IMG/VR virus record: IMGVR_UViG_3300028995_000043
Length of the DNA stretch: 21,569 nt
Direction: 5' to 3' (one strand)
DNA from: a virus
Taxonomy: Duplodnaviria > Heunggongvirae > Uroviricota > Caudoviricetes
Notes under the pieces: generated by a model
What the model was told of the DNA's origin: nothing
Seen by the model: the letters and a program-made list of their open reading frames with translations, nothing else
The model's database searches: none
Part shown: positions 1 through 21,569 of the stretch, piece by piece
How positions within the stretch are numbered: position 1 is the first letter of the stretch
Layout: the number at the start of each line of letters is the position of its first letter
Program-made: the position numbers and the translations under genes

Positions 1-293
1 CATTGAATGAATGGAGATTTACCCAAAAACATTTCGGGCGGGATCGAGTATACACAACTAAAGCATGCGAATTACGGTGTGGGGAATTAGCGATGGGGTT
101 TTAGGATAATTGGAATGAATATCAAATATAAGTTTCAACTTATATATAAATAAGATTAAAAATCAAAAAGTTAAAATAGAATTAAAAATAATCAATCTAC
201 GTATTTTCCGAAATCAATCACGATTAAAAATTTATTTTAGGATTAACCTCACGGCATGATTTCCGTTAAATCACAGACAAGGGGATTTATCTG

Positions 294-322
294 ATAAAAA
301 AATGCCGACATAACGTCGGCAT
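294..322 (-). terminator. Rho-independent terminator downstream of pgi
   Basis: Inverted repeat atgccgac/gtcggcat (302-309 / 315-322); on the minus strand the stem is followed by a run of 7 U (complement of the A-run at 294-300). Lies ~130 nt past the pgi stop. Confidence 0.6.
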
Positions 323-394
323 TGTTATTAAGGTTATTTAATCAATCGTGCTATGTATTAATTGCCGAATACGATGTACATATCGGCATCGGTT

Positions 395-428
395 GCCGGA
401 TGCGGCGTGAACGCCTTATCCGGCCTAC
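395..428. repeat. REP (repetitive extragenic palindromic) element
   Basis: Sequence gccggatgcggcgtgaacgccttatccggcctac matches the canonical E. coli REP consensus as recalled; a second degenerate palindrome (tgccgaat...atcggca) lies just upstream at ~363-390. Confidence 0.75.
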
Positions 429-454
429 ATAGCGGCATCAGGCATGAACGATGA

Positions 455-2104
455 TTAACCGCGCCACGCTTTATAGCGGTTAATCAGACCATTGGTCGAG
501 CTATCGTGGCTGCTGATTTCTTTATCATCTTTCAGCTCTGGCAGAATACGGTTTGCCAGTTGTTTACCCAGCTCCACGCCCCACTGGTCGAAGGTGAAGA
601 TGTTCAGGATCACGCCCTGAGTAAAGATTTTGTGCTCATACAGCGCAATCAACGCCCCCAGGCTGAACGGAGTGATTTCGCGCAGCAGGATGGAGTTGGT
701 CGGGCGGTTACCTTCGAACACTTTGAACGGCACCACGTAGTCAAGCGTTGCCGGATCTTTACCCTGATCGCGATATTCCTGCTCAACCACTTCGCGGGAT
801 TTACCAAACGCCAGCGCTTCGGTCTGGGCGAAGAAGTTAGACAGCAGTTTCTGGTGGTGATCAGAGAGCGGGTTATGGGTGATAGCCGGGGCGATGAAAT
901 CGCACGGTACCATTTTGGTTCCCTGGTGGATCAGCTGGTAGAACGCGTGCTGACCGTTAGTGCCTGGTTCACCCCAGATAATCGGGCCAGTCTGGTAATC
1001 CACAACGTTACCGTTACGGTCAACATACTTACCGTTGGACTCCATATTGCCCTGCTGGAAGTACGCCGCGAAACGGTGCATATACTGGTCATACGGCAGA
1101 ATCGCTTCAGTTTCCGCACCAAAGAAATTGTTGTACCAGATGCCAATCAGCGCCAGCAGGACAGGCAGGTTTTTCTCGGCAGGCGTGGTGGAGAAATGCT
1201 TGTCCATTGCGTGTGCGCCAGAAAGCAGTTCAACGAAGTTATCAAAGCCGATGGAGAGAACAATCGACAGGCCAATCGCTGACCACAAAGAGTAACGGCC
1301 GCCGACCCAGTCCCAGAACTCGAACATGTTGGCAGTATCAATACCAAACTCGCCAACGGCTTTGGCATTGGTGGAAAGCGCCGCAAAGTGTTTTGCAACG
1401 TGTTTTTCATCACCTGCCGCTTTCAGGAACCAGTCACGCGCGCTATGGGCGTTGGTCATAGTTTCCTGAGTGGTGAAGGTTTTAGATGCTACCAGGAACA
1501 GCGTGGTTTCCGGGTTTACTTTTTTCAGCACTTCAGCGATGTGAGTCCCATCGACGTTAGAAACAAAGTGCATGTTCAGGTGATTTTTGTACGGACGCAG
1601 TGCTTCGGTCACCATGTACGGGCCGAGGTCAGAACCACCGATCCCGATGTTCACTACGTCAGTGATTGCTTTGCCGGTATAACCCTTCCACTCACCGGAG
1701 ATAATCGCTTCCGAGAAGGTTTTCATCTTCTCCAGCACCGCGTTGACTTCCGGCATTACGTCTTTGCCATCAACCAGAATCGGGGTATTGCTACGGTTAC
1801 GCAGCGCTACGTGCAGCACGGCGCGGTTTTCAGTGCGGTTGATCTTCTCGCCAGAGAACATCGACTTAATCGCGCCCGCCAGATCGCACTCTTTCGCCAG
1901 ATCCTGTAATTTCGCCAGCGTCTCTTCAGTGATGCGGTTTTTGGAGTAATCCACCAGCATCTGATCGTCGAAGGTTGCGGAGAACTTAGAAAAACGATCG
2001 CCGTCTTTAGCAAAAAGATCGGCGATCGTAACGTCTTTCATTTCATCGAAGTGTTTCTGTAGTGCCTGCCAGGCAGCGGTCTGCGTTGGATTGATGTTTT
2101 TCAT
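455..2104 (-). CDS. pgi: Glucose-6-phosphate isomerase
   Basis: Translation ([24 protein letters not shown]... ending ...NRYKAWRG) matches E. coli Pgi as recalled, 549 aa. Start placed at the second in-frame ATG (2104), not the first at 2110, to match the known N-terminus. Confidence 0.97.
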
Positions 2105-2287
2105 TAGCAATACTCTTCTGATTTTGAGAATTGTGACTTTGGAAGATTGTAGCGCCAGTCACAGAAAAATGTGATGGTTTTAGTGCCGTTAGCGTAATGT
2201 TGAGTGTAAACCCTTAGCGCAGTGAAGCATTTATTAGCTGAACTACTGACCGCCAGGAGTGGATGAAAAATCCGCATGACCCCGTCG

Positions 2288-2317
2288 TTGACAACCGCCC
2301 CGCTCACCCTTTATTTA
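2288..2317 (+). promoter_or_regulatory. Putative sigma70 promoter of lysC
   Basis: Perfect TTGACA at 2288-2293, followed after ~18 bp by an AT-rich -10-like hexamer (tattta region, 2311-2317). Located ~310 nt upstream of the lysC ATG, consistent with a long leader. Confidence 0.4.
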
Positions 2318-2344
2318 TAAATGTACTACCTGCGCTAGCGCAGG

Positions 2345-2620
2345 CCAGAAGAGGCGCGTTGCCCAAGTAACGGTGTTGGAGGAGCCAGTCCTGTGATAAC
2401 ACCTGAGGGGGTGCATCGCCGAGGTGATTGAACGGCTGGCCACGTTCATCATCGGCTACAGGGGCTGAATCCCCTGGGTTGTCACCAGAAGCGTTCGCAG
2501 TCGGGCGTTTCGCAAGTGGTGGAGCACTTCTGGGTGAAAATAGTAGCGAAGTATCGCTCTGCGCCCACCCGTCTTCCGCTCTTCCCTTGTGCCAAGGCTG
2601 AAAATGGATCCCCTGACACG
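2345..2620 (+). promoter_or_regulatory. Lysine riboswitch (L-box) in the lysC 5' leader
   Basis: Long structured GC-rich leader beginning agaagaggcgcg..., with the ggaggagccagtcctgtgataacacctgagggggtgcatcgccgaggtgattgaacgg core characteristic of the lysC leader; directly precedes the lysC RBS and ATG at 2629. E. coli lysC is a known lysine-riboswitch-controlled gene. Confidence 0.8.
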
Positions 2621-2628
2621 AGGTAGTT

Positions 2629-3978
2629 ATGTCTGAAATTGTTGTCTCCAAATTTGGCGGTACCAGCGTAGCTGATTTTGACGCCATGAACCGCAGCGCT
2701 GATATTGTGCTTTCTGATGCCAACGTGCGTTTAGTAGTCCTCTCGGCTTCTGCTGGTATCACTAATCTGCTGGTCGCTTTAGCGGAAGGGCTGGAACCTG
2801 GCGAGCGATTCGAAAAACTCGACGCTATTCGCAACATCCAGTTTGCCATTCTGGAACGTCTGCGTTACCCGAACGTTATCCGTGAAGAGATTGAACGTCT
2901 GCTGGAGAACATTACTGTTCTGGCAGAAGCGGCGGCGCTGGCAACGTCTCCGGCGCTGACAGATGAGCTGGTCAGCCACGGCGAGCTGATGTCGACCCTG
3001 CTGTTTGTCGAAATCCTGCGCGAACGCGATGTTCAGGCACAGTGGTTTGATGTACGTAAAGTGATGCGTACCAACGACCGATTTGGTCGTGCAGAGCCAG
3101 ATGTAGCCGCGCTGGCGGAACTGGCCGCGCTGCAGCTGCTCCCACGCCTCAATGACGGCTTAGTGATCACCCAGGGATTTATCGGTAGCGAAAATAAAGG
3201 TCGTACAACGACGCTTGGCCGTGGAGGCAGCGATTATACGGCAGCCTTGCTGGCGGAGGCTTTACACGCATCTCGTGTTGATATCTGGACCGACGTCCCG
3301 GGCATCTACACCACCGATCCACGCGTAGTTTCCGCAGCAAAACGCATTGATGAAATCGCGTTTGCCGAAGCGGCAGAGATGGCAACTTTTGGTGCAAAAG
3401 TACTGCATCCGGCAACGTTGCTACCCGCAGTACGCAGCGATATCCCGGTCTTTGTCGGCTCCAGCAAAGACCCACGCGCAGGTGGTACGCTGGTGTGCAA
3501 TAAAACTGAAAATCCGCCGCTGTTCCGCGCGCTGGCGCTTCGTCGCAATCAGACTCTGCTCACTTTGCACAGCCTGAATATGCTGCATTCTCGCGGCTTC
3601 CTCGCGGAAGTTTTCGGCATCCTCGCGCGGCATAATATTTCGGTAGACTTAATCACCACGTCAGAAGTGAGCGTGGCATTAACCCTTGATACCACCGGTT
3701 CAACCTCCACTGGCGATACGTTGCTGACGCAATCTCTGCTGATGGAGCTTTCCGCACTGTGCCGGGTGGAAGTAGAAGAAGGTCTGGCGCTGGTCGCGTT
3801 GATTGGCAATGACCTGTCAAAAGCCTGCGGCGTTGGCAAAGAGGTATTCGGCGTACTGGAACCGTTCAACATTCGCATGATTTGTTACGGCGCATCCAGC
3901 CATAACCTGTGCTTCCTGGTGCCAGGCGAAGATGCCGAGCAGGTGGTGCAGAAGCTGCATTTTAATTTGTTTGAGTAA
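2629..3978 (+). CDS. lysC: Lysine-sensitive aspartokinase III
   Basis: 449-aa translation (MSEIVVSKFGGTSVADFDAMNRSADIVLSD... C-terminal ACT region) matches E. coli LysC as recalled; divergent from pgi as at the E. coli locus. Confidence 0.97.
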   Translation: MSEIVVSKFGGTSVADFDAMNRSADIVLSDANVRLVVLSASAGITNLLVALAEGLEPGERFEKLDAIRNIQFAILERLRYPNVIREEIERLLENITVLAEAAALATSPALTDELVSHGELMSTLLFVEILRERDVQAQWFDVRKVMRTNDRFGRAEPDVAALAELAALQLLPRLNDGLVITQGFIGSENKGRTTTLGRGGSDYTAALLAEALHASRVDIWTDVPGIYTTDPRVVSAAKRIDEIAFAEAAEMATFGAKVLHPATLLPAVRSDIPVFVGSSKDPRAGGTLVCNKTENPPLFRALALRRNQTLLTLHSLNMLHSRGFLAEVFGILARHNISVDLITTSEVSVALTLDTTGSTSTGDTLLTQSLLMELSALCRVEVEEGLALVALIGNDLSKACGVGKEVFGVLEPFNIRMICYGASSHNLCFLVPGEDAEQVVQKLHFNLFE

Positions 3979-3990
3979 ACGATCAGTAGA

Positions 3991-4020
3991 GGTGAATAGC
4001 GACCCACGACGCTATTCACC
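3991..4020. terminator. Stem-loop between convergent lysC and Mor-like gene (putative bidirectional terminator)
   Basis: Perfect 10-11 bp inverted repeat ggtgaatagc(g) / (c)gctattcacc with an ~8-nt loop, 13 nt after the lysC stop; no clear U-tract on either strand. Confidence 0.4.
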
Positions 4021-4032
4021 ATGCCGGTTCAA

Positions 4033-4380
4033 TTACGAATTACTGCGGCGCTGTTGCTTTTCCGCATGTACGCGTTTCACTATCTTATAAATCCATTGCA
4101 GCGTCAGATTATATTTCTTCGCTAATTCGGCGTAGTTGCGCCCATCGCACTCGCTATAGATTTGGTAGTCACGCTCCGACGCCCGTCCGGAGATCCCTTT
4201 TGGGAAATAAATGCTTTGCCCGCCCCAGTTGCGCATCATTCGGTCGGCAATGGCAAAGCCCACATTTTCCGCCGATGAACTGTCGAGATTGATGCTTTCA
4301 ATCAGAACTTGCGATGCATGAAAAGCCAGGTCGTTAATGATCTCCGGTGTCCGGACCATCTCTTTTGATTTTCGTATCAT
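4033..4380 (-). CDS. Mor/C-family transcriptional activator (phage Mu middle-operon-regulator-like)
   Basis: 115-aa product with motifs GGQSIYFPKG, IYSECDGRNYAELAKKYNLT and YKIVKR that align with the C-terminal dimerisation/HTH region of Mu Mor as recalled; GGAG Shine-Dalgarno 8 nt before the ATG. Confidence 0.8.
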   Translation of the reverse strand: MIRKSKEMVRTPEIINDLAFHASQVLIESINLDSSSAENVGFAIADRMMRNWGGQSIYFPKGISGRASERDYQIYSECDGRNYAELAKKYNLTLQWIYKIVKRVHAEKQQRRSNS

Positions 4381-4545
4381 TTTTCATCTCCATATATCTT
4401 GCATCCTGAATAAGACCCGATGCGTGTAAAACCACGGATATACGCTAAGCAGTTGTCATTACTGCTACTCAATACATTCAACAAACAAATAAACAATCAC
4501 CAGAAATATAAATTCTTAATATTAATGAACGCATAAATTCACTAA

Positions 4546-4579
4546 ATAAATATATTGTTTGCGTTATGTTTCTTGTCAA
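4546..4579 (-). promoter_or_regulatory. Putative sigma70 promoter for the Mor-like gene
   Basis: Perfect -35 TTGACA on the minus strand (plus coordinates 4574-4579), followed by an AT-rich -10-like hexamer (TATATT/AATATA) at a 17-19 bp spacing; ~160 nt upstream of the Mor-like start. Confidence 0.3.
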
Positions 4580-4600
4580 CAGGAGTATCATTTTACACGA

Positions 4601-4620
4601 TACTGTATGCACATACAGTA
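4601..4620. promoter_or_regulatory. LexA binding site (SOS box)
   Basis: tactgtatgcacatacagta matches TACTG(TA)5CAGTA at both CTGT/ACAG half-sites and both flanking TA pairs, with 3 mismatches confined to the central spacer. The box is bracketed by the 8-bp inverted repeat ttttacac (4591-4598) / gtgtaaaa (4636-4643). Confidence 0.8.
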
Positions 4621-4916
4621 TTATTTTTACCTGTAGTGTAAAAAGATCGTTTCCCTCACAGTCGCTGACTTTCTTAAACAAACTTTAAAAATCAAATAAC
4701 TACTGACTATTCCTACGATTCACCATCATCTTTTCCCTGCATAATGACGCGCTTATTCGCGAGGTCACCTTTTGCTCTTTAATTGCTGAGTGGATTTATT
4801 AGCGGGCATGTTCATTTATAGAGAATCTATTTTTTAAAGTTATTTATTAAAGCTTTTTTCATTCTTCACTGGCGGGTTCTGGCGACACTAAACGCTCACT
4901 TATCAGGAGATACCGT

Positions 4917-5204
4917 ATGAAAAAAGTCACTCTTCCCCGGCTTTCCGGTTGGCTGGTCGCTTCCGTCGCGCTGTTTGTCGTGATCGGCTGGACCTCTTCA
5001 GCACAGATCCCGGTCGTCATTTATAAACTAAGCCTGGTTTCGCTTTCCGCGGTGCTGGGATACTGGCTCGATCGCAGTTTGTTCCCATGGGCACGGCCTG
5101 ACTCTTTTAGCCCATGGAAGGAACCGCGTTGCTGCGCGGCGGCAATGATTCGCCGCGCCATCATCGTTGCCGCCGTCTGTCTTTCCGTCGCCTTAGGGCT
5201 ATAG
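4917..5204 (+). CDS. Holin-like small membrane protein (putative)
   Basis: 95-aa product with three hydrophobic helices (SGWLVASVALFVVIGW, IPVVIYKLSLVSLSAVLGYWL, AIIVAAVCLSVALGL); strong AGGAG Shine-Dalgarno; stop overlaps the start of the downstream transglycosylase gene; first gene of the lysis/tail operon. Confidence 0.5.
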   Translation: MKKVTLPRLSGWLVASVALFVVIGWTSSAQIPVVIYKLSLVSLSAVLGYWLDRSLFPWARPDSFSPWKEPRCCAAAMIRRAIIVAAVCLSVALGL

Positions 5205-5206
5205 TG

Positions 5207-5812
5207 ATGTGGCTGAAATATATCGCGTCTATGATTATTTTCGTTCTTTTCCCTCTTAACGCCTCTGAACCGCCGCGAGCCTCTCTGGCATGGCGAAACG
5301 AACTAATTCGTACCGCTCGAGAAGTCTGGGGACTGAACGCCCCAGTGGCCGACTTTGCCGGGCAATTACACCAGGAGTCCGCCTGGCAGCCAATGGTACG
5401 TTCCCCCGTTGGCGCACAAGGCATGGCGCAATTTATGCCTGCCACAGCGACATGGATAAGCCTGTTGTATCCGCAGCTACGTGAAAATAAGCCCTATAAC
5501 CCAACCTGGGCGATTCGCGCACTGGTGCAATATGACCAGCATTTGTGGAAAAACATCTCAGCGAAAAATGATTGTCAGCGTATGGCGTTTACCCTAAGCG
5601 CCTATAACGGCGGTCAGGGATGGGTTAACCGGGATAAAAAACTGGCTGCATCCAAAGGGTTAGATGCCACTAGCTGGTTTGGTCATGTCGAGCGAGTCAA
5701 CGCCGGGCGCAGCGCCACGAACTGGCGAGAAAATCGTCGCTATCCGAAGATGATCCTCTATCAACATGCCGCCCGCTACCTACTCTGGGGGCAGGCAAGC
5801 TGTCTTCATTAA
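5207..5812 (+). CDS. Lytic transglycosylase (SLT domain) endolysin with N-terminal signal/SAR segment
   Basis: Motifs QLHQESAWQP (catalytic E-S), GAQGMAQFMPATA and AYNGGQGW typical of family-1 lytic transglycosylases; hydrophobic N-terminus MWLKYIASMIIFVLFPLNA. Start chosen at ATG 5207 (GTG 5204 also in frame) rather than the ORF-track start at 5114, which overlaps the holin-like gene. Confidence 0.8.
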   Translation: MWLKYIASMIIFVLFPLNASEPPRASLAWRNELIRTAREVWGLNAPVADFAGQLHQESAWQPMVRSPVGAQGMAQFMPATATWISLLYPQLRENKPYNPTWAIRALVQYDQHLWKNISAKNDCQRMAFTLSAYNGGQGWVNRDKKLAASKGLDATSWFGHVERVNAGRSATNWRENRRYPKMILYQHAARYLLWGQASCLH

Positions 5813-5824
5813 TCAGAGGGGCCG

Positions 5825-6139
5825 ATGAAACTCAGTATCGATTTTTGGGAAGTGATCTCCCTTATGCTTTCCTTCGTTGGATTAATGTTTGCTGCCGGAA
5901 AATTGCTGTTAGCGCAAATTGAAAAAAGACTTAATGAGCGTTTTGAATCTCTGGAAAACGCGCGCCGGGAATCAGAAACAAGTTGGTCGAAACTGGAAAG
6001 AGAATTTCTCGAATTTCGTGCCGAGCTTCCGCTGCATTATGTCCGCAGAGAAGATTATCTTCGTGGCCAGGCAGTATTAGAAGCAAAGCTGGATGCCTTA
6101 TATAGCAAAATAGAGCTATTACAACGCGGTAGCTATTAA
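5825..6139 (+). CDS. Spanin-like protein (i-spanin/Rz-like: N-terminal TM plus coiled coil)
   Basis: 104 aa; N-terminal hydrophobic helix (VISLMLSFVGLMFAAG) followed by a charged, heptad-like helical region; GAGGGG Shine-Dalgarno; sits immediately after the endolysin gene. Confidence 0.45.
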   Translation: MKLSIDFWEVISLMLSFVGLMFAAGKLLLAQIEKRLNERFESLENARRESETSWSKLEREFLEFRAELPLHYVRREDYLRGQAVLEAKLDALYSKIELLQRGSY

Positions 6140-6256
6140 ATTCAATTTTTTCTCTAAAGCAGATTAAAAGATTCTCCACCTTCATTACGTCAGAATACAT
6201 TTCAACGATAACGAAGTGAGCGTTAACGAATCAGCGATAATTAAGGAACACCCTAT

Positions 6257-6712
6257 ATGGAAATTTTATCAGTAATGAATTCTGTTGTGACCAGATTACG
6301 TGAACAGAATCCCGAAATGGATGTATCTATTTCATCGGTTGATACCCATAAATATATTCCGCAGACGCAGCAAGTTACAGTGATTATTAATTATAGCGGT
6401 TCTCTATTTGCCATGCCTGAAAGCAGTGATGCTCTCGTGCAACAGCAAACGCTCCGCTTAACCGCCACCGTTATTGTTGGCAAAAATTGTGATGCGTTAA
6501 ACGCACTGGACCGCATACGCAGCGCATTGGGTGGCCTTCAGCTTCCTGATTGCGATCGTCTTCTTTGGCTTGAAAAAGAAATTAATACGGGTGAGAGCGG
6601 CGGTTTCTGCCGCTACATCCTGGAAATGGCGACCAGCTCGCTGTTTATCGCTGAACAGGAAACCACGGATCTTCCCCTACTTACGGAAGTTAATTACGAG
6701 GAAACTGAATGA
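6257..6712 (+). CDS. Hypothetical protein upstream of the sheath gene (possible tail completion/terminator role by position)
   Basis: 151-aa ORF with good AAGGAA Shine-Dalgarno, translationally coupled to the next gene (ATGA overlap); function inferred only from position in a Mu-like tail module. Confidence 0.55.
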   Translation: MEILSVMNSVVTRLREQNPEMDVSISSVDTHKYIPQTQQVTVIINYSGSLFAMPESSDALVQQQTLRLTATVIVGKNCDALNALDRIRSALGGLQLPDCDRLLWLEKEINTGESGGFCRYILEMATSSLFIAEQETTDLPLLTEVNYEETE

Positions 6713-6906
6713 AATACATCTACAACGGCCCGGCAAGCGGCGTCACCCTTGCCGACGGACAAGAAATCTTATTGTGGCCGAACAGTGAAATTGATCTGCC
6801 AGAAGACAACGAGTGGGTCATGACCATGATTGCCCGCAATCACCTGACTTCTGTCATCACTCAGGAAGAACAAAATAACGGAGAGGAAATTGTACATGGC
6901 AGCTAA
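6709..6906 (+). CDS. Small hypothetical protein conserved upstream of the sheath gene (putative)
   Basis: 65-aa ORF whose start overlaps the preceding stop and whose 3' end overlaps the sheath start; acidic C-terminus. Confidence 0.45.
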   Translation: MKYIYNGPASGVTLADGQEILLWPNSEIDLPEDNEWVMTMIARNHLTSVITQEEQNNGEEIVHGS

Positions 6907-8317
6907 TTATCTGCACGGTGTAGAAACCATTGAAATTGAAACCGGCCCGCGTCCCGTTAAAGCGGTAAAATCCGCCGTCATCGCTTTAATCGGTACGGCC
7001 CCCTGTGGTCCGGTAAATAAACCAACATTATGCCTTTCTGAAAGCGATGCTGCGCAGTTTGGCTCAACTCAGGCTAACTTTACGATCCCACAGGCGCTGA
7101 AGGCGATTTATGACCACGGTGCCGGTACGGTGGTGGTAATTAATGTGCTGGATCCGGTAAAACATGGACTGCATGTTGCCAATGAAACCATTACGTTCAA
7201 TAGTGCCGATAAAGCTAAATTAGCTCATCCGGGAGTAAGTTCAGTAATATTAAGACCAGGTACCAGTTCCACTACGTACAAAAATACATCTTACAATGTT
7301 AATGCCGCAGATGGCGTTATAACCCGTACCGGAACTGAAATCCCGGCAGGGGCGAAGGTTTACGCGACGTATACCTATGTTGATCCTACAAAGGTCACCG
7401 CAGCCGATATTATCGGTGCCGTAAATACCGCAGGCGACCGCACAGGGATGAAACTCCTTCAGGACACCTATAACCTGTATGGTTTCTACGCCAAAATCCT
7501 GCTTGCTCCCGTGTTCTGTACGCAAAAATCAGTAACTACCGAGCTGATTGCACAAGCGGAAAAACTCGGTGCGATTACCTACATTGATGCCCCGATTGGG
7601 ACGACATTCCAGCAGGTATTGGCAGGACGCAGTTCGCAAGGCGCTATCAACTTCAATACCAGCTCTGATCGTGCGCGTTTATGTTACCCACACGTCAAAG
7701 TTTACGATGGCATCACTAACCAGGAAGTTCTCGAACCGCTCTCTTCGCGCGCTGCCGGGCTACGTGCCAAAGTAGACCTCGAAAAAGGTTTCTGGTGGAG
7801 CAACTCAAACCAGGAAATTCAGGGTATTACCGGTATTGAACGTTCGCTTTCCGCAATGATTGATGATCCTCAAAGCGAAGTGAATCAGCTCAACGAAAAC
7901 GGCATTACCACTATTTTCAATAGTTACGGCTCTGGTCTGCGCTTGTGGGGCAACCGCACAGCGGCATGGCCTACCGTGACCCATATGCGTAACTTTGAAA
8001 ACGTCCGCCGGACAGGCGATGTAATTAATGAGTCAATCCGTTATTTCAGTCAGCAGTATATTGATATGCCGATTAATCAGGCGCTGATTGATGCCCTGAC
8101 CGAATCAGTAAATACCTGGGGCCGTAAGCTGATTGCCGACGGCGCACTGCTTGGCTTTGAGTGCTGGTACGATCCGGCGCGAAATTCACCGACTGAACTC
8201 AGCGCTGGGCATTTATTGCTTAGCTATAAATTCACCCCGCCGCCGCCGCTGGAACGTCTGACGTTTGAAACTGAAATTACTTCTGAATATTTAGTCTCTC
8301 TGGAGAGCAATAGCTAA
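6896..8317 (+). CDS. Contractile tail sheath protein
   Basis: N-terminus MAANYLHGVETIEIETGPRPV and C-terminus LLLSYKFTPPPPLERLTFETEITSEYL resemble P2 FI / Mu L sheath proteins as recalled. ATG at 6896 preferred over the TTG at 6890 (GGAGAGGA Shine-Dalgarno 6-8 nt upstream). Confidence 0.9.
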   Translation: MAANYLHGVETIEIETGPRPVKAVKSAVIALIGTAPCGPVNKPTLCLSESDAAQFGSTQANFTIPQALKAIYDHGAGTVVVINVLDPVKHGLHVANETITFNSADKAKLAHPGVSSVILRPGTSSTTYKNTSYNVNAADGVITRTGTEIPAGAKVYATYTYVDPTKVTAADIIGAVNTAGDRTGMKLLQDTYNLYGFYAKILLAPVFCTQKSVTTELIAQAEKLGAITYIDAPIGTTFQQVLAGRSSQGAINFNTSSDRARLCYPHVKVYDGITNQEVLEPLSSRAAGLRAKVDLEKGFWWSNSNQEIQGITGIERSLSAMIDDPQSEVNQLNENGITTIFNSYGSGLRLWGNRTAAWPTVTHMRNFENVRRTGDVINESIRYFSQQYIDMPINQALIDALTESVNTWGRKLIADGALLGFECWYDPARNSPTELSAGHLLLSYKFTPPPPLERLTFETEITSEYLVSLESNS

Positions 8318-8841
8318 TGGCTGGAAAAATTCAAATTAACCGTATTACCAACGCAAATATTTATCTCGATGGTAATAACCTTTTAGGTCGTGCAACCGAA
8401 ATTAAATTGCCGGATGTCAGTTTAATTATGCAGGAGCATAAAGCACTGGGCATGGTCGGCAAAATCGAACTCCCGGCAGGGTTCGATAAACTGGAAGGGG
8501 AAATTAAATGGAACTCCTTTTATCAGGACGTCATGCGTAAAACGGCAAACCCGTGGCAGGCGGTAGCATTACAGTGCCGCTCCAGTATTGATTGCTATAA
8601 CTCCCAGGGGAAAGCGAATCAATTAGCGTTAGTCACTCATTTGACTGTCATGTTTAAAAAGAATCCACTGGGAACATTTAAACAAAATGAAAACCCGGAA
8701 TTCAGCAGCGCCTTTGGTTGCACTTATATTAAACAAGTGGTCGATGGTGAAACGCTGCTTGAACTTGATTATATGGCGAATATTTTTCGGGTTAACGGCG
8801 TGGATCAATTAAGTACCTATCGCAATAACATCGGTGGCTAA
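8317..8841 (+). CDS. Tail tube protein
   Basis: 174-aa product immediately after the sheath gene (TAATG overlap); size and position typical of P2 FII / Mu M tube proteins. Confidence 0.8.
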   Translation: MAGKIQINRITNANIYLDGNNLLGRATEIKLPDVSLIMQEHKALGMVGKIELPAGFDKLEGEIKWNSFYQDVMRKTANPWQAVALQCRSSIDCYNSQGKANQLALVTHLTVMFKKNPLGTFKQNENPEFSSAFGCTYIKQVVDGETLLELDYMANIFRVNGVDQLSTYRNNIGG

Positions 8842-8891
8842 GTTATTCGGGGCTACGGCCCCGAACTTCGCAAAATAAATAAGGATACAAA

Positions 8892-9209
8892 ATGAAAGAG
8901 CATTATATCTTACAGTTCCCGTTTACTTCAGCGGCGGGAGACGTAATTAACACTCTGCAATTACGTCGCCTGAAAGTAAAAGATATGCGCAACGCGCGCC
9001 GGATCAGCGAAAAGCCAGAAGAGTGGGATGAACCGCTAATGGCGGCAATGACCGGACTGGTGCCAGAAGATTTAGCTGAAATGGATTTGCTGGATTACCA
9101 GGCATTGCAGAAACGATTTCAATCCATGCTTACCGTGGTTACAGAATCCTCCCCTGCTATGGCAGGCAATGGCGTTACTGGCGAGATGGTTTCGCTTTCC
9201 GCCCAGTGA
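8892..9209 (+). CDS. Tail assembly chaperone (P2 gpE-like position)
   Basis: 105-aa acidic protein between tube and tape-measure genes; AAGGA Shine-Dalgarno; an overlapping out-of-frame extension follows (next feature). Confidence 0.65.
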   Translation: MKEHYILQFPFTSAAGDVINTLQLRRLKVKDMRNARRISEKPEEWDEPLMAAMTGLVPEDLAEMDLLDYQALQKRFQSMLTVVTESSPAMAGNGVTGEMVSLSAQ

Positions 9210-9297
9210 GATAGACGCCCTTACCGTCGATGACTTTAGCAACTGGCTGGATGAAGCCAGCGCTCAAATAAAGATCGAATATGACTCGCAGACCTGA
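9076..9297 (+). other. +1-frame ORF overlapping the 3' end of the chaperone gene: candidate programmed-frameshift extension (E+E'-like)
   Basis: The frame offset +1 from the chaperone is open from 9076 to a TGA at 9295-9297 and encodes ...RFPPSEIDALTVDDFSNWLDEASAQIKIEYDSQT. CUU-U (9195-9198) and GUU-U (9189-9192) are possible slip sites. A hairpin (actcgcaga...tctgcgagt, 9284-9307) follows. Confidence 0.35.
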
Positions 9298-9397
9298 TGT
9301 CTGCGAGTCCTTTAAAGCCCGCCAGGTTTATTTCTTCCCAGCCCATTTTTCAGAAAACTAACCAGCGGGCCATCACCAATCTATAAGAGAAACAATT

Positions 9398-11749
9398 TTG
9401 GCCAACGATATTATTACCCAGCTTCAGGCGCGTAATGAGACGTTGACGCAGGCAATAGCCCGTTACGGCTCACTCAACGCCAGAACTTTGTTAGCTCTCT
9501 CTTCTCAGCAAGCGACAGTAATCAAACTAACGCAGCAACTTGCCGATTCTGCTCTCCACCTGGAGGAAAATAGCCGCAGCCGCGCTAATCTGATGGAGAA
9601 AACCCACACATTTGCCGGGCAATTTAGCAAAGTATTCAATGTTGAAGCCCCCGATTGGAAGTTGCCGTATGAGTTCCAGGACAACATGGTCAATATGGCG
9701 ACCAAAGGTGGGATGAATGATACAACCCGCGAGACGCTCAGCCTTAATCTGCGCGACTGGAGCATGGATTTTAACCAGCATCAGACCACCTTACAGAACG
9801 CAGCCCAAACGCTGATCGAAGGCAATTTGTCGTCGATACAGGATCTCAACCGTTATATGCCGGAGATCGCCAAAGCTGCCACCGCCACGCGCGAAAGTAC
9901 TGAAACATGGGCGAATGCCGCGCTCGCAACCCATGATCGACTGAATATTGCGCCAGAAAATTTCCACGCCGCGCAAAACATGATGTACGGCATTAGCAAA
10001 AGCGGTGGGCCTGCCGTTGCCGAGCAAACGCAGTGGATAGACAAATTTGCAGGTAAAACCGGCGCTCAGGGTCTGGAAGGTATGACTGAACTGACTGCCG
10101 CCATGCAGATCGCCATGAAAAACGGGGCCAGCGCCAGTGCGGCGGCTGAGAATTTTGACCACTTTCTGCAAACCACCTTTTCGAAAAAAACCGATAGCTG
10201 GTTCGCCAGCCAGGGCGTCGATTTGCAAGGCTCTCTGCTTGAACATCAGCAAAACGGTATGAGTGTTAGCGAAGCCATGACTCATATCGTGCAAATGCAG
10301 CTTGAGAAGATGAATCCGGCGATCCTCGACACCTTCAAACGCACTATGCAGATTGAAGATTTATCTGCTCGCAGCACTGCGCTGCAATCGATGGTGGCGC
10401 AATTTAATCTGGGCGAAATGTTCGGCGATGCGCAAACGGTGGAATTCCTGGCACCTATGCTGGCGAATATGGAGGAATATCGCCAGTTAAAAGCCTCTGC
10501 CATGCAAACTACCAGCAAGAATCTGATTAACGCTGACTTTTCTGCGCAAATGGCCTCGCCCATTGAACAGACTAAAGCGTTACAACTGGCGTTAAATGAT
10601 TTATGGCTCAGCATTGGCTTGCAGCTTATGCCGGCGATTGGCGAGCTGGCACAAAGCCTTGCGCCGGTTATTCGCCAGTTCAGTGCCTGGCTACGCGAAC
10701 ATCCGGCGCTGGTGCAAAACATTGCGAAAATCGTCGGGGCGATTTGGCTGTTTAACGGTGCGCTTAATGTTTTAAAGCTGGGCGCGAACCTCATCGCCTC
10801 GCCGTTTATTCGTCTGGTCGATATCTTCCTGAAAGTCAGGGCAAGTCTGGCCCTCGGCGGCGCGGCAAGTAAAGTGCTATCGGCGGTTAAGTCATTGGGT
10901 GGCGGCGCAAAATGGCTAACGCAACTGCTTGGTCGTGGCCTGATCGGAGCATTGAAACTGTTTGGTCGAACCGTTCTCTCGCTAGGCCGGGTGTTATTGA
11001 TGAATCCCATTGGTCTGGTCATCACTGCGATTGCGGGCGCGGCTTATCTGATTTATCGCAACTGGGAACCTATCTCCAGGTTCTTTTCGACCATCTGGCA
11101 ACGTATCACCACGGCCTTTGACGGCGGCATTGCAGGAATTTGTCGGTTGATTCTCGACTGGTCACCGCTGGAGTTGTTCTATAGCGCCTTTTCCGATGTG
11201 ATGAATTGGTTTGGTGTTGAGATGCCTGCGAGTTTTAGCGAGTTCGGCAGCAATATACTGGGTAGCCTGGCCGACGGCATAATGAATGCTTTCCCCGCAC
11301 TGAAAGGCATTATTGATCAGGTCAAAAACGCCATGCCAGACTGGCTAAAAGCCACAATGGGTATCAGCACAGAAGCATCGGCTGCGGCTGTTACAGGCAC
11401 GGCTAATACCGCATCAGTCTCCCCCGCGACCGTTGTTCCAGGCGTTGCCGGTGCGATTTTAACGCTGCCGGTGGGCAAACAACTCGCGCCATCCGGCAAA
11501 ACGGCTACGCCGTCATCGGCAAAACCCGCGTCGGCCTCTTTACCTGGTAAATCCGTAACCAAACCGGCGACGCTACCCTCCCGTTCCCCGGGAAAAGTCC
11601 AGGTGAATTTTTCGCCACAAATTACCGTGCAGGGTAACGGACAAAACACCACTAAAGAGATTCAGAACGTGTTGACGATGAGTAAACGCGAACTGGAAAG
11701 AATGATTAACGATGTAATGGCGCAGCAGCAGCGCCGGGGGTATGCCTGA
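9398..11749 (+). CDS. Tail tape measure protein
   Basis: 783 aa, helical N-terminal half, central hydrophobic/Gly-Ala-rich segment (IVGAIWLFNGALNVLKLGANLIASPF...GLVITAIAGAAYLIY) and position after the chaperone are typical of tape measure proteins. Apparent TTG start at 9398 with AAGAGA upstream; start uncertain. Confidence 0.8.
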   Translation: MANDIITQLQARNETLTQAIARYGSLNARTLLALSSQQATVIKLTQQLADSALHLEENSRSRANLMEKTHTFAGQFSKVFNVEAPDWKLPYEFQDNMVNMATKGGMNDTTRETLSLNLRDWSMDFNQHQTTLQNAAQTLIEGNLSSIQDLNRYMPEIAKAATATRESTETWANAALATHDRLNIAPENFHAAQNMMYGISKSGGPAVAEQTQWIDKFAGKTGAQGLEGMTELTAAMQIAMKNGASASAAAENFDHFLQTTFSKKTDSWFASQGVDLQGSLLEHQQNGMSVSEAMTHIVQMQLEKMNPAILDTFKRTMQIEDLSARSTALQSMVAQFNLGEMFGDAQTVEFLAPMLANMEEYRQLKASAMQTTSKNLINADFSAQMASPIEQTKALQLALNDLWLSIGLQLMPAIGELAQSLAPVIRQFSAWLREHPALVQNIAKIVGAIWLFNGALNVLKLGANLIASPFIRLVDIFLKVRASLALGGAASKVLSAVKSLGGGAKWLTQLLGRGLIGALKLFGRTVLSLGRVLLMNPIGLVITAIAGAAYLIYRNWEPISRFFSTIWQRITTAFDGGIAGICRLILDWSPLELFYSAFSDVMNWFGVEMPASFSEFGSNILGSLADGIMNAFPALKGIIDQVKNAMPDWLKATMGISTEASAAAVTGTANTASVSPATVVPGVAGAILTLPVGKQLAPSGKTATPSSAKPASASLPGKSVTKPATLPSRSPGKVQVNFSPQITVQGNGQNTTKEIQNVLTMSKRELERMINDVMAQQQRRGYA

Positions 11750-12702
11750 TGTATGCCGTTTTAGGAGAGATTGAATTTAAAGTTGTCACATTCTGGGACG
11801 GCTTTAAAAGCACAATGGGCGTGGATTACGCCACACATGCCCGTATAGAAGGCAAACCCGGCGTGCAGTTTATTGGCGATAAGCTGGATATGCTGGCGCT
11901 GGAATTTTCCCTGCACAGCCAGTTTTGCCAACCCACAACAGAGCTGAATCGACTGCGTGAAGCCATGCTTGCTCACAAAGCAATGGCGCTGGTGTTTGGC
12001 AACGGAGATTATCGCGGCTGGTTTGTAATTACAGAGTTAACCGCCACTCACCAGCACACCGATCCCTGGGGCAATGTCATTGCCCAAAGCGGAACAATGT
12101 CGCTCCAGGAGTATACCGGCGATCCGAAAAACCCACTGCTGCCCCCGGCAATTACCACCCAGGAGCCTAATATCGAGGAAAAGGCGAGCGATTTTCCGAA
12201 TAAGGTGGAGTCCTGGTTGTATCAGATATTGAACGCCATTGAAGAAGGTATGCGCAAAGCCAAAGAGATGCTCGATGAACTGGCGCAAACCATTGAAGAT
12301 ATTAAAAAAACAGTGGCAAAAGTGAAAGCACTGATTAAAGAGGCCAAAGCGTTAAAAGAAAAGTGTGAAAAGATAATTACGTCGTTGAAAAAGACTATCG
12401 ACGCCATCGAAACCCTGTTTAAACAGCCAATGGATCTGCAAATGCTGGCAGGACTCCCAAAAGCGTTGTCGGCTCAGATTAAAGCTTTACTGGGTAACAT
12501 GCCAGGTATACGGGACTGCGCCAATGACGCCAGTACGCTGGTTGACCATGCTCAGACACTTTTCGACGACATTGCCAGCAACATCGCCGAAGCGACGTTT
12601 GATAAAGCCGCAACGTTGGTTGATCAGGCACGAACAACGGTACAACAAACCACTCCCGCAGTGAGCCAGCTTGCTGCCGCGACCATTACGAGGAGCTGGT
12701 AA
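11749..12702 (+). CDS. Tail protein, P2 gpU / Mu N (DNA-circularisation) family N-terminal domain with C-terminal coiled-coil extension
   Basis: N-terminal ~130 aa (MYAVLGEIEFKV...LREAM...GWFVITEL) align with P2 gpU as recalled; the C-terminal ~190 aa are K/E-rich coiled coil; start overlaps the tape-measure stop (ATGA-type coupling). Confidence 0.7.
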   Translation: MYAVLGEIEFKVVTFWDGFKSTMGVDYATHARIEGKPGVQFIGDKLDMLALEFSLHSQFCQPTTELNRLREAMLAHKAMALVFGNGDYRGWFVITELTATHQHTDPWGNVIAQSGTMSLQEYTGDPKNPLLPPAITTQEPNIEEKASDFPNKVESWLYQILNAIEEGMRKAKEMLDELAQTIEDIKKTVAKVKALIKEAKALKEKCEKIITSLKKTIDAIETLFKQPMDLQMLAGLPKALSAQIKALLGNMPGIRDCANDASTLVDHAQTLFDDIASNIAEATFDKAATLVDQARTTVQQTTPAVSQLAAATITRSW

Positions 12703-12911
12703 TGCGATACCTTGAACATATCACCACCGATGGCGAACGCTGGGATAACCTGGCCTGGCATTACTACGGCGATGCACTGGCTTATGAACGCATTATCGCA
12801 GCCAATCCACATGTCGCCATTTATCCGGTACTGCCTTCCGGTATTCAGCTCATCATTCCGGTCATTTCCGTCAATAAAACCTTATCGGAGATCCCACCAT
12901 GGCTGAGATAA
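12702..12911 (+). CDS. Tail protein X (P2 gpX-like)
   Basis: 69 aa; W..YYG...AANP...LP.G...P pattern matches P2 gpX as recalled. Confidence 0.7.
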   Translation: MRYLEHITTDGERWDNLAWHYYGDALAYERIIAANPHVAIYPVLPSGIQLIIPVISVNKTLSEIPPWLR

Positions 12912-13939
12912 GCGTAACTGGCGGCGTCTTTGCAACACTCACGCCCATTTTTACCCTCTGGTATGGGCATAAAGATATCACTTATGACATCACGCCTTAT
13001 GTCACCAGCATCAGTTACCAGGACAGTATTAAAAACGAGTCGGATACCATCGCGATTACACTGGATGACACCGATGGACGCTGGATAAAAGAGTGGTATC
13101 CCGGCAAAGGCGATACGCTGGCGCTGCATATGGGTTATCAGGGGGAAAAGCTGCTCGATTGTGGTCAGTATATTATTGATAAAATTGATATTTCATCGCC
13201 ACCTTCTACGGTAAATATTGATGGCATCGCCACTTCCGTCAATCAGGCGCTACGCACGCGTAACAGCCAGGGCTTTGAAGAGACGACGCTTTCGGCTATC
13301 GCCAGCCGTATCGCGCAAACGCACGGTCTGAAACTGGTGGGCAAAATCGAGCCGCTCACCATCGACCGGGTAACGCAGTATGGTGAAACCGATGTTGGAT
13401 TTCTCAAACGTCTGGCCAGTGAATATGGTTATGCCGTAAAAGTGACGACAAAAGAGCTGATTTTTTCACATTTACCCACGCTGCGCTGCCTGGCACCGGT
13501 AAAAACGATCGACCGCAAAGACGTTTCGCATTTCACCTTCAAAGATACCATTAACCGTATCTACAAAAACGCCACCGTACAGCATCAAAATAGTAAGAAA
13601 AAAGAACTGGTTATCTACACCCACGACAGCCAGCAAAAACCGTCTGCCCGTGGAGTCGGCACCAGTGCCGACACGCTAAAACTGAACAGTCGGGCGACGG
13701 ACATTGGCGCAGCACAGGCAAAGGCCAACGCTGCACTCGACAGCCACAACGAATATCAGCAAACCGGAACGCTCACAATGATGGGCTGCCCGGAACTGAC
13801 GGCGGGCAATAAAATTGAACTGACCGATTTTGGCGTGCTTTCCGGTCAGTGGCTGATTGATAAATCTACTCACAGTTTTGTGCGCAGCGGCTATACCACT
13901 GAAATCGACGTGTCACGCGGGCCAGCGACCAGCCAGTAA
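12899..13939 (+). CDS. Baseplate hub / late control protein D family (P2 gpD-like, Mu P-like)
   Basis: 346 aa; size, position after gpX and overall similarity to gpD-family proteins; GGAG Shine-Dalgarno; overlaps the gpX 3' end. Confidence 0.8.
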   Translation: MAEISVTGGVFATLTPIFTLWYGHKDITYDITPYVTSISYQDSIKNESDTIAITLDDTDGRWIKEWYPGKGDTLALHMGYQGEKLLDCGQYIIDKIDISSPPSTVNIDGIATSVNQALRTRNSQGFEETTLSAIASRIAQTHGLKLVGKIEPLTIDRVTQYGETDVGFLKRLASEYGYAVKVTTKELIFSHLPTLRCLAPVKTIDRKDVSHFTFKDTINRIYKNATVQHQNSKKKELVIYTHDSQQKPSARGVGTSADTLKLNSRATDIGAAQAKANAALDSHNEYQQTGTLTMMGCPELTAGNKIELTDFGVLSGQWLIDKSTHSFVRSGYTTEIDVSRGPATSQ

Positions 13940-13948
13940 GGAGGAAAT

Positions 13949-14650
13949 ATGAAAGGAGTAACCCGGCAAACGGGGATTATCAGCGATATTGACGAAACCA
14001 GCGTTCGGGTGCGAGTCACGCTTCCAGAGTGTGACAATCTGAAGAGCAACTGGCTTGCGGTACTTCAACGCAATTCCCAGGACAATAAAGACTACTGGCT
14101 ACCGGACATGGGAGAGCAGGTGGAGGTTCTGCTGGATGATAACGGTGAAGATGGCGTGGTGCTGGGCGCAGTATATTCAACGGTAGATACCGCGCCAGTA
14201 GCATCGCGCGACAAACGCTATGTCCAGTTTTCCGATGGCGCAGCGTTTGAATATGACCGCAGCACCCACCAGCTTACGATTAACGGTGGTATCGAAAAAA
14301 TCGTGATTGAGGTTATCGACCGTACCAGCCTGATATCGCCCAACGTTGAGGTTAAAGCCCAACACGTCACCGTGACTTCCGACACTGTTGATGTGAAAGC
14401 CACCGACGTCAGCATTGAAGCCAGTAAGGTCGATGTTAAAGCGATGGCTGTAACGGTAGACGCACCGCTCAGTACCTTTACCGGCAACGTCACGGTGATG
14501 AAAAAACTCACCTGGCTTGGTGGGATGGCAGGAAGTGGAGGCATCGGTAACACCGCCACGATAACCGGCAATGTCAACGTGATCGGCAACGTTCAGGCCA
14601 GCGGCGCATTGCAGGACAGCGGTGGCAACTCCAACCACCATTCACACTGA
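13949..14650 (+). CDS. Baseplate central spike (P2 gpV-like)
   Basis: N-terminal region aligns with P2 gpV (GEQV...DGA..EY...T..LT..G); C-terminal repetitive V/T-rich beta-helix-like segment ending in a His cluster (NHHSH), as at the gpV apex; perfect AAGGAGG Shine-Dalgarno. Confidence 0.85.
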   Translation: MKGVTRQTGIISDIDETSVRVRVTLPECDNLKSNWLAVLQRNSQDNKDYWLPDMGEQVEVLLDDNGEDGVVLGAVYSTVDTAPVASRDKRYVQFSDGAAFEYDRSTHQLTINGGIEKIVIEVIDRTSLISPNVEVKAQHVTVTSDTVDVKATDVSIEASKVDVKAMAVTVDAPLSTFTGNVTVMKKLTWLGGMAGSGGIGNTATITGNVNVIGNVQASGALQDSGGNSNHHSH

Positions 14651-14655
14651 CTTTT

Positions 14656-14686
14656 AACCCGCCTGATAGCGGGTTTTCTCTTTTTA
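14656..14686 (+). terminator. Intrinsic terminator-like hairpin inside the tail operon (between spike and gpW genes)
   Basis: 7-bp GC-rich stem aacccgc/gcgggtt with loop ctgata, followed by ttctcttttt; begins 6 nt after the spike gene stop. Confidence 0.5.
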
Positions 14687-14748
14687 ATCAATCAGTTTTC
14701 TAAATCGCTTTAATATCTCCACAGCCCGTTCAGGGCGAAAATACCCTC

Positions 14749-15108
14749 ATGAACACAAAAACACGCCCCTCAACGCTGCACTGGCAACCGGCCTTGCAGC
14801 GGCCTGAAGAATACGTCTGCGGACTGGATGATATTCACCAGGCAATACACATCATTCTGCGTACACCGCGCGGCAGTGATCCCCACAGACCGCTGTTTGG
14901 CAGCAATTTGTGGCACTACATCGATTATCCCATCGAGCGGGCGATCCCGCATGTGGTACGGGAGTCGGTAGAGGCCATCCGCCAGTGGGAACCGCGCTGC
15001 CGGTTGCTGAAGGTGACACCTGTAATCGACGGTGAACATCTGACGTTACGTGTGCAATGGCGCGCCGCTGACGGCGTAATCAACTCAACGGAGGTGTTAT
15101 GGCGATAG
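14749..15108 (+). CDS. Baseplate wedge protein (P2 gpW / T4 gp25 family)
   Basis: 119 aa; ILRTPRGS...LFGS and WEPR motifs shared with P2 gpW as recalled. Confidence 0.8.
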   Translation: MNTKTRPSTLHWQPALQRPEEYVCGLDDIHQAIHIILRTPRGSDPHRPLFGSNLWHYIDYPIERAIPHVVRESVEAIRQWEPRCRLLKVTPVIDGEHLTLRVQWRAADGVINSTEVLWR

Positions 15109-16214
15109 CCGAACCCAATTTTATTGAACGCGATCCTGCGCAAATTACCAGCGAGATGATTGCGCAATACGAAGATGCCAGCGGCAAAAAGCTCTACCCG
15201 GCACAGGCCGAGCGGTTGCTGATTGACCTTTTTGCCTATCGTGAAAACCTTGTACGCATCGCCATTCAGGAAGCGGCGAAACAGAACCTGGTCGCGTATT
15301 CCCGCGCGCCAATGCTGGATTATTTAGGGGAGCTGGTGGGCGTTCATCGTTTGCCTGCGCAGTCAGCAAAAACGACGTTGCAGTTTTCGGTTGTCAGTGC
15401 GTATACCAGCAATATCCTGATTCCCCAGGGGACGCGGGCCAGTGCCTCTGATAGCGTGATGTTCGCCACCGATGAAGATGTTCTGCTCCCGGCCAGGAGT
15501 TTGCATATCGCCGTTCCTGCCACCAGCCTCGCAGCAGGTGAACAGGGTAACGGCTGGCAGCCTGCACAAATTAGCGCTCTGGTCGACAGGATTGGTCATT
15601 ATGACATCAACGTAATCAACCTGACTGCGTCAACGGGCGGCTGCGGTGAAGAGAGCGATGACGCATTGCGCCAGCGTATCCAACTGGCACCAGAAAGCTT
15701 TAGTAATGCGGGCAGCTATGGTGCCTACCGCTTTCATACGCTTTCCGTAAGCCAGTCGATTATTGACGTTGCAGTACTGGGGCCGGACGAGGGATTGCCA
15801 GAAGGCTGCGTGGAGATCTACCCGCTAACCCTGAACGGACTGCCGGGAATAGAACTGCTCGCGCAAATCGAACAGGAGGTTAGCAAGGAGAAAAAACGTC
15901 CGCTGACCGACAAAGTGAGTGCGAAATGCGCTCTTCGAGTGCCGTATGAGATCCGTGCGCAGCTAACGCTGTTTACCACCGCCGATCAGGAGACAACTCT
16001 GGCTGCGGCGCGTAAAGCGATTAGCCTCTGGACGCAACAGCGGCAGAAACATCTGGGGCAGGACATTGTGCCAAACCAGATAATCAAAGTGTTACAGGTC
16101 GATGGCGTCTATGACGTTGTGCTGAACTTGCCTACAAAACGTATTTTGCAGGCGCATGAATGGGCGGAATGCACTGCAATAGACGTAACGATCGCCGGAG
16201 TTAGCGATGGATAA
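15099..16214 (+). CDS. Baseplate protein J (P2 gpJ-like)
   Basis: 371 aa; position and size typical of baseplate J; overlaps the gpW 3' end and the gpI 5' end (coupled). Confidence 0.8.
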   Translation: MAIAEPNFIERDPAQITSEMIAQYEDASGKKLYPAQAERLLIDLFAYRENLVRIAIQEAAKQNLVAYSRAPMLDYLGELVGVHRLPAQSAKTTLQFSVVSAYTSNILIPQGTRASASDSVMFATDEDVLLPARSLHIAVPATSLAAGEQGNGWQPAQISALVDRIGHYDINVINLTASTGGCGEESDDALRQRIQLAPESFSNAGSYGAYRFHTLSVSQSIIDVAVLGPDEGLPEGCVEIYPLTLNGLPGIELLAQIEQEVSKEKKRPLTDKVSAKCALRVPYEIRAQLTLFTTADQETTLAAARKAISLWTQQRQKHLGQDIVPNQIIKVLQVDGVYDVVLNLPTKRILQAHEWAECTAIDVTIAGVSDG

Positions 16215-16839
16215 ATTGCTGCCACCGCCGCCGCTTGCCAGCGATGAGCGTTTTTCGATTCTGGCAAATATCGCCGCCGAGCGTTTTGCCCAACTCGATC
16301 TTACGGCGTTGATGGTTTATCTGGTCGACCTGGTTGATGCTTCGGCATTACCAGCCCTTGCAGAACAATTTCACGTTCAGGGGCTGGAAGGTTGGTTATT
16401 TACCACCGATGAACGGGAGAAGCGCGAGCTAATTAAGCAAGCCATTGAGCTGCATAAATATAAAGGAACGATTTGGGCGGTACGGCGGGTGCTGGAAATA
16501 CTCTCATTACCAGGAACTATTTCAGAATGGTTTGAATATGGGGGGAAGGCTTATTTTTTTAAGGTTGATATAGAGCTGGTGGATAAAGGCATGGATGAAA
16601 ACCTTTTCAATAATCTGGTAGAACTCATTCATGAATATAAAAACACACGTTCAAAACTGGAAGCATTAATTGTCTGGATCATTAACCAAAGTGCTATTCC
16701 TGTTATTGGTTGTGCACTTTATGGTGGTGAACTGACGTCGGTTTTACCTTTCCAGATACGGGAAGTACAGCAAAACACATCAATCTATTACGGAACAGGG
16801 CAATGGAGCCTTGAAATTACATCTATTTACCCGGAGTAA
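16207..16839 (+). CDS. Tail protein I (P2 gpI-like)
   Basis: 210 aa; HKYKGTIWAVRRVLEIL matches the HxxKGT..A.RRV.E motif of P2 gpI as recalled. Confidence 0.8.
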   Translation: MDKLLPPPPLASDERFSILANIAAERFAQLDLTALMVYLVDLVDASALPALAEQFHVQGLEGWLFTTDEREKRELIKQAIELHKYKGTIWAVRRVLEILSLPGTISEWFEYGGKAYFFKVDIELVDKGMDENLFNNLVELIHEYKNTRSKLEALIVWIINQSAIPVIGCALYGGELTSVLPFQIREVQQNTSIYYGTGQWSLEITSIYPE

Positions 16840-16841
16840 TT

Positions 16842-18611
16842 ATGGATAATGAATTTTATACCCTCCTGACCAATAGAGGGATGGCAAAAATTGCCAGTGC
16901 TCTTGCGGATAAAAAACAACTGCATCTGCAAAAGATGGCCGTTGGAGACGGCGGTGGGCAATATTATGAACCCACGGCGAGTCAAACTAAATTACGCCAT
17001 GAGGTCTGGCGCGGTGATTTAAATACATTAACAGTTGCGCCCAATAATCCTAGCTGGTTAATTGCGGAACTTGTACTGCCCGAAAATATCGGCGGCTGGT
17101 ATATACGTGAAGTCGGCGTTTTTGATACCGATGGTGAACTCATTGCTATCGGTAAATTCCCGGAGTCGTATAAACCGCTATTACCCGGCGGCTGCGGTAA
17201 GCAAGTTTGCATTCGTCTCATTATGGAAGTGTCCAACACGACTGCGGTAACACTCACCGTTGATCCCAGTATTGTGCTGGCAACACGGGATTACGTCGAT
17301 TCGCAACTGGATGAACACGAACATTCGACTAACCACCCTGATGCTACATTGACACAAAAAGGCTTTACGCAGTTGAGTAACGCCACTGACAGTGATGACG
17401 AAACCAAAGCGGCTACGCCAAAAGCGGTGAAAGCGGCACTGATTGAGGCTCGAAATCATCGTCATACCTGGAGTCAGATTACTGATATACCAGATGGCAC
17501 ACTGACGCAAAAAGGGATTGTGAAGCTTAGTAACGCGACCAATAGCAACAGCACGACAGAGGCGGCGACTCCGAGCGCGGTGAAGGCGGCATATGACCTG
17601 GCGAATAGTAAGGCTGCGGGTAGTCATACGCACCCCTGGGGACAGATTACGAGTATTCCTGACGGTACCCTGACACAAAAAGGGATTGTGAAACTTAATA
17701 ACGCGACCAATAGCAACAGTACGACGGAGGCGGCGACACCGAGCGCGGTGAAGGCGGCATATGACCTGGCGAATAGTAAGGCTGCGGGAAACCATACTCA
17801 CCCATGGGGACAGATTACGGGTGTTCCAGACGGCACCCTGTCGCAAAAAGGGATTGTGAAGCTTAATAACGCGACGGATAGCAACAGTACGACGGAGGCG
17901 GCGACACCGAGCGCGGTGAAGGCGGCGTATGATAAAGCCTGTGAGGCATATAGCAGGATTAACAATTCCTCATTCCGATTCTATACATCAAATGGAACAT
18001 TTACCGTGCCAGCTGGAGTGACAGAAATACTTCTGGAAATGTCAGGCGGCGGAGGGGGCGGTGGAGGTGGGGCAGTCGCCGGAAGCTCGACAATGCTGAA
18101 TCCAAAATTTGGACTAGGCGGCGGAGCAGGAAAACCCGGTGAACTGATAATTGCCTCTCTCACAGTTAAACCCGGAGATATGTATTCCTTTACAGTTGGG
18201 TCCGGAGGGGCTGGAGGGGCTGGAGGTACACAGGTGATACCAGAGCGTGGTCCGGGATGGATTCCCGAAGATGCAATGGGGCAAGCAGGTATTCCAGGAG
18301 GAGCATCACATTTTTCTTCACAGAGTGCTTCCGGCGGTGCTGGTGGGGGGGGAGGTAAAATCATAACTATCGACTCCCCGCACGCCAACTCAGTAGGAGA
18401 GGTTCCCAAAACATACTCCAGCAACGGTGAAACTGCAGTAAATACTCCTTATGGAAAAGGGGGCTTGGGAGGAGCGAATAGTGATGGTCAATCCGGCTCT
18501 GGTTATGGGGCGGGAGGTGGGGGAGGGGCTGGTTTAGGATCAACTTGGGTAAACCACGTTGCCCGCAATGGCGGTCGTGGCTTGGGTGGTTATATAAAAA
18601 TTTTATGGTGA
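16842..18611 (+). CDS. Tail fibre protein (P2 gpH-like N-terminus, tandem fibre repeats, glycine-rich C-terminal region)
   Basis: N-terminal ~170 aa align closely with P2 gpH (MAVGDGGG...HEVWR...IAELV.P...GG...RE.G..D..G.LIA...ESYKP...ATRDYVD...EHE.S..HPDA.LT.KGFTQLS.AT.S); four ~56-aa repeats (TQKGIVKL.NATNSNSTTEAATPSAVKAAYDLA); C-terminal ~190 aa extremely Gly-rich. Confidence 0.85.
   Translation: MDNEFYTLLTNRGMAKIASALADKKQLHLQKMAVGDGGGQYYEPTASQTKLRHEVWRGDLNTLTVAPNNPSWLIAELVLPENIGGWYIREVGVFDTDGELIAIGKFPESYKPLLPGGCGKQVCIRLIMEVSNTTAVTLTVDPSIVLATRDYVDSQLDEHEHSTNHPDATLTQKGFTQLSNATDSDDETKAATPKAVKAALIEARNHRHTWSQITDIPDGTLTQKGIVKLSNATNSNSTTEAATPSAVKAAYDLANSKAAGSHTHPWGQITSIPDGTLTQKGIVKLNNATNSNSTTEAATPSAVKAAYDLANSKAAGNHTHPWGQITGVPDGTLSQKGIVKLNNATDSNSTTEAATPSAVKAAYDKACEAYSRINNSSFRFYTSNGTFTVPAGVTEILLEMSGGGGGGGGGAVAGSSTMLNPKFGLGGGAGKPGELIIASLTVKPGDMYSFTVGSGGAGGAGGTQVIPERGPGWIPEDAMGQAGIPGGASHFSSQSASGGAGGGGGKIITIDSPHANSVGEVPKTYSSNGETAVNTPYGKGGLGGANSDGQSGSGYGAGGGGGAGLGSTWVNHVARNGGRGLGGYIKILW
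17337..17935 (+). repeat. Tandem 168-bp coding repeats within the tail fibre gene (4 copies; middle two near-identical)
   Basis: Repeat units start at ~17337 (degenerate), 17490, 17658 and 17826, an exact 168-bp period for the last three; each encodes DGTL(T/S)QKGIVKL(S/N)NAT(N/D)SNSTTEAATPSAVKAAYD..., with HTHPWGQIT in the middle copies. Confidence 0.9.
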
Positions 18612-18615
18612 ACAG

Positions 18616-19221
18616 ATGACACGATATGCGTATTACCATCCGGTAACCTTTGAGGTTATTGACTGGATAGATGCAGCCTCTTTTACTGTGGAATTACCTG
18701 ATTCAGTAATTCCTGTAGATGATGAGCAGTGGCAGTTAAAAGATAAACCATGCTGGATATGTCTTGACCCATTCAAAATTATCACTACGCCACCTCCGGA
18801 TAACTTTTATATCTTAGAGGATGATAAATGGGTGTATAACAAGACGTTATTTACCGTTGCACTGGAGAATACCAAGGCTCAGGTTACACAGGAAATAAAA
18901 AATCGACGTGATGAAATAACAGTAGATTGCATCATCATCAACAACCATCACTTCCACAGTGATACAAATAGCCGTATCCAACAGCTTTCACTCACTAAAA
19001 TGGGAGCGGAGAAAAAAATCCCTCCAGGTTTAATGTGGAAAACTAAAAATAACGGTCTGATCGAGTTAACCAACGAAATCGCCGCCCAGTTTGAATCGGT
19101 CACCATGGATCACGATATGCGCCTGTTCGCCAATGCCCAGCACCATATCGCGGCGGTGGAAGCACTGGACGATATTCAGGCGGTGCTCGACTACGATTAT
19201 TCAACAGGCTGGCAACCATGA
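18616..19221 (+). CDS. Tail fibre assembly protein (Tfa / P2 gpG / Mu U-like)
   Basis: 201-aa ORF immediately after the fibre gene; size and position typical of tail fibre assembly chaperones. Confidence 0.7.
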   Translation: MTRYAYYHPVTFEVIDWIDAASFTVELPDSVIPVDDEQWQLKDKPCWICLDPFKIITTPPPDNFYILEDDKWVYNKTLFTVALENTKAQVTQEIKNRRDEITVDCIIINNHHFHSDTNSRIQQLSLTKMGAEKKIPPGLMWKTKNNGLIELTNEIAAQFESVTMDHDMRLFANAQHHIAAVEALDDIQAVLDYDYSTGWQP

Positions 19222-19673
19222 GTAAAACCACTGTCTGGCTCGCTTGTTATAAGGGCCGAACAGAGCACCGTGGTATTGCCCGACTGGCTGACTGGCTTAC
19301 CCGTAAAATCACACGTGGTCATTATTCCCACTGTGAATTAGCCATTAAGCATGGTGAAAAGAGTTACCTTTGTTACTCCGCATCACTGCGCGATCGCGGT
19401 GTACGCGGAAAAATAATGCCATTGCCAGCGGATAAGTGGGATATGCTGCCGCTCCAGGCCAGCCTTCAGGATGTGGAAACTTTTTTCCGTAAACATGATG
19501 GCAAAAAATATGACTGGCGCGGAGCATTAGGAATTATTACCGGTAATAAAGAACAGCGCGATCGCCTGTTTTGCAGTGAATTTTGTGCTGAATTTCTGCA
19601 ACTGAAGGAAAGCTGGCGCTATTCTCCAAACCACTTGTACGCTTTAGTCAGCAGTTGGCAATACCAGCAATAA
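19218..19673 (+). CDS. Hypothetical protein with permuted-papain-like His/Cys signature (possible NlpC/P60-superfamily thiol enzyme)
   Basis: 151-aa ORF translationally coupled to the Tfa gene (ATGA overlap); contains GHYSHCE early and FCSEFCAEF late, an order reminiscent of LRAT/PPPDE-type permuted papain folds. Family assignment is tentative. Confidence 0.5.
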   Translation: MSKTTVWLACYKGRTEHRGIARLADWLTRKITRGHYSHCELAIKHGEKSYLCYSASLRDRGVRGKIMPLPADKWDMLPLQASLQDVETFFRKHDGKKYDWRGALGIITGNKEQRDRLFCSEFCAEFLQLKESWRYSPNHLYALVSSWQYQQ

Positions 19674-19677
19674 ATCA

Positions 19678-19698
19678 CGCCGGGCTTTATGCCCGGCG
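19678..19698. terminator. Hairpin between convergent tail operon and NTase operon (putative bidirectional terminator)
   Basis: 8-bp GC-rich stem cgccgggc/gcccggcg with loop tttat, overlapping the NTase stop codon; modest U-richness downstream on the minus strand. Confidence 0.4.
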
Positions 19699-20487
19699 CA
19701 TTACCGTTTGATACAGCAAATTATCTAGCTCCCGAACATCTCCATCTCGACTGTCCGGTAAAATCGGCGGAATTTCCCCACGCGCCAGCTCCGCGCGAAT
19801 AAACGCATGTAACAAAGGACGGCGCGGACCATATTCCGCTTCTCCCGCGCGCTGTTTACGTTCCAGCAGTTCGTCTATTTCTGCACGTAACGGTGCATCA
19901 AGCTCGCTTCCCGCCAGTAACTCGGCAAAGCGCATTGGCGGCACACCTTTACCCGCTTCGACCCAGCGCACGGCCAGCAGCGGACGCAGCACGTAAAAGT
20001 ATTTTTTCAGTCGAACTTCATCGCCCTGCAAATAGCCGCGGAAGTTTTTCTGCGCCATCGAATAGTAATGCCAGCGTGCACGCAACGAAGAAAACCACAT
20101 TGGCACCATTGCCTTAAGCGCCGTTATCGTTTCTTCATCTTGTTGATAGACCACCGGAGAATCCAGCCATTCTATTAGCGTCGGATTCGCGCCTTTCAAT
20201 AATCCCAGCGCCTTACGCCACTCCCAACCGGAAACATCTAACTCGTCGTCGATAGGCAGTTCGATAACATCGCGCGGTGACTCTACACGCAGATACCATT
20301 CCAGCGGATGGACATACAAAAACCGTACATCGTAGTCGCTATCGGGCGAGGCAAATCCCCAGCCGCGGCTGCCTGATTCGCAGGCGTACAGCACTTTCAC
20401 GCCATAGCGACATTCTATTTCTTTTAACTGCTGCGATACCCGTTCGCGCATCGCAGCACTGACTCCATTTAATGGCATTTGACTCAT
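19687..20487 (-). CDS. Pol-beta-superfamily nucleotidyltransferase (minimal NTase fold; RlaP-like candidate)
   Basis: 266 aa; classic NTase signature GSRGWGFASPDSDYDVRF (G[GS]x9-13 DxD); AAAGGA Shine-Dalgarno; start overlaps the stop of the upstream SPFH gene by 4 nt (ATGA). Confidence 0.85.
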   Translation of the reverse strand: MSQMPLNGVSAAMRERVSQQLKEIECRYGVKVLYACESGSRGWGFASPDSDYDVRFLYVHPLEWYLRVESPRDVIELPIDDELDVSGWEWRKALGLLKGANPTLIEWLDSPVVYQQDEETITALKAMVPMWFSSLRARWHYYSMAQKNFRGYLQGDEVRLKKYFYVLRPLLAVRWVEAGKGVPPMRFAELLAGSELDAPLRAEIDELLERKQRAGEAEYGPRRPLLHAFIRAELARGEIPPILPDSRDGDVRELDNLLYQTVMRRA

Positions 20488-21569
20488 CCTTTGATATTCA
20501 CTAACCCGTGCAGAACCTGATCCAGACCACCAAATACAGAGATGTTATCGATCCGCTCAGCCACTCTCTCCAGCGTTTCCAGCTCTTTTAAACGCAACGC
20601 TACCGGATTGTTCTCCATGACTTTTGCGGTGTTCAGTAACGAGCGCGTCGCTGCCGTTTCTTCACGTCGGCGAATCACATTGGCCTGCGCAGATTTCTCT
20701 GCCTCAACCAGCTGCGCGAGGATATTTTTCATATCACCAGGCAGGACGATATCTTTCACCCCTAATGAGGCAATCTCCATACCAAATGGCAACATACGCG
20801 ATTTCACCTGTTCGCTGACAACGTCATCAATGACTTGTTTATCTTCCAGCAACTCATCCAGCGTACGCGTACCTACCGCTTCACGCAGTGCAAATTGCAA
20901 TTCCCGATACAAATGATCAATCGGCTTCGTTAACTGACTAAATGCCAATAACACGTCGCTGTAGCGCCAGTTAGCGGCGAGATTAATCCGCAGATTGACC
21001 TTATCTTTCGTTAAGATTTCTTGCCCGCTGACTTCCAGTACCTGCAAGCGGGTGTCAACCACTTCAGCTTCAACCAGATGGTTAATTTTCCAGTACGCAG
21101 TCAGCCCCGGCGGTAACAGCGCCTGCGTTTCACCATCGATTTTCAGTACACCTACGTGCCAGGCCGGAACCTGCACCGTCAGTATCGCATCGCGGCCTTT
21201 AACTACCCCTTTGCGCCGTGGCTGCAATACCGCATTCATCACCTCCGTTTGAACCTGGACTTGCTGCGTACTCATCCGCACCAGCGTCAAATCATCCTCT
21301 ACACGCCAGTACAAACGACGTGTTGATGGCGGCAGGATCTCCAGCAAAATACCGTCCATATACAACGCCCCGGCTTCAGTCTCCGACAAGTCGGCCACCA
21401 CGCAATATCTTTCCACCCACTCTGGCTGAAAGCGGCGCAAATAATCCGCCAGCACGTCGGGAACTTCGCTGCCATCGAGCGTAATCAGCAAAACTTCTGG
21501 CGTATTTAACCAGGGTAAAAGATGCTCGCCTGCATGCAGCACTTTGTAGTAATCGCCATTTCTGGAGAG
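20484..21569 (-). CDS. SPFH/band-7 (stomatin/prohibitin-like) domain protein with N-terminal extension; 5'-partial at window edge
   Basis: C-terminal ~200 aa align with stomatin-type SPFH domains (TKDKVNLRINLAANWRY; TLDELLEDKQVIDDVVSEQV...GMEIASLGVKDIVLPGDMKNILAQLVEAEKSAQANVIRRREETAATRSLLNTAKVMENNPVALRLKELETLERVAERIDNISVFG). The frame stays open to the window end, so the true start is probably beyond 21569. Confidence 0.85.
   Translation of the reverse strand, partial: LSRNGDYYKVLHAGEHLLPWLNTPEVLLITLDGSEVPDVLADYLRRFQPEWVERYCVVADLSETEAGALYMDGILLEILPPSTRRLYWRVEDDLTLVRMSTQQVQVQTEVMNAVLQPRRKGVVKGRDAILTVQVPAWHVGVLKIDGETQALLPPGLTAYWKINHLVEAEVVDTRLQVLEVSGQEILTKDKVNLRINLAANWRYSDVLLAFSQLTKPIDHLYRELQFALREAVGTRTLDELLEDKQVIDDVVSEQVKSRMLPFGMEIASLGVKDIVLPGDMKNILAQLVEAEKSAQANVIRRREETAATRSLLNTAKVMENNPVALRLKELETLERVAERIDNISVFGGLDQVLHGLVNIKG

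What the first reader, a model, noticed from the sequence alone, without database searches (positions are those of the whole stretch)
4033..19673. Complete contractile-tail module with lysis cassette and activator but no head or packaging genes: candidate tailocin next to lysC
The sequence shows lysis genes running directly into a complete tail gene set (sheath, tube, frameshifted chaperone, tape measure, gpU/N-like, gpX, gpD, spike, gpW, gpJ, gpI, fibre, Tfa). All ORFs are intact and many are translationally coupled, which argues for selection on a working particle. In Mu-like phages the terminase, portal and capsid genes sit between the lysis and tail genes; here they are absent, as are integrase and replication genes. 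The order is Mu-like rather than the P2-like order of R-type pyocins. The combination of a Mor-family activator, a LexA box and a lysis cassette matches the general logic of DNA-damage-induced tailocin release.
Basis: partly seen in the sequence, partly recalled or inferred. Interest (0 to 1): 0.85.

Follow-up and report, generated by a model that had tools for sequence, protein, structure and literature searches.

The report
Headless phage-tail weapon beside lysC
This E. coli island encodes a complete contractile phage tail, a cell-lysis kit and a DNA-damage switch but no phage head, and it has stayed intact at the same chromosomal spot in six bacterial genera, so it is most likely an uncharacterised bacteria-killing particle related to, but separately evolved from, carotovoricin of plant pathogens.

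Summary
An island of about 18 kb starts right after the lysC stop codon and carries Mor, holin, endolysin and a full BcepMu-type contractile tail set. It has no terminase, portal, capsid or transposase, and core genes flank it on both sides.

About 200 of 5,426 complete E. coli genomes carry it. The same headless island sits next to lysC in Salmonella (LT2 STM4198-4219), Superficieibacter, Phytobacter and Dryocola. Every gene is intact there, with dN/dS 0.02-0.23 at saturated dS, similar to the flanking lysC gene.

A recA-like LexA box is invariant in all six genera and absent from the fetched regions of every phage relative. Family-type activator-dependent late promoter motifs lie upstream of the holin, gp37 and gpW genes. 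The promoter that normally precedes the head-protease gene is fused to the tail terminator gene gp37.

The same fusion occurs in carotovoricin clusters and in headless Brenneria elements. Bootstrapped trees place these three groups apart, so head loss was most likely independent.

Best reading: an SOS-induced, Mor-activated R-type tailocin. It is a new member of a known kind and is untested experimentally. Spanins are missing, and fibre genes are broken in some strains.

The parts
3991..4020 (.). Hairpin between the lysC stop (3978) and the mor stop (4033); likely a bidirectional terminator at the left island border
   Evidence: Read from the sequence. Homology to the K-12 empty site stops at the lysC stop codon.
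4033..4380 (-). Mor/C-family late transcription activator
   Evidence: PF08765, E=6e-38. phrog_532, late transcriptional activator. 81-91% aa identity and dN/dS about 0.03 across genera.
4601..4620 (.). LexA (SOS) box TACTGTATGCACATACAGTA
   Evidence: Only exact CTGT-N8-ACAG in the window. Invariant in six genera within a 61%-identity spacer. Absent from the fetched regions of phage, carotovoricin, Lelliottia and Brenneria relatives.
4592..4619 (+). Sigma70-like promoter TTTACA-16-TACAGT overlapped by the LexA box. A leftward -10, TAAAAT (reverse complement of 4590-4595), is also possible.
   Evidence: Promoter scan. TTTACA is invariant in six genera. Orientation and target gene are inferred, not shown.
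4673..4693 (+). Family-type late-promoter motif CTTAAACAAACTTTAAAAATC
   Evidence: Same motif as upstream of the holin gene in phages and carotovoricin clusters. Conserved in E. coli, Salmonella and Phytobacter.
4833..4889 (+). Invariant AT-rich dyad block (4833-4852) plus a -10-like GACACT (4884-4889), upstream of the holin gene; candidate P_lys
   Evidence: Unique in the window, 0 expected by chance. Invariant apart from one G/C position in six genera.
4917..5204 (+). Holin
   Evidence: PF13272, E=4e-27. phrog_1528, holin.
5207..5812 (+). Lytic transglycosylase endolysin with a hydrophobic N-terminus
   Evidence: PF01464. phrog_669, endolysin. N-terminus MWLKYIASMIIFVLFPLN.
5825..6139 (+). 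BcepMu gp25-like membrane protein: N-terminal TM helix plus coiled coil, role in lysis unknown
   Evidence: phrog_462. Translation. 82-90% conserved.
6154..6196 (+). P_I-type late promoter (CTAAAGCAGATTAAAAG, then 21 nt, then CAGAAT) fused upstream of gp37
   Evidence: The same motif precedes the protease/scaffold gene in full phages. It precedes gp37 in all headless lineages.
6257..6712 (+). gp37, proposed tail terminator
   Evidence: PF09646. PDB 2GJV, 6 chains, E=3e-56. The terminator role is from memory of the literature.
6709..6906 (+). gp38-like small tail protein
   Evidence: phrog_895. Always lies between gp37 and the sheath gene in the family.
6890..8317 (+). Tail sheath
   Evidence: PF04984 and PF17482. 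Matches R2 pyocin sheath PA0622, E=2e-45. 70-76% identity to Bcepmuvirus and carotovoricin sheaths.
8317..8841 (+). Tail tube
   Evidence: PF04985, E=4e-56.
8892..9297 (+). Tail assembly chaperone E (8892-9209) and overlapping E' ORF (about 9163-9297, +1 frame)
   Evidence: PF10109. The E' peptide is conserved in the +1 frame across the whole family. Its GpE Pfam hit is weak, 17.6 bits, below threshold.
9398..11749 (+). Tape measure protein (783 aa)
   Evidence: PF10145.
11749..12702 (+). gpU-domain protein with a coiled-coil tail (BcepMu gp45 equivalent)
   Evidence: PF06995. phrog_788.
12702..12911 (+). gpX
   Evidence: PF05489.
12899..13939 (+). gpD baseplate hub
   Evidence: PF05954.
13949..14650 (+). 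gpV spike
   Evidence: PF04717.
14656..14742 (+). Terminator hairpin (14656-14685), then the late motif CTAAATCGCTTTAATAT (14700-14716) and GAAAAT (14737-14742), upstream of gpW
   Evidence: Terminator scan. The motif is conserved in Salmonella, PhiKM, carotovoricin clusters and BcepMu. Promoter function is inferred.
14749..15108 (+). gpW/gp25 wedge
   Evidence: PF04965.
15099..16214 (+). gpJ baseplate
   Evidence: PF04865, E=1e-61.
16207..16839 (+). gpI baseplate
   Evidence: PF09684.
16842..18611 (+). Tail fibre. The receptor-binding C-terminus matches nothing among known phages.
   Evidence: PF12571 and PF03406. The last ~190 aa have no match in 50,697 phage records. At least four fibre-module types occur in E. 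coli.
18616..19221 (+). DUF4376 fibre-associated protein
   Evidence: PF14301. phrog_1807 and phrog_2837, tail.
19218..19673 (+). Conserved 151-aa protein of unknown role (STM4198 equivalent)
   Evidence: 77% identical in Salmonella. No Pfam or NCBIfam hit.
19687..21542 (-). Island cargo, not tail parts: RlaP-family nucleotidyltransferase plus SPFH/slipin protein
   Evidence: PF10127 and PF01145. No PADLOC hit. Present in all E. coli carriers inspected, absent from the Salmonella island.

Best explanation
The island is a domesticated, headless derivative of a BcepMu-type (Bcepmuvirus) transposable prophage. It makes an R-type tailocin.

Proposed mechanism, all steps inferred:
1. In unstressed cells, host LexA sits on the box at 4601-4620 and keeps the element silent.
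2. DNA damage removes LexA, and the Mor-family activator is made.
3. Mor switches on three activator-dependent late promoters. One lies before the lysis genes, one before gp37/sheath/tube/tape measure/hub/spike, and one before the baseplate wedge and fibre genes.
4. Tails of roughly 115-120 nm assemble without heads.
5. Holin and transglycosylase lyse the producer.
6. Released particles bind related bacteria through a strain-variable fibre, contract and kill by puncturing the envelope.

Shown here: gene content, absence of head genes, conservation and purifying selection, the LexA box, and the promoter motifs and their family-wide positions.

Inferred: which promoter LexA blocks, that Mor acts on these motifs, particle formation, release without spanins, and killing.
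For: - The tail set is complete and matches BcepMu gp37-gp52 one for one.
- Head, packaging, transposition and immunity genes are absent. The island is bounded by lysC and yjbD, and K-12 shows the empty site.
- The same headless architecture lies next to lysC in Salmonella, two Superficieibacter species, Phytobacter and Dryocola.
- All about 20 genes there lack stops and have dN/dS of 0.02-0.23. dS is 0.6-3, against 1.2-1.5 for the flanking lysC.
- The LexA box is invariant in six genera within a 61%-identity spacer. It occurs only in this lineage among the fetched loci.
- The family late-promoter motif sits before the holin and protease genes in full phages. In the window it sits before gp37 and gpW, with the same 21-nt spacing to a -10-like hexamer.
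- Sigma70-like promoter matches are depleted inside the cluster: 8 found against 18.3 +/- 4.1 expected.
- The homologous Pectobacterium cluster is the experimentally known tailocin carotovoricin. L035 lies directly after a TolC-family gene, as PMC11974492 describes. PMC10991766 reports the ctv cluster as BcepMu-like.
- The fibre module is polymorphic among E. coli carriers.
- 7 of 11 sampled E. coli carriers are fully intact.
Against: - No experimental evidence for particles or killing was found for this locus in E. coli or Salmonella. Ten full-text searches of the held library found nothing.
- The Rz/Rz1 spanin pair, present in the phages and in carotovoricin clusters, is missing, so release is unexplained.
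- Only about 4% of complete E. coli genomes carry the island.
- 4 of 11 sampled carriers have a lesion: two broken fibre genes, one stop codon in the DUF4376 gene, and one IS element inside the LexA box.
- The best-conserved promoter at the LexA box points at the holin operon rather than at mor, so the LexA-to-Mor step is not established.
- dS is saturated, so the dN/dS values are approximate.
Confidence: 0.72

Rival explanations
1. The island is an inert, slowly decaying prophage remnant with no present function. It persists only because deletion is rare.
For: - Most E. coli lack it.
- IS-mediated loss and IS insertions occur.
- Fibre or DUF4376 pseudogenes appear in 3 of 11 sampled carriers.
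Against: - About 20 genes are intact in six genera, with dN/dS of 0.02-0.23 at dS of at least 0.6, as high as in the flanking core gene.
- The operator and promoter motifs are invariant inside a poorly conserved spacer.
- All coding lesions seen fall in the fibre module. None falls in the 16 core tail, lysis or regulator genes.
Confidence: 0.08
2. The element is kept mainly as an SOS-triggered self-lysis module, for release of other goods, DNA or vesicles. The tail particles are incidental.
For: - The LexA box, holin and endolysin are conserved.
- The LexA-overlapped promoter points at the lysis genes.
Against: - A lysis role does not explain strong purifying selection on 16 tail genes.
- It does not explain retention of separate late promoters for the tail genes.
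- It does not explain diversification of the fibre module.
Confidence: 0.07
3. The tail genes are carried along as a vehicle for useful cargo: gtrABC in Salmonella, and the nucleotidyltransferase plus SPFH pair in E. coli.
For: Genus-specific cargo genes sit inside or at the end of the island.
Against: - The cargo differs between genera while the tail genes are the shared, conserved part.
- Hitch-hiking gives no protection against frameshifts over a dS above 1.
Confidence: 0.05
4. The tails are made to complete tail-less capsids produced by another element, such as a head-only satellite or a co-resident BcepMu-type phage. The module would then be a tail donor for DNA transfer, not a bacteriocin.
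For: - The head-proximal proteins gp37 and gp38 are retained.
- gp37 evolves unusually fast relative to its neighbours: 40-79% identity at about 83% sheath identity, against about 68% in full phages.
Against: - Known tailocins are also expected to need a tail terminator (general knowledge of contractile tails, not checked here), so keeping gp37 is not diagnostic.
- The head-tail adaptor genes gp31, gp35 and gp36 are deleted.
- No partner capsid element was seen near the locus.
Confidence: 0.04

Closest known systems
Carotovoricin Er (Ctv), the R-type tailocin of Pectobacterium
   Same: - It derives from the same Bcepmuvirus-type tail module, in the same gene order: holin, SLT endolysin, gp25-like, gp37, gp38, sheath through gpI and fibre.
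- Identities to the window: sheath 75%, tube 76%, gpW 67%, gpJ 56%.
- The head genes are removed, and the protease-gene late promoter is fused to gp37.
- The conserved +1-frame E' ORF is present.
- From memory, it is induced by DNA damage through a Mor-like activator, RdgB.
   Different: - The chromosomal site differs: after a TolC-family gene, not after lysC.
- It keeps Rz/Rz1 and gp26.
- It has no adjacent mor gene and no LexA box in the fetched region.
- In trees it groups with full enterobacterial prophages and never with the lysC-type: bootstrap 100 against 0.
- From memory, its control uses a cI-like repressor (RdgA), and its fibre is switched by an invertase. Neither is present here.
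Burkholderia phage BcepMu and Escherichia phage PhiKM (Bcepmuvirus)
   Same: - Closest complete phages, with sheath identity of 71-75%.
- Tail gene order is identical, from gp37 to gp52.
- The same Mor-family activator, holin and SLT endolysin are present, and the same late-promoter motif.
   Different: The phages also carry a transposase, a MuB-like protein, a repressor, Rz/Rz1, gp26, terminase, portal, protease, capsid and adaptors. All of these are missing from the island.
R2 pyocin of Pseudomonas aeruginosa
   Same: It is a headless contractile tail with a lysis cassette, a DNA-damage-induced activator cascade and a fixed chromosomal site. Its sheath is homologous (PA0622, E=2e-45).
   Different: - It has P2-type ancestry and P2 gene order, with the baseplate genes before the sheath gene.
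- From memory, it is regulated by PrtR and PrtN rather than LexA and Mor.
- From memory, it has spanins.
Syringacin (Rp4 tailocin of Pseudomonas syringae)
   Same: It is the precedent for independent co-option of a Mu/SfV-like tail into a tailocin, rather than a P2-like tail (PMC4684702).
   Different: Different phage lineage and host. No sequence comparison was made here.
Kosakonicin, dickeyocin P2D1 and the proposed ST131 'tailocin' (Enterobacterales)
   Same: These are headless or proposed headless contractile tail clusters in enteric bacteria (PMC6629978, PMC10719855, PMC9205054).
   Different: All three are P2-like in sequence and gene order. None lies at lysC, so they are different loci.

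Membership tests
R-type tailocin (contractile phage tail-like bacteriocin) | Complete contractile tail gene set: sheath, tube, terminator, chaperone, tape measure, hub, spike, wedge and fibre | tested here: met
   Pfam, PHROG and PDB matches for every component. One-to-one match with BcepMu gp37-gp52.
R-type tailocin (contractile phage tail-like bacteriocin) | No capsid, packaging, replication or integration genes in or next to the cluster | tested here: met
   tblastn with BcepMu and PhiKM head and transposition proteins found nothing. Core genes flank the island for 12 kb on each side.
R-type tailocin (contractile phage tail-like bacteriocin) | Kept by selection at a fixed chromosomal site across strains and species | tested here: met
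   Same lysC-yjbD site in six genera. dN/dS 0.02-0.23.
R-type tailocin (contractile phage tail-like bacteriocin) | Dedicated lysis cassette for release | tested here: inconclusive
   Holin and SLT endolysin are present. The Rz/Rz1 spanin pair found in the relatives is absent, and only a gp25-like TM plus coiled-coil protein remains.
R-type tailocin (contractile phage tail-like bacteriocin) | Stress (SOS) inducible expression | tested here: inconclusive
   A conserved canonical LexA box and a Mor-family activator with late-promoter motifs are present. Induction itself cannot be tested here.
R-type tailocin (contractile phage tail-like bacteriocin) | Headless particles are produced and kill related strains | not testable with these tools
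   Needs induction, electron microscopy and spot assays. No report was found in the held library.
Carotovoricin (Ctv) lineage | Tail genes of Bcepmuvirus type in Mu-like order, with the head genes removed | tested here: met
Carotovoricin (Ctv) lineage | Common descent with the Pectobacterium clusters (monophyly) | tested here: not met
   NJ bootstrap on sheath, tube, gpD, gpW and gpJ: ctv groups with full enterobacterial prophages at 100%, and lysC-type plus ctv group at 0%.
Carotovoricin (Ctv) lineage | Locus between tolC and ybiB; Rz/Rz1 and gp26 retained | tested here: not met
   The window island lies between lysC and yjbD and lacks Rz/Rz1 and gp26.
Carotovoricin (Ctv) lineage | Fibre switching by a DNA invertase (feature recalled from memory) | tested here: not met
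   No recombinase was found among the ORFs after the fibre gene. They are DUF4376, a 151-aa protein, RlaP and SPFH.
Functional Bcepmuvirus prophage | Transposase/MuB, repressor, terminase, portal and capsid | tested here: not met
   None detected in the window or its flanks.
Extracellular contractile injection system (Afp/PVC type) | Afp/PVC-type sheath and tube set, AAA+ ATPase and toxin cargo genes | tested here: not met
   Afp3 and Pvc2 sheaths match only weakly (E about 1e-4 to 1e-3), against 2e-45 for the pyocin sheath. No ATPase or toxin domain appears in any island ORF.

The most novel reading that the evidence does not exclude
The headless tails are not (only) a bacteriocin. They would be a shared tail supply that completes tail-less capsids made by other elements. 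The fast-diversifying terminator gp37 would act as the matching interface, making this conserved island a hidden helper for DNA transfer among Enterobacteriaceae.
Probability: 0.04. Interest if true: 0.85.

Novelty: new member of a known kind. Interest (0 to 1): 0.5.

Why it matters
If particles and killing are confirmed, two of the best-studied bacteria would turn out to carry an unrecognised SOS-controlled tailocin. These are S. Typhimurium LT2 (STM4198-4219) and about 4% of E. coli, including reference strain IAI39.

That would add a strain-specific competition factor to gut ecology. It would also give a native enterobacterial chassis for engineered tailocins.

The comparison gives a general rule for how such weapons arise. 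Three separately placed lineages of one phage family lost their heads in the same way, by joining the head-protease late promoter to the tail terminator gene. One of those lineages swapped phage-repressor control for a host LexA box.

Tried and rejected
- **ST131 'tailocin' (PMC9205054):** a P2-order prophage at another locus.
- **Kosakonicin (PMC6629978):** P2-like, not this island.
- **Close complete phage by DNA search:** none. Only a Salmonella genome contig and short unannotated 'phage' contigs matched.
- **Head genes just outside the window:** none within 12 kb.
- **Defence-system identity for the two cargo genes and the two post-fibre genes:** no PADLOC hit.
- **NCBIfam naming of the unknown small proteins:** no hit.
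- **Canonical -1 frameshift for the chaperone:** rejected. The conserved extension is in the +1 frame, and the slip site was not identified.
- **Receptor inference from the fibre tip:** the tip matches no known phage.
- **Remnants of early genes in the Mor-holin spacer:** none found by blastn or tblastx.
- **Single origin with carotovoricin:** rejected on trees and junctions. Recombination after a single origin cannot be excluded.
- **The Yamada 2006 carotovoricin paper:** not held in the library.
- **Expression or SOS data for STM4198-4219:** none found.

Full report
**1. What is in the window**

The window is E. coli chromosome. It is 99.7-100% identical to strains such as A10.

pgi lies at 455-2110 (-). 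The lysine riboswitch lies at 2341-2537, and lysC at 2629-3978. An island follows.

Comparison with K-12 shows that homology stops at the lysC stop codon and resumes 130 bp upstream of yjbD. The island therefore runs from 3980 to about 440 bp past the window end, roughly 18 kb.

Gene by gene, it contains:
- a Mor-family activator on the minus strand
- a 536-bp spacer
- holin, an SLT transglycosylase, and a small TM plus coiled-coil protein
- Gp37 and a 65-aa protein
- sheath, tube, assembly chaperone and tape measure
- a gpU-domain protein, gpX, gpD, gpV, gpW, gpJ and gpI
- a tail fibre, a DUF4376 protein and a 151-aa protein
- on the other strand, an RlaP-family nucleotidyltransferase and an SPFH/slipin protein

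**2. The head really is missing**

tblastn used terminase, portal, MuF-like, protease, capsid, adaptor, transposase and MuB proteins from BcepMu and from Escherichia phage PhiKM. It finds nothing in the window.

In an identical genome, the 12 kb on each side holds only core genes.

**3. Which phage the tail comes from**

The closest complete phages belong to the genus Bcepmuvirus: BcepMu, phiE255, PhiKM and KP12. Their sheaths are 70-75% identical to the window's.

BcepMu has this layout:
- the Mor homologue gp01 at the end of a leftward early operon
- the repressor region
- holin gp21, SLT endolysin gp22, Rz/Rz1 gp23/24, then gp25 and gp26
- terminase, portal, F, G, protease, capsid, gp35 and gp36
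- gp37, gp38, sheath gp39 and so on through fibre gp52

The island equals this map minus two blocks. One block is gp02-gp20, the early, transposition and immunity genes. The other is Rz/Rz1 plus gp26-gp36, the head genes. Removing the first block explains why mor sits back to back with the holin gene.

**4. Relatives in other genomes**

A scan of one genome per species with the sheath protein returned 74 loci. I classified them by tblastn.
- **Full prophages.** About 37 loci have terminase through capsid lying exactly between gp26 and gp36.
- **lysC-type headless islands.** Salmonella, two Superficieibacter species, Phytobacter and Dryocola have the same island as the window. The order is lysC, Mor, holin, SLT, gp25-like, gp37, gp38, sheath.
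- **Salmonella details.** The record's own notes identify the genes as LT2 STM4198-STM4219. There a gtrABC operon is inserted between gpV and gpW.
- **Carotovoricin-type clusters.** Eleven loci from Pectobacterium and Samsonia are headless but keep Rz/Rz1 and gp26.
- **Confirmation of carotovoricin identity.** In P. versatile the cluster starts right after a protease-secretion operon that ends in a TolC-family gene. This matches the published location of the carotovoricin cluster between tolC and ybiB (PMC11974492). PMC10991766 states that the ctv cluster is scored as BcepMu-like.
- **Other headless forms.** Lelliottia has the lysC-type junction but an intact transposase, a MuB-like gene and Mor, and is not at lysC. 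Brenneria and Chromobacterium also have headless forms.

**5. Evidence for selection**

I compared the window with the five other genera.
- Every gene aligns over its full length without stop codons.
- dN/dS is 0.02-0.23.
- dS is 0.6-3, which is saturated. The flanking core gene lysC has dS of 1.2-1.5.

The headless configuration has therefore been preserved over a divergence as deep as that of the host genera. An unselected remnant would not survive this.

Within the lysC-type, the tree does not follow genus boundaries, so some exchange between genera is likely. I did not resolve vertical against horizontal history.

In E. coli the island is found in 206 of 5,426 complete genomes, and 172 of these carry at least 80% of it. 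I inspected eleven carriers:
- Seven have no pseudogene and no IS.
- Two have a broken fibre gene.
- One has a stop codon in the DUF4376 gene.
- IAI39 has an ISL3-family element inserted exactly inside the LexA box.

No lesion was seen in the 16 core tail, lysis or regulator genes. One genome shows IS1-mediated loss of the whole tail cluster.

**6. Regulation**

The Mor-holin spacer is only 61% conserved across the six genera, but it contains two invariant islands.

*The LexA box.* The first island is CATTTTACAC followed by the LexA box TACTGTAT-N4-ATACAGT, at window 4590-4620. From memory, the box differs from the recA operator only in its central bases.

Among all 90 loci fetched, a canonical box of this type occurs only in the lysC-type islands. 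It is absent from the fetched regions of the phages, the carotovoricin clusters, Lelliottia and Brenneria. Direct LexA control is therefore an innovation of this lineage.

The box overlaps a rightward promoter, TTTACA-16-TACAGT, which is conserved in all six genera. A leftward -10, TAAAAT, towards mor is also possible. Which promoter matters is unresolved.

*The late promoters.* The second island is an AT-rich dyad block at 4833-4852, 65-84 nt upstream of the holin ATG.

Looking across the family, I found a shared motif. It is roughly [C/T]TAAA[G/C], then 3-4 nt, then [A/T]TTAAAA, followed after 21 nt by a -10-like hexamer. In full phages it sits upstream of the holin gene and again upstream of the protease/scaffold gene. 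In BcepMu the two copies are identical.

These positions correspond to the Plys and PI late promoters of Mu, which need the Mor/C-family activator C. That is established Mu biology, quoted from memory.

In the window a canonical copy lies at 6154-6196, directly upstream of gp37. A related conserved copy lies at 14700-14742, upstream of gpW, after a terminator hairpin. Another lies at 4673-4693.

Sigma70-like promoter matches are depleted inside the cluster: 8 found against 18.3 +/- 4.1 expected. This fits activator-dependent expression.

**7. How the head was lost**

In every headless lineage the protease-gene promoter has been kept and joined to gp37. This holds for the lysC-type, Lelliottia, the carotovoricin clusters and Brenneria. 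In Brenneria L010 the complete protease 5' leader is still present.

I ran bootstrapped neighbour-joining on 1,528 aligned residues of sheath, tube, gpD, gpW and gpJ.
- lysC-type plus Lelliottia form one clade (100%).
- Carotovoricin clusters form a clade (100%).
- Carotovoricin clusters group with the full enterobacterial prophages and the Brenneria elements, excluding the lysC clade and outgroups (100%).
- The Brenneria headless elements nest among full Brenneria prophages (100%).
- lysC-type plus carotovoricin group together in 0% of replicates.

The junctions also differ, since the carotovoricin clusters keep Rz/Rz1 and gp26. The simplest reading is at least three independent head losses by the same route. 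A single loss followed by recombination with phages cannot be ruled out with these methods.

**8.

- **Chaperone extension.** It is a conserved ORF (LLARWFRFxPSEID...) in the +1 frame in essentially every family member. Its match to the P2 GpE model is weak (17.6 bits). The slip site is not identified, though a CCCC run at 9151-9154 is a candidate.
- **gp37.** It matches the crystal structure 2GJV, which has six chains. From memory, this fold is regarded as a tail terminator. gp37 is the fastest-evolving non-fibre gene in the lysC-type.
- **'Tfa'.** This is not confirmed. The two genes after the fibre are DUF4376 and an unknown 151-aa protein.
- **Fibre tip.** The last ~190 residues have no match in 50,697 phage records.
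- **Spanins.** None are present.

**9. Comparison with what is known, and novelty**

In function the island looks like an R-type tailocin. By ancestry it is a sister domestication to carotovoricin from the same phage genus, but it fails the membership tests for the Ctv lineage: monophyly, locus, and retained Rz/Rz1 and gp26.

It differs from R-pyocins, kosakonicin, dickeyocin and the proposed ST131 tailocin. All of those are P2-like.

Ten full-text searches found no paper that treats the lysC island of E. coli or Salmonella as a tailocin, or that reports its induction. The library lacks most subscription journals, so this is absence of evidence only.

I rate it a new member of a known kind, of moderate interest. 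The particle itself is expected biology. Three points are worth an experiment:
- its presence and deep conservation in model enterics
- the capture of host LexA control
- the repeated promoter-to-terminator fusion

Noticed in passing
L080 (E. coli IAI39) 3569-5500; equivalent to window 4601-4620: An ISL3-family ISEc53 element carrying a ClbS/DfsB-family gene is inserted exactly inside the island's LexA box, with the 8-bp duplication ATGTACAT. It splits the operator and the overlapping promoter. Several other carriers list the same IS.
   Followed up: partly
window 19687-21542 (-): An RlaP-family nucleotidyltransferase and an SPFH/slipin protein form a conserved cargo pair at the right end of the E. 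coli island. They match no PADLOC defence model and are absent from the Salmonella island. In strain MSB1_4I they are pseudogenes, and IS1 has removed all tail genes.
   Followed up: partly
L002 (Salmonella Infantis) 20011-22846: The O-antigen glucosylation operon gtrABC (STM4204-4206) is inserted between the gpV terminator and the conserved motif upstream of gpW. A surface-modifying operon sits inside a cluster whose product probably targets surface polysaccharide.
   Followed up: no
window 6257-6712: gp37 (a homologue of PDB 2GJV) is only 40-79% identical among lysC-type islands whose sheaths are about 83% identical. In full phages at the same sheath identity it is about 68% identical, on a par with its neighbours gp38 (63%) and gpJ (71%). 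The reason for this faster change is unknown.
   Followed up: partly
window 5812-6256: The lysC-type islands lack the Rz/Rz1 spanin pair and gp26, which the phages and carotovoricin clusters keep. Only a 104-aa protein with an N-terminal TM helix and a coiled coil remains.
   Followed up: partly
L007 (Lelliottia wanjuensis) 2476-9829: This headless relative is sister to the lysC-type. It still has an intact transposase, a MuB-like gene, Mor and a repressor region, and it is not next to lysC. It may be a headless element that is still mobile, or an intermediate stage.
   Followed up: partly
L053, L057, L059 (Chromobacterium): In these clusters Mor lies directly upstream of a divergent gp37-like ORF, gp38 and the sheath gene, with no lysis genes between. 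This looks like another headless derivative of the same phage family.
   Followed up: no
window 8892-9297: The chaperone extension ORF lies in the +1 (or -2) frame relative to the chaperone in essentially all of about 60 family members. This differs from the -1 shift that I recall for P2 E/E'.
   Followed up: partly
GenBank OR851066, OR850896, OR850955 (Salmonella phage S.Kent 1-2-1) and OR845313, OR845696 (Escherichia phage ECO95 1-6-1): These short, unannotated 'phage' records are fragments of this kind of island, at 75-87% nt identity. The ECO95 contigs are too divergent to come from the E. coli versions seen here.
   Followed up: no
window 184-333 and 2341-2537: Rfam finds the enterobacterial sRNA STnc430 upstream of pgi and the lysine riboswitch in front of lysC. 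Both belong to the core flank, not to the island.
   Followed up: no
window 6000-21569: Sigma70-like promoter matches are fewer than expected inside the tail cluster: 8 found against 18.3 +/- 4.1 in shuffles.
   Followed up: no

What the first reader, a model, noticed from the sequence alone, without database searches (positions are those of the whole stretch)
4033..4916. Mu Mor-family activator transcribed away from the structural operon across a ~540-bp AT-rich leader
In Mu, Mor and C are co-directional with the genes they activate. Here the only activator homologue is divergent from the lysis/tail operon and convergent with lysC. No plausible ORF lies in the 4621-4916 region (only 8-11 codon reading frames), so it is an untranslated leader or promoter region. 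The Mor-dependent promoter probably lies about 4800-4900, where AT-rich dyads (tttaaag...taaagc) occur. The implied cascade is LexA, then Mor-like activator, then tail operon.
Basis: inference. Interest (0 to 1): 0.45.

Follow-up and report, generated by a model that had tools for sequence, protein, structure and literature searches.

The report
LexA-gated Mor activator of a tailocin
The gene is an intact Mu Mor/C-type activator kept in a headless, BcepMu-phage-derived tail (tailocin) island next to lysC in E. coli; it probably switches on the lysis and tail genes after DNA damage, which makes it a new variant of a known kind of circuit.

Summary
ORF 4033-4380 (-) is an intact Mor/C-family activator (Pfam 6e-38; Mu Mor and C structures hit). 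It is convergent with lysC and separated from the holin by a 536-bp, 34% GC spacer with no conserved ORF.

- **Polarity.** The divergent polarity is not an oddity. The island is a deletion derivative of a BcepMu-like transposable phage, and in BcepMu the Mor homologue gp01 already lies on the strand opposite all late genes.
- **LexA box.** A strong LexA box (4601-4620) is the only one in the window. It is conserved in 11 of 12 enterobacterial lineages and absent near mor in about 70 other Mor loci.
- **SOS induction.** The Salmonella orthologue rises 4-fold with nalidixic acid in a published dataset. The direction of the LexA-controlled promoter cannot be settled from sequence.
- **Late-promoter box.** A 16-bp box (TAAAG-N5-TAAAAG, 20 nt, then a -10) is shared with BcepMu, Chromobacterium and other relatives. 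It marks a canonical promoter before gp37 (6155-6196) and a weaker, positionally conserved one before gpW (14699-14742).
It is the best-conserved non-coding block, but only a half-canonical box.

The closest precedent is Pectobacterium RdgA/RdgB. Verdict: new variant of a known kind.

The parts
3989..4021 (.). Perfect 11-bp inverted repeat (GGTGAATAGCG...CGCTATTCACC) between the stop codons of lysC and mor. It is a possible bidirectional terminator or stabiliser with no T-run. It is part of the inserted DNA.
   Evidence: Read from the sequence. Homology to K-12 ends one base after the lysC stop codon. It was not flagged by the terminator scan.
4033..4380 (-). Mor/C-family late activator, orthologue of BcepMu gp01 and Salmonella STM4219/STM14_5073. 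It carries the GG-x3-Y-x-P-x-G linker (G53 G54 Y58 P60 G62) and a C-terminal HTH, and has no clamp-binding motif.
   Evidence: family. (49.5% identity to gp01). (purifying selection). (no clamp-binding motif). (family invariants).
4381..4916 (.). 536-bp spacer at 34% GC that serves as the control region. It has no conserved ORF and no known RNA family.
4590..4595 (-). A -10-like TAAAAT element of a candidate mor-directed promoter. Its -35 would fall inside the LexA box (CTGTAT, poor), with an A-rich UP-like tract upstream. The predicted TSS is about 4583, giving a leader of about 200 nt.
   Evidence: Read from the alignment. CATTTTACAC is conserved in 10 of 11 box-bearing lineages, and a T-rich tract follows the box on the plus strand in all of them. 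The total PWM score is below the threshold used.
4592..4619 (+). Sigma70-like promoter TTTACA-16-TACAGT pointing toward the holin. The LexA box covers its spacer and -10.
   Evidence: It is the only consensus match in 3900-5100 and the only positionally conserved promoter prediction across lineages.
4601..4620 (.). LexA operator TACTGTATGCACATACAGTA. It matches the consensus at 17 of 20 positions, with CTGT/ACAG and the flanking TA intact.
   Evidence: It is the single CTGT-N8-ACAG in 21.6 kb, against 0.16 expected by chance. It is conserved in 11 of 12 lineages and absent within 1.5 kb of mor in about 70 other Mor loci.
4646..4689 (-). Motif A, a degenerate late-promoter box on the mor strand (TAAAG TTTGT TTAAGA, 4687->4672), then 20 nt, then AACGAT (4651->4646). 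It may be a Mor-dependent auto-activation promoter, with the LexA box at about +19 to +38. An IHF-like site (AATCAA-N4-nTR) is the alternative reading.
   Evidence: It is conserved in 8 of 12 lineages. It is one of three TAAAG-N3-8-TTAAR matches in the window. The PWM score is weak in E. coli and Salmonella and 11.2 bits plus TACACT in Dryocola.
4829..4889 (+). Plys. The invariant block ATTTTTTAAAGTTATTTATTAAAG plus TTTTCnTTCTTC (4829-4868) is followed by the -10 GACACT (4884-4889). The predicted TSS is about 4896, giving a 21-nt leader, with the RBS AGGAG at 4905-4909. The left half-site TAAAG (4848-4852) sits exactly at the canonical distance of 36 bp from the -10. The right half-site is replaced.
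   Evidence: conservation and uniqueness. (canonical geometry and the 21-nt leader in BcepMu Plys). (only about 6 bits by PWM).
4917..6139 (+). Lysis cassette: holin (BcepMu gp21-like), SLT endolysin (gp22-like) and a gp25-like lipoprotein. There is no Rz/Rz1.
6153..6196 (+). Ptail, a canonical Mor-type promoter. It has the 16-bp box TAAAGCAGATTAAAAG (6155-6170; as a dyad TCTAA-AGCAGA-TTAAA, 6153-6168), a 20-nt gap and the -10 CAGAAT (6191-6196). The predicted TSS is about 6203, so the dyad centre is at about -42.5.
   Evidence: A PWM built from betaproteobacterial sites alone gives 23.9 bits here; the next-best window site is 15.0, the null 95th percentile is 16.2 and the null maximum is 23.0.
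6257..14650 (+). Tail unit 1, syntenic with BcepMu gp37-gp48: gp37, gp38-like, sheath, tube, chaperone, tape measure, gpU, gpX, gpD, gpV.
14656..14686 (+). Intrinsic terminator after gpV (AACCCGC-ctgata-GCGGGTT followed by a T-rich run).
   Evidence: Read. Conserved.
14699..14742 (+). PW. It has the dyad TCTAA-ATCGCT-TTAAT (14699-14714), then 22 nt, then the -10 GAAAAT (14737-14742). The predicted TSS is about 14749, which is the A of the gpW ATG, and no Shine-Dalgarno is present, so a leaderless mRNA is possible.
   Evidence: (15.0 bits, second-best site in the window). The same arrangement is found before BcepMu gp49 and in a Superficieibacter-like locus.
14749..19673 (+). Tail unit 2: gpW, gpJ, gpI, tail fibre, DUF4376 protein and orf151.

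Best explanation
**What it is.** The window carries an island of about 18 kb inserted exactly after the lysC stop codon. It is a domesticated, headless derivative of a BcepMu-like transposable phage. It keeps only gp01 (the Mor/C-type late activator), the holin/SLT lysis genes and the gp37-gp51 contractile-tail genes. That gene content is the make-up of an R-type tailocin.

**Polarity.** The activator gene faces away from the late genes because that is the polarity in the ancestral phage. Deletion of the early, transposition and immunity genes brought the two arms together. The phage repressor was replaced by a host LexA operator.

**Proposed mechanism**
1. Inferred, with one supporting dataset: LexA bound at 4601-4620 keeps mor low. 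After DNA damage LexA is cleaved and mor is transcribed leftward. The source is a weak promoter whose -35 lies in the box, possibly reinforced by a Mor-dependent promoter at motif A.
2. Inferred from comparative sequence: Mor binds 16-bp pseudo-dyad boxes centred near -42.5 that replace the -35 element, as Mu Mor and C do. It thereby activates Ptail (6155-6196), PW (14699-14742) and the half-canonical Plys (4829-4896).
3. Inferred from gene content: tails assemble and holin plus transglycosylase lyse the producer to release them.

The weaker, non-canonical Plys box could delay lysis relative to tail synthesis. This last point is speculative.
For: **Family and selection.** Family membership rests. 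Strong purifying selection is shown.

**Origin of the island**
- The window is 100% identical to the E. coli A10 chromosome. The full element is present in 189 of 5426 complete E. coli genomes.
- It replaces 121 bp between lysC and yjbD in K-12.
- Its proteins match BcepMu gp01, gp21, gp22, gp25 and gp37-gp51 in order.
- In BcepMu, gp01 is on the minus strand and the late genes on the plus strand.
- The same lysC-adjacent divergent layout occurs in Salmonella, Dryocola, Phytobacter, Superficieibacter and an Enterobacter-like lineage.

**LexA**
- There is a single strong box in the window, conserved in 11 of 12 lineages.
- No box lies near mor in about 70 other Mor loci.
- STM14_5073 is 348 bp and adjacent to lysC, so I assign it as the orthologue of STM4219. 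It is up 4.08-fold with nalidixic acid in Dataset S1 of PMC8072944.

**Late-promoter box**
- TAAA[GC]-N5-TA[AC]AAGA occurs 12 times in 892 kb of Mor loci, against 0.32 expected. All 12 lie immediately upstream of late genes. The sites are BcepMu gp21 and gp32, two MAG phages between mor and holin, Chromobacterium and Rivihabitans gp37, and enterobacterial gp37.
- Eleven of 15 matches to the 16-bp core have an nAnnAT hexamer exactly 20 nt downstream.
- A PWM from non-enterobacterial sites alone picks 6154 as the top window site at 23.9 bits; none of 100 shuffles reached this (null maximum 23.0).
- The geometry matches the published Mor and C sites: 16 bp, 5-bp inverted repeats with a G/C-rich 6-bp spacer, centred at -43.5, with no -35.
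- Terminators precede Ptail in 9 lineages and precede PW.
Against: - The sigma70-like promoter with the best consensus at the LexA box points rightward, toward the holin. The leftward alternative has a poor -35.
- The Salmonella dataset lists no lysis or tail gene (STM14_506x-507x) as differentially expressed while mor is up 4-fold. The second step of the cascade is therefore unsupported there. That paper also did not list the gene among its LexA-box genes.
- Plys and motif A score only about 1-11 bits with the box PWM.
- PW at 15.0 bits is below the null 95th percentile of 16.2. It rests on positional conservation.
- The TAAAG-N3-8-TTAAR count used a pattern designed after seeing the sites.
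- No binding, TSS or particle data exist for this island. One lineage (L187) has lost the LexA box and degraded its boxes.
Confidence: 0.6

Rival explanations
1. LexA directly controls a rightward promoter (TTTACA-16-TACAGT, TSS about 4626) that reads through the spacer into the holin and tail genes. Mor would then be made from another promoter (constitutive or auto-activated) and only boosts late transcription. The operator module could also be bidirectional.
For: - It is the only sigma70-like consensus match in 3900-5100.
- It is the only positionally conserved promoter prediction, found in 9-10 of 11 lineages.
- No terminator is predicted between 4626 and 4917 in the window.
- TTTACA is kept even in Dryocola, where a base is inserted.
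Against: - The Salmonella RNA-seq shows the mor orthologue induced 4-fold but no holin or tail gene in the differential list.
- TACAGT is part of any good LexA box, and TTTACA overlaps the complement of a leftward -10 (TAAAAT). The conservation therefore does not discriminate between the two directions.
- In one Salmonella lineage (L160) the hexamer is TACAGC.
Confidence: 0.2
2. Block 2 (4829-4868) and motif A (4673-4696) are not Mor sites. They would be UP elements or sites for host nucleoid proteins (IHF, Fis, H-NS) in an AT-rich, silenced spacer. Plys would then not depend on Mor, and only Ptail and PW would be Mor promoters.
For: - PWM scores are low for both elements.
- Motif A carries AATCAA-N4-nTR next to an A-tract. 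By my reading, this resembles the IHF consensus WATCAANNNNTTR.
- The spacing of the two TAAAG repeats in block 2 is 13 bp rather than 11 bp.
- The spacer is 34% GC, which is typical of H-NS-bound DNA (established knowledge).
Against: - The left half-site TAAAG at 4848 lies exactly 36 bp from the conserved -10, as in every canonical site. The leader length of 21 nt equals that of BcepMu Plys, which has a canonical box.
- Block 2 is invariant across genera whose flanking DNA is about 50% identical.
- Mu Pm also has an A/T-rich alpha-CTD site just upstream of the Mor site.
Confidence: 0.25
3. The island is a silent relic. The Mor gene and its boxes persist without a current function, and no tail particles are made.
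For: - No tail-gene induction is listed in Salmonella 14028.
- The element is absent from most E. coli, being present in 189 of 5426 genomes.
- One lineage has lost the LexA box.
- Rz/Rz1 spanins are missing.
- PHASTER-type tools call it an 'incomplete' prophage.
Against: - dN/dS is about 0.03 for mor across genera with saturated dS.
- All tail ORFs are intact in the window.
- Operator and promoter islands are invariant inside an otherwise roughly 50%-identical spacer.
- The element sits at the same site in at least five genera.
Confidence: 0.07

Closest known systems
Bacteriophage Mu Mor (middle) and C (late) activators with promoters Pm, Plys, PI, PP and Pmom
   Same: - Same protein family, including the invariant GG...Y.P.G linker and the C-terminal HTH.
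- Target promoters have a -10 but no -35.
- A 16-bp imperfect dyad (5-bp repeats with a G/C-rich 6-bp spacer) is centred near -43.
- Several late promoters are served by one activator.
   Different: - One activator instead of the Mor-then-C two-step.
- The gene lies on the strand opposite its targets.
- A different box sequence (TAAAG-N5-TAAAAG).
- A host LexA box in place of the phage repressor and early promoter.
- No clamp-binding motif, whereas MuC needs the beta-clamp.
Burkholderia phage BcepMu gp01 and its late genes (Bcepmuvirus)
   Same: - Closest phage homologue at 49.5% identity.
- Same divergent polarity.
- Same holin/SLT/gp25 genes and same gp37-gp51 tail gene order.
- Same box before the holin and before gpW.
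   Different: BcepMu is a complete transposable phage with transposase, GemA, repressor, heads and Rz/Rz1. Its gp01 ends an early operon and carries the C-terminal RQRDLF clamp-binding motif. The island has none of these features and has a LexA box.
Pectobacterium RdgA/RdgB (DNA-damage induction of pectin lyase, co-induced with carotovoricin and lysis)
   Same: - The logic is the same: a DNA-damage signal relieves a repressor, and a Mor-family activator (RdgB) encoded in the chromosome then switches on damage-inducible genes.
- RdgB homologues are about 50% identical to the window protein and likewise lack the clamp-binding motif.
- That RdgB resembles Mor, and that pectin lyase, carotovoricin and lysis are co-induced, is from my own knowledge of Liu, Chatterjee & Chatterjee 1994 and McEvoy et al. 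1992.
   Different: - Rdg uses a dedicated S24/LexA-like repressor gene (rdgA) immediately upstream and co-directional. Here there is no such gene, only a host LexA operator.
- rdgAB is not linked to the tail genes, whereas here the activator abuts its targets.
Pseudomonas aeruginosa PrtR/PrtN control of R- and F-pyocins
   Same: A two-tier, SOS-linked cascade (repressor, then small activator, then lysis and tail genes) for a chromosomal tailocin (established knowledge).
   Different: PrtN is not a Mor/C protein and binds P-boxes. PrtR is a cI-like repressor cleaved via RecA. The pyocin tail is P2-derived, not BcepMu-derived.

Membership tests
[quoted passage not shown] | Sequence match to the family profile and to Mu Mor and C | tested here: met
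   Pfam 6.3e-38 at 129.5 bits against a cut-off of 24.9. PHROG 532 at 1.9e-35. 1RR7 at 5.6e-8 and 9L0X at 7e-5.
[quoted passage not shown] | Small size (100-150 aa), invariant beta-strand linker G-G-x3-Y-x-P-x-G, C-terminal HTH and a basic C-terminal half | tested here: met
   The protein is 115 aa. It has G53 G54 Y58 P60 G62 with the same spacing as C residues 70/71/75/77/79. The HTH region aligns to Mor residues 58-121. The C-terminal half has 12 K/R against 6 D/E; the N-terminal half is about neutral (read).
[quoted passage not shown] | Acts at promoters with a -10 and no -35, through a 16-bp imperfect dyad centred near -43.5 | tested here: inconclusive
   Such promoters are predicted at 6153-6196 and 14699-14742, with a half-canonical one at 4829-4889. 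Their geometry is shared with BcepMu and other relatives. Binding and activation were not tested.
[quoted passage not shown] | Clamp-binding motif (N-terminal Qx[DE][LM]F or C-terminal QPDLF), proposed as a general family property (PMC12867686) | tested here: not met
   There is no such motif at either end of the window protein or of any of the other tail-only cluster and RdgB homologues examined; 24 of 24 lack it. It is present in 47 of 48 phage-borne homologues. This feature is a recent proposal and not part of the family definition.
R-type tailocin (phage tail-like bacteriocin) | Contractile tail gene set (sheath, tube, tape measure, baseplate, fibre) plus a lysis cassette, without head, replication or integration genes | tested here: met
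   No portal, terminase, capsid, transposase or integrase lies between lysC and yjbD.
R-type tailocin (phage tail-like bacteriocin) | Particles are produced, released by lysis and kill related strains | not testable with these tools
   No experimental report was found for this island.
LexA (SOS) regulon | CTGT-N8-ACAG operator overlapping or next to a promoter | tested here: met
   TACTGTATGCACATACAGTA at 4601-4620 matches the consensus at 17 of 20 positions. It is the only such box in the window, it overlaps promoter-like elements on both strands and it is conserved.
LexA (SOS) regulon | Induction by DNA damage, dependent on LexA cleavage | tested here: inconclusive
   The Salmonella orthologue STM14_5073 rises 4.08-fold with nalidixic acid. 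LexA dependence was not tested, and the gene is not in that paper's LexA-box table.
RdgA/RdgB-type damage-inducible regulator pair | Mor-family activator preceded by a co-directional S24 (LexA/cI-like) repressor gene | tested here: not met
   Pectobacterium loci have the order S24 repressor, ORF, Mor. The window has no S24 or HTH repressor gene in the island.

The most novel reading that the evidence does not exclude
Domesticated Mor activators have become independent of replication. Phage-borne members of this subfamily carry a C-terminal beta-clamp-binding motif (47 of 48). All 24 members found in non-replicating chromosomal settings have lost it. Those settings are the enterobacterial lysC tail island, Chromobacterium and Rivihabitans tail clusters, and Pectobacterium RdgB.

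In the E. coli island this clamp-free activator would sit in a LexA-gated, self-activating switch, with motif A facing mor. Its three late promoters would have graded box quality: canonical Ptail, weaker PW and half-canonical Plys. That grading would time tail assembly before lysis.
Probability: 0.3. Interest if true: 0.65.

Novelty: new variant of a known kind. Interest (0 to 1): 0.5.

Why it matters
- **Unstudied but widespread element.** The island sits at one chromosomal site in Salmonella (STM4201-4219), some E. coli and several other Enterobacteriaceae. Its function and control are essentially unstudied. A defined circuit of LexA box, one Mor-type activator and three mapped candidate promoters makes it directly testable. 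It could be switched on at will in K-12-like hosts to ask whether it makes bactericidal tails.
- **Late-promoter box for the BcepMu clade.** The 16-bp box gives a late-promoter signature for the whole BcepMu clade of transposable phages and their tailocin derivatives.
- **Test case for the clamp proposal.** The loss of the clamp-binding motif in every domesticated homologue examined is a natural test of the recent proposal that Mor/C activators generally need the beta-clamp.

Tried and rejected
- **Conserved small ORF or RNA in the spacer.** None was found.
- **Terminator between the LexA box and Plys.** Hairpins appear in some lineages (strong in L005) but not consistently, and there is none in the window. 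I dropped this idea.
- **Block-2 motif in IMG/VR.** The scan gave 110 hits. Only about 20 are copies of this same island and the rest are chance matches in AT-rich DNA. No phage carries that motif.
- **Neighbour orientation from raw ORFs.** This was too noisy in GC-rich genomes to use. I replaced it with homology to BcepMu genes.
- **First regex for the box.** It was mis-specified and missed the Chromobacterium sites. I corrected it.
- **TACACT as a conserved leftward -10 after motif A.** This holds only in E. coli and Dryocola.
- **The ST131 'tailocin' paper.** It concerns a different, P2/R2-pyocin-like element.
- **Literature on the island itself.** Searches for a Mor-regulated tailocin or for STM4212-4219 regulation found nothing specific.
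- **PADLOC.** No defence-system hit for the RlaP and slipin pair.
Full report
**What the window is.** The sequence is E. coli chromosome, 100% identical to strain A10. The gene order is:
- pgi (-);
- the lysine riboswitch (2341-2537);
- lysC (+);
- the Mor-like gene (4033-4380, -);
- a 536-bp spacer;
- a plus-strand run of holin, SLT transglycosylase, a small lipoprotein, gp37, sheath, tube, chaperone, tape measure, gpU/X/D/V/W/J/I, fibre and two fibre-associated ORFs.

There are no head, replication, transposition or integration genes. Compared with K-12, homology stops one base after the lysC stop codon and resumes about 250 bp before yjbD. About 18 kb has replaced 121 bp. The full element is present in 189 of 5426 complete E. 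coli genomes.

**The observation.** The ORF is a full-length Mor/C-family protein.
- It matches Pfam at 6.3e-38, PHROG 'late transcriptional activator' at 1.9e-35, Mu Mor 1RR7 at 5.6e-8 and Mu C at 7e-5.
- It carries the invariant G-G-x3-Y-x-P-x-G linker described for the family.
- Orthologues from Salmonella, Dryocola, Phytobacter, Superficieibacter and an Enterobacter-like lineage are 81-91% identical. dS is saturated and dN/dS is about 0.03. It is not a decayed fragment.
- The spacer is 34.3% GC and has no ORF conserved across genera and no Rfam match.
- No other regulator is encoded in the island.

Two details need adjusting: ORFs of 22-67 aa, not 8-11 codons, can be drawn in the spacer, and 'leader' undersells what the spacer contains.

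**Origin and polarity.** The nearest phage homologue is BcepMu gp01 at 49.5% identity. Island proteins match BcepMu gp01, gp21 (holin), gp22 (SLT), gp25 and gp37-gp51 in the same order. Sheath and tube are about 70% identical.

In BcepMu, gp01 is the last gene of the leftward early operon. All lysis, head and tail genes run rightward. The island is what remains after loss of gp02-gp20 and gp23-gp36, so its divergent polarity is inherited. Chromobacterium and Rivihabitans tail clusters with about 50%-identical Mor genes are divergent too. Two MAG phages have mor directly upstream of, and co-directional with, the holin.

PHASTER-style annotation already labels the Salmonella Infantis counterpart an incomplete, conserved 'BcepMu' prophage.

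**The spacer.** I aligned 12 non-redundant lineages whose spacers are only about 50-60% identical. Four islands of conservation stand out.
1. CATTTTACAC-N2-TACTGTAT-N4-ATACAGT (4588-4620). The LexA box matches the consensus at 17 of 20 positions. It is the only CTGT-N8-ACAG in the window, against 0.16 expected. None of about 70 other Mor loci has a box within 1.5 kb of mor. One lineage (L187) has lost it.
2. Motif A, TTAAACAAACTTTAAAAATCAA (4674-4696), present in 8 of 12 lineages.
3. Block 2, ATTTTTTAAAGTTATTTATTAAAG plus TTTTCnTTCTTC (4829-4868). It is unique in the window even allowing 3 mismatches.
4. A -10-like GAYACT (4884-4889) and the holin RBS.

**Which way the LexA-controlled promoter fires.**
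- Rightward: TTTACA-16-TACAGT is the only consensus match and the only positionally conserved prediction.
- Leftward: TAAAAT (4595->4590) is a good -10. Its -35 falls in the box and is poor. A conserved T-rich tract on the plus strand just right of the box would be an A-rich UP-like element for it.

Sequence alone cannot decide between these. Independent evidence comes from Dataset S1 of PMC8072944.
- STM14_5073 is a 348-bp gene at the position and orientation of the mor orthologue, about 11 kb from malE and on the opposite strand. It corresponds to STM4219.
- It rises 4.08-fold (49 to 204.5) with nalidixic acid.
- That table lists differentially expressed genes from the strongest induction down to about -23-fold. 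It contains no other STM14_506x-507x gene.

This favours a mor-directed, damage-inducible promoter. It also means that tail-gene induction was not detected in that strain and condition.

**A late-promoter box shared with BcepMu.** Between the lipoprotein gene and gp37, all 12 lineages conserve TTTTTTCTCTAAAGCAGATTAAAAGA. In 9 of them it is preceded by a strong intrinsic terminator, which is deleted in the window lineage.

The same element, TAAAG-N5-TAAAAGA, stands out in about 65% GC Chromobacterium DNA upstream of gp37. Searching TAAA[GC]-N5-TA[AC]AAGA in 892 kb of Mor loci gave 12 hits, against 0.32 expected. All 12 lie just upstream of late genes:
- BcepMu gp21 (holin) and gp32 (head protease);
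- two MAG phages, between mor and holin;
- four Chromobacterium loci and Rivihabitans, before gp37;
- Dryocola, Salmonella and the window, before gp37.

Eleven of 15 matches to the 16-bp core have an nAnnAT hexamer exactly 20 nt downstream. A PWM built only from the betaproteobacterial sites ranks window position 6154 first at 23.9 bits. The next site scores 15.0. The null best-score distribution has median 12.4, 95th percentile 16.2 and maximum 23.0.

Read as a dyad, the box is TnTAA-N6(G/C-rich)-TTAAA, 16 bp long. It is perfect in Rivihabitans and in the MAG phages. With the -10 CAGAAT at 6191-6196, its centre lies at about -42.5. Published Mu Mor and C sites are 16-bp imperfect dyads with a G/C-rich 6-bp spacer centred at -43.5, at promoters lacking a -35. 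Ptail is thus a textbook Mor-type promoter by sequence.

**A third unit, PW.** The second-best PWM site (15.0 bits) lies in the gpV-gpW gap, directly after an intrinsic terminator (14656-14686). The dyad TCTAA-ATCGCT-TTAAT (14699-14714) is followed at the canonical spacing by GAAAAT. The predicted start is the A of the gpW ATG, and no Shine-Dalgarno is present. BcepMu has the same arrangement before gp49, and a Superficieibacter-like locus conserves it. On score alone this site is not significant. Its support is positional conservation.

Block 2 is not a canonical box; the PWM gives about 6 bits. However, its second TAAAG (4848-4852) lies exactly 36 bp upstream of the conserved -10, as the left half-site does in every canonical promoter. 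The predicted 21-nt leader equals that of BcepMu Plys, which does have a canonical box. The right half-site is replaced by a conserved TTTTCGTTC. A further TAAAG lies 13 bp upstream in an A/T-rich tract, where Mu Pm has its alpha-CTD site. I read Plys as a modified Mor-type promoter. This is an inference, at about 0.6.

**Motif A.** On the mor strand, motif A is a degenerate box followed after 20 nt by AACGAT. This would put the LexA box at about +19 to +38 and would allow Mor auto-activation. The score is convincing only in Dryocola, and an IHF-like reading is equally possible.

**Comparison with known systems.**
- The logic (DNA damage, then repressor relief, then a Mor-family activator, then damage-inducible lysis or bacteriocin genes) is already known from Pectobacterium RdgA/RdgB. 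Thirteen of my loci are that cassette: S24 repressor, ORF, Mor, among housekeeping genes (Liu et al. 1994 as cited).
- Carotovoricin is described there as a Mu-type tailocin under SOS control.
- The pyocin PrtR/PrtN pair is the functional analogue in Pseudomonas.

What differs here is direct use of the host LexA operator, physical linkage of the activator to its targets, and BcepMu ancestry. I found no paper linking a Mor activator to a tailocin or describing regulation of STM4212-4219. The searchable library is incomplete.

**Side finding on the clamp-binding motif.** MuC needs the beta-clamp through QxDLF-type motifs, and the authors propose that this is general for the family.
- In this subfamily, 47 of 48 homologues flanked by transposable-phage early genes end in RQxD[LM]F.
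- None of 11 tail-only clusters has the motif, and none of 13 RdgB-type genes does. None of these has an N-terminal motif either.
- In a crude NJ tree the four motif-less groups are separate branches.

This fits activators of non-replicating elements having shed clamp dependence. It needs a proper phylogeny and experiments.

**Verdict.** The gene is the single late activator of a LexA-linked, BcepMu-derived tailocin island. Its orientation is ancestral. Its best-supported targets lie before gp37 and gpW as well as before the holin. This is a new variant of a known kind. Interest is moderate at 0.5.

Noticed in passing
window 4033-4062 (C-terminus of the Mor-like protein); loci L002-L075, L190: A C-terminal clamp-binding motif (RQxD[LM]F) is present in 47 of 48 phage-borne homologues. 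It is absent from all 11 tail-only clusters and all 13 Pectobacterium/Samsonia RdgB-type genes. The window allele ends QQRRSNS, whereas most island orthologues end QRRML.
   Followed up: partly
L006 4758-6327 (and L007, L008, L010, L011, L013-L015, L025, L026, L034, L035): Pectobacterium and Samsonia carry a chromosomal cassette of an S24/HTH repressor, a 100-aa ORF and a Mor-family gene among housekeeping genes. This is the RdgA/RdgB damage-inducible regulator pair.
   Followed up: partly
window 6139-6150, compared with L076, L088, L002-L005, L162, L177: Nine lineages have a strong intrinsic terminator (AAATCCCCG...CGGGGATTTTTT) right after the lipoprotein gene. The window lineage and L113 have lost it, so Plys transcripts could read into the tail genes here.
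   Followed up: no
window 5825-6139: The lysis cassette has no Rz/Rz1 spanin pair (BcepMu gp23/24). The third gene matches BcepMu gp25 and PHROG 462 'lipoprotein' instead.
   Followed up: no
window 14737-14751: The predicted PW start coincides with the gpW ATG and no Shine-Dalgarno is present. The same holds for BcepMu gp49, which suggests a leaderless gpW mRNA.
   Followed up: partly
window 19687-21542 (-): An RlaP-family nucleotidyltransferase and an SPFH/slipin gene overlap by 4 bp and lie inside the inserted segment, at its right end. PADLOC gives no hit.
   Followed up: partly
L177 and L003 (orf104-gp37 gap); L004 (mor 5' region): Insertions of 60-130 bp with ERIC/IRU-like sequence (AAGTAAGTGACTGGGGTGAGC in L177) interrupt non-conserved parts of the regulatory regions in some lineages. 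The ERIC identification is from memory of the consensus.
   Followed up: no
L187 2496-3000 (Enterobacter-like lineage): This lineage has lost the LexA box and the TTTACA/TAAAAT element, and its block 2 and Ptail box are degraded, although mor is intact. This may reflect decay or rewiring.
   Followed up: no
L066 5639-5836: Rivihabitans has a small Ner-like ORF (my reading of the translated sequence, not profile-tested) between the tail-operon promoter region and mor, co-directional with mor. It has no LexA box.
   Followed up: no
window 4643-4651 and the Salmonella and Phytobacter equivalents: GATC (Dam) sites are conserved within AAAAAGATCG between the LexA box and motif A: one in E. coli, three in Salmonella and two in Phytobacter. 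They overlap the candidate leftward -10.
   Followed up: no
window 6257-6712: gp37 is far more divergent between lineages (41-62% identity) than its neighbours (sheath 79-83%, tube 90-94%). This suggests a recombination junction at the start of the tail unit.
   Followed up: no

What the first reader, a model, noticed from the sequence alone, without database searches (positions are those of the whole stretch)
4591..4643. Near-consensus LexA box embedded in a larger palindrome in the divergent control region
tactgtatgcacatacagta (4601-4620) has perfect CTGT-N8-ACAG half-sites and flanks. It is itself bracketed by an 8-bp inverted repeat (ttttacac at 4591-4598, gtgtaaaa at 4636-4643), and a third gtgtaaaa copy lies at 4424-4431. 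A perfect TTGACA -35 on the minus strand (4574-4579) sits about 22 bp from the box. This suggests SOS control of the Mor-like activator and/or the lysis-tail operon, plus a possible second operator for another regulator.
Basis: partly seen in the sequence, partly recalled or inferred. Interest (0 to 1): 0.7.

Follow-up and report, generated by a model that had tools for sequence, protein, structure and literature searches.

The report
LexA operator controlling a domesticated phage-tail island
A very strong, evolutionarily conserved binding site for the DNA-damage repressor LexA sits between the activator gene and the lysis/tail genes of a headless phage-tail island in E. coli, so the island is most likely switched on by DNA damage; this is an ordinary kind of switch in a little-studied place.

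Summary
The window is E. coli chromosome (pgi, lysC) followed by a BcepMu-derived island with a Mor-family activator, holin, SLT and a full contractile tail, but no head, transposase or repressor. It is the counterpart of Salmonella STM4196-STM4219.

The box is present in 22 distinct control regions from at least five enterobacterial genera. CTGT, ACAG and neighbouring bases never vary while the central bases drift, which is the LexA motif profile. A 10-bp left flank (CATTTTACAC) is co-conserved. It reads as a -35 for a holin-ward promoter (TTTACA-16-TACAGT) and as a -10 (TAAAAT) for a mor-ward one.

Published Salmonella start sites put the known mor promoter about 110 bp from the box, so LexA cannot occlude that promoter. 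The mor orthologue rises 4-fold with nalidixic acid, yet the published Salmonella SOS regulon omits it.

Verdict: a genuine LexA operator giving SOS control of the island. Which promoter it controls is unresolved, with mor-ward slightly favoured.

The parts
4601..4620 (.). LexA operator (SOS box) TACTGTATGCACATACAGTA
   Evidence: HI 3.79. Present in all 22 box-bearing orthologous control regions, with positions 1, 3-6, 8, 13 and 15-18 invariant and positions 9, 10 and 20 nearly free.
4589..4598 (.). Invariant left flank CATTTTACAC. It contains TTTACA (a plus-strand -35) and, on the other strand, TAAAAT (a minus-strand -10).
   Evidence: 1.1-2.0 bits per position across 19 distinct sequences, against 0.1-0.9 bits further out. 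Invariant columns in alignment A1.
4592..4619 (+). Predicted holin-ward sigma-70 promoter TTTACA-16-TACAGT. The box covers its spacer and -10; predicted start about 4626.
   Evidence: The only promoter-like hit in 4300-5000, and likewise in Salmonella. Identical in 18 of 22 variants; lost in L003, L033, L034 and L035. No start site is mapped there in non-SOS Salmonella.
4590..4618 (-). Predicted mor-ward distal promoter: -35 CTGTAT (4618-4613) inside the box, 17-bp spacer, -10 TAAAAT (4595-4590). Predicted start about 4583, giving a 5' UTR of about 200 nt.
   Evidence: A mor-ward promoter overlapping the box is found in all 22 variants (scores 3.5-6.5). The tract at 4621-4628 is T-rich on the plus strand, so A-rich upstream of this promoter, in 72% of cells.
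4615..4642 (-).
   Evidence: The arm is not conserved outside E. coli and varies among E. coli alleles.
4033..4380 (-). Mor-family transcription activator gene (115 aa)
   Evidence: Pfam PF08765, E = 6e-38. RefSeq annotation. 45-50% identical to the late/middle activators of Bcepmuviruses.
4495..4535 (.). Region homologous to the two back-to-back start sites mapped in S. Typhimurium SL1344: mor proximal promoter at about 4504 (minus) and a holin-ward start at about 4529 (plus)
   Evidence: PMC3963941 supplement file 13, transferred through L037 and alignment A1. This is a homology transfer, not a measurement in E. coli.
4640..4659 (.). Conserved block AAAAAGATCGTTTCCCTCAC, function unknown. 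It forms terminator-like hairpins in Salmonella but not in this allele.
   Evidence: Also retained in the box-less lineage.
4674..4695 (.). Conserved block TTAAACAAACTTTAAAAATCAA, function unknown
   Evidence: Also retained in the box-less lineage.
4829..4852 (+). Conserved block ATTTTTTAAAGTTATTTATTAAAG upstream of a -35-less -10-like GACACT (4884-4889). Candidate Mor-dependent late promoter of the lysis-tail operon.
   Evidence: Invariant columns in alignments A1 and A3. Its role is inferred by analogy with the Mu Mor/C promoters (own knowledge) and was not tested.
4917..5204 (+). Holin, first gene of the lysis-tail operon. It is followed by SLT 5207-5812, Gp37 6257-6712, sheath 6890-8317, and on to the tail fibre 16842-18611.
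   Evidence: Pfam Holin_2-3, SLT and Gp37. RefSeq annotation.
4636..4643 (.). Not a conserved element.
4424..4431 (.). Not conserved, at chance level.
   Evidence: The 8-mer in either orientation occurs somewhere in 5% of resampled spacers.
4574..4579 (-). Specific to the E. coli clade; the box lies upstream of it and does not overlap it.

Best explanation
The 20-mer at 4601-4620 is a functional LexA operator. It lies in the core of a compact two-way promoter module inside the 536-bp spacer that separates a Mor-family activator gene from the holin-SLT-tail operon. These genes belong to a BcepMu-derived, head-less, transposase-less island (tailocin-like) inserted between lysC and yjbD.

With LexA bound, RNA polymerase is excluded from the promoters that overlap the box. 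These are a distal mor-ward promoter (-10 TAAAAT in the invariant flank, -35 inside the box, plus a mirror TTTACA-16-TACTGT in E. coli alleles) and a holin-ward promoter (TTTACA-16-TACAGT).

DNA damage leads to RecA-stimulated LexA self-cleavage, which opens these promoters. Extra Mor is then made on top of a LexA-independent proximal promoter, and Mor activates the -35-less promoter next to the conserved block at 4829-4852. The holin, transglycosylase and tail genes are expressed, with holin-ward read-through from the box possibly adding to this.

Shown: the site, its strength, its conservation pattern, the co-conserved flank, the island's gene content, and the Salmonella start sites and nalidixic-acid response. 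Inferred: LexA binding itself, which promoter(s) are used, Mor dependence of the late promoter, and particle production. My sub-probabilities are 0.85 that LexA binds and confers SOS control on the island, 0.6 that a mor-ward promoter is controlled, and 0.5 that a holin-ward promoter is controlled. The confidence value given is for the whole chain as stated.
For: Site strength: HI 3.79, better than recA (4.7) in the same matrix and better than any of 1,000 shuffled windows; pattern counts.

Orthologues: a box is present in E. coli, Salmonella, Dryocola, Phytobacter and Superficieibacter, 221-292 bp from the mor ATG, and in 22 distinct control regions overall. HI ranges from 0.5 to 5.3.

LexA-type information profile: half-sites invariant, centre free, inside a spacer with 59-61% mean identity.

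Promoters: the co-conserved 10-bp flank gives promoter elements on both strands at fixed spacing.

Silence without SOS: in non-SOS Salmonella dRNA-seq only two start sites are listed in the spacer, none at the box-overlapping promoters or near the holin, as expected if those are repressed.

Induction: the mor orthologue STM14_5073 is 4.08-fold up with nalidixic acid.

Origin: intact Bcepmuviruses keep Mor at the end of a repressor-controlled early operon and have no LexA box (best HI 9.6-10.8). The operator therefore arrived with domestication, when the phage's own repressor circuit was lost.

Box-less relatives: the best promoter in the homologous segment points toward mor in 2 of 3.
Against: There is no binding or start-site data under SOS conditions for any island-bearing strain.

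The mapped mor start in Salmonella is 106-125 bp from the box, so the known mor promoter is not occluded.

The proposed mor-ward promoter has a poor -35 (CTGTAT) and scores below the holin-ward one.

The 4-fold mor induction comes from a dataset in which 1,091 genes are up, including ribosomal proteins, because of a growth-phase confound. The holin and tail genes (STM14_5045-5072) are absent from the same differential-expression list, so the full cascade was not seen in Salmonella 14028.

The authors of that study did not list the gene as a LexA target.

The HI matrix rests on operator sequences recalled from memory.
Confidence: 0.55

Rival explanations
1. LexA controls only the holin-ward promoter TTTACA-16-TACAGT. 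SOS then directly drives a roughly 290-nt leader into the lysis-tail operon (or, in lineages with a hairpin, a short leader RNA), while mor is LexA-independent.
For: This is the best consensus match on either strand and the only hit of the promoter scan in both E. coli and Salmonella. The element is identical in 18 of 22 variants. No terminator is predicted between the box and the holin in the E. coli allele.
Against: The critical -10 bases are lost in four variants that still keep a good LexA box: L003 AACAGT, L033 TACAGC, L034/L035 TACAGA. The holin and tail genes are not induced by nalidixic acid in Salmonella while mor is. Salmonella has a terminator-like hairpin 40-60 nt downstream. It does not explain conservation of flank positions -11 to -9.
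Confidence: 0.25
2. LexA acts as a roadblock. The holin-ward transcript starts about 83 nt upstream of the box (Salmonella TSS at 4459135, homologous to about window 4529), and tightly bound LexA stops elongation toward the holin.
For: A primary holin-ward start site is mapped upstream of the box in SL1344 and was assigned to the STM4218 operon. The box lies at +83 to +102 of that transcript. The operator is very strong (HI 0.5-3.8).
Against: To my knowledge LexA is not known to work as an elongation roadblock. The start site sits in AT-rich DNA, 432 nt from the holin, and may be a spurious or weak promoter. That promoter sequence is not conserved in E. coli. This model does not explain the co-conserved flank at fixed spacing.
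Confidence: 0.07
3. The box is one part of a larger composite operator (TTTTACAC ... GTGTAAAA, with a third copy at 4424) bound by a second regulator such as Mor itself.
For: The 8-bp arms are exact in this allele. The specific 8-mer has a low a priori chance of falling at that spot (about 0.001-0.002). The left arm is strongly conserved.
Against: The right arm and third copy are absent in Salmonella, Dryocola, Phytobacter and Superficieibacter and vary among E. coli alleles. The repeat is off-centre from the box by 6.5 bp. Some 8-bp inverted repeat within 60 bp appears in 43% of random spacers. Half of the right arm is simply the conserved A-run of the next block.
Confidence: 0.04
4. The site is a non-functional relic, or is conserved for a reason unrelated to LexA, for example as a palindromic recombination or IS target or a site for another protein.
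For: No experimental LexA data exist. The published Salmonella SOS regulon omits it. ISKox3 has inserted into its centre at least twice. One island lineage does without it.
Against: Position-by-position conservation matches LexA specificity, with the centre free and CTGTAT/ATACAG fixed. It persists across at least five genera in a spacer that is otherwise about 60% identical. All orthologues fall in the HI range of strong operators.
Confidence: 0.08

Closest known systems
E. coli chromosomal LexA operators (recA, sulA, umuDC)
   Same: The 20-bp TACTGTAT-N4-ATACAGTA palindrome. It differs from the recA operator (TACTGTATGAGCATACAGTA, own knowledge) at only two central positions. It overlaps core promoter elements.
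   Different: It lies in an accessory island carried by about 4% of complete E. coli genomes (197 of 5,426). It is 221 bp and 296 bp from the two nearest start codons, whereas typical SOS genes have the box within about 100 bp.
uvrA-ssb shared LexA box in a divergent promoter region
   Same: One operator sits between two divergently transcribed units and may repress both. PMC8072944 notes this sharing.
   Different: Here the candidate promoters overlap each other on the same roughly 30 bp, and neither has been mapped.
R-pyocin PrtR/PrtN circuit of Pseudomonas aeruginosa (own knowledge)
   Same: A DNA-damage-cleavable repressor holds down a dedicated activator, which then turns on a lysis-plus-contractile-tail cluster.
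   Different: The host LexA itself would play the PrtR role and a Mor/C-family protein the PrtN role. There is no element-encoded repressor, and the tail is BcepMu/Mu-type rather than P2-type.
Colicin operons (e.g. colicin E1, own knowledge)
   Same: Direct LexA repression of a bacteriocin-plus-lysis operon.
   Different: Colicin promoters carry two overlapping LexA boxes just downstream of the -10. Here there is a single box and an intermediate activator gene.
LexA-repressed antirepressors of temperate phages (coliphage 186 Tum; Gifsy GfoA/GftA, cited in PMC7067206)
   Same: A phage-derived element is wired to SOS through a host LexA box on a small regulatory gene, rather than through a cleavable phage repressor.
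   Different: The regulated gene here is a transcription activator, not an antirepressor, and the element has no repressor left to inactivate.
Mu / BcepMu Mor-C late-gene cascade
   Same: A Mor-family activator (PF08765) and a -35-less late promoter in front of a holin-SLT lysis cassette and a Mu-type tail. The gene order matches BcepMu gp21-22 and gp37-52.
   Different: In the phages Mor is the last gene of the repressor-controlled early operon, and no LexA box is present. In the island it stands alone with its own LexA-linked control region.

Membership tests
Gammaproteobacterial LexA operator (SOS box) | CTGT-N8-ACAG inverted repeat within a 20-bp TACTGTATATATATACAGTA-like site | tested here: met
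   Exact half-sites and 17 of 20 matches to the consensus.
Gammaproteobacterial LexA operator (SOS box) | Heterology index within the range of proven operators. The usual cut-off is about 12.6 (Lewis 1994, own knowledge). | tested here: met
   HI 3.79. Proven operators score 0.9-9.6 in the same approximate matrix, and orthologues score 0.5-5.3.
Gammaproteobacterial LexA operator (SOS box) | Conserved in orthologous regulatory regions, with constraint on the half-sites and not on the centre | tested here: met
   22 distinct control regions from at least five genera. Positions 3-6 and 15-18 are invariant; positions 9 and 10 carry 0.6-0.8 bits.
Gammaproteobacterial LexA operator (SOS box) | Overlaps or abuts an active promoter | tested here: inconclusive
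   It overlaps predicted promoters on both strands. The two start sites mapped in non-SOS Salmonella are 83 and 106 bp away. No SOS-condition mapping is available.
Gammaproteobacterial LexA operator (SOS box) | Adjacent gene induced by DNA damage in a LexA-dependent way | tested here: inconclusive
   The mor orthologue is 4.08-fold up with nalidixic acid, but in a confounded dataset. Holin and tail genes are not listed, and LexA dependence was not tested.
Gammaproteobacterial LexA operator (SOS box) | Bound by LexA in vitro or in vivo | not testable with these tools
   Needs EMSA, footprinting or ChIP.
Mor/C family of phage transcription activators | Sequence membership (Pfam PF08765) and a size of about 110-140 aa | tested here: met
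   E = 6.3e-38, 129.5 bits against a cut-off of 24.9; 115 aa.
Mor/C family of phage transcription activators | Activates a -35-less middle or late promoter by binding upstream of it | not testable with these tools
   Only a conserved block (4829-4852) upstream of a -35-less -10-like hexamer was found.
R-type (contractile) tailocin | Complete contractile-tail gene set plus a lysis cassette, with no head, replication/transposition or integration genes | tested here: met
   The RefSeq annotation between lysC and yjbD lists holin, SLT, sheath, tube, tape measure, baseplate and fibre genes, and no capsid, terminase, transposase or integrase. Pfam agrees.
R-type (contractile) tailocin | Particles are produced and kill other bacteria | not testable with these tools
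   No report was found for this island.
Colicin-type dual LexA operator | Two overlapping LexA boxes | tested here: not met
   Only one site in the window scores below HI 10.9.

The most novel reading that the evidence does not exclude
After a BcepMu-type transposable phage lost its early region and head genes, its tail-plus-lysis remnant was rewired to the host. A host LexA operator was installed in a two-way promoter, so LexA directly gates the single retained Mor-family activator, and possibly the lysis-tail leader as well. That would make a LexA-Mor version of the PrtR-PrtN pyocin switch, shared by E. coli, Salmonella and at least three other enterobacterial genera. Natural populations then tune or silence it, through an operator-less lineage and through repeated ISKox3 insertions exactly into the operator centre.
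Probability: 0.4. Interest if true: 0.55.

Novelty: new member of a known kind. Interest (0 to 1): 0.4.

Why it matters
If LexA really gates this island, then about 4% of complete E. coli genomes, many Salmonella (the STM4196-STM4219 region) and several other enterics carry an SOS-inducible lysis-plus-tail module. That module is missing from published SOS regulons.

This would bear on three things. The first is antibiotic-induced lysis, since quinolones induce SOS. The second is possible tailocin-mediated competition in the gut. The third is interpretation of the Salmonella island, which also carries a gtr O-antigen modification operon.

It would also give a clean example of how a domesticated phage remnant replaces its own repressor with a host regulator. 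The two-way promoter module is small enough to dissect with a handful of reporter fusions.

Tried and rejected
- **Rfam:** a search of 4300-5000 at E <= 1 found no known RNA family.
- **Conserved leader structure:** a terminator-like hairpin exists in Salmonella (z = -1.6), Phytobacter also forms a stable hairpin (z = -2.5) but without a U-rich tail, L031 has only a weak one, and this E. coli allele has none. It is not a shared feature.
- **ST131 'tailocin' paper (PMC9205054):** it describes a different, P2-like prophage.
- **Owen et al. 2020 (PMC7067206):** it does not treat this island.
- **Start-site tables of PMC3293720:** no entry for these genes.
- **Raw FIMO box list of PMC8072944:** not in the held supplements, so I could not tell why the site was left out of Table 1.
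- **KP12 holin-upstream region:** compared with the island's holin-proximal block, with no evident shared motif.
- **LexA boxes in intact Bcepmuviruses and in Pasteurellaceae Mu-like loci:** none found.
- **Indole microarray and motility-screen papers that mention STM4213 or STM4219:** no regulatory insight.
- **First literature query:** swamped by the term LexA.
- **First HI script:** timed out and was rerun vectorised.

Full report
**What is in the sequence**

The window is E. coli chromosome. It runs pgi (455-2110, minus), the lysine riboswitch and lysC (2629-3978), and then an island that ends before yjbD. The island carries the following genes:
- a 115-aa Mor-family gene (4033-4380, minus; Pfam PF08765, E = 6e-38);
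- a 536-bp spacer with 34% G+C;
- on the plus strand, a holin (Holin_2-3), an SLT transglycosylase, a small membrane protein, Gp37, sheath, tube, tape measure, baseplate and fibre genes.

The island has no capsid, terminase, transposase, integrase or repressor gene. It is present in 197 of 5,426 complete E. coli genomes, always on the chromosome. It is the counterpart of the Salmonella LT2 region STM4196-STM4219, which additionally carries a gtrABC insertion.

The Mor protein is 45-50% identical to the late/middle activators of Bcepmuviruses. The gene order matches BcepMu gp21-22 (holin, SLT) and gp37-52 (tail). The island is therefore a BcepMu-type genome that has lost its early region and its head module.

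**Is the box more than chance?**

Yes. CTGT-N8-ACAG occurs once in the window against 0.16 expected. The 20-mer consensus with up to three mismatches occurs once against 0.00 expected.

I computed a Berg-von Hippel heterology index using 28 E. coli operators recalled from memory, which is an approximation. The site scores 3.79. In the same matrix recA scores 4.7 and umuDC 0.9. The next best 20-mer in the window scores 10.9. The best site in 1,000 shuffled windows scores 5.13, and the best in 5,000 shuffled spacers scores 4.74.

**Comparative evidence**

Searching one genome per species with the Mor protein returned four more enterobacterial islands: Dryocola, Phytobacter and two Superficieibacter. 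It also returned 13 Pasteurellaceae Mu-like prophages.

All six enterobacterial islands carry a box 221-292 bp from the mor ATG; the Pasteurellaceae loci have none upstream of mor. A scan of IMG/VR with an alignment of the six Mor proteins added 26 loci, giving 22 distinct box-bearing control regions.

The spacer has only 59-61% mean identity. Within it, box positions 1, 3-6, 8, 13 and 15-18 are invariant across 19 distinct 80-mers. Positions 9, 10 and 20 are almost free at 0.4-0.8 bits; the central four positions read GCAC, ACAT, GTGC, ACGT, AAAT, TTAC and others. That is the information profile of the LexA motif. Orthologous boxes score HI 0.5-5.3.

Intact Bcepmuviruses (KP12, BcepMu, part of PhiKM) have no site better than HI 9.6, which is chance level for their size. 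The operator therefore belongs to the domesticated island rather than being inherited from the sampled phages. One island lineage (L041, L044, L045; Mor 88-89% identical) lacks the box. There the box-plus-flank segment is replaced while the downstream blocks are retained.

Only the left arm is conserved, as part of an invariant 10-mer CATTTTACAC (4589-4598; 1.1-2.0 bits per position, against 0.1-0.9 further out).

The right arm GTGTAAAA, the third copy and the minus-strand TTGACA are absent in the other genera. The right arm also varies among E. coli alleles (GAGTAAAA, GTGTTAAA).

The inverted repeat is centred at 4617, whereas the box is centred at 4610.5. Half of the right arm is the A-run of a conserved AAAAAGATCG block. 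Some 8-bp inverted repeat within 60 bp occurs in 43% of composition-matched random spacers. I therefore reject the 'larger palindrome / second operator' reading.

In E. coli alleles the right arm does create a mirror-image TTTACA-16-TACTGT on the minus strand. This may matter locally but is not a family feature.

**Which promoter does the box control?**

The invariant flank has two readings at fixed spacing from the box.

- *Plus strand.* TTTACA-16-TACAGT points toward the holin. It is the only hit of the promoter scan in E. coli and in Salmonella. It is identical in 18 of 22 variants. Its critical -10 bases are lost in four variants that keep a good LexA box: L003 AACAGT, L033 TACAGC, L034/L035 TACAGA.
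- *Minus strand.* The flank gives a -10 TAAAAT, with a weak -35 (CTGTAT) inside the box and an A-rich tract upstream. The corresponding plus-strand positions +21 to +28 are T in 72% of cells. A mor-ward promoter overlapping the box is found in all 22 variants, with lower scores of 3.5-6.5.
- *Box-less lineage.* The best promoter in the homologous segment points toward mor in 2 of 3 loci.
- *Flank conservation.* All ten flank positions are conserved, which neither reading explains alone. Together the two readings explain eight of the ten.

**Experimental data from Salmonella**

Late-stationary-phase dRNA-seq of SL1344 lists two primary start sites in the spacer (PMC3963941, supplement file 13). 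One is for mor, 120 nt upstream of its ATG, behind a perfect TATAAT. The other is a back-to-back holin-ward start, 432 nt upstream of the holin.

Locus L037 matches both published promoter strings exactly, so it is the Typhimurium-type allele. It carries the box TACTGTATGCATATACAGTT. The box lies 106-125 bp upstream of the mapped mor start and at +83 to +102 of the holin-ward transcript. By alignment these starts correspond to about window 4504 and 4529.

LexA therefore cannot occlude the known mor promoter. No start is listed at either box-overlapping promoter or near the holin in those non-SOS cells, as expected if they are repressed.

In the nalidixic-acid RNA-seq of strain 14028 (PMC8072944), the mor orthologue STM14_5073 is 4.08-fold up (49 to 205). 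No gene from STM14_5045 to STM14_5072 is in the differential list. However, 1,091 genes are up in that comparison, including ribosomal proteins, so this is weak support.

That paper's Table 1 of 47 LexA targets omits STM14_5073, although the gene meets the stated criteria of a box within 400 bp and induction.

Salmonella also has a terminator-like hairpin (CTCACGATCGCGTGAG followed by T5) 40-60 nt downstream of the putative holin-ward start. It is weak or absent in other lineages and absent in this E. coli allele.

**Most likely mechanism**

The box is a genuine LexA operator in a compact two-way promoter module. DNA damage removes LexA. A distal mor promoter then adds to a constitutive proximal one, and Mor activates the -35-less promoter beside the conserved block ATTTTTTAAAGTTATTTATTAAAG (4829-4852; -10-like GACACT at 4884-4889). 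The holin, SLT and tail genes are expressed as a result. A holin-ward promoter at the box may contribute directly.

I put 0.85 on LexA binding and SOS control of the island, about 0.6 on mor-ward control and about 0.5 on holin-ward control. The rivals are holin-ward only, roadblock, composite operator and relic. Each is listed with its evidence in the rival explanations.

**Comparison with known systems**

The site is an ordinary, very strong member of the gammaproteobacterial LexA operator class. It differs from the recA operator only in two central bases (own knowledge of the recA sequence).

In logic the circuit resembles the PrtR-PrtN switch of R-pyocins and the LexA-repressed antirepressors of phage 186 and the Gifsy phages. 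Here host LexA stands in for the element's own repressor and a Mor-family activator is the relay. Unlike colicin promoters, it has a single box.

I found no paper that describes this operator, or this island as a tailocin.

I rate it a new member of a known kind. It is of moderate interest because it is conserved across genera, sits in a widespread but unstudied island, and is absent from the published Salmonella SOS regulon.

**Seen in passing**

In about 11 island-bearing E. coli genomes the spacer match breaks inside the box. In two different island alleles an identical ISKox3 element lies exactly in the centre of the box, in the same orientation. The 8-bp target duplications are allele-specific, ATACACAT and ATACATAT. 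That indicates at least two independent insertions, each of which destroys the operator and both candidate promoters.

Noticed in passing
window 4607-4614 (centre of the LexA box); L048 2184/3501 and L049 2184/3501: ISKox3 (ISL3 family; 1,316 bp identical, same orientation) is inserted exactly in the centre of the LexA box in two different island alleles. The 8-bp target duplications are allele-specific (ATACACAT and ATACATAT), so there were at least two independent insertions. About 11 of 197 island-bearing genomes show the same break point. This reflects either a target preference for this palindrome or selection to silence the island.
   Followed up: partly
L041, L044, L045 (IMG/VR contigs; Mor 88-89% identical): An island lineage with no LexA box. 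The box-plus-flank segment is replaced, but the blocks AAAGAAATCGTACGCCTCAC and TTTTAAACAAATTTCAAAAA and most of the holin-proximal block are kept. The best promoter in the replaced segment points toward mor in 2 of 3 loci.
   Followed up: partly
window 4640-4659 and 4674-4695: Two blocks (AAAAAGATCGTTTCCCTCAC and TTAAACAAACTTTAAAAATCAA) are conserved more widely than the LexA box itself, and their function is unknown. The first carries a GATC (Dam) site. In Salmonella and Phytobacter it forms a CGATC-N5/6-GATCG palindrome, and in Salmonella it gives terminator-like hairpins on both strands. The second contains AATCAA preceded by an A-tract, which loosely resembles an IHF core (own knowledge).
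   Followed up: partly
Literature: PMC8072944, Table 1 and Dataset S1: The published S. Typhimurium SOS regulon lists the mor orthologue STM14_5073 as 4.08-fold induced by nalidixic acid. It does not include the gene among the 47 LexA-box genes, although a near-consensus box lies about 226 bp upstream, inside the paper's 400-bp limit.
   Followed up: partly
window 19687-21542, minus strand: At the far end of the island sits a gene pair: an RlaP-family nucleotidyltransferase (Pfam PF10127, E = 2e-95) and a slipin/SPFH-family protein. They are transcribed opposite to the tail genes and may be cargo or a defence-like module.
   Followed up: no
L002 30173-33008 (Salmonella island): The Salmonella version of the island has a gtrA-gtrB-gtrC O-antigen glucosylation operon inserted between the baseplate V and W genes. 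It has its own mapped start site (SL1344 4448593). The E. coli version lacks this insertion.
   Followed up: no
window 2341-2537, plus strand: The lysine riboswitch upstream of lysC, annotated in RefSeq. It is ordinary, but it accounts for the long ORF-free leader and the spurious overlapping ORFs listed there.
   Followed up: no
Literature: PMC3405474, Table 2: The Salmonella sheath gene STM4213 was reported as 6.5-fold and 5.7-fold up with 1 and 4 mM indole in a microarray. This hints that the tail operon can be expressed under some non-SOS conditions.
   Followed up: no

What the first reader, a model, noticed from the sequence alone, without database searches (positions are those of the whole stretch)
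9076..9297. Out-of-frame extension of the tail chaperone gene consistent with a programmed frameshift, apparently in the +1 direction
Contractile and long-tailed phages conserve a frameshift-fused chaperone pair between the tube and tape-measure genes. Here the reading frame offset +1 from the chaperone gene is open for 222 nt across its 3' end and encodes a plausible peptide (IDALTVDDFSNWLDEASAQIKIEYDSQT), while the -1 frame hits a stop immediately. Most characterised cases are -1 shifts, so a +1 (or -2) geometry would be less usual. A hairpin at 9284-9307 follows.
Basis: partly seen in the sequence, partly recalled or inferred. Interest (0 to 1): 0.4.

Follow-up and report, generated by a model that had tools for sequence, protein, structure and literature searches.

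The report
Tail chaperone +1 frameshift at UUU_C
The tail-assembly chaperone gene of this E. coli phage-tail cluster almost certainly makes a second, longer protein when ribosomes slip one base forward at a conserved UUU_C; this is a rarely seen forward variant of a well-known phage trick, and current genome annotation misses it.

Summary
The +1 frame is open over 9076-9297 and runs 88 nt past the chaperone's stop codon. The -1 frame gives no extension. An open frame of 222 nt is not unusual in itself.

The comparative evidence is what makes it real:
- The +1 peptide is the P2 E' (GpE) domain.
- 47 of 67 related genomic loci, in about 10 bacterial clades, carry this domain in the +1 frame. So do 79 of 80 viral contigs.
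- Purifying selection switches from frame 0 to frame +1 inside the annotated gene.
- No conserved start codon exists for the +1 ORF.

The shift must occur between -8 and +24 nt of a conserved Phe codon. All 126 loci with the +1 arrangement have an in-frame TTT followed by C there, including GC-rich hosts that avoid TTT. In the window this is CGA_UUU_CAA, with UUU_C at 9117-9120.

The best explanation is P-site tRNA-Phe re-pairing from UUU to UUC, a +1 shift with the same core motif as influenza PA-X. It would give a 134-aa chaperone-E' fusion beside the 105-aa chaperone. No stimulatory RNA structure was found.

Sister clades of the same protein family use -1 shifts at G_GGA_AAG or T_TTT_TTG. 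The hairpin at 9283-9309 is real but lies 165 nt downstream and is not part of the signal. All of this is computational; the fusion protein has not been observed.

The parts
8317..8841 (+). Tail tube gene (context: the upstream neighbour that defines the chaperone position)
   Evidence: Pfam Phage_tube, E = 3.7e-56. RefSeq annotation: 'phage major tail tube protein'.
8892..9209 (+). Tail assembly chaperone ORF in frame 0 (105 aa). This is the short product, the counterpart of P2 E and lambda G.
   Evidence: Pfam Phage_TAC_7, E = 3.2e-18, residues 6-80. RefSeq WP_000658215.1, 'phage tail assembly protein'. Frame-0 pN/pS is 0.37 upstream of the slip site, but frame 0 shows no constraint over its last ~30 codons.
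9114..9122 (+). Proposed +1 frameshift signal CGA_UUU_CAA. The P-site codon is UUU (9117-9119) and the next base is C (9120). tRNA-Phe re-pairs from UUU to UUC, and decoding resumes at AAU (9121-9123).
   Evidence: An in-frame TTT followed by C is present once, at the homologous Phe, in all 47 genomic loci and all 79 viral loci that have the +1 arrangement. The preceding codon is CGA in 35 of 48 unique contexts, although CGA makes up only 9% of Arg codons in flanking genes. Stop codons in relatives confine the shift to -8..+24 nt around this site.
9121..9297 (+). +1-frame extension: 58 codons plus the stop UGA at 9295-9297. It is translated only after the shift. The predicted fusion is residues 1-76 plus 58 aa, 134 aa in total, the counterpart of P2 E+E'.
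   Evidence: Frame +1 pN/pS is 0.65 (+3..+44), 0.24 (+45..+74) and 0.29 (+75..+170), against 0.93, 2.27 and 1.62 for frame 0. A +1-frame Trp codon at +19..+21 is invariant.
9169..9297 (+). GpE-like (P2 E') domain within the +1 frame. Some RefSeq genomes annotate it as a separate 42-aa 'GpE family phage tail protein'.
   Evidence: Pfam Phage_P2_GpE, E = 0.0027, 17.6 bits, below the 23-bit cut-off for this sequence alone. 9 of 14 conceptual fusions from the family match, best E = 5e-10. Separate CDS WP_015674804.1 in strain Z226-1.
9283..9309 (+). Conserved hairpin with the +1-frame stop codon in its loop. It is not part of the frameshift signal and may be a leaky terminator or mRNA-stability element ahead of the tape-measure gene.
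   Evidence: dG -22.7 kcal/mol, z = -5.5. 97% of cells are paired in 17 distinct relatives, with one G-C/A-U compensatory pair. It does not meet the terminator scan's T-run rule. It is absent or different in more distant clades.
9398..11749 (+). Tape measure protein gene (context: the downstream neighbour)
   Evidence: Pfam PhageMin_Tail, E = 3.6e-11. RefSeq annotation: 'phage tail tape measure protein'.

Best explanation
A minority of ribosomes translating the chaperone gene shift +1 at CGA_UUU_C (UUU at 9117-9119, C at 9120). Peptidyl-tRNA-Phe (anticodon GAA) pairs with UUU through a G:U wobble. It re-pairs one base downstream with UUC, a full Watson-Crick match, and decoding continues at AAU (9121) in the +1 frame to the UGA at 9295-9297. 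Two proteins result that share residues 1-76, the Phage_TAC_7 chaperone domain. One is the 105-aa frame-0 product, with a variable and unconstrained tail. The other is a 134-aa fusion carrying the conserved GpE (P2 E') domain. By analogy with lambda G/GT and P2 E/E+E', the shared domain would coat the tape-measure protein. The extension, made at a low fixed ratio, would recruit tube subunits. What is shown here: the two-frame architecture, its conservation, the switch in selection, the confinement of the junction to about 30 nt, and the invariance of UUU_C. What is inferred: the slip mechanism, its efficiency and the assembly role.
For: 1. Position and domains: the gene sits between tube and tape-measure genes; the N-terminal part is Phage_TAC_7 and the +1 part is GpE-like.
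2. Conservation of the +1 geometry: 47 of 67 genomic loci, from Enterobacterales, Pandoraea, Verminephrobacter, Pseudomonas, Burkholderia, Neisseria and Kingella, and 79 of 80 IMG/VR loci used as a test set.
3. Selection switches frame inside the annotated ORF. Entropy periodicity changes phase. At +45..+74, pN/pS is 0.24 for frame +1 and 2.27 for frame 0.
4. Junction bounds: +1-frame stops end at -9 in four loci, L045, L047, L062 and L074 (Pandoraea, Pseudomonas japonica, Verminephrobacter). Frame-0 stops begin at +24 in Kingella L078 and at +27 in L108/L109.
5. Inside that window, an in-frame TTT plus C is invariant in 126 of 126 loci. This holds even where TTT is only 6-30% of Phe codons in flanking genes.
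6. A sister-clade locus that uses -1 (L049) has TTT_A at the homologous Phe.
7. No conserved start codon or Shine-Dalgarno motif exists in the +1 frame. L074 and L076 have no ATG, GTG or TTG there at all.
8. The same protein family uses canonical -1 heptamers elsewhere: G_GGA_AAG in 18 of 18 Pasteurellaceae/Moraxella loci and T_TTT_TTG-type sites in P2-like phages. The fusion is therefore the conserved end product.
9. Precedent for the mechanism: influenza PA-X shifts +1 by P-site slippage on UUU_C, without an evident stimulator, at about 1% (PMC3498833; PMC5009743). BcepMu carries the identical UCC_UUU_CGC.
Against: - There is no experimental evidence: no junction peptide and no reporter data.
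- In-frame TTT_C occurs 7 times in this window's tail genes, so the tetramer alone does not define a programmed site.
- No stimulatory element was found. RNAalifold on 20 sequences gives -2.5 kcal/mol with no covarying pair, and there is no upstream SD-like motif or A-site stop.
- The A-site codon here (CAA, mostly CAG in relatives) is not obviously slow.
- Part of the TTT conservation could reflect phylogenetic relatedness within clades.
- Constraint on the +1 frame in the first 14 codons after the site is weak (pN/pS 0.65), so the exact junction rests mainly on the stop-codon bounds and the motif's invariance.
- The Pfam GpE match of the window sequence alone is below the curated cut-off.
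Confidence: 0.75

Rival explanations
1. A programmed shift into the +1 frame does occur, but at a different place or by a different step. One candidate is a -2 slip of tRNA-Pro on the C-run UCC_UCC_CCU (9147-9155). Another is a +1 slip at a GUU_U site near the frame-0 stop.
For: In the window, CCU (9153-9155) could re-pair 2 nt back on CCC. A rare natural variant (P0001) is fused in frame exactly at this C-run. Mu proves that -2 shifts occur in tail chaperones. KP12-like relatives end frame 0 with GTT_TAG.
Against: The C-run is absent from the 95%-identical E. coli allele (TCC GCC ACT) and from all other clades. Frame-0 stops at +24..+29 in L078, L108 and L109 lie upstream of the homologous position. 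The +1-frame Trp at +19..+21 is invariant, and the LLARWF segment is under +1-frame selection upstream of the GTT site.
Confidence: 0.1
2. The +1 ORF is a separate small gene, translated from its own start (ATG 9169). This is how RefSeq annotates it in some genomes ('GpE family phage tail protein', 42 aa), and no frameshift would be involved.
For: An ATG lies at 9169, at the start of the Pfam GpE match. PGAP annotates it as a separate CDS in strain Z226-1.
Against: No SD-like motif precedes 9169. The ATG is confined to the closest clade. L074 and L076 have no possible start codon in the +1 frame, and the BcepMu-like enteric clade has none at a conserved column. Selection on the +1 frame starts upstream of 9169, with the invariant Trp at 9136-9138. 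In sister clades the same domain is reached through canonical -1 heptamers, that is, as a fusion.
Confidence: 0.07
3. The arrangement is decay: a frameshift mutation in a defective prophage, with the +1 peptide a relic that is no longer made.
For: The cluster has no head, replication or integration genes in the window. Rare variants with indels or deletions in this region exist in databases.
Against: The same frame offset and the same junction motif recur in about 10 clades and in intact BcepMu-type phages. The +1 frame is under purifying selection (pN/pS 0.24-0.29). All five E. coli and Salmonella alleles inspected keep both frames intact.
Confidence: 0.04
4. RNA polymerase slippage, rather than the ribosome, produces a minority of mRNAs with one base missing.
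For: Transcriptional slippage is a known route to fused products in bacteria and phages (review PMC5009743).
Against: It needs long homopolymer runs. The longest run in the permitted window is T3 or A3.
Confidence: 0.02

Closest known systems
Bacteriophage P2 E / E+E' (FETUD operon), -1 programmed frameshift
   Same: The protein family is the same on both sides of the junction (Phage_TAC_7 plus Phage_P2_GpE). The position between tube (FII-like) and tape-measure (T-like) genes is the same. The junction falls at the C-terminal end of the chaperone domain, within a few codons of the homologous place.
   Different: P2-type phages shift -1 on T_TTT_TTG or G_TTT_TTT_G (FLC5, Mana). Here the -1 frame is closed, the extension is in the +1 frame and there is no heptamer. 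The frame-0 tail after the site is longer: 29 codons, against about 6-14 in the two P2-like phages examined.
Bacteriophage Mu gp41 / gp41-frameshift product, -2 programmed frameshift (Xu, Hendrix & Duda 2004, PMID 15469818)
   Same: It is a tail chaperone of a contractile-tailed phage whose extension lies in the +1/-2 frame. The efficiency is low, about 2.2% (PMC3498833).
   Different: Mu slips on CGG_GGG_CGA, where GGG can re-pair 2 nt back. The window has no such repeat at the conserved junction. Mu's extension did not align with the GpE-like tail by eye; no formal comparison was run.
Influenza A virus PA-X +1 frameshift at UCC_UUU_CGU, and 'PA-X-like' sites in fijiviruses, CBPV/LSV and amalgaviruses
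   Same: The slippery core is UUU_C, with P-site tRNA-Phe moving to the better-matched UUC. No evident RNA stimulator is present and a low efficiency is expected (PMC3498833; PMC5009743). BcepMu relatives carry UCC_UUU_CGC, and 12 of 48 contexts have a CGN A-site codon.
   Different: PA-X is translated by eukaryotic ribosomes from a viral RNA. In the window the flanking codons are CGA (E site) and CAA (A site), not UCC and CGU. The product is an assembly chaperone, not a host shut-off nuclease.
Lambda gpG / gpGT
   Same: The same functional logic is presumed: two proteins in a fixed ratio from one start, encoded just before the tape-measure gene and absent from the finished tail (PMC5009743).
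   Different: Lambda shifts -1 on G_GGA_AAG and no sequence similarity is detectable. The Pasteurellaceae/Moraxella clade of the present family uses this very heptamer.
E. coli prfB-type +1 frameshift (CUU_UGA with upstream SD-like element)
   Same: It is a +1 P-site slip onto a U-rich codon in a bacterial ribosome.
   Different: prfB depends on an A-site stop codon and a Shine-Dalgarno-like stimulator 3 nt upstream. Neither is present here.

Membership tests
Tail assembly chaperone pair with programmed frameshift (lambda G/GT class, Xu et al. 2004) | Gene located between the major tail/tube gene and the tape-measure gene | tested here: met
   Tube 8317-8841, chaperone 8892-9209, TMP 9398-11749.
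Tail assembly chaperone pair with programmed frameshift (lambda G/GT class, Xu et al. 2004) | A second ORF overlaps the 3' end in another frame, has no translation start of its own, and is conserved in homologues | tested here: met
   +1 frame open over 9076-9297. Conserved in 47/67 and 79/80 loci. No conserved start or SD. +1-frame pN/pS 0.24-0.29.
Tail assembly chaperone pair with programmed frameshift (lambda G/GT class, Xu et al. 2004) | A slippery sequence in the overlap on which tRNA can re-pair in the new frame | tested here: met
   UUU_C at 9117-9120, invariant in 126/126 loci with the +1 arrangement. UUU to UUC re-pairing is an established +1 mechanism (PMC3498833).
Tail assembly chaperone pair with programmed frameshift (lambda G/GT class, Xu et al. 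2004) | Both the short and the fused protein are made, in a fixed ratio, and both are needed for tail assembly | not testable with these tools
   This needs protein detection and genetics.
P2 E / E+E' protein family | N-terminal Phage_TAC_7 domain (PF10109) | tested here: met
   E = 3.2e-18, 66 bits against a cut-off of 25. 14 of 14 family fusions match.
P2 E / E+E' protein family | C-terminal Phage_P2_GpE domain (PF06528) encoded in the alternative frame | tested here: inconclusive
   The window sequence alone scores 17.6 bits, below the 23-bit cut-off (E = 0.0027). 9 of 14 conceptual fusions of the family match, best E = 5e-10. RefSeq names the ORF 'GpE family'. Homology is convincing at family level and sub-threshold for this sequence alone.
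P2 E / E+E' protein family | -1 shift on a T_TTT_TTG-type heptamer | tested here: not met
   The -1 frame ends 5 nt after the frame-0 stop, and there is no heptamer in the overlap.
Mu-type -2 frameshift | A P-site codon that can re-pair 2 nt upstream (G_GGG_G run) at the conserved junction | tested here: not met
   Mu has CGG_GGG_CGA. The window junction AAA_CGA_UUU_CAA offers no -2 re-pairing. The only -2-capable run (CCCC, 9150-9153) is not conserved.
PA-X-like UUU_C +1 frameshift sites | In-frame UUU followed by C at the 5' end of a conserved +1 ORF | tested here: met
PA-X-like UUU_C +1 frameshift sites | Preferred A-site CGN codon and E-site UCC | tested here: not met
   The window has E-site CGA and A-site CAA. 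CGN A-site codons occur in 12 of 48 contexts, and UCC at the E site only in BcepMu-type Burkholderia loci.
PA-X-like UUU_C +1 frameshift sites | Junction peptide showing +1, not -2 | not testable with these tools
   This needs mass spectrometry.
prfB-type +1 frameshift | A-site stop codon and an SD-like stimulator upstream | tested here: not met
   The A-site codon is CAA. The upstream sequence is GCATTGCAGAAACGA.

The most novel reading that the evidence does not exclude
CGA_UUU_C (more generally NNN_UUU_C) may be a widespread, stimulator-free +1 recoding signal in bacteria. It would be used by a large clade of P2-E-family tail chaperones in BcepMu-type phages and in tailocin-like clusters of E. 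coli and Salmonella; the Pectobacterium relatives are probably carotovoricin, which I did not verify. That would make it a prokaryotic counterpart of the influenza PA-X site. It would also mean one protein family has switched repeatedly between -1 (T_TTT_TTG, G_GGA_AAG) and +1 (UUU_C) solutions to make the same fusion. The rare CGA codon is conserved in the E site, which suggests an E-site contribution that has not been described.
Probability: 0.45. Interest if true: 0.6.

Novelty: new variant of a known kind. Interest (0 to 1): 0.5.

Why it matters
- Annotation: RefSeq either omits the extension or lists it as a free 42-aa 'GpE family' protein. BcepMu's GenBank record pairs different ORFs. 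The KS10 paper reported no slip site for this type of chaperone (PMC2628397). A defined motif would let the fusion be annotated in hundreds of prophages and tailocin clusters.
- Recoding biology: this would be a natural bacterial use of the UUU_C +1 slip, whose use outside eukaryotic viruses was posed as an open question (PMC3498833). It comes with a built-in comparison, because sister clades reach the same fusion by -1 heptamers. The conserved rare CGA in the E site gives a directly testable context effect.
- Engineering: R-type tailocins are being re-targeted as antibacterials, and correct chaperone stoichiometry matters for yield.

Tried and rejected
1. -2 slip on the CCCC run (9150-9153). 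It is attractive in the window, but absent from the 95%-identical allele and from all other clades.
2. Downstream stimulatory RNA structure. RNAalifold on 20 sequences (0..+99) gave -2.5 kcal/mol and no covarying pair.
3. Its stem begins about 165 nt 3' of the site and it is confined to the closest clade.
4. prfB-like SD element or A-site stop: none.
5. Independent initiation of the +1 ORF: no conserved start or SD.
6. Natural in-frame fusions as a guide to the junction. The protein search found only rare singletons made by different indels or deletions (P0001, P0003, P0004, P0005, P0026; also L044 and L132). They show the fusion can arise but do not locate the slip site.
7. NCBIfam and PDB sequence searches with the conceptual fusions found nothing.
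9. Literature. No open-access paper combined UUU_C, frameshifting and phage tails other than the general review and the PA-X paper. Schwartz & Curran 1997 (UUU-pyrimidine sites in E. coli) could not be retrieved, and Fu & Parker 1994 (argI) appeared only as an entry in the review's reference list and was not read. Their content (UUU-Y is +1 shift-prone in E. coli) is cited from memory only.
10. Terminator scan: the hairpin does not meet the T-run criterion.

Full report
**What the window is.** The window is E. coli chromosome, 100% identical to strain A10. It holds pgi and lysC, followed by a phage-tail gene cluster:
- a Mor-type activator, a holin and a transglycosylase;
- sheath (6890-8317) and tube (8317-8841);
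- a 105-aa chaperone (8892-9209) and the tape-measure gene (9398-11749);
- gpU-, X-, D-, V-, W-, J- and I-like genes, then fibre genes.

No head, replication or integration genes are present. The cluster occurs in 200 of 5,426 complete E. coli genomes. Homologues of its sheath, tube and chaperone genes map to STM4212-STM4214 in Salmonella.

**The observation.** One search confirms that the +1 frame is open over exactly 9076-9297 and extends 88 nt beyond the frame-0 stop. The -1 frame is open over 9080-9214 and gives no extension. An open alternative frame of this length is not remarkable in itself, because similar ones span the stops of lysC (210 nt) and the gp37-like gene (288 nt) in this window. 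The case rests on other evidence.

**What the two reading frames encode.** Frame 0 is a Phage_TAC_7 chaperone (E = 3e-18). From 9169 onward, the +1 peptide matches Pfam Phage_P2_GpE, the E' part of P2 E+E'. The match is below threshold for this sequence alone (17.6 bits against 23). Conceptual fusions from 14 diverse relatives all carry TAC_7, and 9 of them match GpE, with a best E of 5e-10. RefSeq annotates the +1 ORF in some genomes as a separate 42-aa 'GpE family phage tail protein' and omits it in others.

**Conservation of the geometry.** A scan of one genome per species with a chaperone alignment gave 67 loci. An HMM of the GpE-like tail, run on the three forward frames, placed the tail as follows:

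| Frame of the GpE-like tail | Loci | Taxa or locus |
|---|---|---|
| +1 | 47 | Enterobacterales, Pandoraea, Verminephrobacter, Pseudomonas, Burkholderia, Neisseria, Kingella |
| -1 | 18 | Pasteurellaceae, Moraxella |
| in frame | 1 | L044 |
| not found | 1 | L066 |

An independent scan of IMG/VR gave 80 loci, of which 79 have the +1 arrangement and one is a deletion fusion. Five E. coli and Salmonella alleles at 81-100% identity keep both frames intact.

**Which frame is under selection.** I aligned 36 unique enterobacterial sequences without gaps on the conserved Phe codon.
- Upstream, variability peaks at frame-0 third positions. From about +45 it peaks at +1-frame third positions.
- Nei-Gojobori counts show the same switch:

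| Segment (nt from the Phe codon) | pN/pS frame 0 | pN/pS frame +1 |
|---|---|---|
| upstream | 0.37 | 1.03 |
| +3..+44 | 0.93 | 0.65 |
| +45..+74 (still inside the annotated chaperone ORF) | 2.27 | 0.24 |
| after +75 | 1.62 | 0.29 |

- A +1-frame Trp codon at +19..+21 is invariant.

The last ~30 codons of the annotated gene are therefore not constrained as frame-0 protein, and the +1 frame is. The frame-0 stop also moves between +24 and +99 in different relatives.

**Where the shift occurs.** In L045, L047, L062 and L074 a +1-frame stop ends at -9. In Kingella L078 the frame-0 stop begins at +24, and in L108/L109 it begins at +27. If the mechanism is shared, the shift lies between -8 and +24.
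- Within that stretch, every one of the 47 plus 79 loci has exactly one in-frame TTT followed by C, at the homologous Phe. The residue contexts are KRF|Q, SF|R, VF|R, WF|R, TF|R and RF|L.
- The codon is TTT even in loci where only 6-30% of Phe codons in flanking genes are TTT.
- L049, a member of the -1 clade, has TTT_A at the homologous Phe.
- In the window the site is CGA_UUU_CAA at 9114-9122.
- The preceding Arg codon is CGA in 35 of 48 unique contexts, although CGA is only 9% of Arg codons in neighbouring genes. This hints at an E-site contribution.

**Mechanism.** tRNA-Phe (anticodon GAA) pairs better with UUC than with UUU, and a +1 slip from UUU to UUC in the P site is established for influenza PA-X (UCC_UUU_CGU, about 1%; PMC3498833). 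The recoding review notes that no stimulatory signals are evident for PA-X (PMC5009743). BcepMu-type Burkholderia loci carry UCC_UUU_CGC.
- From memory, not retrieved: UUU-pyrimidine sites are also +1 shift-prone in E. coli (Fu & Parker 1994; Schwartz & Curran 1997).
- I found no conserved RNA structure 3' of the site, no SD-like element and no slow A-site codon.
- A low, unstimulated efficiency would suit a chaperone pair. Lambda G:GT is about 30:1, and the Mu shift is about 2%.
- A -2 event is unlikely, because nothing at the junction can re-pair 2 nt back.
- The predicted fusion is residues 1-76 plus 58 residues, 134 aa in total.
- Caveat: in-frame TTT_C occurs seven times in this window's tail genes. 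The tetramer alone is not sufficient evidence; its invariance at the frame junction is.

**Rivals.** Independent initiation at ATG 9169 is contradicted by several results. There is no SD, no conserved start exists (two loci have no possible start at all), and +1-frame selection begins upstream of 9169. Decay is contradicted by the conservation and by purifying selection. Transcriptional slippage lacks a homopolymer run. A slip on the window's CCCC run is not conserved.

**The same fusion by other routes.** The 18 Pasteurellaceae and Moraxella loci all carry G_GGA_AAG, the lambda heptamer, a few codons downstream of the homologous Phe. P2-like phages FLC5 and Mana use T_TTT_TTG-type sites and are annotated with a joined CDS. 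Mu uses a verified -2 shift on CGG_GGG_CGA. One protein family therefore shows at least three slip solutions, and the fusion itself is the conserved product.

**The hairpin.** The stem at 9283-9309 is strong. It is conserved in the closest clade, with one compensatory pair, and the +1-frame stop lies in its loop. It begins about 165 nt 3' of the slip site, and more distant clades have a different hairpin or none. It fails the T-run rule for terminators, although relatives have T-rich tails. It is best viewed as a separate feature, possibly an attenuator ahead of the tape-measure gene.

**Novelty.** Frameshifted tail chaperones are textbook, and +1 and -2 cases are known. What appears undescribed, within the literature I could search, is that a large clade of the P2-E family uses the +1 frame with an invariant UUU_C. 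Existing annotations miss it. I rate it a new variant of a known kind. It is of moderate interest, and it is entirely computational so far.

Noticed in passing
window 4033-19673: This is a tail-only cluster next to lysC: Mor-type activator, holin, transglycosylase, sheath, tube, chaperone, TMP, baseplate and fibre genes, with no head, replication or integrase genes in the window. It occurs in 200 of 5,426 complete E. coli genomes. Homologues of its sheath, tube and chaperone genes map to Salmonella STM4212-4214. Its chaperone is ~50% identical to those of Pectobacterium loci that are probably the carotovoricin cluster (this identity was not checked). It looks like an R-type tailocin or a domesticated tail module.
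   Followed up: partly
window 9283-9309: An 11-bp hairpin (dG -22.7, z = -5.5) holds the +1-frame stop codon UGA in its loop. In 17 distinct close relatives, 97% of cells are paired, with one G-C/A-U compensatory pair. Several relatives have T-rich 3' tails. It may be a leaky terminator or attenuator between the chaperone and tape-measure genes, and it is unrelated to the frameshift signal.
   Followed up: partly
window 9114-9116 and homologous codon in L012-L043, L081-L160: The Arg codon just before the slip codon is almost always the rare CGA (35 of 48 unique genomic contexts; nearly all IMG/VR contexts) and never CGT or CGC. CGA is only 9% of Arg codons in flanking genes. This suggests selection on the E-site codon or tRNA (inosine:A wobble).
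   Followed up: partly
L046-L075 (18 loci, Pasteurellaceae and Moraxella): In these relatives the GpE-like tail is in the -1 frame, and every locus has the heptamer G_GGA_AAG in the overlap. This is the same slippery sequence as lambda G/GT.
   Followed up: yes
L008 (BcepMu, AY539836) 855-1616: The GenBank record treats gp42/gp43 as the frameshift pair. The family-level evidence instead joins gp41 (TAC_7) to gp42 (GpE-like, +1 frame) at UCC_UUU_CGC (locus position 1074). Whether gp43 is a real product was not examined.
   Followed up: partly
L044 (Apirhabdus apintestini) 1420-1899; L132; proteins P0001, P0003, P0004, P0005, P0026: These are rare variants in which the chaperone and GpE parts are fused in one frame by a 1-nt indel or by deletions at different positions. 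P0001 is fused at the CCCC run that corresponds to window 9150-9153. They may be real mutants or assembly errors. If real, they would make only the long form.
   Followed up: partly
window 9121-9168 versus 9120-9206: After the slip site, the frame-0 tail of the short product (29 residues here) has no detectable amino-acid constraint. Its length varies from about 8 to 33 residues among relatives, because the frame-0 stop moves.
   Followed up: yes
window 19687-21542 (- strand): Just beyond the fibre genes lie a nucleotidyltransferase-domain gene and a slipin-family gene on the opposite strand. They could be cargo or defence genes of the element, or simply flanking chromosome. This was not examined.
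   Followed up: no

What the first reader, a model, noticed from the sequence alone, without database searches (positions are those of the whole stretch)
19218..19673. Small gene coupled to the tail-fibre assembly gene carries a His-then-Cys motif pair resembling permuted papain-fold enzymes
Its start overlaps the Tfa stop (ATGA), so it is the last gene of the tail operon, a slot that often holds cargo or host-range genes. GHYSHCE near the N-terminus and FCSEFCAEF near the C-terminus resemble the H...C order of LRAT/PPPDE-type NlpC/P60-superfamily enzymes. It could be a particle-associated hydrolase or acyltransferase or a lysogenic-conversion-type cargo gene.
Basis: inference. Interest (0 to 1): 0.45.

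Follow-up and report, generated by a model that had tools for sequence, protein, structure and literature searches.

The report
Misannotated papain-like enzyme beside tail-fibre chaperone
The small gene after the tail-fibre chaperone encodes a real, strongly conserved cysteine enzyme of the circularly permuted papain (YiiX-like) fold, belonging to a large phage family that databases leave unnamed or wrongly call enoyl-CoA hydratase; its substrate and role are still unknown.

Summary
The 151-aa ORF at 19218-19673 starts in an ATGA overlap with the upstream DUF4376 chaperone gene and carries GHYSHCE and FCSEFCAEF.

The fold interpretation is largely right, with one correction: the nearest relatives are the YaeF/YiiX (MEROPS C92) permuted NlpC/P60 enzymes, not LRAT or PPPDE.
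- A homologue profile hits PDB 3kw0 at E 8.7e-5.
- hhalign against a YiiX-family alignment gives 84% probability.

His38, Tyr98 and Cys119 align with the YiiX catalytic His, Tyr and Cys. Together with Trp74 they are the only invariant residues across 149 sequences. dN/dS is 0.04-0.13.

The family has about 4,500 clusters at 50% identity. It gets no Pfam or NCBIfam call, and PHROGs labels it "enoyl-CoA hydratase".

It is not cargo in an end-of-operon slot. Across 83 loci it always follows a fibre chaperone, usually with a 4-nt overlap, whatever the fibre type or phage morphology. In enteric relatives the fibre tip and chaperone N-terminus are swapped, while the chaperone's DUF4376 half and this gene stay constant.

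Alteromonas phage V22 has the same trio, already annotated "permuted papain-like amidase". I file it as a new member of a known kind, of moderate interest.

The parts
19218..19673 (+). Gene for the 151-aa permuted papain-like (YiiX-like) cysteine enzyme; end coordinate includes the stop codon
   Evidence: ORF. Profile, hhalign and fold matches to YiiX and 3kw0. dN/dS 0.04-0.13.
19218..19221 (+). ATGA start/stop overlap with the chaperone gene (translational coupling)
   Evidence: Sequence. The same 4-nt overlap occurs in 50 of 77 distinct relatives, and 74 of 77 lie within -11 to +3 nt.
19329..19331 (+). Codon of His38, the predicted catalytic His (motif YSHCE)
   Evidence: Invariant in 149/149 sequences. 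Aligns with YiiX His49 (residue roles from PMC3142127).
19335..19337 (+). Codon of Glu40, a family-specific near-invariant acid two residues after the His; candidate substitute for the missing third triad residue
   Evidence: 147/149 conserved. YiiX has Gly at this position, and YiiX Glu64 aligns to Ser54/Ala55 here. The proposed role is inference.
19509..19511 (+). Codon of Tyr98 (motif GKKYDW), the predicted oxyanion-hole tyrosine
   Evidence: Invariant in 149/149. Aligns with YiiX Tyr115 in GKPYDF.
19572..19574 (+). Codon of Cys119 (motif FCSE), the predicted catalytic nucleophile
   Evidence: Invariant in 149/149. Aligns with YiiX Cys128 and BcPPNE Cys154.
18616..19221 (+). Upstream tail-fibre chaperone (Tfa-like) gene. 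The N-terminal ~90 aa are variable; the C-terminal DUF4376 domain spans aa 87-193 (nt 18874-19194)
   Evidence: Pfam DUF4376, E 1.1e-13. DUF4376 proteins are experimentally shown fibre chaperones in Alteromonas phages (PMC7289586, PMC10579305).
18890..19700 (+). Constant block shared among enteric relatives: the DUF4376 half of the chaperone, the enzyme gene and the terminator
   Evidence: DNA homology resumes at 18889-18949 in nine of the twelve enteric relatives compared (at 18570 and 19192 in two others; one relative has no separate block) and runs on to 19666-19700. Protein identity is 76-96% for the chaperone C-terminal half and 75-99% for the enzyme, against 17-36% for the chaperone N-terminus in nine of the ten relatives compared.
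16842..18611 (+). Tail fibre gene. The N-terminal collar and repeats are conserved; the C-terminal glycine-rich tip (aa 401-589) is swapped between relatives
   Evidence: Pfam Phage_tail_fib, Phage_fiber_2 and a weak Gly_rich_2 hit. The tip is 0-37% identical among relatives.
19676..19700 (.). G+C-rich hairpin (10 pairs, 8 G-C) between the convergent operons; terminator-like
   Evidence: It is scored on the minus strand and sits directly after the enzyme gene's stop codon.

Best explanation
The gene encodes an active thiol enzyme of the circularly permuted NlpC/P60 (papain-like) fold. It belongs to a divergent, signal-peptide-less branch of the YaeF/YiiX (C92) group.

Catalysis (inferred from the family mechanism): Cys119 is the nucleophile, His38 the general base and Tyr98 the oxyanion-hole residue. 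The reaction would pass through an acyl-thioester intermediate that is resolved by water (hydrolase) or by an amine or hydroxyl group (acyltransferase).

Substrate (inferred by analogy): every characterised permuted member acts on fatty-acyl linkages, so the most likely substrate is a lipid-type acyl ester or amide, such as a phospholipid, a lipoprotein or lipid A acyl chain, or an N-acyl amino group, rather than peptidoglycan.

Expression (shown by sequence and synteny): it is made late, by translational coupling to the tail-fibre chaperone. It is inherited as one constant block with the chaperone's DUF4376 half, while the fibre tip and chaperone N-terminus are exchanged.

Role (speculative): a generic accessory of the host-recognition module, independent of which receptor the fibre binds. 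It may be recruited by the chaperone and so act at the fibre tip, or be released with the particles at lysis, to act on envelope lipids common to all hosts.
For: Fold and active site:
- Homologue profile against PDB hits 3kw0 at E 8.7e-5, with the His and Cys motifs aligned.
- hhalign against the YiiX family gives probability 83.7%, E 8e-6, and aligns His49, Tyr115 and Cys128 with H38, Y98 and C119.
- AF2 model: pLDDT 84.9, pTM 0.83.
- Foldseek against PDB gives 3kw0 as the only significant hit.
- BFVD hits include phage proteins named C92.
- H38, W74, Y98 and C119 are the only invariant residues in 149 sequences.
- dN/dS is 0.04-0.13.

Lipid-type chemistry of the permuted clades:
- A fatty acid is bound in YiiX and the S1 pocket is hydrophobic (PMC3142127).
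- LnsA is required, with LnsB, for N-acylation of lipoproteins; the two proteins' individual roles are not yet known (PMC7387801).
- Tox-Act1 and TseH are phospholipases, and DUF4105/Lnb is a lipoprotein N-acyltransferase (PMC12994826).

Coupling to the chaperone:
- ATGA overlap here, and a 4-nt overlap in 50 of 77 distinct relatives.
- The upstream gene is DUF4376 in 43 and Caudo_TAP in 17 of those 77.
- The fibres two genes upstream are of many types, and the downstream genes vary.
- The same order is seen in SuMu, Mcat7, pAN, Pm86, V22 and divergent metagenomic members.
- Constant-block inheritance is shown.
- There is no promoter-like site of its own, and the G+C content matches its neighbours.
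Against: - No biochemical or genetic data exist for any member, so substrate, location and role are inferred.
- The protein fails the Pfam PF05708 threshold.
- The Glu that completes the triad in YiiX and BcPPNE is Ser/Ala at the aligned position.
- It has no signal peptide, whereas the YiiX-family N-terminus looks signal-peptide-like (consensus) and PMC3142127 notes that many PPNEs carry lipoprotein signal peptides. A cytoplasmic enzyme cannot reach outer-membrane lipids before lysis.
- In phage V22 the fibre and chaperone alone give a functional receptor-binding protein, so the enzyme is dispensable for fibre folding and binding (PMC7289586).
- Many fibre-chaperone pairs lack it; for example it is not listed among the host-recognition-module proteins that phage A5 shares with V22.
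- Constant-block inheritance could simply reflect where homologous recombination crosses over.
Confidence: 0.6

Rival explanations
1. Processing enzyme for the fibre-chaperone complex. As a cysteine protease or amidase it would cleave or release the chaperone 'cap', or trim the fibre, after assembly.
For: - Strict adjacency and coupling to chaperone genes.
- It is inherited together with the constant DUF4376 half, which could be its substrate or docking partner.
- DUF4376 chaperones are proposed to act as transient caps on fibre tips (PMC10579305).
- Xu et al. conclude that the permuted enzymes are cysteine peptidases or related enzymes.
Against: - V22 gp26 plus gp27 give an active fibre without the enzyme, and the chaperone dissociates on its own.
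- The gene also follows Caudo_TAP-type chaperones that are unrelated to DUF4376.
- Permuted members characterised so far act on fatty-acyl rather than peptide bonds.
Confidence: 0.12
2. Lysogenic-conversion or moron cargo, unrelated to tail function: a host-benefiting or exclusion gene parked at the end of the tail operon.
For: - It is the last gene of the operon here.
- The post-Tfa position in P2-like phages is a known moron slot (own knowledge: P2 Z/fun). In five relatives the gene lies between the Tfa and the sheath gene.
- PHROGs places the family in the 'moron/AMG' category.
- It is accessory, and absent from many fibre modules.
Against: - No promoter-like site; a 4-nt overlap with the chaperone gene; G+C content like its neighbours.
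- Upstream linkage is constant while downstream genes vary.
- It sits inside tail operons in Pm86 and Mcat7.
- It is present in the lytic phage V22.
- It is kept under purifying selection in a tail-only element.
- The PHROG category derives from a wrong name.
Confidence: 0.1
3. Cell-wall (peptidoglycan) hydrolase that helps the tail penetrate, as assumed for canonical NlpC/P60 proteins and for 'papain-like amidases' in some phage papers.
For: - It belongs to the NlpC/P60 superfamily.
- It lies in a tail-module context.
Against: - It is closest to the permuted YiiX clade, whose S1 pocket is narrow and hydrophobic and judged unsuitable for peptides.
- TseH was re-assigned as a phospholipase.
- It has no export signal and is not fused to a tail protein.
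- The element already encodes a lytic transglycosylase.
Confidence: 0.07
4. Enoyl-CoA hydratase / carnitine racemase-like metabolic enzyme, as labelled in GenBank and PHROG 1128.
For: Only the inherited names.
Against: - No crotonase (or any other) Pfam or NCBIfam hit at E <= 1.
- The model and profile matches are to papain-like proteins.
- At 151 aa it is far shorter than crotonases (own knowledge).
Confidence: 0.01
5. Non-catalytic or metal-binding structural protein that merely keeps the papain-like scaffold.
For: - The canonical acidic triad residue is missing.
- PDB 2if6 was deposited as 'metalloprotein yiiX'.
- His38, Glu40 and Cys119 could in principle bind a metal.
Against: - Exactly the three catalytic positions (His, Tyr, Cys) are the invariant ones across 149 sequences. 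This is the pattern of an active enzyme.
- The third residue is dispensable in LRAT and is replaced by a water molecule in PPPDE1.
Confidence: 0.04

Closest known systems
YaeF/YiiX-like permuted NlpC/P60 enzymes (MEROPS C92, Pfam PF05708); solved structures E. coli YiiX 2if6 and B. cereus BcPPNE 3kw0
   Same: - Same permuted order His, then Tyr, then Cys, and all three align.
- The motifs resemble each other: YSH here and in YiiX, GK.YD before the Tyr, and CSE at the Cys.
- Ser37 and Asp59 align with BcPPNE Ser48 and Asp68, two residues of its amino-acid-binding S1' site.
   Different: - Only about 19% identical.
- Below the Pfam threshold.
- Shorter, at 135-180 aa against about 200.
- No signal peptide.
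- The triad Glu64 position is Ser/Ala, and there is a family-specific near-invariant Glu two residues after the His (HxE instead of HTG).
- Phage-encoded and tied to tail-fibre chaperone genes.
Alteromonas myovirus V22 ORF28, annotated 'permuted papain-like amidase' (MN877442; PMC7289586)
   Same: - Same three-gene order: fibre (RBP), DUF4376 chaperone, small permuted papain-like protein.
- Its start overlaps the chaperone's stop.
- It is homologous to this family: hhalign probability 96.3%, E 1.7e-9.
   Different: - About 21% identity.
- WSHCG and FCYE motifs.
- Sub-threshold but detectable C92 hit, E 9e-4.
- It is in a lytic marine phage.
- The authors listed it only as 'protein catabolism' and did not study it.
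Other permuted NlpC/P60 clades: LRAT/PLAAT (H-RAS-like suppressors), PPPDE/DeSI, picornavirus 2A H-box/NC, MARTX RID, TseH / Tox-Act1, LnsA, DUF4105/Lnb
   Same: They share the permuted core and Cys/His chemistry through an acyl-thioester intermediate. They give the working analogy for acyl-lipid hydrolase or transferase activity.
   Different: - No NCEHF-type LRAT motif.
- No membrane anchor, toxin-delivery domain or immunity gene.
- No Pfam hits to these families.
[quoted passage not shown] Haemophilus phage SuMu gp51, Pasteurella phage Pm86 ORF70)
   Same: This is the same protein family: E 4e-58. The members sit in the same position after the tail-fibre assembly gene.
   Different: The name is unsupported. 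There is no crotonase signal and the fold is papain-like.

Membership tests
Permuted NlpC/P60 (PPNE) group, YaeF/YiiX-like (C92) | Circularly permuted order of catalytic residues, with His N-terminal and Cys near the C-terminus at the start of a helix | tested here: met
   H38 lies at the start of strand 38-44 and C119 at the start of helix 119-126. Both are invariant and align to YiiX His49/Cys128 and BcPPNE His49/Cys154.
Permuted NlpC/P60 (PPNE) group, YaeF/YiiX-like (C92) | Conserved tyrosine (YiiX Tyr115), the fourth catalytic residue, preceding the Cys | tested here: met
   Y98 in GKKYDW aligns with Tyr115 in GKPYDF and is invariant in 149/149.
Permuted NlpC/P60 (PPNE) group, YaeF/YiiX-like (C92) | Third polar triad residue, Glu64 in YiiX and BcPPNE, on the strand after the His | tested here: not met
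   Glu64 aligns to S54 (hhalign) or A55 (hmmsearch). These columns are Ser/Thr/Ala across the family. The near-invariant E40 may substitute, but this is untested. Xu et al. note that this residue is dispensable in LRAT and absent in PPPDE1.
Permuted NlpC/P60 (PPNE) group, YaeF/YiiX-like (C92) | Three-dimensional similarity to solved members | tested here: met
   [not shown]
Permuted NlpC/P60 (PPNE) group, YaeF/YiiX-like (C92) | Score above the curated Pfam PF05708 gathering threshold | tested here: not met
   No hit for the window protein at E <= 1. Only 2 of 55 homologues give weak hits, best E 0.0053. The profile-level relationship is nonetheless significant.
Permuted NlpC/P60 (PPNE) group, YaeF/YiiX-like (C92) | Narrow hydrophobic S1 pocket able to hold a fatty-acyl chain | not testable with these tools
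LRAT / PLAAT family | NCEHF-type Cys motif, second His of the H-box, C-terminal membrane anchor | tested here: not met
   [not shown]
PPPDE / DeSI family | Sequence or fold closest to PPPDE peptidases | tested here: not met
   [not shown]
Crotonase (enoyl-CoA hydratase/isomerase) superfamily | Crotonase fold and profile match | tested here: not met
   No hit at all in Pfam or NCBIfam at E <= 1, crotonase families included. No crotonase appears among the fold matches.
Phage moron / lysogenic-conversion cargo | Autonomous expression (own promoter and terminator), atypical composition, variable linkage to neighbours | tested here: not met
   No promoter-like site on the + strand in 16000-20600. 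The start overlaps the upstream stop, and G+C is 0.47-0.49, like the tail genes. The upstream neighbour is a fibre chaperone in at least 60 of 77 distinct relatives. Expression itself was not measured.

The most novel reading that the evidence does not exclude
The chaperone may be a two-part adaptor. Its variable N-terminus fits a given fibre tip, and its constant DUF4376 half recruits the co-translated enzyme. Phage and tailocin particles would then carry a thiol lipid-acyl hydrolase or transferase at the fibre tip. There it could deacylate or re-acylate outer-membrane lipid (lipid A, phospholipid or lipoprotein) on contact, or lipidate the fibre or chaperone itself. That would be a previously undescribed class of virion-associated lipid-modifying host-recognition accessory.
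Probability: 0.15. Interest if true: 0.75.

Novelty: new member of a known kind. Interest (0 to 1): 0.42.

Why it matters
This is a very large family: about 4,500 clusters at 50% identity and at least 542 loci in IMG/VR. It occurs in prophages of E. coli, Salmonella, Haemophilus, Pasteurella, Neisseria and Moraxella. It is currently unnamed or carries a wrong metabolic label that has already leaked into association studies; for example, it is listed among Haemophilus parasuis pathogenicity candidates in PMC4532294.

Re-assigning it as an active YiiX-like thiol enzyme corrects that annotation. Its rigid coupling to tail-fibre chaperones, across myo-, sipho- and podovirus-type modules and in a tail-only (tailocin-like) E. 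coli element, points to an unstudied enzymatic step in the host-recognition module.

The bacterial YiiX/YaeF enzymes themselves have no known physiological substrate. A phage member with a simple phenotype assay (particle yield, adsorption, killing) could be a tractable way to find what this clade does. It is also relevant to engineering fibres and tailocins, where the fibre-chaperone cassette is usually moved without this gene.

Tried and rejected
Searches that found nothing:
- Single-sequence Pfam and NCBIfam scans gave no hits.
- phmmer against PDB gave only a non-significant 3kw0 hit, E 1.6.
- hhalign of the family against the single YiiX sequence was weak, at 12.7% probability. It needed a YiiX-family alignment.
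- PADLOC gave no defence-system match for this gene, the chaperone, or the two convergent downstream genes.
- A full-text search for the RefSeq accessions of the three proteins found no paper.
- Searches for a described E. coli or enteric tailocin at lysC found nothing relevant.

Dead ends:
- The afdb50 fold library was not available.
- The SuMu genome and proteome paper says nothing about gp51, and its proteomics is too shallow to show virion association.
- The listing of cluster members on ten divergent or extended representatives returned no names or organisms, so the host range of the wider family stays unknown.
- The extended family members (P0111, P0133, P0159, P0198, P0217) show no informative fused Pfam domain, so there is no Rosetta-stone fusion to fibre or chaperone.
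- The long ORFs in some loci are artefacts of overlapping frames.

Considered and rejected:
- A lipoprotein signal. The N-terminal WLAC is not a lipobox: there is no hydrophobic h-region, Cys10 is not conserved, and the segment is a core beta-strand.
- Enoyl-CoA hydratase.
- LRAT or PPPDE membership.
Full report
**1.

The window carries a 151-aa ORF at 19218-19673 on the + strand. Its ATG overlaps the TGA of the preceding 201-aa ORF (18616-19221), giving ATGA. Residues 34-40 read GHYSHCE and residues 118-126 read FCSEFCAEF.

The upstream ORF is a DUF4376 protein (E 1.1e-13). DUF4376 proteins were shown experimentally to be tail-fibre chaperones in Alteromonas phages V22 and A5 (PMC7289586, PMC10579305).

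Upstream of that lies a 589-aa tail fibre with collar, fibre-repeat and glycine-rich domains. Downstream there is a strong hairpin at 19676-19700 and two convergent genes, an RlaP-type nucleotidyltransferase and a slipin.

**2. Genomic setting**

The window is identical over the 1,872-bp stretch tested (18616-20487) to the E. coli chromosome between lysC and yjbD, for example in strain A10. The inserted element runs from a Mor-family activator through holin, lytic transglycosylase, sheath, tube, tape measure and baseplate genes to fibre, chaperone and this gene. No capsid, portal, terminase, transposase or repressor genes are annotated. It therefore looks like a Mu-like tail-only, tailocin-like or defective element.

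The 151-aa gene occurs once, on the chromosome, in 199 of 5,426 complete E. coli genomes. It is labelled 'hypothetical protein' in each of the eleven listed hits that cover the whole gene. The two convergent flanking genes are far more widespread: 1,630 genomes match the query spanning the chaperone, this gene and the nucleotidyltransferase.

**3. It is a real, constrained gene in a big family**

- One search gave 89 homologues.
- A profile search of 1.84 billion cluster representatives gave 4,469 hits at E <= 1e-3 and 1,924 at E <= 1e-10. Nearly all of the 150 listed are single-domain proteins of 135-180 aa.
- IMG/VR holds at least 542 loci.
- Nei-Gojobori dN/dS against enteric orthologues is 0.04-0.13.

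Pfam and NCBIfam give no call. [quoted passage not shown]

**4. Fold and active site**

Sequence evidence:
- A profile of 55 homologues hits the B. cereus C92 'cysteine peptidase' 3kw0 at E 8.7e-5. SH aligns to SH and FCSE to ICSE. E. coli YiiX (2if6) is hit weakly.
- I fetched yiiX from the same E. coli genome, collected its relatives and aligned them.
- hhalign between the two family alignments gives probability 83.7%, E 8e-6, over 96 columns. It pairs H38 with His49, Y98 (GKKYDW) with Tyr115 (GKPYDF), and C119 with Cys128.
- According to Xu et al. 2011 (PMC3142127), these are three of the four catalytic residues of the permuted NlpC/P60 enzymes.

Structure evidence:
- An AlphaFold2 model built on the alignment has pLDDT 84.9 and pTM 0.83.
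- Foldseek finds 3kw0 as the only significant PDB hit.
- Foldseek against BFVD returns uncharacterised Caudovirales proteins, plus some named C92 or cysteine peptidase.

Conservation: in 149 sequences (the window protein plus 148 cluster representatives, each standing for a 50%-identity cluster) the only invariant residues are H38, W74, Y98 and C119. S37, E40, S56, D59, G61, V62, R63, E121 and P137 are nearly invariant.

Departures from YiiX:
- The Glu that completes the triad in YiiX and BcPPNE falls on Ser54/Ala55 here.
- The family has its own near-invariant Glu two residues after the His. I suspect, but cannot show, that it takes over that role.
- There is no signal peptide, whereas the YiiX-family N-terminus looks like one (consensus).
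- Ser37 and Asp59 align with BcPPNE Ser48 and Asp68, two residues of its amino-acid-binding S1' site.

The crotonase label has no support. No hit at all appears at E <= 1, crotonase families included, and the fold is papain-like.

**5. Context is the second result**

On 83 loci I located the homologue and its neighbours.
- A ~150-270-aa ORF on the same strand ends at the homologue's start in nearly every locus.
- Among 77 distinct upstream proteins, 50 overlap by 4 nt and 7 by 8 nt, and 74 lie within -11 to +3 nt.
- The upstream proteins are DUF4376 in 43 cases and Caudo_TAP in 17.
- Two genes upstream are fibres of many kinds: Phage_fiber_2, Collar, Gp53-like_C, Gly_rich_2, gp37_C and S74-type.
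- Downstream genes vary: D12 methyltransferase in 19, tail sheath in 5, RlaP in 5, plus acetyl- and glycosyltransferases.

The same trio is found in several morphotypes:
- the Mu-like phage SuMu, before com;
- Moraxella and Pasteurella siphoviruses, in the middle of the tail genes, and before the tape measure gene in Pm86;
- a Pseudomonas siphovirus, near the lysis genes;
- divergent metagenomic members, including a contig with a P22-type portal.

The gene is therefore linked to the chaperone, not to an end-of-operon slot. Here it has no promoter-like site of its own and ordinary G+C content.

**6. Mosaic structure**

I compared the window with twelve enteric relatives.
- DNA homology is high through the baseplate genes and the fibre shaft, and is lost over the fibre tip and the first ~90 codons of the chaperone.
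- It resumes at 18889-18949, around the start of the DUF4376 domain, in nine of the twelve, and runs on to 19666-19700. Two resume elsewhere (18570, 19192) and one has no separate block.
- At protein level, for ten of these relatives, the fibre tip is 0-37% identical. The chaperone N-terminus is 17-36% identical, with one relative at 81%.
- The DUF4376 half is 76-96% identical and the enzyme 75-99%, and the two track each other.

The enzyme is thus independent of receptor specificity and is inherited with the constant half of the chaperone. This fits a model in which the DUF4376 half is the enzyme's partner. It also fits plain homologous crossover in conserved flanks.

**7. What is already known**

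Alteromonas myovirus V22 has ORF26 (fibre/RBP), ORF27 (DUF4376 chaperone) and ORF28, annotated 'permuted papain-like amidase'. ORF28's start overlaps ORF27's stop.

ORF28 is a homologue of this family (hhalign probability 96.3%, E 1.7e-9). It has a sub-threshold C92 hit (E 9e-4), so it bridges the two families.

The authors listed it only as 'viral metabolism-related, protein catabolism'. They showed that gp26 plus gp27 suffice for a functional receptor-binding protein. The enzyme is therefore not needed for fibre folding or binding.

A Bacillus phage paper also mentions a papain-like amidase among tail genes and assumes a cell-wall role. I found no experimental work on any member.

**8. Mechanism**

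Shown: the fold, the invariant His/Tyr/Cys, purifying selection, coupling to the chaperone gene, and constant-block inheritance.

Inferred from the family: catalysis through a Cys119 acyl-thioester, with a fatty-acyl ester or amide as the likely bond. The basis is as follows.
- YiiX crystallised with a fatty acid in a hydrophobic S1 pocket.
- LnsA is required, with LnsB, for N-acylation of lipoproteins; their individual roles are not yet known.
- Tox-Act1 and TseH are phospholipases, and DUF4105/Lnb is a lipoprotein N-acyltransferase.

Speculative: where it acts. It has no export signal. It must therefore act in the cytoplasm late in the cycle, be released at lysis, or ride on the particle through the chaperone.

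I rank the possible roles as follows:
1. A generic lipid-acyl hydrolase or transferase accessory of the recognition module (first).
2. A processing enzyme for fibre or chaperone (second).
3. Cargo, muralytic, structural-only and crotonase readings (well below).

**9. Verdict**

This is a new, misannotated member, and in effect an unrecognised subfamily, of a known enzyme kind. It has an unexplained but very regular association with tail-fibre chaperones. Interest is moderate.

Noticed in passing
window 4033-19673 (L001 5418-21058): The whole phage-like element between lysC and the RlaP/slipin pair is tail-only. It has a Mor activator, holin, lytic transglycosylase, sheath, tube, tape measure, baseplate, fibre, chaperone and the enzyme, but no annotated head, packaging, transposase or repressor genes. 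It looks like a Mu-type tailocin or a defective prophage. It is present in about 199 of 5,426 complete E. coli genomes, with relatives in Salmonella, Enterobacter, Superficieibacter and Phytobacter. I found no paper describing it.
   Followed up: partly
window 18070-18890: The fibre tip and the chaperone N-terminal ~90 codons form a swapped host-range cassette among otherwise 90-95% identical islands. The 3' crossover point lies around the start of the DUF4376 domain. This implies that the chaperone's N-terminal part, not DUF4376, is the fibre-specific half.
   Followed up: yes
window 19687-21542 (- strand): Convergent pair: an RlaP-family nucleotidyltransferase (Pfam E 1.7e-95) and a slipin/SPFH protein. 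About 1,630 E. coli genomes match a query that includes the nucleotidyltransferase gene, far more than carry the tail element. There is no PADLOC match and the function is unknown. Phage V22 also carries a stomatin-like gene, probably by coincidence.
   Followed up: partly
window about 18345-18352: There is a run of eight G inside the glycine-rich C-terminal part of the tail-fibre gene. A homopolymer of this length could slip and switch the fibre tip off. I did not check it against other strains.
   Followed up: no
window 4400-4950: An AT-rich (G+C about 0.35) non-coding stretch lies between the divergent Mor gene and the holin gene. It is presumably the regulatory region of the late operon.
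   Followed up: no
L085 (JAEZCC010000043.1): A contig binned as a 'Bacillota bacterium' MAG carries a 97%-identical copy of the E. coli gene. This is almost certainly a binning contaminant, not evidence of the family in Gram-positive bacteria.
   Followed up: no
L165 45652-46994 (E. coli A10, second P2-like prophage): In the same genome, a P2-like prophage has an unrelated 197-aa hypothetical gene in the slot between the tail-fibre assembly gene and the sheath gene. The post-Tfa position therefore does hold other genes in other elements.
   Followed up: no

What the first reader, a model, noticed from the sequence alone, without database searches (positions are those of the whole stretch)
19687..21569. 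SPFH/band-7 protein overlapping a Pol-beta nucleotidyltransferase: candidate RNA-repair/conflict or defence cargo module
The two genes overlap by 4 nt (ATGA) and are convergent to the tail operon, so they form a separate operon at the distal edge of the tail cluster, a position where prophage-like elements often carry defence cargo. The NTase has the minimal GS...DxD signature. The partner is an SPFH domain with a long N-terminal extension and no obvious N-terminal membrane anchor in the visible part. From memory, comparative-genomic work on RNA repair systems predicted SPFH/band-7 scaffold modules together with a novel nucleotidyltransferase, often alongside RNA ligases and a tRNA-like RNA. 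I know of no experimentally characterised system with this pairing.
Basis: partly seen in the sequence, partly recalled or inferred. Interest (0 to 1): 0.7.

Follow-up and report, generated by a model that had tools for sequence, protein, structure and literature searches.

The report
Ligase-less Band-7/RlaP RNA-repair operon remnant
The two genes are real, but they are not phage cargo: they are a cut-down chromosomal copy of a known, computationally predicted but untested RNA-repair operon (scaffold protein, RNA-end-extending enzyme and a tRNA-like leader RNA) that happens to lie next to a phage-tail gene cluster.

Summary
Both genes exist. The nucleotidyltransferase is an RlaP (PF10127, E 1.7e-95). 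Its partner is a Band-7/SPFH protein of 375 aa with no membrane helix. The 4-nt ATGA overlap is doubtful. NCBI's PGAP annotation, the ribosome-binding site and the orthologues all favour a start 9 nt downstream, leaving a 5-nt gap.

The pair is not cargo of the tail cluster. It occurs in 1632 of 5426 complete E. coli genomes, always between lysC and yjbD. Only about 196 of these carry the tail genes.

In other Enterobacterales and Betaproteobacteria the same slipin heads an operon next to a divergent rtcR. That operon has a sigma-54 promoter, a tRNA-like leader RNA, then slipin, RtcB, sometimes RtcA, and RlaP. This is the Band-7/"b7a-tRNA"/RtcB/RlaP RNA-repair system predicted by Burroughs and Aravind (2016).

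E. coli has lost RtcB and RtcR from this locus. It keeps the promoter, an activator-site-like block, a leader of about 290 nt with strong covariation, and both genes (dN/dS about 0.06). The window strain has rtcR-rtcBA elsewhere.

Most likely this is an RtcR-controlled accessory RNA-repair module. It is a ligase-less variant of a known kind and of moderate interest.

The parts
19687..20478 (-). rlaP: RlaP-family (PF10127) Pol-beta nucleotidyltransferase, 263 aa from the start used by PGAP and the orthologues. The longest ORF starts at 20487 and gives 266 aa.
   Evidence: Pfam E 1.7e-95. GS36-37, D48, D50 and D81 are invariant. dN/dS is 0.061 against the majority E. coli allele.
20484..21569 (-). 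Slipin (Band-7/SPFH) gene, cut by the window end. The full gene is 375 aa and starts at window-equivalent position 21611 (L001 17012). It has an N-terminal beta-rich domain, an SPFH domain and C-terminal helices, with no membrane helix.
   Evidence: dN/dS is 0.056.
19676..19700 (-). Hairpin with 10 pairs (8 G-C) followed by a partly T-rich tail, overlapping the rlaP stop codon. Probable terminator of the slipin-rlaP operon.
   Evidence: sequence.
19672..19687 (.). Junction between the tail-gene element (4033..19673) and the lysC-yjbD islet. Similarity to E. coli genomes without the tail genes begins at window position 19672.
   Evidence: matches start at query base 1074 of L001:14000-18000, which is L001 15073 and window 19672.

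Best explanation
The pair is the protein-coding part of a reduced rtc-type RNA-repair operon that belongs to the chromosome, not to the neighbouring tail genes. The ancestral unit is intact in Phytobacter, Enterobacter, Providencia, Xenorhabdus, Burkholderia and many Betaproteobacteria. It reads: rtcR (divergent), activator sites, a sigma-54 promoter, a structured tRNA-like leader RNA, a cytoplasmic Band-7 protein, RtcB ligase, sometimes RtcA cyclase, and RlaP.

In E. coli the ligase and the regulator have been lost from this locus. The promoter, the activator-site-like block, a leader of about 290 nt and the two genes remain under strong purifying selection.

Proposed mechanism (inferred): RNA damage that activates the resident RtcR, encoded with rtcBA at the malT locus, also turns on this promoter. 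The Band-7 protein oligomerises in the cytoplasm and, together with the leader RNA, acts as a scaffold. RlaP adds one or two nucleotides to 3'-OH ends of cleaved and trimmed RNAs, mainly tRNAs. RtcB supplied in trans then seals them.

Shown here: the identities of the genes, the synteny, the promoter motif, RNA covariation, selection on the genes, and the presence of rtcR-rtcBA in the same genome. Shown elsewhere for Pseudomonas orthologues: the RlaP activity. Inferred: activation by RtcR in trans, RNA binding by the Band-7 protein, and cooperation with RtcB.
For: Gene identities: Pfam RlaP at 1.7e-95 and Band_7 at 1.4e-24.

Location: the pair is at lysC-yjbD in 1632 of 5426 E. coli genomes, and about 1430 of these lack the tail genes. 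K-12 has lysC and yjbD directly adjacent. The orthologous Klebsiella locus has lysC, RlaP, Band_7, a divergent RtcR, SBF and yjbD.

Operon architecture: counts over the 80 species-level loci are RtcR+RtcB+RlaP 21, the same plus RtcA 3, RtcR+RlaP 12, RtcR+RtcB 11, RtcR+RtcB+RtcA 5. Pfam confirms RtcB (9e-131), RTC and RtcR.

Promoter: TGGCACGTTTCTCGCA lies about 300 nt upstream of the slipin ATG (L001 17327..17312). The motif is conserved in 38 of 41 gammaproteobacterial loci (L010-L050). A TTATC..GATAA..CGATA..GATAA block is shared with the K-12 rtcBA promoter.

Leader RNA: it carries a perfect T arm, CGGGUUCGAUUCCCG. Domain 1 has 25 pairs, 94.5% paired against 38-54% in slid controls, with 162 double-change cells against 12-33. 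Domain 2 has 21 pairs, 17 with compensatory changes.

Selection and trans factors: dN/dS is 0.06 with dS 0.17-0.29. rtcR is in 5425 of 5426 E. coli genomes, and rtcA-rtcB/rtcR is present in the window strain itself. RtcR is 62% identical and RtcB 73% identical to the versions in the slipin operons.

Literature: RlaP adds 1-2 NMP to RNA 3'-OH (10.64898/2025.12.29.696909). Band-7 plus 'b7a-tRNA' next to RtcB was predicted earlier (10.1101/312249).
Against: No expression or binding data exist for this locus. RtcR activation in trans rests only on motif conservation.

E. coli and the other Enterobacterales checked (L001, L002, L008, L014, L027, L033, L037, L043) lack the unit that looks like an authentic tRNA. 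ARAGORN finds none there, and Rfam tRNA does not hit the E. coli leader. Only the T-arm-bearing element remains.

RlaP leaves a 3'-OH, but RtcB needs a 3'-phosphate. The preprint itself raises this biochemical mismatch.

RtcB has been lost from this operon in at least 13 loci of 7 genera, so the pair may have a role that does not need ligation. Deleting the P. aeruginosa orthologue of the Band-7 gene gave no phenotype in standard assays (PMC13086221). The single-sequence fold of the leader is no more stable than shuffles (z -0.5).
Confidence: 0.75

Rival explanations
1. The pair is anti-phage defence or other cargo carried by the neighbouring prophage-like tail element.
For: The pair lies immediately next to the last tail-cluster gene and is convergent with it. 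One PHROG family (phrog_14344) matches the RlaP over its full length (5.4e-121), so prophage predictions have swept this gene in.
Against: About 1430 E. coli genomes have the pair without the tail genes, and the homology break is at the gene boundary. The same chromosomal site is occupied in other genera that have no phage genes there. The slipin has no match in 50,697 phage records. Only 10 'plasmid' records match, all large replicons of 0.3-4.8 Mb. There are no PADLOC hits. The tail element has no head, integrase or transposase genes.
Confidence: 0.04
2. The pair is a functionless remnant of the ancestral operon, decaying after the loss of RtcB and RtcR.
For: RtcB, RtcR and the neighbouring SBF gene are missing in E. 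coli. 70% of E. coli genomes have lost everything. The authentic tRNA-like unit is missing.
Against: Both ORFs are intact, with dN/dS about 0.06 across alleles that differ at dS 0.17-0.29. The promoter, the activator-site-like block and the leader are conserved. A compensatory C-G to U-A change in the T arm separates the two E. coli alleles. More than 1600 genomes match over at least 80% of the region. The same ligase-less layout persists in Citrobacter, Klebsiella, Mangrovibacter, Lonsdalea, Brenneria and Hafnia.
Confidence: 0.08
3. The module acts without ligation. RlaP, held and targeted by the Band-7/leader-RNA particle, tags or extends the 3' ends of specific RNAs (tRNA halves, tRNA 3' ends or the leader RNA itself). 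The purpose would be to mark, protect or inactivate them, so this would be a regulatory or conflict role rather than repair.
For: RtcB has been lost repeatedly while slipin and RlaP are kept (13 loci). RlaP products end in 3'-OH, which RtcB cannot join. In many species the T-arm element is followed by a 7-nt strand and ACC(A/U), which can pair either upstream or downstream. The 24 most distant slipins keep tRNA-like genes but have no RtcB, RtcA, RtcR or RlaP gene in operon position next to them; four have RtcB just upstream.
Against: The commonest architecture includes RtcB between the two genes (24 loci) and RtcR (52 loci). E. coli strains keep rtcBA elsewhere. In vitro, RlaP treatment before ligation restores aminoacylation of trimmed tRNA.
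Confidence: 0.12

Closest known systems
Band-7 / b7a-tRNA / RtcB (plus RlaP) RNA-repair systems predicted by Burroughs and Aravind, Nucleic Acids Res 2016 (as cited in 10.1101/312249 and 10.64898/2025.12.29.696909; the paper itself could not be read here)
   Same: The Band-7 protein and RlaP are in one operon. A T-arm-bearing structured RNA lies directly upstream. Orthologous loci at the same chromosomal site contain RtcB and RtcR.
   Different: The E. coli locus has no RtcB and no RtcR. The unit that resembles an authentic tRNA is absent. What remains is a leader of about 290 nt in two domains.
E. coli rtcR-rtcBA operon (sigma-54, CARF-domain activator RtcR)
   Same: Same promoter class (TGGCACG-N4-T.GCA) and a shared upstream GATA-rich block. 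The RtcR and RtcB of the slipin operons are 62% and 73% identical to the K-12 proteins.
   Different: rtcBA has a short leader of about 40 nt and no Band-7, RlaP or tRNA-like RNA. The window locus has no ligase or cyclase.
Salmonella rsr-yrlBA-rtcBA (Ro60 with Y RNAs that carry a tRNA-like domain)
   Same: An RtcR-controlled operon in which a putative scaffold protein and a tRNA-mimicking RNA precede RtcB (PMC7790460, 10.1101/312249).
   Different: The scaffold is a Ro60/TROVE ring, not SPFH. The RNAs are unrelated in sequence, and Rfam finds no Y-RNA match here.
Pseudomonas aeruginosa rtc locus: rtcR, PaFlo8 (SPFH), rtcB, rlaP, rtcA
   Same: The same gene families in one locus. PaRlaP and PfRlaP add 1-2 NMP to RNA 3'-OH.
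   Different: The ligase and cyclase are present there. Orthology of PaFlo8 to this slipin was not tested here.
Membrane slipins and other SPFH complexes (stomatin, QmcA-YbbJ, HflK/C, prohibitin)
   Different: There is no membrane hairpin or helix and no NfeD or protease partner gene. Instead there is an extra N-terminal beta domain of about 130 aa and an RNA-repair gene context.

Membership tests
RlaP (PF10127) nucleotidyltransferases | Full-length match to the family profile above the curated cut-off | tested here: met
   319.9 bits against a cut-off of 23, covering profile positions 1-248 of 249.
RlaP (PF10127) nucleotidyltransferases | Pol-beta catalytic motifs: GS plus three acidic residues | tested here: met
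   G36 S37, D48, D50 and D81 are invariant in 7 orthologues. The preprint describes three strictly conserved Asp residues.
RlaP (PF10127) nucleotidyltransferases | Gene next to an RNA ligase (the origin of the name) | tested here: not met
   There is no ligase within 15 kb in the window strain. RtcB lies directly upstream of rlaP, or separated from it only by rtcA, in 24 orthologous loci and elsewhere in the same genome.
RlaP (PF10127) nucleotidyltransferases | Adds 1-2 NMP to RNA 3'-OH | not testable with these tools
   Shown only for the P. fluorescens and P. aeruginosa enzymes.
SPFH/Band-7 (slipin) | Band_7 domain by profile and by fold | tested here: met
SPFH/Band-7 (slipin) | N-terminal membrane anchor and an NfeD-type operon partner, typical of prokaryotic slipins | tested here: not met
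   The highest 19-residue hydropathy mean is 1.13. The neighbours are rlaP and yjbD.
Band-7/b7a-tRNA/RtcB RNA-repair system | Band-7 gene in an operon with RtcB | tested here: not met
   RtcB is absent from the E. coli locus. It is present directly after the slipin in 42 of 80 related loci.
Band-7/b7a-tRNA/RtcB RNA-repair system | tRNA-like non-coding RNA next to the Band-7 gene | tested here: inconclusive
   A T arm identical to the tRNA/tmRNA consensus and a covarying structure lie upstream. ARAGORN and the Rfam tRNA model do not call a tRNA in E. coli. Authentic-looking tRNA-like genes are called only in the more distant loci.
Band-7/b7a-tRNA/RtcB RNA-repair system | RtcR and sigma-54 control | tested here: inconclusive
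   The -24/-12 motif and an activator-site-like block are present. rtcR is not adjacent but is present in the genome. Activity was not tested.
Known anti-phage defence systems / prophage cargo | Match to defence-system models, or carriage on phages or other mobile elements | tested here: not met
   PADLOC gives 0 hits. The phage collection gives 0 hits for the slipin. The chromosomal site is fixed across genera.

The most novel reading that the evidence does not exclude
In E. coli the RtcR regulon is split over two loci. The lysC-yjbD islet would supply a cytoplasmic SPFH cage or ring loaded with a two-domain structured RNA of about 290 nt that is not in Rfam. This would be a Ro/Y-RNA-like or vault-like particle. 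It would capture cleaved tRNAs and present their trimmed 3' ends to RlaP before RtcB, made from the other locus, seals them. That would be the first soluble, RNA-associated SPFH assembly in bacteria, and it would explain why RlaP and Band-7 are kept when the ligase gene is lost.
Probability: 0.3. Interest if true: 0.7.

Novelty: new variant of a known kind. Interest (0 to 1): 0.45.

Why it matters
The Band-7/b7a-tRNA/RlaP branch of bacterial RNA repair has been predicted since 2016, but no one has shown what the scaffold protein or the RNA does.

About 30% of E. coli strains carry a minimal version at a defined site: promoter, leader RNA, Band-7 and RlaP. They also carry a separate rtcR-rtcBA locus. 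That offers a tractable genetic system in which to ask three questions:
- Is the operon RtcR-dependent?
- Does a soluble SPFH protein bind RNA?
- Does RlaP help cells survive ribotoxins that trim tRNA ends?

There is also a practical point. Prophage and defence-island predictors should not count these genes as cargo of the adjacent tail cluster.

Tried and rejected
Searches that found nothing:
- PADLOC gave nothing for RlaP, the slipin or the 151-aa neighbour.
- NCBIfam gave nothing specific. The only hits were weak sub-threshold HflK/C matches for the slipin.
- Rfam at gathering thresholds found only the lysine riboswitch and naRNA4. At E up to 10 the leader hit only the tmRNA T arm.
- ARAGORN found no tRNA in the E. 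coli, Klebsiella, Phytobacter, Lonsdalea, Providencia, Proteus or Xenorhabdus loci.
- A sequence search of the PDB with RlaP found nothing.
- Phage and plasmid collections were searched to test mobility. There were no phage hits, and the only plasmid hits were mega-replicons.

Structural leads that did not hold:
- The single-sequence folding energy of the leader is not unusual (z -0.5). The case for structure rests on covariation.
- An outer helix (P0) seen in single-sequence folds could not be scored, because the alignment puts E. coli in a different register from the other sequences.

Other rejected ideas:
- The zeta-toxin family gene that flanks the pair in most E. coli strains was considered as a third component, for example a kinase. 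I rejected this because it is convergent, is confined to Escherichia, and is replaced by the tail cluster in the window strain.

Not obtained:
- The Burroughs and Aravind paper (PMC5062991) is not held. What it says is taken from papers that cite it.
Full report
**Observation**

The window is 100% identical to E. coli strain 2021CK-01784, record NZ_CP104371.1. Two minus-strand ORFs lie at its right end: 19687..20487 (266 aa), and 20484 to beyond 21569. In the full record the second gene is 375 aa (L001 15885..17012).

Pfam assigns the first ORF to RlaP (PF10127), at E 1.7e-95 over the whole profile. It assigns the second to Band_7 (PF01145), at E 1.4e-24 on residues 133-304 of the part inside the window.

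G36 S37, D48, D50 and D81 are invariant in seven orthologues of 47-86% identity.

The 4-nt overlap depends on using the first ATG. AGGA sits 8 nt before the second ATG (20478). PGAP starts the gene there, and the orthologues align from that residue with 4-5 nt intergenic gaps. The genes are therefore tightly coupled but probably do not overlap.

A hairpin of 10 pairs with a partly T-rich tail lies at 19700..19676 on the minus strand. It overlaps the rlaP stop codon.

**The pair does not belong to the tail cluster**

A 1970-bp query covering the pair matches 1632 of 5426 complete E. coli genomes, always on the chromosome. A 4-kb query that also spans the last tail genes and yjbD is covered at 80% or more in only 196 genomes. 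In the remaining genomes that carry the pair, the match starts exactly at window position 19672, which is the end of the last tail-cluster ORF.

In those genomes the order is lysC, a zeta-toxin family gene, rlaP, slipin, yjbD. In K-12, lysC and yjbD are directly adjacent.

In the window strain the zeta-toxin gene is replaced by a 15.6-kb block. The block holds a Mor activator, a holin, an SLT lysozyme, tail sheath, tube, tape measure, baseplate and fibre genes, a DUF4376 gene and a 151-aa ORF. It has no head, integrase or transposase genes.

Three further results argue against mobile or defence cargo:
- The slipin has no relative in 50,697 phage records.
- It matches only ten 'plasmid' records, all replicons of 0.3-4.8 Mb.
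- Neither protein matches a PADLOC model.

One PHROG family (phrog_14344) does match RlaP end to end. This most likely reflects prophage predictions that ran over the boundary.

**What the pair is part of**

In the Klebsiella oxytoca group the same chromosomal site reads lysC, rlaP, Band_7, then a divergent gene with RtcR and sigma-54-activator domains, then SBF, yjbD and rluF.

A scan of one genome per species returned 80 loci encoding full-length relatives of the slipin. They are 45-97% identical and include the N-terminal extension. They come from Enterobacterales, Orbales, Neisseriales, Burkholderiales and other Proteobacteria.

tblastn with reference proteins gave the following architectures:

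| Genes found next to the slipin | Loci |
|---|---|
| RtcR + RtcB + RlaP | 21 |
| RtcR + RtcB + RtcA + RlaP | 3 |
| RtcR + RlaP, no RtcB | 12 |
| RtcR + RtcB | 11 |
| RtcR + RtcB + RtcA | 5 |
| RlaP only (Escherichia) | 1 |
| RtcB only or RtcA only | 3 |
| None of these (the most distant slipins) | 24 |

Pfam confirmed RtcB (9e-131), RtcA and RtcR.

The full unit is therefore rtcR, divergent from an operon of slipin, rtcB, sometimes rtcA, and rlaP. Because it occupies lysC-yjbD in several enterobacterial genera, it is an old chromosomal locus that has been eroded to different degrees. RtcB has been lost from it in Escherichia, Citrobacter, Klebsiella, Mangrovibacter, Lonsdalea, Brenneria and Hafnia. 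Only Escherichia has also lost RtcR and SBF.

**Promoter and leader, just beyond the window end**

About 300 nt upstream of the slipin ATG lies TGGCACGTTTCTCGCA (L001 17327..17312, equivalent to window positions 21911-21926). This is a sigma-54 -24/-12 element. The same motif is present in 38 of the 41 gammaproteobacterial loci L010-L050.

About 85-125 nt further upstream is a block of the form TTATC..GATAA..CGATA..GATAA. It aligns between the E. coli islet, Citrobacter, Klebsiella, Enterobacter and Phytobacter, and also the K-12 rtcBA promoter.

Between promoter and gene lies a leader of about 290 nt with two parts.

*Domain 1.* This contains a perfect tRNA/tmRNA T arm, CGGGUUCGAUUCCCG (L001 17200..17186; Rfam hits only that arm). 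The GGTTCGANTC motif occurs upstream of the slipin in about 70 of 80 loci. On 36 sequences the consensus has a short hairpin, a long irregular hairpin, an enclosing helix and the T arm:
- 25 pairs in total, 20 with changes on both sides.
- 94.5% of cells are paired, against 38-54% when partners are slid by 1-3 columns.
- 162 cells have changes on both sides, against 12-33 in the slid controls.

The two E. coli alleles differ by a compensatory C-G to U-A change in the T arm.

*Domain 2.* This is a long stem nearer the ribosome-binding site. It has 21 pairs, 17 with compensatory changes.

In Betaproteobacteria two T arms lie about 72 nt apart. ARAGORN calls the second unit a tRNA, often with an odd anticodon: stop, undetermined or 4-nt. 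In E. coli and the other Enterobacterales checked (L001, L002, L008, L014, L027, L033, L037, L043), no tRNA is called. E. coli therefore keeps the T-arm-bearing element and domain 2, but not the unit that looks like an authentic tRNA.

**Is the reduced E. coli version alive?**

The window allele and the majority E. coli allele differ at dS 0.29 for rlaP and 0.17 for the slipin. Their dN/dS values are 0.061 and 0.056, and both ORFs are intact. The leader is 94% identical between the alleles, with the promoter and activator-site-like block preserved.

rtcR is present in 5425 of 5426 E. coli genomes. The window strain itself carries rtcA-rtcB divergent from rtcR next to malT.

K-12 RtcR is 62% identical to the RtcR encoded beside the Klebsiella slipin. 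K-12 RtcB is 73% identical to the RtcB in the Phytobacter slipin operon.

This fits a module that is still in use, with its regulator and ligase supplied from the other locus. That last step is inference.

**The proteins**

The slipin has no hydrophobic segment long enough for a membrane helix; its highest 19-residue mean hydropathy is 1.13. An AlphaFold2 model built from 37 sequences has mean pLDDT 75.6. It shows a confident beta-rich N-terminal domain, an SPFH domain and low-confidence C-terminal helices.

The C-terminal 90 residues, including an invariant RRREET..TRSLLNTAKVME segment, are the most conserved part of the family. The family is large: 540 clusters at 50% identity score E 1e-30 or better.

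For RlaP, a 2025 preprint shows that two Pseudomonas enzymes from rtcB-rlaP-rtcA operons add one or two NMPs to RNA 3'-OH ends. They prefer damaged RNA, and treatment with RlaP before ligation partly restores aminoacylation of a tRNA that has lost one anticodon-loop nucleotide. The authors note that this 3'-OH product does not fit RtcB's need for a 3'-phosphate.

In P. aeruginosa PA14 an SPFH gene (PaFlo8) lies in the rtc locus. Its deletion had no phenotype in growth, virulence, motility, biofilm or oxidative-stress assays.

**Comparison with what is known**

A paper on YrlA states that Burroughs and Aravind (2016) predicted RtcB next to a Band-7 protein and a 'band 7-associated tRNA' that strongly resembles a real tRNA, and that this RNA had not been validated. 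The RlaP name comes from the same study. I could not read that study.

The window locus shares the Band-7 protein, RlaP, the promoter class and a T-arm-bearing structured RNA with this system. It fails two of the system's defining features in cis, namely RtcB and an authentic-looking tRNA unit. I therefore file it as a ligase-less variant rather than a plain member.

It works most like the rtc family of RtcR-controlled RNA-repair operons. The nearest functional analogy is Salmonella rsr-yrlBA-rtcBA, where a Ro60 ring and tRNA-like Y RNAs precede RtcB.

**Verdict**

The system is known from prediction and partly from in-vitro enzymology. Three things are new here:
- The demonstration that about 30% of E. 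coli strains carry a reduced, selected version with the regulator and ligase at another locus.
- The finding that the leader is a covarying two-domain RNA absent from Rfam.
- The finding that the slipin is soluble.

Interest is moderate, at 0.45.

Noticed in passing
window 4033-19673: A tail-only gene block between lysC and rlaP. It holds a Mor-type late activator (phrog_532), a holin, an SLT lysozyme, sheath, tube, tape measure, baseplate and tail fibre genes and a DUF4376 protein. It has no head, integrase, transposase or repressor genes. It looks like a tailocin (R-type bacteriocin) or a Mu-like prophage remnant. About 196 of 5426 E. coli genomes have it at this site, and no complete phage record is close to it.
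   Followed up: partly
L002 5054-5980 (most E. coli strains, in place of the tail block): A 308-aa zeta-toxin family P-loop protein (PF06414, 1.2e-40) sits between lysC and rlaP and is convergent with rlaP. It is seen only in Escherichia, and no antitoxin gene is annotated beside it.
   Followed up: partly
L061 3855-7637; L084 6199-7600; L076 7178-7633; L065 7313-7693: In some distant Beta- and Gammaproteobacteria the slipin homologue is preceded by arrays of 3 to 13 tRNA genes. These end in a tRNA-like gene with an abnormal anticodon loop. In L061 and L065 an RtcB gene lies upstream of the slipin, within or beside the array region.
   Followed up: no
L001 17010-17158 (window-equivalent 21609-21757, outside the window): The second half of the slipin leader is itself a conserved structured RNA. 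It is a long stem with a variable apical insertion, with 21 predicted pairs of which 17 have compensatory changes. No Rfam family matches it.
   Followed up: partly
L043-L050, L053-L055, L068 (slipin genes of 515-590 aa): The Xenorhabdus, Providencia, Gilliamella, Orbus, Neisseria, Snodgrassella and Undibacterium versions carry about 150 extra residues. These look like a duplication of the N-terminal beta domain.
   Followed up: partly
L027-L029, L032, L036-L044, L048, L049 (gene next to rtcR): A 305-aa metallo-beta-lactamase protein with a weak tRNase Z N-terminal match (PF13691, 1.5e-05) lies beside rtcR in 16 loci of Lonsdalea, Brenneria, Erwinia, Providencia, Proteus and Xenorhabdus. Whether this is the housekeeping RNase BN/Z or a dedicated partner is not known.
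   Followed up: no
window 19600-21569: The window allele of the islet is rare: 99% identity or more in only 6 genomes. It differs from the majority E. coli allele by 6-7% in DNA (dS up to 0.29) and is 97% identical at protein level to the slipin of Escherichia sp. MOD1-EC7003. This suggests it was imported by recombination, perhaps together with the tail block.
   Followed up: partly
window 19218-19673: The last ORF of the tail block (151 aa) has no Pfam, NCBIfam or PADLOC match. It matches the first half of phrog_1128 (4e-58), a family labelled enoyl-CoA hydratase-like 'moron'. Its function is unknown.
   Followed up: partly
window 19687-20478: phrog_14344 ('nucleotidyltransferase') matches this chromosomal RlaP over its full length (5.4e-121). 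This is a sign that prophage-derived protein families include genes swept in from beyond prophage ends.
   Followed up: no
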